Made by a program: the position numbers and the translations under genes
The notes under the pieces: model-generated
What the model was told of the DNA's origin: nothing
The model's database searches: none
What the model saw: only the letters and a program-made list of their open reading frames with translations
Assembly: GCA_040326155.1 (NCBI GenBank)
Contig: JBEQLE010000042.1
Coordinates: forward strand, 15,526-37,383
Direction: 5' to 3'
From: Leptospirales bacterium
GTDB taxonomy: Bacteria; Spirochaetota; Leptospiria; Turneriellales; JAOUFE01
DNA: 21,858 bases
Part shown: in pieces, positions 1 through 21,858 of the stretch
Layout of the letters: the number at the start of each line of letters is the position of its first letter
Numbering within the stretch: the stretch's first letter is position 1

Positions 1-138
1 AAAGATGAAACCGGAGGATTTTATTGTGAATGAAAATACCACGAAGGCAGCTGGCAAAAACGACGTTTTTTGACAGCGTAAAAACTTTAAACTATAATCG
101 AACGAAGCGACACAAAAAAACCGCAGGATTTTTTTGTG
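1..138 (+). repeat. R1 repeat cluster A (half-hairpin plus one full ~100-nt unit)
   Basis: CCGGAGGATTTT at 11; unit 36-138 is ATACCACGAAG, hairpin 1 (CAAAAACGACGTTTTTTG), ACTTTAAAC..ATCGAACGAAGCGA, then hairpin 2 CACAAAAAAA-CCGCAGG-A-TTTTTTTGTG. Same architecture as five other clusters. Confidence 0.9.
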
Positions 139-139
139 C

Positions 140-168
140 AAAAAAGAAGGCGCCCGCGTGGACGCCTT
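140..168 (-). terminator. Rho-independent terminator of the flagellin gene
   Basis: Minus strand AAGGCGUCC-ACGC-GGGCGCCUU followed by CUUUUUU, 4 nt after the flagellin stop codon. Confidence 0.8.
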
Positions 169-172
169 AGAG

Positions 173-1021
173 CTAGAGCCCTTCCAGAAGTTGTAACGCT
201 GTCTTAGACGTATGATTCGCCTGAACCAGCATCGCCGTACCACTCTGAAGCAGGATCTGTTGTTTTGTATATTCAATCAACTCTTCAGCCATATCCGTAT
301 CTCGCACGCGGCTGTCGGCAACTACCATATTCTCATAATTCGTACGAAGAGCGCCAATTGTTGTCTCCATACGGTTATAATAAGCGCCCAGATTGGCGCG
401 TTGGCGGTTGAGAGCATCGATAGCGCCATCGACCGTACCAATCATGTCGTTGGCCTCTTGCACCGTCATAACACTCTTTTTCTCACCACCTACGGTGAGG
501 CCGAGTGACTCAGAACTCATTTCCTCAACAAAGGCCCGAATCCTCTGATTCTGATTCGGCCCAACGTGAAAAAATACCGATGCAACATTCGAATCTCTGG
601 CAAGGTCTCCGTTTATCAACTTCATCCGGTTAAACTCGGCTGAAGTAGATATACGATCAACTTCGTCAATCAATTGAGAGACCTCGGTTTCCATCAATAA
701 CCTGTCCTCGGGCGAATAAATGCCGTTGGCGGCCTGAACGGACAACTCTCGAACACGTTGAAGAATATCGTTAACCTGCGATAAACTTCCCTCAGCAACC
801 TGAATAAAGGATAGGCCCATAAGCGCATTGCGCTCAGCCTGCTTTAATCCTCTAATCTGGGTACGCATCTTTTCGGAAACGGCGAGATTAGTCGCGTCGT
901 CCCCGGCTCGGTTAATGCGCATGCCGCTTGACAGTTTCTCTATGGACTTCTGAAGCCCCGATTCTGTCTTTTGCAACTGCCTGTGAGCAAATAGAGCCGA
1001 AGTATTGTGATTTACTTGCAT
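173..1021 (-). CDS. flaB: Flagellin, spirochaete periplasmic filament core protein (FlaB type), 282 aa
   Basis: N-terminal flagellin motifs (EKLSSGMRINRAGDD, SFIQVAEGSL, LQRVRELSVQAANG) and C-terminal motifs (QRANLGAYYNR, SRVRDTDMAEE). Start reassigned to ATG at 1021 (MQVNHN), preceded by SD GGGAGG; the length matches spirochaete FlaB. Confidence 0.95.
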   Translation of the reverse strand: MQVNHNTSALFAHRQLQKTESGLQKSIEKLSSGMRINRAGDDATNLAVSEKMRTQIRGLKQAERNALMGLSFIQVAEGSLSQVNDILQRVRELSVQAANGIYSPEDRLLMETEVSQLIDEVDRISTSAEFNRMKLINGDLARDSNVASVFFHVGPNQNQRIRAFVEEMSSESLGLTVGGEKKSVMTVQEANDMIGTVDGAIDALNRQRANLGAYYNRMETTIGALRTNYENMVVADSRVRDTDMAEELIEYTKQQILLQSGTAMLVQANHTSKTALQLLEGL

Positions 1022-1205
1022 ACTTTCCTCCCATATATTTAGAGAACACCGCTCAATTACGGTGCCTCCGGGAAATATCCCTTCCCAGAGTGAAAGAACT
1101 GATTCAGCATCAGCCCTTTCACTCCAGGAGTGAAAAGAAAAGTAGGCAAGAACCAAAATACCCTCTGGCATTTCGGGCAAACAGATTACCCCATTTGCGG
1201 TTATA

Positions 1206-1233
1206 TCTTCGGCCCCCGATTGCACCAACCTGA
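1206..1233 (-). promoter_or_regulatory. Putative sigma-28 (FliA) promoter of flagellin
   Basis: Minus strand TCAG-N16-GCCGAAGA resembles the TAAA-N15-GCCGATAA consensus, about 185 nt upstream of a flagellin gene. Confidence 0.5.
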
Positions 1234-1408
1234 TGCAGCCCTGGTCAAATTAAAATAACTTAAGACAAGTCTAGATACATTACAACATGGTTAGATAACT
1301 GTTTGCCGTGGTTTATCTTTTTTTGGGGATTTTTTTGAATTTAAAAGGGGCAAGCCTGCCCCTCACTTCAAACGCCCCGCGTTTTCCGCTACCCCGACGT
1401 ATTATACT

Positions 1409-1482
1409 GGCCACTGGTCTGAAATTCCCCACCAGGAAAAACCCACTTCAGCAACGCTGAAGTTTCGAGTACCGGGGGGTTG
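1409..1482 (+). repeat. R2 repeat, copy 1 (74 bp)
   Basis: 69/74 identical to 3396-3469; internal hairpins CTGGT..ACCAG and CTTCAGC-AAC-GCTGAAG; ends TACCGGGGGGTTG. Confidence 0.9.
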
Positions 1483-1499
1483 TATTTTTGCATGGAAAA

Positions 1500-1751
1500 A
1501 TACCACGAAACGGGTGTTCAAAAACCACGTTTTTTGACAGCGTAAAAACTTTAAACAATAGTCGAACGAAGCGACACAAATAAACCGCAGGATTTATTTG
1601 TGCATTAAGATAAAACCGCAGGATTTTTGTCGGCAACAAAGTATACCACGAAGCAGGTGAAAAAAAACCACGTTTTTTTTCACAAATAACTTTAAACAAA
1701 AATCGAACGAAGCGACCGTTAAAAACCGAAGGATTTTTAACGGCAACAAAG
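1500..1751 (+). repeat. R1 repeat cluster B (two full units plus half-hairpin)
   Basis: Units 1500-1602 and 1643-1743, half-hairpin 1612-1633. Hairpin-2 arms are CACAAATAAA/TTTATTTGTG and CCGTTAAAAA/TTTTTAACGG. Confidence 0.92.
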
Positions 1752-1760
1752 AAAACAAAT

Positions 1761-1789
1761 TTGACAGTGCATCATATTCTACTTAAGTT
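1761..1789 (+). promoter_or_regulatory. Putative sigma-70 promoter of hicAB
   Basis: TTGACA (1761-1766), 17-nt spacer, TAAGTT (1784-1789). The predicted start site falls about on the GTG start codon and no SD is visible. Confidence 0.45.
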
Positions 1790-1795
1790 ATCCAT

Positions 1796-2047
1796 GTGAA
1801 GGTGAATGAGCTGCTGAATAAAATCCGTAAAAATCAAAAAAACATTAAATTTTCCGACCTTCAAAAATTATTATTGTCTCTTGATTTTCAATTAAAACGG
1901 ATTTCCGGTTCCCATCATATTTATAGTCATGCAAGAATAGTGGTAGCTGTGAATATTCAACCGGATGGTCCAAATGCAAAACCATATCAAGTAAAGCAGC
2001 TTTTAAAGATTATAGAAAAATACGGCTTAAAAAGGGATGATTTATGA
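1796..2047 (+). CDS. hicA: HicA-family toxin (mRNA interferase)
   Basis: 83 aa, basic, with the signature 'IKFSDLQKLL..LDFQLKRISGSHHIY..NIQPDGPNAKPYQVKQLL' (GSH catalytic motif); ATGA overlap with the downstream antitoxin. Confidence 0.9.
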   Translation: MKVNELLNKIRKNQKNIKFSDLQKLLLSLDFQLKRISGSHHIYSHARIVVAVNIQPDGPNAKPYQVKQLLKIIEKYGLKRDDL

Positions 2048-2262
2048 ATACAAGACATTATCATATTAATATTTTCTGGAGCGAAGAAGACAACTCTTAT
2101 ATTGCAGACATTCCCGATCTGGAATATTGTTCCGCGCATGGGAAGACGCCGGAAACAGCCTTGCATGAAGCGTTAATCGCCATGGATGCCTGGCTTCAGG
2201 TTGCAGAAGAAGAAGGCAGAACTATCCCGGAACCTCGTTATCGGCCTGTTATTTATGCCTGA
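2044..2262 (+). CDS. hicB: HicB-family antitoxin (short form, no C-terminal DNA-binding domain)
   Basis: 72 aa, acidic; 'YHINIFWSEEDNSYIADIPDLEYCSAHGKTPETAL..W...G..IPEP' is the typical HicB N-terminal domain; translationally coupled to hicA. Confidence 0.92.
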   Translation: MNTRHYHINIFWSEEDNSYIADIPDLEYCSAHGKTPETALHEALIAMDAWLQVAEEEGRTIPEPRYRPVIYA

Positions 2263-2314
2263 GTAGGGCTATCCCCAATAATAAATTCACCCGCCTGCGT
2301 GAAGCACTGAGAAA

Positions 2315-2329
2315 TACCGGGGGGTTGGC
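2315..2329 (+). repeat. R2 fragment
   Basis: TACCGGGGGGTTGGC is shared with the R2 copies at 3457 and (reverse complement) 12473-12487, and lies just upstream of R1 cluster C. Confidence 0.6.
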
Positions 2330-2343
2330 GGATTGTAAAAATT

Positions 2344-2588
2344 TACACCAAAACAGGCTGGTAAAAACCACATTTTTTGACAGCTATAAACTTCAAGCAA
2401 AAATCGAATGGAGCTACTATTATACTACGACGCGAACCCCACAGAAACGACGTTTTTGGGGGATTATTAAACTTTAAACAATAATCGAACGAAGCGACCG
2501 ACAAAAACCGCAGGATTTTTGTCGGCCCTAATGGGGTTTCTGGAATTTTTAAACCTTACCATGGAGCGAGCGGGCAAAAACTACGCTC
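2344..2588 (+). repeat. R1 repeat cluster C (degenerate unit, full unit, 5' fragment)
   Basis: Degenerate unit ~2344-2416 lacking hairpin 2; full unit 2422-2525 with hairpin 2 CCGACAAAAA-CCGCAGG-A-TTTTTGTCGG; 5'-end remnant TACCATGGAGCGAG..CAAAAACTACG at ~2557-2588. Confidence 0.85.
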
Positions 2589-2711
2589 GGCAATGCAGTT
2601 GTTAAAAAAAATTGCATCCTTTTTCCTAAAAAATAGGTCAATAAGACAAATATATAACGCTAATATGTCCCGCCTGATAAAAGATACATATACTATTGAT
2701 TTACTAACTTT

Positions 2712-3299
2712 CTAAAACTCATTCCATCTGGGGTGAGGGTTGCTAAAAAGAGCCTTCTCCAATAACTTGCGATATGCGAAAAGGACATTCGACTGAAAGA
2801 CATGATGTGTCTTATCCGGATTACACCATGTATAATCGAGGTCAAGACGCGGCCCATACAACATGTGTCTGTAATCACAACCATCAAGAACATCAAGATC
2901 ATCATCCAGATCAGAGAGGTCGCAATCTTTCGCTTTTCTGACAACTTCAACAAAACTATTATAGGGTTTCATTACATCGGGCGCTTTCTCATATTCCAGG
3001 CGCCCTTGAGAATAAAAAATCAGGTTAGTATCAAACATCCCGCTTATACCGGTTGCAATTACAGGTTCCTTTGCAGGTGTATTTGACTCGTTTTCCGGGT
3101 CCCTGTCCAGATTATGAATACATTCAAAATAAATTTCTGTCGGCAAAAAGAAAAAAGTAAACATATGAAGATCGTCAAAAGCCGACTTCGCATAAAACCT
3201 GGAAATGACAAACGGAGCAAATTTAAAAAAAAGTTCTTTTAGAGGGTAAAGCCGATAAGGACCAATGTTTTTACGCATAGCTAAAATTGTTACCTGCAA
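2712..3299 (-). CDS. Hypothetical protein (start uncertain: TTG 3299 or an ATG about 20 nt downstream)
   Basis: 195-aa ORF filling the intergenic gap, with a perfect extended -10 upstream; no family recognised. Confidence 0.6.
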   Translation of the reverse strand: MQVTILAMRKNIGPYRLYPLKELFFKFAPFVISRFYAKSAFDDLHMFTFFFLPTEIYFECIHNLDRDPENESNTPAKEPVIATGISGMFDTNLIFYSQGRLEYEKAPDVMKPYNSFVEVVRKAKDCDLSDLDDDLDVLDGCDYRHMLYGPRLDLDYTWCNPDKTHHVFQSNVLFAYRKLLEKALFSNPHPRWNEF

Positions 3300-3373
3300 T
3301 GCAAATATACATATGGTGTCTTTAAAAAATTAATTTTTATCGTGAAGTTTGAACTTTGTCTTTTCGTCGGCTT

Positions 3374-3382
3374 ATTATAGCA
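3374..3382 (-). promoter_or_regulatory. Extended -10 promoter element
   Basis: Minus strand TGCTATAAT (TGnTATAAT consensus), about 75 nt upstream of the 2712-3299 ORF. Confidence 0.5.
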
Positions 3383-3395
3383 AATTCTCTGCTGA

Positions 3396-3583
3396 GGCCA
3401 CTGGTCTGAAATTCCCCACCAGAGAAAATCCGCTTCAGTAACGCTGAAGTTTCGAGTACCGGGGGGTTGGCAGAGAACGGGTGGGCGTTTACGCCCACGT
3501 GGTCGGCGCCAAGGGGGTTTGTATGTATCCCGATGGTTATATTACCACCCGCCCCCTTCCTTACACATTCGTAATTCGTAATT
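3396..3583 (+). repeat. R2 repeat, longest copy (multi-palindromic, REP/MITE-like)
   Basis: 3396-3469 matches 1409-1482; 3457-3577 matches the reverse complement of 12346-12487. Palindromes GTGGGCGT-TT-ACGCCCAC and AAGGGGG..CCCCCTT; TTCGTAA heptamer tandem at the 3' end. Confidence 0.9.
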
Positions 3584-3651
3584 TCTTATTCTCCCCTCCC
3601 CTATAGAAAACAAATTGCCGGGAAGTCTCGAATCTGATTTTTAACCCTATT

Positions 3652-5013
3652 ATGGGTGATAATAACATTATAAATGAATCGGACGAAGAGAATCCGTTTT
3701 TAATTGAAGAAGAAATTCTCAATGAACAAGAGGCTTTAGAAAAGCAGACGGATGAACCAGAAGAGGCGACAATCTCGTATGACCCCGCCAAGCTGCTTAC
3801 TCTGGAAGAAGTTCAAGAACTGGATAAGAAATATATTTTACATACATATGACAGAATGCCTGTCCATTTTGCCTATGGGTCCGGTGAGTTTTTGTATGAC
3901 TCTGAAGGAAAAGAGTATATCGATTTTCTCAGCGGAATAGCCGTTACCGGCCTCGGACATGCCCACGCCGACCTTGTCGAAGCTCTGGCACACCAGGCAG
4001 ACCTGTTGTGGCACTCTTCGAACCTGTTTCATAACCAGCAACAGGCCCAGCTGGCGCGCGCCCTTGTCGAAATAAACTTTCCCGGAAAAGTATTTTTCTC
4101 AAACTCGGGAACAGAAGCCAACGAGGCCGCTATTAAAATGTTGCGCGCCTGGGGTGAACAAAACTCGCCCACAGGGTCGTCTGAAAAGCCCCCGAAGAAT
4201 ACTATTATAGCTTTAAAAGGCAGTTTTCACGGTCGAACCTTTGGGGCCATGTCTGTGACCGGGCAGCAAAAAGTGCAAGACGGCTTTGGCAACCTGCTCT
4301 CTGAAATTCGTTTTGTGGAGCCCAACGACATTGAAGAGCTCGAAGACGCAGTTGACGACTCTCTTTGTGGTATTATACTAGAGCCCATACTTGGGGAAGG
4401 CGGAGTTTTACCGCTGGAACTCGACTTTTTTCAAAAAGCCCGCGATCTTTGCGACCAGTACAAAGGTCTGCTTGTTGCCGATGAAATTCAAACAGGAATG
4501 GGACGTACCGGAACCTACTTTGCATGGCAGCGTTATGAAATACAACCCGACATATTGACCATAGCCAAAGGACTCGGCTCAGGCTTCCCCATTGGGGCTG
4601 TTTTAGTTGCCGACCAATACTCCAATGTTCTGCAGGTTGGTTCCCATGGTTCTACGTTTGGGGGAAACCACCTCGCCACCGCTGTTGGTTATGAGGTTAT
4701 CCGTTTAATGGAAACAAATAAAGTTCTTGAGAATGTAAACGACATGCACGACTACATGATGGTATTGCTGAATAATCTTTTAAATGGGTATCCCGATAAA
4801 ATAAAAGAAATTCGTGGAGCTGGTTTATTAATTGGTATTGTCCTGAACGAAGACATTGCGGCCCGCCCCCTCATAAAAAAAGCCCTGGAGAAACGATTCA
4901 TCATTGGCCGCGCCGGCGATAACGTCATTCGACTCGCCCCTCCTTTAATTGTTCGTCCTGCGACAATCGACCGCGCCATGGAACGACTCGAAGAGCTGAT
5001 ACGCGAGATCTAA
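3652..5013 (+). CDS. argD: Acetylornithine/succinylornithine aminotransferase (class III PLP-dependent)
   Basis: Motifs YIDFLSGIAVTGLGH, FSNSGTEANEAAIK, SFHGRT, EPILGEGG, DEIQTGMGRTG, IAKGLGSGFPIGA (PLP lysine), HGSTFGGN and IRLAPPL. Confidence 0.93.
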   Translation: MGDNNIINESDEENPFLIEEEILNEQEALEKQTDEPEEATISYDPAKLLTLEEVQELDKKYILHTYDRMPVHFAYGSGEFLYDSEGKEYIDFLSGIAVTGLGHAHADLVEALAHQADLLWHSSNLFHNQQQAQLARALVEINFPGKVFFSNSGTEANEAAIKMLRAWGEQNSPTGSSEKPPKNTIIALKGSFHGRTFGAMSVTGQQKVQDGFGNLLSEIRFVEPNDIEELEDAVDDSLCGIILEPILGEGGVLPLELDFFQKARDLCDQYKGLLVADEIQTGMGRTGTYFAWQRYEIQPDILTIAKGLGSGFPIGAVLVADQYSNVLQVGSHGSTFGGNHLATAVGYEVIRLMETNKVLENVNDMHDYMMVLLNNLLNGYPDKIKEIRGAGLLIGIVLNEDIAARPLIKKALEKRFIIGRAGDNVIRLAPPLIVRPATIDRAMERLEELIREI

Positions 5014-5035
5014 GTATAATGAAGAAAGAATTTTA

Positions 5036-5215
5036 ATAAGGAAGGCAGGAAGAAAAGCAGGAAGTTAAGGAAAAGAAAGAGAAGAAGGAAAAATGTGGTC
5101 TTAAAAGATCCCCCCATAATATTTTCTCTCTTTTCTGCCTTCTTTCCCTCCTGTAAATCATGTAAATCCTGTCTAATTCTTCTCTTTTCCTTACTCTCCT
5201 TCCTGCCTTCCTTAT
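5036..5215. repeat. 180-bp purine/pyrimidine-skewed inverted-repeat element (MITE/REPIN-like)
   Basis: Perfect 17-bp terminal inverted repeat ATAAGGAAGGCAGGAAG (5036-5052) / CTTCCTGCCTTCCTTAT (5199-5215), further imperfect pairing inside, and internal TC(C/A)TGTAAA tandem repeats. Confidence 0.8.
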
Positions 5216-5284
5216 AAAGTTCCTTTTTTGTAGAACGAATAAAAAGTACTTCAAAAACCTCAATACCCACCGAAACTATATGTA

Positions 5285-5518
5285 GTGGATCTAAGTATTA
5301 AAGCCTGGAAAAAGAATGATGAGTACATTGCGGGATGTACTGAACTTGATATTTTTACTTATGGTAAGACGAAAGTTCAGGCCAGGGAACGCCTGGTTCG
5401 CGTAATACTGTTTTACGCTGAAACCGCCTCTGAAATGGGTTATAAAATTGACCCGGATGAACTTTTAGGGTCGCTTGACGTTGCTTATACCTGGCGTTCT
5501 GAACATTACGTAAATTAA
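5285..5518 (+). CDS. Orphan HicB-like (UPF0150-type) small protein
   Basis: 77 aa; 'EYIAGCTELDIFTYGKTKVQARERL..VILFY' fits the HicB N-terminal pattern (Y.A..P.L....GKT..EA); no adjacent hicA. Confidence 0.7.
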   Translation: MDLSIKAWKKNDEYIAGCTELDIFTYGKTKVQARERLVRVILFYAETASEMGYKIDPDELLGSLDVAYTWRSEHYVN

Positions 5519-5742
5519 TCTCCAATCTCCCAAAACTTTCAAGTTAACCCATATCGGACGCCGATTATAATAAAAGGTTATAATGGGCAAATATTTTAGT
5601 CTTATCATAAAAATCCTAGTATCTTTCTTTACAGGTTGTCATGAATTAATAGACTGCCTCTTTCAGAAAAATTTTGTGATTGAAATAATATACATTAAAC
5701 AATCGCCTTTTTTAAACCCTTTAATACTCACCGGAGGATCTC

Positions 5743-7698
5743 GTGGAGCTCGAACAATTACCGGAAATACAGAAAATTGTCAATATCGGAAAAGCAAACG
5801 GTGAGGTTACTTATGATGAAATAAACGACATCTTACCCGAAAAACTCATCAACTCAGATAAAATAGACGATGTTTTTATTTTATTGAATCAATATGGTAT
5901 TGAAATCGTTGAAGAGTATGATAAAAAAGCCCTTCAAAAGAATGGTCCAGAAGGCCAAGGTAAGGGAGGCTCAAAGTCAAGTATTGTTACCCTGGGTGAA
6001 CAAAAAGCCCCTAAAATTCTTTACGAAGAATTACGTAAAATGGGTTATGAACTAACGAATGAAGACGTTAAAGATGTAACAATACAAGATCTCGCTATCC
6101 TTATTATGAAAAAAGGGTATAGTCTTGATACTATGACCCAGCTTCTAAATAAGCCGGAATATCGTCCTGCTTTAAAATCGCGAAAACGCTCCGCATCAGG
6201 TTCAAGCGCCGAACCCGACGATCCGATGCGATTGTACTTAAAAGAGATCGGTAAAATATCACTTATTTCTGCCGACAAAGAAGTAGAACTGGCAAAAAGA
6301 ATTGAAGCCGGTGAAATTATAATCGAAGAAGCCGTGTTGCGCTCTTCTTTACTTCGCCACTCCTTTATTCGTTATTACAAGAAAATTGAAAATAAAACAA
6401 TGCGTATTACCGATATTTGTCGGGCCTCCAAAACGTATTACATCTCCCAAACAGAACAAGAAGAACTACGGCAAATTTACTTAAAAGAGATGACCCCGGT
6501 CATTGATATCGATAAGAAAATTCAAGAGTTTAAATCGAAACTCAAACGTTATACTCACAAAAGTAAAAAACACCAGGAAATTTGGGCAGAAATTCTAAAG
6601 CTCGAAGATAAAGCCTCGAATCACATGTTGAAAATTGGAGTCTCTCAAAAAGAGCTGCAAAAACATGTGAATAAAATTAAAAGTATGGTGTTTCGTATTA
6701 AAGAAATAAAACGCCACTTTTTGCGCCTTCGAGAAAAGTACGGCTACGATGTAAAAGCCATTAAAGGTTATAATAGATACATTGAAAAAAATGAAAACCT
6801 CGAAATTGTTGAAAAGGACATGGGTTGCAGCATTGAAGATGTTAAGAATATTATTAAAGATATTCGAAACAACGAACGAAAACTGCGACGAATGGAACAA
6901 GAGGCTGGTTCCCCTACCCTAATTATTCTTTCCTGGGGTGAAAAAATTTCACGCGGTCAACGCGAAATTGAGATGGCTAAAAAAGAGCTCATTAACGCCA
7001 ACCTGCGTCTAGTGGTTTCGATAGCAAAACGATTTGCCAACAGAGGTATGCACTTTTACGATCTTATACAAGAAGGAAATATCGGTCTCATGAGAGCCGT
7101 TGAAAAATTCGAGTACAAAAAAGGGTATAAGTTTTCTACATATGCCACCTGGTGGATTCGCCAGGCCATTACCAGGGCTATTTCAGAACAAGCCCGGACC
7201 ATACGTATTCCCTCGCACATGATCGAGCAAATTAACAAGGTCAACAGAGAAATTCGTATCTTTTTGCAAGAAACCGGTAGAGAGCCCAACGACGACGAGA
7301 TTGCCGAACGACTTGGCTGGCCACCGCAAAAAGTGAAACAAGTAAAAAATGTAGCGAAAGATCCCGTTTCATTGGAAACTCCCGTCGGTGAAGACGAAGA
7401 TTCCGAATTAGGTGACTTTATTGAGGATAAAAAGGTGGAAAGCCCCATGGCCGCCACCGCTCAGTCGATTCTTGCCGATCAGATTCGTCAGGTACTGGCG
7501 ACCCTGCCCGCGCGGGAGCAAAAAGTCATCCGTATGCGTTTTGGACTCGACGATGGATATACACACACCCTCGAAGAGGTCGGTTATGTTTTTAAAGTAA
7601 CCAGAGAGAGAATTCGACAAATTGAAGCGAAAGCTTTAAGAAGATTGCGAGCTCCGACTAGAATGCGTAAATTAAAAGATTTCCTAGATCAATCTTAA
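5743..7698 (+). CDS. rpoD: RNA polymerase primary sigma factor sigma-70
   Basis: Region 1.1 ([17 protein letters not shown]), 1.2 ([12 protein letters not shown]), region 2 ([43 protein letters not shown]), region 4 ([23 protein letters not shown]); GTG start with GGAGG SD. Confidence 0.98.
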
Positions 7699-7700
7699 CG

Positions 7701-8219
7701 CTACTCTTCGGTCTTATAAACTTTTTCGAAAACTACGTGAAAATAAATTCGACCCAGGTATTTTTTCTTAAGCGTATCTTTTAAAAAGAAAATTACGGTG
7801 TATTTTCGATACTTCTCCGAAGGAAGCGAAACCAGTTTAAAATTCAAGTTACGTACTTCTCCCAGAGAAGTACCAGGCAAGATATCATGCAACTCCAATA
7901 TAAATTCATCTTTCATCCGCTCGACAAAAGCTCGTGTTGCATTTTTAACCATTTCTGGCGACTCAACTTCAATTTCAAAATTTTTAGTTATATAGGGCAA
8001 CAGTAGAATTTTCGTGTACCCATCCATGCCTATATAGAGATCACCTACAATTTCCCCGCTAAAGGAAAACGCGGAACAAAATTCATAGCATAGTCCCTCA
8101 TTTCTGGTGACCCCATACGCTTCGCGCACAGCCTCCACCTGCAATCCCCCGGTTGCAAGCTCCATAACAGAAGAGCTTAAAACCAAAACCACTTTTTCAT
8201 CTAGAAAGGGATCAACCAT
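7701..8219 (-). CDS. CheX-like chemotaxis protein (divergent)
   Basis: 'FSFSGEIVGDLYIGMD' resembles the CheX beta-strand motif. Start reassigned to ATG 8219 (MVDPFLDEK), one nt after the upstream stop, implying coupling. Confidence 0.65.
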   Translation of the reverse strand: MVDPFLDEKVVLVLSSSVMELATGGLQVEAVREAYGVTRNEGLCYEFCSAFSFSGEIVGDLYIGMDGYTKILLLPYITKNFEIEVESPEMVKNATRAFVERMKDEFILELHDILPGTSLGEVRNLNFKLVSLPSEKYRKYTVIFFLKDTLKKKYLGRIYFHVVFEKVYKTEE

Positions 8220-8220
8220 A

Positions 8221-9882
8221 TTAACTGATTCTATGTTTTCCCGGACCTGTATTTTCCATTCTGCCGCTGTATTCAGGTTCAATTAAAGTTGCAACCCCAT
8301 CGGGGTTCATTCTATTTTCTATTAAAATAAATTCCAACCTTTTCAAAAAGGTATCGACACTGTCTATTTTCTGAGGACGTAGAAAAAACCCACCATGCAA
8401 GGGAAGTTTTATTTGCAATGATTCAGAGCTAAATCGTTCAATCAGCCCTGGAATTCTTTCCACGCTGCTCAGATTCAACCCACCTTCAGCTGTATGAGTA
8501 GACGTATCAAATATAAAAACAAATTTTTTCCGGTCAATTCTAACGGCAAGTTCCGGCTTCACCTTTTCTTCTTCGAGCTTAAACAGTATATCTTTCGCCC
8601 AAACACGCAGGCTTTGCGGTGTAATCGTATTCAAATCTGGTATTTCAAATATAAAAGTCAAAAAAGTACCTTTGTGCTTTAATTTTTCTTGCAGATAAAA
8701 ATAAAAATAAGGATAGGTATAAAAATCCGTATCGGCGTCTACTGTTGCTGCGTCGTAAATTCGGTGTAGAAAGATGGATTGTGCAAAAGTGGCGCACACA
8801 TCGGCAATCTGACGCTTTTCAACCTCGGTAATCGGCATTTGATGAAGAGAATCTACAATCAATAGGCCGACCAGGGCATTGCGATACACAAGTGGAACCG
8901 CCATTTGTCGCCCCGCTTGTGTCACTTCAATAATCGGGTTTTCAACATATTTATTAAAACTATCGGGCAGTTTTTCAACCGCCTCACCTCTTATTAAAAT
9001 ACCGCCTTGTTTTTGTACCACAGGGCGAAACTTCGATGTATCCCAGAAATAATAGCGAACCGATGTAGCGCCATACTTTTTTTCCAGCGACTCCATTAAA
9101 CTAAGAACTTTTTCAGAAAAAAACGGACTCTCCGATTCTGGAAAACTCTGGTCAGTTTCTTGAGTTATCGATTCTGGTATAGGTTCTTGTGTTGATTCAA
9201 ATATAGGTTTACTTTTGTTTTTAACCAATTTCGGCGCCTCCGCTTGCGTCACTGCCTTAACAGCCATTCCAGAAACAGCTCTGCCTGAATTTGCAGGAGA
9301 GTTTGAAGCCATCGATAAAATAATCTTTGGTTTTTCTTTCTTTTCTTGTGGCTTACCTGTTTTTTTTCTCCGATCAGAAAATACAACAAAAAGCGTTGCC
9401 ATGACGAAAATAACAAAGAAATAAAATATTATAGCCCATTTTATTTCGGGTTTACGATTCGTAAAATCTTTCAGAACCACATCAAATGGTATATCGCGTT
9501 TAAAGTATAATACTACTTTTAATTTTTCAGACAAGGTAATAATTGAGGTCTCTTTTATTCTTTTTTCGAGCATCTCTTTTTGTTGCGATAAAAGCTGCCT
9601 GTAATGTTCCCTGGAAACCCTTTCTGACTGGTAAAGACTACCCATCAGCAGGTCTTTTTCATTGAATAAAAAAATTGCCCCTACGGCGTAATATCGTTGA
9701 AAAACTGCATGTAAAGAATCAATAAATTCACCCTGGTTTTTAGCATTCTTGTACAATGTTCCAAGATCGCTCCTTAAAGCCATAGGATCAGGGGAATGCA
9801 TGGATCTGTGGTGGTCATTATACCAGATTATGCCCATGACAATCCACAACACAAGTAAAAGCAATGTAAAAGCGCGCTTCAT
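8221..9882 (-). CDS. Membrane protein with two TM segments, a GAF domain and a degenerate GGDEF-like domain
   Basis: Hydrophobic segments at about aa 4-21 and 149-168; GAF signature 'MAVPLVYRNALVGLLIVDS'; GGDEF-domain start 'ATVDADTDFYTYPYF' with 'VRIDRKKFVFI' in place of R.GGDEF. Confidence 0.75.
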   Translation of the reverse strand: MKRAFTLLLLVLWIVMGIIWYNDHHRSMHSPDPMALRSDLGTLYKNAKNQGEFIDSLHAVFQRYYAVGAIFLFNEKDLLMGSLYQSERVSREHYRQLLSQQKEMLEKRIKETSIITLSEKLKVVLYFKRDIPFDVVLKDFTNRKPEIKWAIIFYFFVIFVMATLFVVFSDRRKKTGKPQEKKEKPKIILSMASNSPANSGRAVSGMAVKAVTQAEAPKLVKNKSKPIFESTQEPIPESITQETDQSFPESESPFFSEKVLSLMESLEKKYGATSVRYYFWDTSKFRPVVQKQGGILIRGEAVEKLPDSFNKYVENPIIEVTQAGRQMAVPLVYRNALVGLLIVDSLHQMPITEVEKRQIADVCATFAQSIFLHRIYDAATVDADTDFYTYPYFYFYLQEKLKHKGTFLTFIFEIPDLNTITPQSLRVWAKDILFKLEEEKVKPELAVRIDRKKFVFIFDTSTHTAEGGLNLSSVERIPGLIERFSSESLQIKLPLHGGFFLRPQKIDSVDTFLKRLEFILIENRMNPDGVATLIEPEYSGRMENTGPGKHRIS

Positions 9883-9972
9883 ATTCTTTATTTTCGGTAC
9901 TTTTACGAAAAACTAAATCCATTTGACGACTATTGACTTGACAAGGCCAAATGACTTAAAACTTATAATCTC

Positions 9973-10536
9973 ATGTTTGACGGCTTAAAAAGAAAATGGC
10001 ATATAGCCAGCCTTCTTAAGAAGGTAAATAAATTAGGCCGCCTAATTGTAGATGAGCTAAAGGCATTAGCCGATTTTGACCCCCTGGAGTACGGTAATTT
10101 ACGTAAAGGAACCGAATGGGGCGCTATCAGTGAAAACACAATTTCATGGAATTATTTGATCGATTTAATTATAGGCAAACCCATATTGTATATTATTACC
10201 TACAACATTGACAAAAAAGAGTTTCTTTGTTATGCGAAAACTCCGCGAATGAATTTTTCAAGTGTATTTCAGTTTAAAACAAAAAATTTCCAAGAATTAA
10301 ACTTTCGCTTGCTGGAACTGGCAAAGCATATTCCAAGCTTGCGCGAAAGAATGCTTAGAGAATACCTTTATTCGGAATCCAAACTAGGTCCTCGAAAGAA
10401 GTGGTACAAACCATTCGTAAGCGAAGATAAAATTCACGTTTATCTCGAATCCATCATCGACAATATTTCTACCCAAAAGAAAATTACAAAAAACGAAGCA
10501 CGTCGCATCACAGCCTATGCAATGAATTTAACATAA
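9973..10536 (+). CDS. Hypothetical protein
   Basis: 187-aa ORF, divergent from the GAF gene, with TTGACA and TATAAT-like hexamers just upstream; no family recognised. Confidence 0.8.
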   Translation: MFDGLKRKWHIASLLKKVNKLGRLIVDELKALADFDPLEYGNLRKGTEWGAISENTISWNYLIDLIIGKPILYIITYNIDKKEFLCYAKTPRMNFSSVFQFKTKNFQELNFRLLELAKHIPSLRERMLREYLYSESKLGPRKKWYKPFVSEDKIHVYLESIIDNISTQKKITKNEARRITAYAMNLT

Positions 10537-10538
10537 AA

Positions 10539-10949
10539 ATACCACGAAGCGGGTTTTTAAAAACGAATTACTTCAACCAATTATCGAACGAAGCGACACA
10601 AAATAACCGAAGGATTATTTTGTGAACTAAAGATGAAACCGCAGGATTTTTTTATTATATTATACCACGAAGCGAGTTGGCTCGTCAGGTTTTCGTACGA
10701 AAAACCTGACAGACCTTGCAGCCTGACGCTGACCGCTTTCGGCTGCTACGGCCAAAACAACGTTTTTTACCAACAAATTACTTTAAACGAAAATCGAACG
10801 GAGCAATATAGAACCAGAAACGGGTTTTCAAAAACCACGCTTTTTGAAAATAAAATACTTCAAACAGAAATCGAATGAGACAACCATTAAAAACCGCAGG
10901 ATTTTTTATGGCACTAACGAAACCGCAGGATTTTTTTGTGAACTAAAGA
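10539..10949 (+). repeat. R1 repeat cluster D (three units plus two half-hairpins, one unit interrupted by an insert)
   Basis: Units 10539-10624 (hairpin 1 collapsed), 10662-10806 (interrupted at about 10681-10752) and 10813-10911; half-hairpins at 10636 and 10920. Confidence 0.92.
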
Positions 10950-11076
10950 AAGATATATTTTATTAGATCTACTAAGAAACAGTCTTGACAACCTTGCATC
11001 TGAAAAATGGAGTTCCAAAATACTTTTGTTTAACAAAACAAATTGATTATTGAACAATACAAAAAGGAGTTACTAT

Positions 11077-11583
11077 ATGAAAAAAAAATTAATCGCAATT
11101 TTGGCTATTTTGTTTCTAAGCCTGTCAGCGACCGGGCTGTACGCAGAAGATGGAGAGGAAGTTCATCAAAACGAACACGCAGACCATGCTAACCACCTTG
11201 GTATATTCCTGGGGGCAACCAGCCACCTGGGAGCGCACGGAACTACTGTTTTCACAGCAGGATTAGACTATGAGAGAAAATTCGTTCCCCTGTTTGGCGC
11301 TGGAATTTTATTCGATTTTCCATTTGAATCTGAAAACTATGAGTTTGCCATGATTGTCGCCGTGCCTTTAAGTCTGCACCCTTTTGCTGGCCTTAAAGTT
11401 ACAGTTGCTCCGGGCATTGAATACGCCCATAGTGCCACCGAATTTTTACTACGCGCAGGTTTAGGATATGACATAGCTATTGGAAAATATACTTTGACAC
11501 CAACGTTGAGTTATGATTACGTTTTTTCCGCTCACCCAACATCCGCTCTGGTTTATGGACTAACAATCGGTAGAGGTTTTTAA
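11077..11583 (+). CDS. Putative small outer-membrane beta-barrel protein with His-rich N-terminus
   Basis: SD AGGAG then MKKKLIAIL..LYA signal peptide; alternating amphipathic strands (GLDYER, RAGLGYDI, PTLSYDY); C-terminal Phe. Confidence 0.8.
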   Translation: MKKKLIAILAILFLSLSATGLYAEDGEEVHQNEHADHANHLGIFLGATSHLGAHGTTVFTAGLDYERKFVPLFGAGILFDFPFESENYEFAMIVAVPLSLHPFAGLKVTVAPGIEYAHSATEFLLRAGLGYDIAIGKYTLTPTLSYDYVFSAHPTSALVYGLTIGRGF

Positions 11584-11612
11584 GTTAATATAAACTTTTA
11601 CAGTGAATATCC

Positions 11613-11642
11613 AAACGGGGCGCGATAATGCGCTCCGTTTTT
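11613..11642 (+). terminator. Rho-independent terminator (possibly bidirectional)
   Basis: AAACGGGGCGC-GATAAT-GCGCTCCGTTT followed by T residues, between convergent genes. Confidence 0.8.
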
Positions 11643-11676
11643 CTATATAGATAAAACAAGGTCTTTTAAAAATTAT

Positions 11677-12000
11677 TCAATCAAAAAACTCTTTGAGTTC
11701 TTCAAAAGCTTTTTCTTTTTGTGAGACACCCGTTTTCTTGATGGCTTTTCTTAAGATCGTTTCCCAGTTTTTCTCAGGAATATCTGCTTTCATCTCTTCA
11801 ATCATTTCCAGAATTTTAACTTCCGACTGGATATTAAAAATCTGATCGTCATTATAAAAAAAGATTTCTGCCAATCCGGCGATATACTCCCCGGCTGAGT
11901 TTTTGTTTCGAAATCCAGCGCTTTTTCTTTCCTGAACAACCGTCTTTTTTTCGGCCCTTTTCAGTTCTCGTTCTCTGCGCTCTATATCGGTTCTTTTCAT
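11677..12000 (-). CDS. Hypothetical protein (charged, helical)
   Basis: 107-aa ORF with protein-like composition, ending convergently at the terminator. Confidence 0.8.
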   Translation of the reverse strand: MKRTDIERRERELKRAEKKTVVQERKSAGFRNKNSAGEYIAGLAEIFFYNDDQIFNIQSEVKILEMIEEMKADIPEKNWETILRKAIKKTGVSQKEKAFEELKEFFD

Positions 12001-12075
12001 AGCAAACCCCCGATGGTGGCTGTTACGGTAAAAAACTAATGCTTAAACAAGGTGTAAAGTACAATTCAATGTGTA

Positions 12076-12273
12076 TTATACAACAGAATCAGGGCTTTTT
12101 TCTTCAAACAAGCCTGCAATCACCTTACTGGCTTTTGCTTTTCCCATTACCAAAAATTGACACCCAGTACCAACGCACCCTTCGTTATAAGCAAATAATT
12201 CTGTTTCAAGTACCTCTAAAATCTTCTTCTCAAGCTCATTCTCTTTATTACCCGTAGAAAAGTTCGGTTTCAT
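12076..12273 (-). CDS. Possible small hypothetical protein
   Basis: 65-aa ORF with plausible composition (helical E/K segment, CxxxxC), co-oriented with the downstream gene; no family recognised. Confidence 0.35.
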   Translation of the reverse strand: MKPNFSTGNKENELEKKILEVLETELFAYNEGCVGTGCQFLVMGKAKASKVIAGLFEEKSPDSVV

Positions 12274-12345
12274 CCAGGCATTGAGCGGTTTTTATAAGTA
12301 CAGTCAATGAAATTACCCACCTGCATAAGAAATTTAGGAAATTAA

Positions 12346-12487
12346 GAATTACGAATGTGCAAGGAAGGGGGCGGATGGTTTTTTCCCCATCTTGAAAACC
12401 ACAAACCCCCTTGGCGCCGACCACGTGGGCGTAAACACCCACCACGTGGGCGTAAACGCCCACCCGTTCTCTGCCAACCCCCCGGTA
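12346..12487 (-). repeat. R2 repeat, inverted copy with internal 21-bp tandem duplication
   Basis: Reverse complement of 3457-3577; ACCACGTGGGCGTAAAC(A/G)CCC is duplicated at 12420-12440 and 12441-12461. Confidence 0.9.
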
Positions 12488-12545
12488 GTTCAGTTTTTAA
12501 TGTTAAGTATCACGCAGAGGTGACAACTTCTGCTGACACAGGGGG

Positions 12546-12796
12546 CGAACGAAGCTAAAAAATACCACTAAACGGGTTTTCAAAAACCACGCTTTTTGAA
12601 AACAAAATACTTTAAACGAAAATCGAATGAGACAGCCAGGATTTTTTGTGGGACTAACTAAAACCGTAGGATTTTTTTGGTATAATATACCACGAAGCAA
12701 GCAGGCAAAAACGACGTTTTTGCCTGCAGAAAACTTTAAACGATAATCGAACGAAGCAACACAAAAAAACCGTAGGATTTTTTTGTGGACTAAAAG
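12546..12796 (+). repeat. R1 repeat cluster E (two units plus half-hairpin)
   Basis: Units 12562-12651 (5' arm of hairpin 2 deleted) and 12687-12787; hairpin 1 GCAGGCAAAAACG-A-CGTTTTTGCCTGC; loops CCGTAGG. Confidence 0.92.
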
Positions 12797-12834
12797 AATT
12801 GAAATTGACATTCTGTATCGTCTTAATTTGTAGA

Positions 12835-13044
12835 ATGTCCTTCACGGTAAATATAGTTCGAGAAAAAGACGGCACTTACTCTACTAACTGTCAGAATATA
12901 CCCGGAAAAATTGGTCGAGGCAAAACTCGCAAAGAAGCTATTGAATCGATCAAAAAAATGCTGACCGCTCATATAGAAAAAACACCGGTTTCGTTGTATC
13001 TTTCCGGCGATGAAAACAGACCAAGAGTAGTGTCTGACATTTAA
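12835..13044 (+). CDS. Orphan HicB-like (UPF0150-type) small protein
   Basis: 'MSFTVNIVREKDGTYSTNCQNIPGKIGRGKTRKEAIESIKKML' matches the HicB N-terminal pattern; ATG 12835 preferred over TTG 12799; no hicA nearby. Confidence 0.75.
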   Translation: MSFTVNIVREKDGTYSTNCQNIPGKIGRGKTRKEAIESIKKMLTAHIEKTPVSLYLSGDENRPRVVSDI

Positions 13045-13084
13045 AAAAGTCTTGAATTGCAAACTCCTATTCTAATATGTTATT

Positions 13085-13276
13085 ATGAAAGGGTTCATAG
13101 TATCATTAAATAGATTTTTTCAGTATATTATTGTTACGGGCACTGTTTTTATCTTCTTTACCACCGCAACCCAGGCAAAAGGTTTAACACCATTTCAGGC
13201 CACAGGAGCCGATATATTAGGATGGGAATTTCAGGTAATCGGCCACGAAACCTTACATACTTTACTCCCGATGTAG
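13085..13276 (+). CDS. Small putative exported peptide or gene fragment
   Basis: 63 aa with a signal-peptide-like N-terminus (..TTATQA) and HETLH near the C-terminus. Confidence 0.4.
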   Translation: MKGFIVSLNRFFQYIIVTGTVFIFFTTATQAKGLTPFQATGADILGWEFQVIGHETLHTLLPM

Positions 13277-13290
13277 AGTCAAATAAATTA

Positions 13291-13854
13291 TTAATCCATA
13301 TAGATTATACTTTTGTCGGAAAGTCCGAAAAATTCGGCATCCACTTTAATATAAGTTTTTCCAGGGATAACCTCTCGAAACCGTAAGCGGGGAATTTCAA
13401 AGGCAATAATCGTATCGCCACGTTTTAAAGTGAGTTTACGAAACTTGTTTTTTTCTACGGATAAAAAAATAGTTTTACTACCCGACATAAAACTGCGATG
13501 TTTTAATATAATTTTCAGCTGCGATCCTTCGACAATTGAAAAATCATTATCGCTATTGATAAAAACTGCGTAACCCGAAACTTTACCCATACTGTAAAAC
13601 AGGCGAAGGTTTAAATCTTTTATTTTTTTATAATCATAACTATAAAATTCACGGAATTCTGCCGGGTTTAAACGTTCGCTCTTTACCGGAATATACTGCT
13701 TTACTCTCAACTCTTTGCGAAGTTCTTCAAGTTCGCTATCTGCTGCGCTTTGCGCGGAAGAGATAATAAATAAAATGCCGACAACCACAAAAAGAGTAAT
13801 AATACGCAAAGTTCGGTATACTCGATATTGATTCTCAGAAACAGATGTAAACAT
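13291..13854 (-). CDS. Hypothetical exported or membrane-anchored protein
   Basis: 187 aa; N-terminal hydrophobic segment IITLFVVVGILFIISSAQSA followed by a soluble domain. Confidence 0.75.
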   Translation of the reverse strand: MFTSVSENQYRVYRTLRIITLFVVVGILFIISSAQSAADSELEELRKELRVKQYIPVKSERLNPAEFREFYSYDYKKIKDLNLRLFYSMGKVSGYAVFINSDNDFSIVEGSQLKIILKHRSFMSGSKTIFLSVEKNKFRKLTLKRGDTIIAFEIPRLRFREVIPGKTYIKVDAEFFGLSDKSIIYMD

Positions 13855-14099
13855 CTTTCATTCTCTTTTCATTCCATGAACCGCAAAGCTTTTTTTCCCG
13901 TTTTTCCCGTTTTGCCTGAGTTGCAGCTCGATCTTAAACCTGCCTACCTCTTAAACACTTTAAAATAAATAGTTTCCAAACTGACTCGAAATTGCAATAT
14001 ATCCTGAGAAATTGTTGCCAAAATTAAATTGTTAGTATAATTTTAAATAATATATAAAATGCCTGAGATGAAAATCAAATACAAGGAAGAGTACTGCTT

Positions 14100-14633
14100 A
14101 TGAAAATTGAAAACGAAAAATTTGTTACCATTGAATATACACTGAAAAATGACGAAGGTAATGTAATCGATACCACCGAAGGTAAAGATCCTTTGCCATA
14201 TGTACATGGTACGGGTCATCTACTTGCCGGACTCGAAAATGCTCTGGAAGGTAAAGTTTCTGGAGAATCTGTTGATGTAAAGCTGGCCCCTGAACAAGGT
14301 TATGGCGCAGTTTTAGAAGATAGAATTTTTGATGTACCAAAGTCAGATATGGAAAGCATCGAAAACCTGAAAGAAGGCATGACGCTTCACGCCCAGACGC
14401 CAAACGGTGTTGAAACATTTATAATTTTACAGATCGGTGATGAAACTATTAAAGTGGACGGCAACCACCCCCTCGCAGGACAAAACCTCCATTTTGCAGT
14501 CACTGTAAGTGAAGTTCGGGATGCTACTGAAAAAGAGCTGAAACCGGACCACGAATGTGGATGTGGCGATAACGAACACGGAGAAAAACATGAAAAGGGA
14601 GGCAAATGTAACGAGGAAAGTTGCACTTGCTAA
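14100..14633 (+). CDS. slyD: FKBP-type peptidyl-prolyl isomerase SlyD
   Basis: 'VTIEYTLKNDEGNVIDTT..PLPYVHG..LLAGLENALEG', 'VDGNHPLAGQNLHF.V.V..VRDAT..E', and a His/Cys-rich C-terminal tail. Confidence 0.95.
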   Translation: MKIENEKFVTIEYTLKNDEGNVIDTTEGKDPLPYVHGTGHLLAGLENALEGKVSGESVDVKLAPEQGYGAVLEDRIFDVPKSDMESIENLKEGMTLHAQTPNGVETFIILQIGDETIKVDGNHPLAGQNLHFAVTVSEVRDATEKELKPDHECGCGDNEHGEKHEKGGKCNEESCTC

Positions 14634-14648
14634 TCATATAAAGTTTTA

Positions 14649-15863
14649 ATGAAAACTTCACCCGATCTAAATCCATACCGGTTAACATCGGGTGAAAAAC
14701 GTATCGCAATTGCTCTTGCCTTCATTCAGTTTACCCACATAACAGACTTTATTATATTAATGCCATTAGGGCCGACGTTATCGAAACTATTCAATATCGA
14801 TAACTCAGAATTTTCCTACCTCGTATCCTCTTATATGCTGAGTGCAGGGTTTACAGCTCTGGCAGGTTCTTTTTTTATAGATCGTTTTAATCGAAAAAAA
14901 TCCCTGTTGTTTATATTTATGGGGTTTCTAATTGGAACTTTTTTTTGCGGGCTTTCAAATTCTTTTTCGATGCTCCTGGTTTCCCGAATGATCACAGGCG
15001 CATTTGGCGGGTTATTAAACGCATTAATTTTCTCTATGATCGGCGATGCTTTTGCTTATGAAAAAAGAGGAGCAGCCACCGGAGTTATAATGGCGGCCTT
15101 TTCTGCGGCGTCCGTAGCTGGAATTCCAATCTCCCTGGAAATTGCCAACAGAATAAAATGGAACACGCCCTTTTTTGTTTTGACGGCTCTGGGCACCTTA
15201 ATTGCCATATACACTTTATACGCTATACCCAGTACAAAGAAGGTGATTGCAAAACATAGCATTAAGGACATCGTTGTTGTAAAAAGCCATTATACCGCAT
15301 TTTTCCTGACCATGACTATTATGATTGCAGGTTTTTCTCTGATACCTTATTTAAGTAATTATCTGGTGTTTAATACTGTTTTTACTGAACAAGAACTGCC
15401 TCTTATGTACTTTTTCGGAGGTGGGGCTACATTTTTTTCAGCCAGGCTAATAGGGTATCTTGCCGATCGATTCGGGAAAAAGAAGACTTTTTATTTAATC
15501 GCGGGTTTATCGGTCATTCCTTTTTATGCAATCAGCCGACTTGATGATCTGCCTGCATGGATGATCTTTGTCATTACTACTATATTTTTTATTCTGGTTT
15601 CGGGGCGTCTTGTACCTGCAATGGCTCTTTTAACTTCAAGCGTTAAAAATAATTTGCGCGGCGCTTTTATGACTACGAATACCGCCATTCAACAATTCTC
15701 TTCAGCCGGAGCCATGTTAGTTGCGGGAGCAATTATCACCAGCGACGCCAATAATGTAATAAGCGGATTCGAAACGGTCTCCTACCTTTCGATACTTGCG
15801 AACTGCTTAAGTATCTATTTTGTATATCGCTTGAAAGTAGTAAAAGAACCAAAGAGGCTTTAA
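14649..15863 (+). CDS. Major facilitator superfamily transporter (drug/H+ antiporter-like)
   Basis: 404 aa, about 12 hydrophobic segments, MFS motif A twice (GSFFIDRFNRK, GYLADRFGKKK). Confidence 0.93.
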   Translation: MKTSPDLNPYRLTSGEKRIAIALAFIQFTHITDFIILMPLGPTLSKLFNIDNSEFSYLVSSYMLSAGFTALAGSFFIDRFNRKKSLLFIFMGFLIGTFFCGLSNSFSMLLVSRMITGAFGGLLNALIFSMIGDAFAYEKRGAATGVIMAAFSAASVAGIPISLEIANRIKWNTPFFVLTALGTLIAIYTLYAIPSTKKVIAKHSIKDIVVVKSHYTAFFLTMTIMIAGFSLIPYLSNYLVFNTVFTEQELPLMYFFGGGATFFSARLIGYLADRFGKKKTFYLIAGLSVIPFYAISRLDDLPAWMIFVITTIFFILVSGRLVPAMALLTSSVKNNLRGAFMTTNTAIQQFSSAGAMLVAGAIITSDANNVISGFETVSYLSILANCLSIYFVYRLKVVKEPKRL

Positions 15864-15885
15864 TCGATTCAAAACCGAATATACT

Positions 15886-16731
15886 TTACTGCCCCATAAA
15901 AGAGTACAACATTTTAATTTCTTCAGGCCAGAGATCACTATCGCTGGTTTCTAAAATCAATGGTATATTATTAAAGCGAGAATCTGTCATGATGTACTTA
16001 AAGGCAGTTAAACCAATTTCGCCGGTGCCCAGTGGAGCATGTCGATCTTTTTTCGATTCAAACGGAACTTTGGAATCATTTAAGTGCATCCCTTTTAAAT
16101 ATGAAAACCCGATTATTTCATCAAATAGTCGAAACGTTTTTTCACACGTTTCTTTGTCACGCAAGTCATAGCCTGCGGCAAAAATATGAGCAGTATCTAT
16201 GCACACCCCAATGCGCGACTTATCAGAAATTTTATCAATAATAAAAGCCAGGTGTTCGAACTGGTAGCCAAGGTTGGAACCCTGCCCGGCGGTTGTTTCA
16301 ATTACGGCAATTACACCGGGAACCTCATTAATCGCAATTTCAATCGATTCAACGACACGGCGTAACGCCTCTTCTTCCGTATATTTTTTTAAATGAGAAC
16401 CGGGGTGAAAGTTTAAAAGGGTAATGCCCAGTTTTGCACACCGATCCATTTCATCGATAAAAGCCATTCTAGATTTATCCAGCCCTTCGGTTTCCGGATG
16501 AGCCAGATTTATTAAATAACTGTCATGAGCTAGAATGTGTTCGAATTTCAACCCAGATTGGTCCATATTCGTTCGAAAAAGTTCGATGTTTTCATCTGTT
16601 AGTGGTTTTGCATTCCACTGCCTCTGATTTTTGGAGAACAAGGCAAATGCTTTAGCCCCTATTTTAGAGGCATTTAAAGGAGCATTTTCCACTCCCCCGG
16701 CGGTACTGACATGAGCTCCCGCATATTTCAT
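15886..16731 (-). CDS. nfo: Endonuclease IV (AP endonuclease)
   Basis: [13 protein letters not shown] start, [50 protein letters not shown]. Start reassigned to ATG 16731 (16743 also possible). Confidence 0.96.
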
Positions 16732-16982
16732 ATGGTGTTTCATATAGCCTGCTAACAAATAGCTTATGAGTCGAAAAGGCGATTTTTTCATGTAATGGTT
16801 GACAACATGTAGCGATGAGGAAACGTTTTACATAATCGTCAAAAATAAAAAAAAGAACTATTATATAATAAGAATAGTCAAACAAGCGCCTCAAGACTTA
16901 GTTGATAACCAAAGTGAATCGTTTGTTTATGCATTGATTTTCTCGGAGTAGCTATTTAATAATTAAAAAATACCTGACAGTT

Positions 16983-18185
16983 TTGAATAAACTGCAAGAT
17001 AGTGGAAAGTTTAAACTCATGTGGGATTATATTAAACAATTAATCGGTATTTACTCAGCCTTCTTTCATGGAGCGGCCGAAAACCGTGAATTTGTCAACG
17101 ATTATCAGTATCATAATTTTCATCGGATGAGAATTGTTTTTCCGATCGTTCTAATTATGACAACCATTTCTCTGGTTTATGCATTTCAAAATGGTCCGTC
17201 CTTAAGTTATTTGAGCCCGCTTCAATGGTTTGAAATTATTGTAAAATCGACCCTTGTATCACTGTTATTCATATACCATATTTTAGTCCACGTTAACCCT
17301 TTTCCTAAGCCGGAAAGAATGAAGCCGATGCATATTTTTTTAAACCGGTGGGGAATTCTGGTGGTTATGTTTTTATTCAGCTTAACTTCGGCAATAGAGG
17401 CTATAGAACATGGAACTATAACTATTTATATTGCCTGCATTTTAGTGGTATCCATGACGATTCAAATTCAAAATATTTTCAGTTTCCTGTTTTTCACAAT
17501 CAATCTGGTCGGGTTGGCGTTGACTGTTTATCTCTTTTCCGAAGAAAAGTCTGACGTTATTCGGTTTTTCTTGAGTGCTTCTGCTTTTACTATTATCGCC
17601 TGGATTATTTCTAGATTTCACTATTACCGAACGATGGATATTTTTACTAAAAATTTAATTATTCAAAAGCAAAAAAAGACCCTGGAACTACTTGCCTCTC
17701 GCGATACTCTGACCGGGGTATTAAACAGGGCAAAATTTGACAGAGTAGCAGAACAGGCGATTGAAATTGCCAATCGGTATAATCGGGAGCTCTCCCTTAT
17801 AATGCTCGACCTTGATCATTTTAAAAGTATAAACGATAATTATGGTCACAGTATGGGAGATGAAATTTTAATTATAATCTCTGGACTTCTTTCGGCTAGC
17901 CATCGAAGAAGCGACACTCTGTTTCGGTGGGGCGGAGAAGAGTTTATTATACTGGCTCCTGAAACCGGTAAAAAGACAGCGATTGAACTCTCCGAGCGAA
18001 TACTTAAAATTGTCGATGAACAGACCTATCCCAAAGAGATTCATATGACAATCAGCATTGGAGTCGGCGTTCACGAACCAGGCGACTCCGTCGATACTTT
18101 ATTAAACAAAGCCGACAAAGCGTTGTATGTAGCCAAAGACAAAGGACGCAACCGAATGGAAATTTACCAGGGTGATATTCTTTAA
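16983..18185 (+). CDS. Membrane-bound diguanylate cyclase
   Basis: About six N-terminal TM segments; DTLTGVLNR, DLDHFKSINDNYGH..GD, RRSD inhibitory site, intact RWGGEEF, ADKALY.AK..GRN. The start may be ATG 17019. Confidence 0.95.
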   Translation: MNKLQDSGKFKLMWDYIKQLIGIYSAFFHGAAENREFVNDYQYHNFHRMRIVFPIVLIMTTISLVYAFQNGPSLSYLSPLQWFEIIVKSTLVSLLFIYHILVHVNPFPKPERMKPMHIFLNRWGILVVMFLFSLTSAIEAIEHGTITIYIACILVVSMTIQIQNIFSFLFFTINLVGLALTVYLFSEEKSDVIRFFLSASAFTIIAWIISRFHYYRTMDIFTKNLIIQKQKKTLELLASRDTLTGVLNRAKFDRVAEQAIEIANRYNRELSLIMLDLDHFKSINDNYGHSMGDEILIIISGLLSASHRRSDTLFRWGGEEFIILAPETGKKTAIELSERILKIVDEQTYPKEIHMTISIGVGVHEPGDSVDTLLNKADKALYVAKDKGRNRMEIYQGDIL

Positions 18186-20836
18186 AGTTTTTTCAATTTA
18201 ATTGCATTACTAATTGCATAGGCCTTATTTACAATCTCTCGATTGGGTAAAGCAAGTCCCTCTTCGTGTTTTATCAATTCGTCATAATATTTCGAAACCT
18301 CGAACTTACTGGAAGCCAGAAATCGTTTTGGAAAATAAAAATTATCATTTCCTACTCGAATCGATGTAAAATTCTTAGAAAACTCTTTGGCATTCTGGTT
18401 GGCAAAAACGGCCAACGCACCCTCTTCCAGTTTTAAATAGTCCTCAAGATCTGCCCCTGTCATAGGAAACAAGTTTGAACCGGAAAATTTCTTTTTAGCT
18501 AAATACTTTTCGGTTAAATCTTTGGTGAGTGTCTGGGCGGTTTGTAATATACGCTGTTCGGGAGAGCCGGCTTTTGCCGCTTTCGGTTTTTGCCCTTTTT
18601 TTGATTTCTTCTCTTTTACAGGTTTTTTCTTTCTGCTGAATAGTTTACGTTTTGGTTTTTTATCATCTTTTGAATAACTCTCCAGGCTTGGTTTTGAAAA
18701 TACGGCAGACTCTTCTTGCTTCCCTTTAAAGGCTCCCTCTTTGCCAGATTTTCCGTCAGCTTTCGACGCGGTCCTTTTTTTCTCTGCCTCATCTCTCATT
18801 TTATCTTCGTATCGAACTTTATCCATATTGGATTCAGAGTAGGTTTTCGATTTAGCGCGGCAGTACTCTACCATATCTTTAGAGCCGTATAAAGTCCCTT
18901 CTTGTTCCATCTCTTCTCGAATGCTGTTATATATAATCGGGTAATCTTTTATATCTTTCGGGCAATACGTTTTACGGGTAAATTTTCGTCCCTGGCTGTC
19001 AGTTCCTGTAGGCAACGGACCATCATAGACATCTTCAATCAAAGAGGCATGCATAAATGGCTCAAGGTCAGCCATAACCGCCTCCTCCCCTTTTCCGGAA
19101 TATTGTGGAAACTCGGGATTATTTTTAATTTTACGAGCCGCAGTTCTCATTCGAGATTTATATTCAATTTCATTTATATGTTTCGCTGAAGGAGACGCGT
19201 CGGGGAAAACAAATTCCATTACGGTTTTTATCAGTTTTTGTTTTTCAGTCTCTTCTTTACTCTCTTTCGCTCCGCCCTGTTTTGCGCCTTCGGTTTCAGT
19301 TTTTATTCCTGATGCGATAAAAGATTCCAGTTTACTTTTACGATAGGCAAACCCCAGATTTTTTATTTCGCTTGTAAACGTTTTTTCAATGAACTTTTTC
19401 TTTCTAAAGAAAAGACTGCGCAGCAAATAAAGCAGGGGGTTTATAAATAAAAATACAACTTCTTTCTTTCTTTTATAAAGTTGCTGTTGATAAAAACTTT
19501 TTGCGCTTAAACCACTTTTGTTTAAGATCTCTTCTAGTATACTCAACTCAAAAAAGTTGGCAGTTTCAAGAACCCGTTTTACGGAATTAAGCTCAATAAT
19601 GCAATAATGGTCTTCTTCGAGACCCAGAGAAACACCTGTTTTGCGAATACCCAAAATTCCGTCTATGTCAAGAGCAGTGTCAAAAATTTCACTGGAATAA
19701 AACGTGGATGGTATAAACATTAACCACTGGCGACTTTTTATTCTACGCAATAAAAGTGCCAGCTTTTTTTTCTTCTCCGCTTCTTTCGTCTCTTTTTTCT
19801 GTCGTAGGATTTGTTCGGCAGTCTCTTTCATCAAGAAAACTTCAAGCGCGCATTGCCTGTACATATCATCTTGTCGATAGTGGTTTAACACAGTTTCAGC
19901 AATCGTTTTATACCCTTCCGGACTCTTATTCGTCTCAAACGCTTTAAGCGCCGTTCGTAAGGCATATACTGCGTTTTTTTTAAGACCGTTTTCTTCATAT
20001 GTTTTGTATATTTTCTTGGCTATATGTAATACCAGCTTGCTCATGTACTCATAACGGTAGAGAATATCTTTGGTATCGTTTAATAGTATTATTGGTTCAC
20101 TTTGAATTTCATCTTCTTCTAAAACCCTGGGTATCTCAAGGTAAAGAAGGTCATCTCTTCCTTTTAAATATGGATAAATACGATCTTGAAGAATACGGGT
20201 TGACTCGGAATTTTCATCCTGAGAATCGAATTTAAAAAAACCCTGAAAATAAATGTCTGCTTTAATTCCTTCTTTTATTGTTTTTGCTAAAAATTCTAGA
20301 TAGCTCTCTTTATCGGACCAGGGTAACGATATTGCCGCTTTATCGACTATATAAATAGCGCTCATTTCATCGCTTTTTTTTACAACTTTTTCAATATCGT
20401 CATCGCCTGCAATATATACCGGCTTTAAAGCCAGTTCACCTTCTTCAAATACCGCCGCATAATATTTTTTTATAAGTGGTAGATGAGCGGAAGCTGCATT
20501 GCTCAGGTAATCGAAAATATCATCAAGGTGGTCTATTTTTCTTTTTATTCTGACCAGCTCATTTTCCAGCTCTCTACGAGTCGGTAAATTATTGCGAAAA
20601 GAGCTTAAAAATGTATTTGTGCCTTTCGCCAGAAACTGGTACACAAATTGAATTCCCTGCAGGTTTTGCTTGGGGCTATATGCCTGGTCAAGAGGATCGA
20701 GATGTTGAAGTGCCTGTCTTTCGGTAACGAGTCGTTCTAACACAGGATCATCAGAATTCGCATTTACTTCATCAAAAGCAACTGTTGCGTCTTCATCTTC
20801 TTGTTTTTCATGCTCGGAAGTTGTATCGTCTGTCAA
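18182..20836 (-). CDS. Large hypothetical protein (884 aa)
   Basis: Long ORF, TTG start with GGAG SD; acidic N-terminus, predicted coiled coils, one hydrophobic/amphipathic segment and a Lys-rich linker. Confidence 0.88.
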   Translation of the reverse strand: MTDDTTSEHEKQEDEDATVAFDEVNANSDDPVLERLVTERQALQHLDPLDQAYSPKQNLQGIQFVYQFLAKGTNTFLSSFRNNLPTRRELENELVRIKRKIDHLDDIFDYLSNAASAHLPLIKKYYAAVFEEGELALKPVYIAGDDDIEKVVKKSDEMSAIYIVDKAAISLPWSDKESYLEFLAKTIKEGIKADIYFQGFFKFDSQDENSESTRILQDRIYPYLKGRDDLLYLEIPRVLEEDEIQSEPIILLNDTKDILYRYEYMSKLVLHIAKKIYKTYEENGLKKNAVYALRTALKAFETNKSPEGYKTIAETVLNHYRQDDMYRQCALEVFLMKETAEQILRQKKETKEAEKKKKLALLLRRIKSRQWLMFIPSTFYSSEIFDTALDIDGILGIRKTGVSLGLEEDHYCIIELNSVKRVLETANFFELSILEEILNKSGLSAKSFYQQQLYKRKKEVVFLFINPLLYLLRSLFFRKKKFIEKTFTSEIKNLGFAYRKSKLESFIASGIKTETEGAKQGGAKESKEETEKQKLIKTVMEFVFPDASPSAKHINEIEYKSRMRTAARKIKNNPEFPQYSGKGEEAVMADLEPFMHASLIEDVYDGPLPTGTDSQGRKFTRKTYCPKDIKDYPIIYNSIREEMEQEGTLYGSKDMVEYCRAKSKTYSESNMDKVRYEDKMRDEAEKKRTASKADGKSGKEGAFKGKQEESAVFSKPSLESYSKDDKKPKRKLFSRKKKPVKEKKSKKGQKPKAAKAGSPEQRILQTAQTLTKDLTEKYLAKKKFSGSNLFPMTGADLEDYLKLEEGALAVFANQNAKEFSKNFTSIRVGNDNFYFPKRFLASSKFEVSKYYDELIKHEEGLALPNREIVNKAYAISNAIKLKKL

Positions 20837-20935
20837 TTTTCTACTCCAGAACTTATAATAAATATATCATAATAGGTTGTCACTTCTAAAATTAAATAAG
20901 TATTCGTAGACAAATGGGTCAAGTCCTATTTCCGA

Positions 20936-21010
20936 CCAGGAACGCAAGGAAAAAGATTGATGAGGAAAGCAGGAAAACAGGAATCCACGAAGGCACAAAG
21001 CTCACGAAGG
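20936..21010 (+). repeat. Purine-rich short tandem repeats
   Basis: Repeated (C/A/G)AGGAA followed by three 9-nt-period CAC(G/A)AAG units (CCACGAAG-GCACAAAG-CTCACGAAG). Confidence 0.65.
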
Positions 21011-21030
21011 GAAAATGTTAATACTGCGAG

Positions 21031-21160
21031 TATCGAACGAAGCGAGAAAAATCCTACGAAGCGAGTTGGTAAAAACGACGTTTTTTACCAACAAAGTACT
21101 TTAAACGAATATCGAACGAAGCAGCATAAAAAAACCGCAGGATTTTTTTGTGAATTAAAG
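21031..21160 (+). repeat. R1 repeat cluster F
   Basis: Extra TATCGAACGAAGCGA at 21031, then unit 21051-21152 with hairpin 1 GTTGGTAAAAACG-A-CGTTTTTTACCAAC and hairpin 2 CATAAAAAAA-CCGCAGG-A-TTTTTTTGTG. Confidence 0.92.
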
Positions 21161-21238
21161 GGAAAAAGCGTTGCCTGAGCATTTATAGAATCAAATCTCG
21201 CTTAGACGTCTTAAAAAAAGTCAAAACCAGGAAAAATT

Positions 21239-21858
21239 ATGAAAGCGTATGTATTAAAAAAACACGGTCCAGCTGAAAGTTTGAAAATCAGTGAAATTGA
21301 AAAACCAGAACCGGGTCCGGGGCAGGTTCGGGTAAAGGTGAAAACCATCGGGTTAAACTACGCTGAAATTTTATCGAGAAAGGGAATCTACAATTGGTCA
21401 CCAAAACGTCCTTATACATTAGGTATGGAGTGCTATGGGGTGATCGATTCGGTGGGCGAAAACGTAAAACGTAAAGTCGGTGAAAAAGTAATTGCTGGTT
21501 CTCAGTTTGGATCATACGCCGAATATATCGTAGTCGACGAACATCTTGCTTTAAAAGCCATACCAGGCTTCAATGAAAACGAGCAGGCCGCCGTGTTGGT
21601 TAATTTTCTAACGGCTTATATCGCTCTTTTTGAACTGGCCCGAATACGCCCTTCCGACTCTGTTTTAATTACATCGGCTGCGGGTGGTGTTGGTAGCGCG
21701 GCCATAATGTTTGCCAAAGCCCTGGGGTGTAAAATCGCAGGAGCCTCCGGGGGAAAAGATAAAATAGTTCGCTCTGTTGGAGCCGATTTTTCAGTCGACT
21801 ACAGAAACGAGAATTGGAAAGAGAAACTGGGTGAAAAATTCCCCACCGGGTTTGATGT
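21239..21858 (+). CDS. MDR-family NADPH:quinone oxidoreductase / VAT-1-like protein (truncated by window end)
   Basis: Not in the ORF track because it has no stop in the window; translates MKAYVLKKHGPAESLKISEIEKPEPGPGQVRVKVKTIGLNYAE..LGMECYG..VNFLTAY..VLITSAAGGVG (NADPH-binding motif). Confidence 0.92.
   Translation, partial: MKAYVLKKHGPAESLKISEIEKPEPGPGQVRVKVKTIGLNYAEILSRKGIYNWSPKRPYTLGMECYGVIDSVGENVKRKVGEKVIAGSQFGSYAEYIVVDEHLALKAIPGFNENEQAAVLVNFLTAYIALFELARIRPSDSVLITSAAGGVGSAAIMFAKALGCKIAGASGGKDKIVRSVGADFSVDYRNENWKEKLGEKFPTGFD

Follow-up and report, generated by a model that had tools for sequence, protein, structure and literature searches.

According to Chenal et al. 2025 (PMC11893778), the NTS/SRM repeats act, together with the Ssn GIY-YIG nucleases, on single-stranded DNA, and it is proposed that they fix where transforming DNA ends. 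How small repeats spread when they have neither terminal inverted repeats nor target duplications is described as poorly understood in the available text of PMC8266576. Here, we describe R1, a polar repeat unit found in a window of 21,858 nt, the whole stretch of DNA that was analyzed, from a Leptospirales bacterium (host genome G000). R1 is a new, genus-restricted family of a generally familiar kind. An Rfam scan of the window and 15 loci to E=1 returned only sub-threshold matches to eukaryotic miRNAs and snoRNAs, in agreement with an earlier sequence-only reading that could assign R1 to no named family. Our literature search, which lay mostly outside subscription journals and supplements, found no account of R1, nor any of allelic duplications at repeat ends.

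RESULTS

Full-length R1 units measure 105-113 nt; the sequence-only reading had recognized a real repeat and put its size at ~100 nt. A covariance model trained on 59 units matched the window at 11 places with E<1e-4, all on the + strand, six of which were among the training units (Table 1). Every cluster named in the earlier reading was recovered, all on the + strand, and each hairpin arm pair that it quoted can be read in the sequence. The stems are fixed at 11 bp (hairpin 1) and 10 bp (hairpin 2) with free arm sequence, and the unpaired linkers are more than 90% conserved between two species whose genes are ~80% identical. The consensus proposed earlier was right about the conserved linkers and loops and needed correction in two details: the loop of hairpin 1 has six nucleotides, C(C/G)ACG(C/T), and the linker spacer in aligned units is 5 nt rather than 4-5. 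The AGGA loop of hairpin 2 is invariant in all 59 units. The linker pattern occurs 84 times in the 4.26-Mb genome versus 0 times in 2 Mb of order-3 Markov sequence.

The chimeric hairpin 1 at 1500 combines left and right arms of two different arm types, and the unit at 10539 begins 2 nt past the stop of the upstream gene. What had been counted as a unit at 10662 has the 5' motif of R1, but its hairpins come from a different repeat family. In the unit at 36, the right arm of hairpin 1 contains the -35 element of the sigma70 match (70-75), and the -10 element follows at 93-98 after a 17-nt spacer. The 3' tail of this unit adjoins the terminator-like end of a convergent flagellin gene. Hairpins of a 280-nt element, possibly related to TwoAYGGAY, are spliced into R1 clusters.

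Table 1. R1 units, fragments, and associated features in the window
Position	Strand	Feature	Basis
1..32	+	Partial hairpin 2, the 3' end of an R1 unit starting upstream of the window	
36..145	+	Full unit, imperfect hairpin-1 arms	
70..98	+	Perfect sigma70 consensus within the unit at 36..145	Sequence
1500..1609	+	Full unit, chimeric hairpin 1	Covariance model
1610..1640	+	Extra hairpin 2, partial	
1643..1750	+	Full unit with two perfectly paired stems (z -5.7 for DNA folding)	
2343..2421	+	Unit without hairpin 2	Covariance model
2422..2532	+	Full unit	Covariance model
10539..10631	+	Unit, hairpin 1 collapsed by deletion	Covariance model
10632..10655	+	Extra hairpin 2, partial	
10662..10742	+	R1 5' motif fused to two hairpins of another dispersed repeat family of the same genome	
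10743..10810	+	Hairpin-1 right half and linker	Covariance model
10811..10946	+	Full unit (model match 10811-10918) and extra hairpin 2	
12562..12686	+	Unit, hairpin 2 broken, and partial extra hairpin 2	Covariance model
12687..12794	+	Full unit with two perfectly paired stems (z -6.4 for DNA folding)	
21027..21046	+	Linker fragment preceding the last unit	
21051..21159	+	Full unit	Covariance model

Genome-wide, there are 125 R1 units in 95 clusters. Beyond the host genome, R1 was seen only in one sister species, at 39 metagenome loci (43 before L084, L095, L101, and L104, which have no hairpins, were dropped). Arrays run head-to-tail, and 69 of 71 clusters have a single orientation. Orthologous spacers were compared for empty sites, as the sequence-only reading had proposed; 11 of the 14 syntenic spacers carry R1 in the sister species only, which indicates that R1 is mobile. 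Another multicopy sequence is touched by 37-39% of R1 clusters versus 8% of control gene flanks, and multicopy elements break the contigs of the host assembly (171 contigs, 94.7% complete). The 3' end is fairly constant (CTAA in 45 and TTAA in 14 of 81 clusters), and in 7 of the 81 a convergent open frame of at least 100 codons takes its stop codon from it. Replication-strand bias was not significant (19 of 51 clusters on the positive-skew strand, p 0.09), and convergent gene ends were not preferred (13 of 65, background 16%). Roles of R1 as a terminator or as a promoter of neighboring genes were not supported. Across the class, the covariance model, with 31 candidates scored per genome, matched only G000 among 121 genomes, and BLAST over 41 genomes found two matches of 25-33 nt outside G000. 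The linker pattern had 4 matches in 185,579 species genomes, all without hairpins; viral contigs gave 2 chance matches, and plasmid and phage collections gave none.

The earlier proposal that structure is kept rather than arm sequence, while linkers and loops are conserved in sequence, was borne out by arm covariation, with 96.3% of 1526 cells paired versus 82.8% after shuffling. Both sides vary in 19 of 27 pairs, and 0 of 500 shuffles reached as high; these figures are not probabilities, given that the copies share ancestry and themselves served to derive the structure. Registers slid as a control were 42-56% paired, and pairing stops sharply at 11 and 10 bp. Arm covariation alone does not prove selection and could stem partly from arm-to-arm copying. 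Three R1 motifs are GNA triloops, and in two of them the closing pair switches from C-G to T-A: the 5' motif (n=107) has C-G in 70, T-A in 13, and mixed pairs in 14, and the linker triloop (n=163) has 131, 11, and 9, respectively. This switch suggests that R1 is folded single-stranded DNA more than RNA, and in DNA, d(GNA) loops closed by C-G form a stable motif (PMC3201870). Over distinct arm pairs, + strand mispairs were more often G-T (23) than A-C (10), an excess in favor of the import model developed below, although the bias is weak (p 0.15 and 0.19 per hairpin). The triloop covariation and the presence/absence pattern between species best fit the earlier option of a single-stranded DNA mobile repeat; the noncoding RNA option appears disfavored, and the sequence-only interpretation as a whole is partly supported.

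Direct duplications of host sequence, 21-130 nt long, flank 8 of the 93 clusters with both flanks; a ninth high-scoring duplication was internal to R1 and was left out. Shuffled flank pairs reached the duplication score in 0.1% of cases. Within a search span of 160-450 nt, the orphan copies start 0, 2, 6, 7, 7, 9, 9, and 12 nt past the base of hairpin 2. In the seven cases with coding sequence, the duplicated copies differ by 28 synonymous versus 6 nonsynonymous codons, where 22% synonymous is expected (p about 2e-13, overstated like other p-values for R1 because copies share ancestry). Given that the differences are mostly synonymous, the flanking copies are, as judged from codon differences, alleles from different lineages and not target duplications. 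At one sister locus (L106), R1 is where the import ends, and the gene found after R1 at the orthologous locus in G000 is missing from it; at C171 and C145 gene fragments are joined to R1 ends. Screening both flanks for orphan fragments gave noisy results, which served for examples only. Short target duplications were not detected (longest common flank word of 4.55 nt versus 4.47 nt when shuffled, 38 full clusters), nor were terminal inverted repeats (best 3-7 of 10 matches, 59 units).

The sequence-only reading had implied a trans-acting partner, and none was found. The 94.7%-complete assembly gave no match to the Y1 HUH transposase (PF01797), an IS91 transposase, a DUF559 nuclease, or relaxases of PF03432, PF08751, PF02486, PF03389, and PF01076. 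One broken RAYT-like fragment lies inside a different palindrome, and a GxxExxY gene was rejected as a partner given that it has its own, different repeat. There are two GIY-YIG matches, with no R1 in the 1.5 kb around the short one, two reverse transcriptase matches, neither near R1 clusters, four tyrosine recombinases, and a sole coupling-protein-like gene, which is isolated. A search for a four-helix-bundle partner likewise yielded no candidate for R1. Of the open frames in the sister loci, none in the output listed for BLAST against G000 frames looked markedly like a nuclease.

A TraY-like gene family is enriched beside R1. An R1 3' end lies at most 300 nt upstream on the same strand at 4 of 28 family loci versus 29 of 3445 genes, and a family gene or fragment occurs at 6 of 39 sister loci versus 0.7 expected. 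The first family model, from 8 sequences, was poor and was replaced by one with pLDDT 82, whose closest match is an F-plasmid relaxosome chain (Z 10.9, rmsd 3.2, 104 aligned), which we take to be TraY. Multiple copies of the family occur in 22 of 33 other genomes of the order, and R1 in none of them; 20 loci of the family in G001 share no common flanking repeat, and at L076 R1 sits inside a family gene. Assignment of this tandem ribbon-helix-helix family to DUF1564 was rejected, with no PF07600 match in G000 at E<=1; nor was PF07600 one of the 25 families, out of 28, that were listed for 103 tandem ribbon-helix-helix members.

DISCUSSION

The reading that we favor, with confidence evenly balanced, is that R1 is a nonautonomous polar repeat, active in the form of folded single-stranded DNA and carried to new genomes by DNA that comes in from other strains. 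An incoming single strand would be cut or trimmed to end a few bases past hairpin 2, either by a structure-specific nuclease or by the hairpin halting an exonuclease. Ordinary homologous recombination would pair its upstream flank with the matching gene of the recipient, and a short microhomology would serve to join the A-rich tail of R1, as in homology-facilitated illegitimate recombination. A joint within the anchor gene would leave an allelic duplication, a joint elsewhere would simply replace the spacer, and new sites could be reached with another dispersed repeat as the anchor. As footprints, the eight allelic duplications look like the product of such an event, with homologous replacement at one flank and a joint at microhomology at the opposite flank. 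The route would most likely be natural transformation, given that comEC and dprA are present in the host genome; however, both are also present in three relatives without R1. Other observations likewise count against import. No scar lies in the window and only the 8 clusters carry one, the others being silent on mechanism. In the mirror cases C83 and C131, the orphan lies 5' of R1, and two further repeat families (C119 and C22) likewise have short flanking duplications, so the scar may be a habit of the genome rather than specific to R1. The import model does not account for conservation of the 5' motif, hairpin 1, and linker, and we found no nuclease for it in the assembly. On the opposite strand, moreover, the hairpin-2 loop reads as an RNA cUNCGg tetraloop.

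A bolder version, which we regard as doubtful, is that an undescribed single-stranded DNA-processing system ends imported DNA at R1 and thereby drives R1 into empty alleles, a transposase-free homing in which the TraY-like tandem ribbon-helix-helix protein could be a recognition subunit. If true, other orphan REP-like repeats could have spread on the same principle. Eight insertion events can be read because the donor and recipient alleles differ, with the homology side distinguished from the foreign-end joint. With these footprints, the general idea that repeats determine where imported DNA ends, as proposed for NTS-Ssn, becomes a concrete, testable prediction.

Four other explanations were weighed against import. 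It is unlikely that R1 is a REP/IS200-type single-stranded substrate of an HUH transposase missing from the assembly, with the allelic duplications as side products. The assembly is fragmented at multicopy elements, the 3' end is fairly constant and sometimes a stop codon, and TnpA-REP reads strand-specific imperfect hairpins with a bulged base (PMC8266576, available text); however, PF01797 has no match and the lone RAYT-like fragment is broken and in another palindrome, the arrays are head-to-tail in one orientation, joints vary over 12 nt, and the GTAG guide is missing at the 5' foot of hairpin 1 in all 59 units (near hairpin 2 it occurs in 5 of 59, only as a linker variant). An RNA or portable promoter, in which a short transcript would offer AGGA to CsrA-type proteins or the other strand would fold into what we take to be an RNA cUNCGg tetraloop opposite the hairpin-2 loop, seems quite unlikely. 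At least 10 of 12 sigma70 consensus positions are matched by 21 of 122 units versus 0.08% of noncoding positions, 3 of the 6 perfect consensus promoters in the noncoding DNA of the genome fall in R1, and AGGA is invariant; a similar sponge role is discussed for TwoAYGGAY in the available text of 10.64898/2026.09.22.753630. Yet the spacer is usually 16 nt long, 82 of 169 have G as the first base of the -10 element, a same-strand gene is faced by 5 of 15 promoter-like clusters versus 24 of 46 others, the T-A triloop variants break the UNCG reading in two motifs, and neither Rfam nor a preference for convergent gene ends lends support.

In an oriT, the nick lies a few bases 3' of a hairpin. R1 resembles this layout in hairpin 2 and its nearby 3' joints, and the relaxosome-like model and the placement of TraY-like genes near R1 3' ends and at sister loci would suit a chromosomal oriT-like site that a visiting relaxase nicks 3' of hairpin 2 with a TraY-like accessory protein. 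We consider this improbable, given that relaxases of the five families were not found, the coupling-protein-like gene is isolated, the TraY-like family is multicopy where R1 is absent and has R1 inside one of its genes, and its fold is common and has no nuclease domain. When examined for a fixed nick, the joints lay 0-12 nt past hairpin 2, blurred by A-rich microhomology. An integron attC site would show a precise crossover at a core site, whereas the joints are spread over 12 nt. It is highly improbable that R1 has neither partner nor function, its arms kept paired by template switching while copies drift with other repeats. As arm-to-arm copying predicts, the 34 perfect hairpin-1 arm types form a network in which 20 of 33 links are single steps, and 34 of 109 hairpin-1 copies carry at least 2 mismatches; however, the sharp limits on stem length and the conservation of linkers across the two species speak against it, and template switching leaves the isolated one-pair triloop covariation and the fixed side of the joint unexplained.

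Among described systems, each compared through the available text of its source, NTS/SRM-Ssn repeats (PMC11893778) are like R1 oriented, clustered, lineage-specific hairpin repeats with conserved nonpalindromic flanks. R1 differs in being four times longer with two variable stems and no sequence likeness, no repeat-flanked GIY-YIG gene was seen around the short one of the two matches, and an allelic-duplication scar is not among the NTS/SRM features found in that text. REP/BIME/REPIN elements (Corneloup et al. 2021, PMC8266576) share with R1 an intergenic, high-copy, mosaic character, bulged imperfect hairpins, and no target duplication, whereas R1 is tandem rather than inverted, has AT-rich stems of free sequence, shows no preference for gene 3' ends, and has no cognate transposase found. 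BOX and modular MITE-like repeats (Delihas 2011, PMC3184786) also form folded, species-restricted, tandem modular arrays, but R1 has no terminal inverted repeats, target duplication, or identified IS partner. TwoAYGGAY (RF01731; 10.64898/2026.09.22.753630) is likewise multicopy and variable in copy number, with GGA in a loop and unknown mobility, while R1 has no match to its model, a single AGGA loop, and tandem units rather than divergent doublets. Finally, homology-facilitated illegitimate recombination (HFIR; PMC6382021) combines one homologous anchor with a short illegitimate joint, as the R1 footprints do; HFIR is a process and not an element family, whereas the R1 footprints are natural ones, with joints concentrated near a single end of a structured repeat.

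Occurrence and structure of R1

The R1 clusters that the sequence-only reading had placed in the window were confirmed at their positions in the sequence, where a covariance model trained on 59 units returned 11 matches (E<1e-4), all on the + strand. By profile search, the source genome (G000; 4.26 Mb, 171 contigs, 94.7% complete, with the window as part of contig C108) contains 125 units, 70 of them near full length, in 95 clusters on 54 contigs. The arrays run head-to-tail, with a single orientation in 69 of 71 motif clusters, and only 1 cluster with a long unit lies within an open frame of 120 or more codons. A complete 3' end is present in 73 of the 95 clusters and a complete 5' end in 52. 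Each unit begins with a 5' motif containing a GNA triplet, then two bases, followed by hairpin 1 (11-bp stem, 6-nt loop), a linker with a second GNA triplet and a 5-nt variable spacer, hairpin 2 (10-bp stem, loop CC-GNA-GG-A), and an A-rich tail (CTAA in 45 of 81, TTAA in 14 of 81).

Stem positions are paired at 71 to 100%, compared with 19% and 7% one position further out, and the 109 copies of hairpin 1 include 34 perfect arm types, the 110 of hairpin 2 include 14. The proposal that the arms vary while staying paired held up: 96.3% of 1,526 cells were paired, a level reached by 0 of 500 shuffles, slid registers gave 42 to 56%, and both sides change in 19 of 27 pairs, figures that are inflated by kinship among copies. 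Four copies carry a chimeric hairpin 1 in which two known arm types are joined, which shows that R1 copies recombine within the loop they share. R1 clusters also contain modules from other repeat families, inserted at short common words.

Distribution and flanking scars

R1 was not detected in 120 other genomes of the class, and neither a pattern scan across 185,579 species genomes nor collections of phages and plasmids yielded it. A metagenome scan gave 43 loci, 39 of which have the element; those sharing genes with G000 do so at about 75 to 85% identity and belong to a sister species. The comparison of orthologous loci that had been proposed was run, and among 14 spacers flanked on either side by syntenic genes, 11 have R1 in the sister species without a profile match in G000, two of these G000 spacers holding a short remnant visible by eye; R1 is common to both species in the other 3. 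No terminal inverted repeats or GTAG guide were found in R1, and no short target duplication at it.

We compared the flanks of 93 R1 clusters, using a score of at least 32, which 0.1% of shuffled pairs reached. Nine clusters reached it, one through a match internal to R1, leaving eight scars: contigs C80, C81, and C116 of G000 and sister-species loci L065, L070, L075, L106, and L107. In all eight, 21 to 130 nt of host sequence from upstream of R1 recurs downstream, beginning at a word rich in A or in purines that lies 0 to 12 nt past hairpin 2. In the seven coding cases (L075 left out), the copies differ at 28 synonymous versus 6 nonsynonymous codons, and third positions account for 29 of 38 changes. 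A target duplication in decay would change at random, and the copies are therefore alleles of different lineages. The L106 import does not include the gene found after R1 at the orthologous locus of G000. Neither copy is more than 92% identical to the G000 orthologue, so the donors were other lineages. Scars could be assembly chimeras, but a chimera would still require that the junction between R1 and the downstream (orphan) copy exist and that it arise again in independent assemblies. Two mirror cases, with the orphan on the 5' side of R1, and similar duplications around two other repeat families limit the scar as a hallmark of R1. No description of R1 or of the scar was found in the literature searched, mostly open-access papers.

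Neighboring genes and repeats

Other multicopy sequence adjoins R1 clusters five times as often as control gene flanks. The 74-nt direct repeat in the window is like a cassette boundary, and the GxxExxY gene with its flanking repeat looks like a candidate nuclease-repeat pair. Two hairpins seen in R1 clusters come from a dispersed element some 280 nt long (loci L128 and L136, and many contig ends); L128 and L136 had no match in Rfam. No conjugation cluster was found near the coupling-protein-like gene.

Coordinates of features in the window and in G000
Feature	Location	Context
HicA/HicB pair	window 1796-2262	enclosed by two R1 clusters
Lone HicB-like gene	window 12835-13044	past third R1 cluster
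74-nt direct repeat, 93% identical	window 1409-1482 and 3396-3469	encloses R1-hicAB-R1-ORF block
Pieces related to 74-nt repeat	window 2280-2332, 12470-12495	
Purine/pyrimidine-rich repeat	window about 20955-21012	abundant; adjoins many R1 clusters
GxxExxY gene (L115)	G000:C126:27698-28042	flanked by inverted copies of the purine/pyrimidine-rich repeat
Short scar-like direct duplications of host sequence	G000:C119:13275-13444, C22:70410-70588	around two other repeat families
187-residue gene, example	G000:C96:17867-18430	
Broken RAYT-like fragment (L110)	G000:C89:540-960	adjoins REP-type palindrome unrelated to R1
Coupling-protein-like gene (L160)	G000:C121:121-1419	isolated; then insertion-sequence-like frame

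A family of 187-residue genes (28 loci in G000) is enriched directly 3' of R1 (4 of 28 loci versus 29 of 3,445 genes), and likewise at sister-species R1 loci (6 of 39 versus 0.7 expected). Pfam has no family of its own for it; a structure model predicts a tandem ribbon-helix-helix fold, closest to a chain of the F relaxosome. The genes have a conserved A-tract/T-tract leader, and an 11-nt inverted word bounds several copies of a recent G000 subfamily (85 to 95% identical). The family has no nuclease domain yet has multiplied: its copies, up to about 30 per genome, are dispersed through 23 of the order's 34 genomes, and it is multicopy in 22 of the 33 genomes other than G000, all without R1. 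At 20 loci in one of these, G001, no flanking repeats were seen. We consider the family a fellow traveler of R1 or at most a binding partner.

Proposed mechanism and alternatives

Covariation is seen at the closing pairs of the GNA triplets, both in the 5' motif (C-G 70, T-A 13, T-G 7, C-A 7; n=107) and in the linker (C-G 131, T-A 11, T-G 7, C-A 2; n=163), and likewise at the apical pair of hairpin 1 (C-G 109, T-A 5; n=117). In the hairpin-2 triplet, the middle position tolerates any base (C 50, A 45, T 5, G 2). d(GNA) triloops closed by C-G are very stable DNA hairpins (PMC3201870). On the + strand, G-T mismatches outnumber A-C among distinct arm pairs (9:3 and 14:7), neither ratio being significant alone. 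We favor R1 as folded single-stranded DNA of the + strand. Against this, the opposite strand of the hairpin-2 loop reads cUNCGg, and 21 of 122 units hold a good sigma70 consensus (perfect in three), although promoter-like clusters show no excess of orientation toward genes (5 of 15, versus 24 of 46 of the remaining clusters). Action through RNA or a promoter is unlikely in our estimate.

The sequence-only reading had also called for a trans-acting partner; G000 yielded no transposase, nuclease, or relaxase that could be linked to R1. That a missing HUH transposase moves R1 is a tentative reading that we rather doubt. An oriT-like site is very unlikely, and a neutral repeat is less likely still.

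The most likely reading, to which we give about even chances, is that R1 forms a structure in single-stranded DNA, sets where imported DNA ends on its 3' side, and spreads through homologous integration on one side only. The simplest scar history would be one import event, in which a donor gene end and R1 enter through homology on the upstream side and the R1 tail is joined within the recipient's gene, whose end would be left as the orphan. The DNA would presumably be cut or trimmed at R1, and the 5' half of R1 may also have a role. Both comEC and dprA are present in G000, likewise in its relatives. R1 would work in a manner like that of NTS/SRM or REP elements. It lacks the GTAG guide and the inverted doublets of REP; with NTS/SRM it shares an oriented hairpin repeat with conserved flanks, but no R1 was seen in the 1.5 kb around the short one of two GIY-YIG matches in G000.
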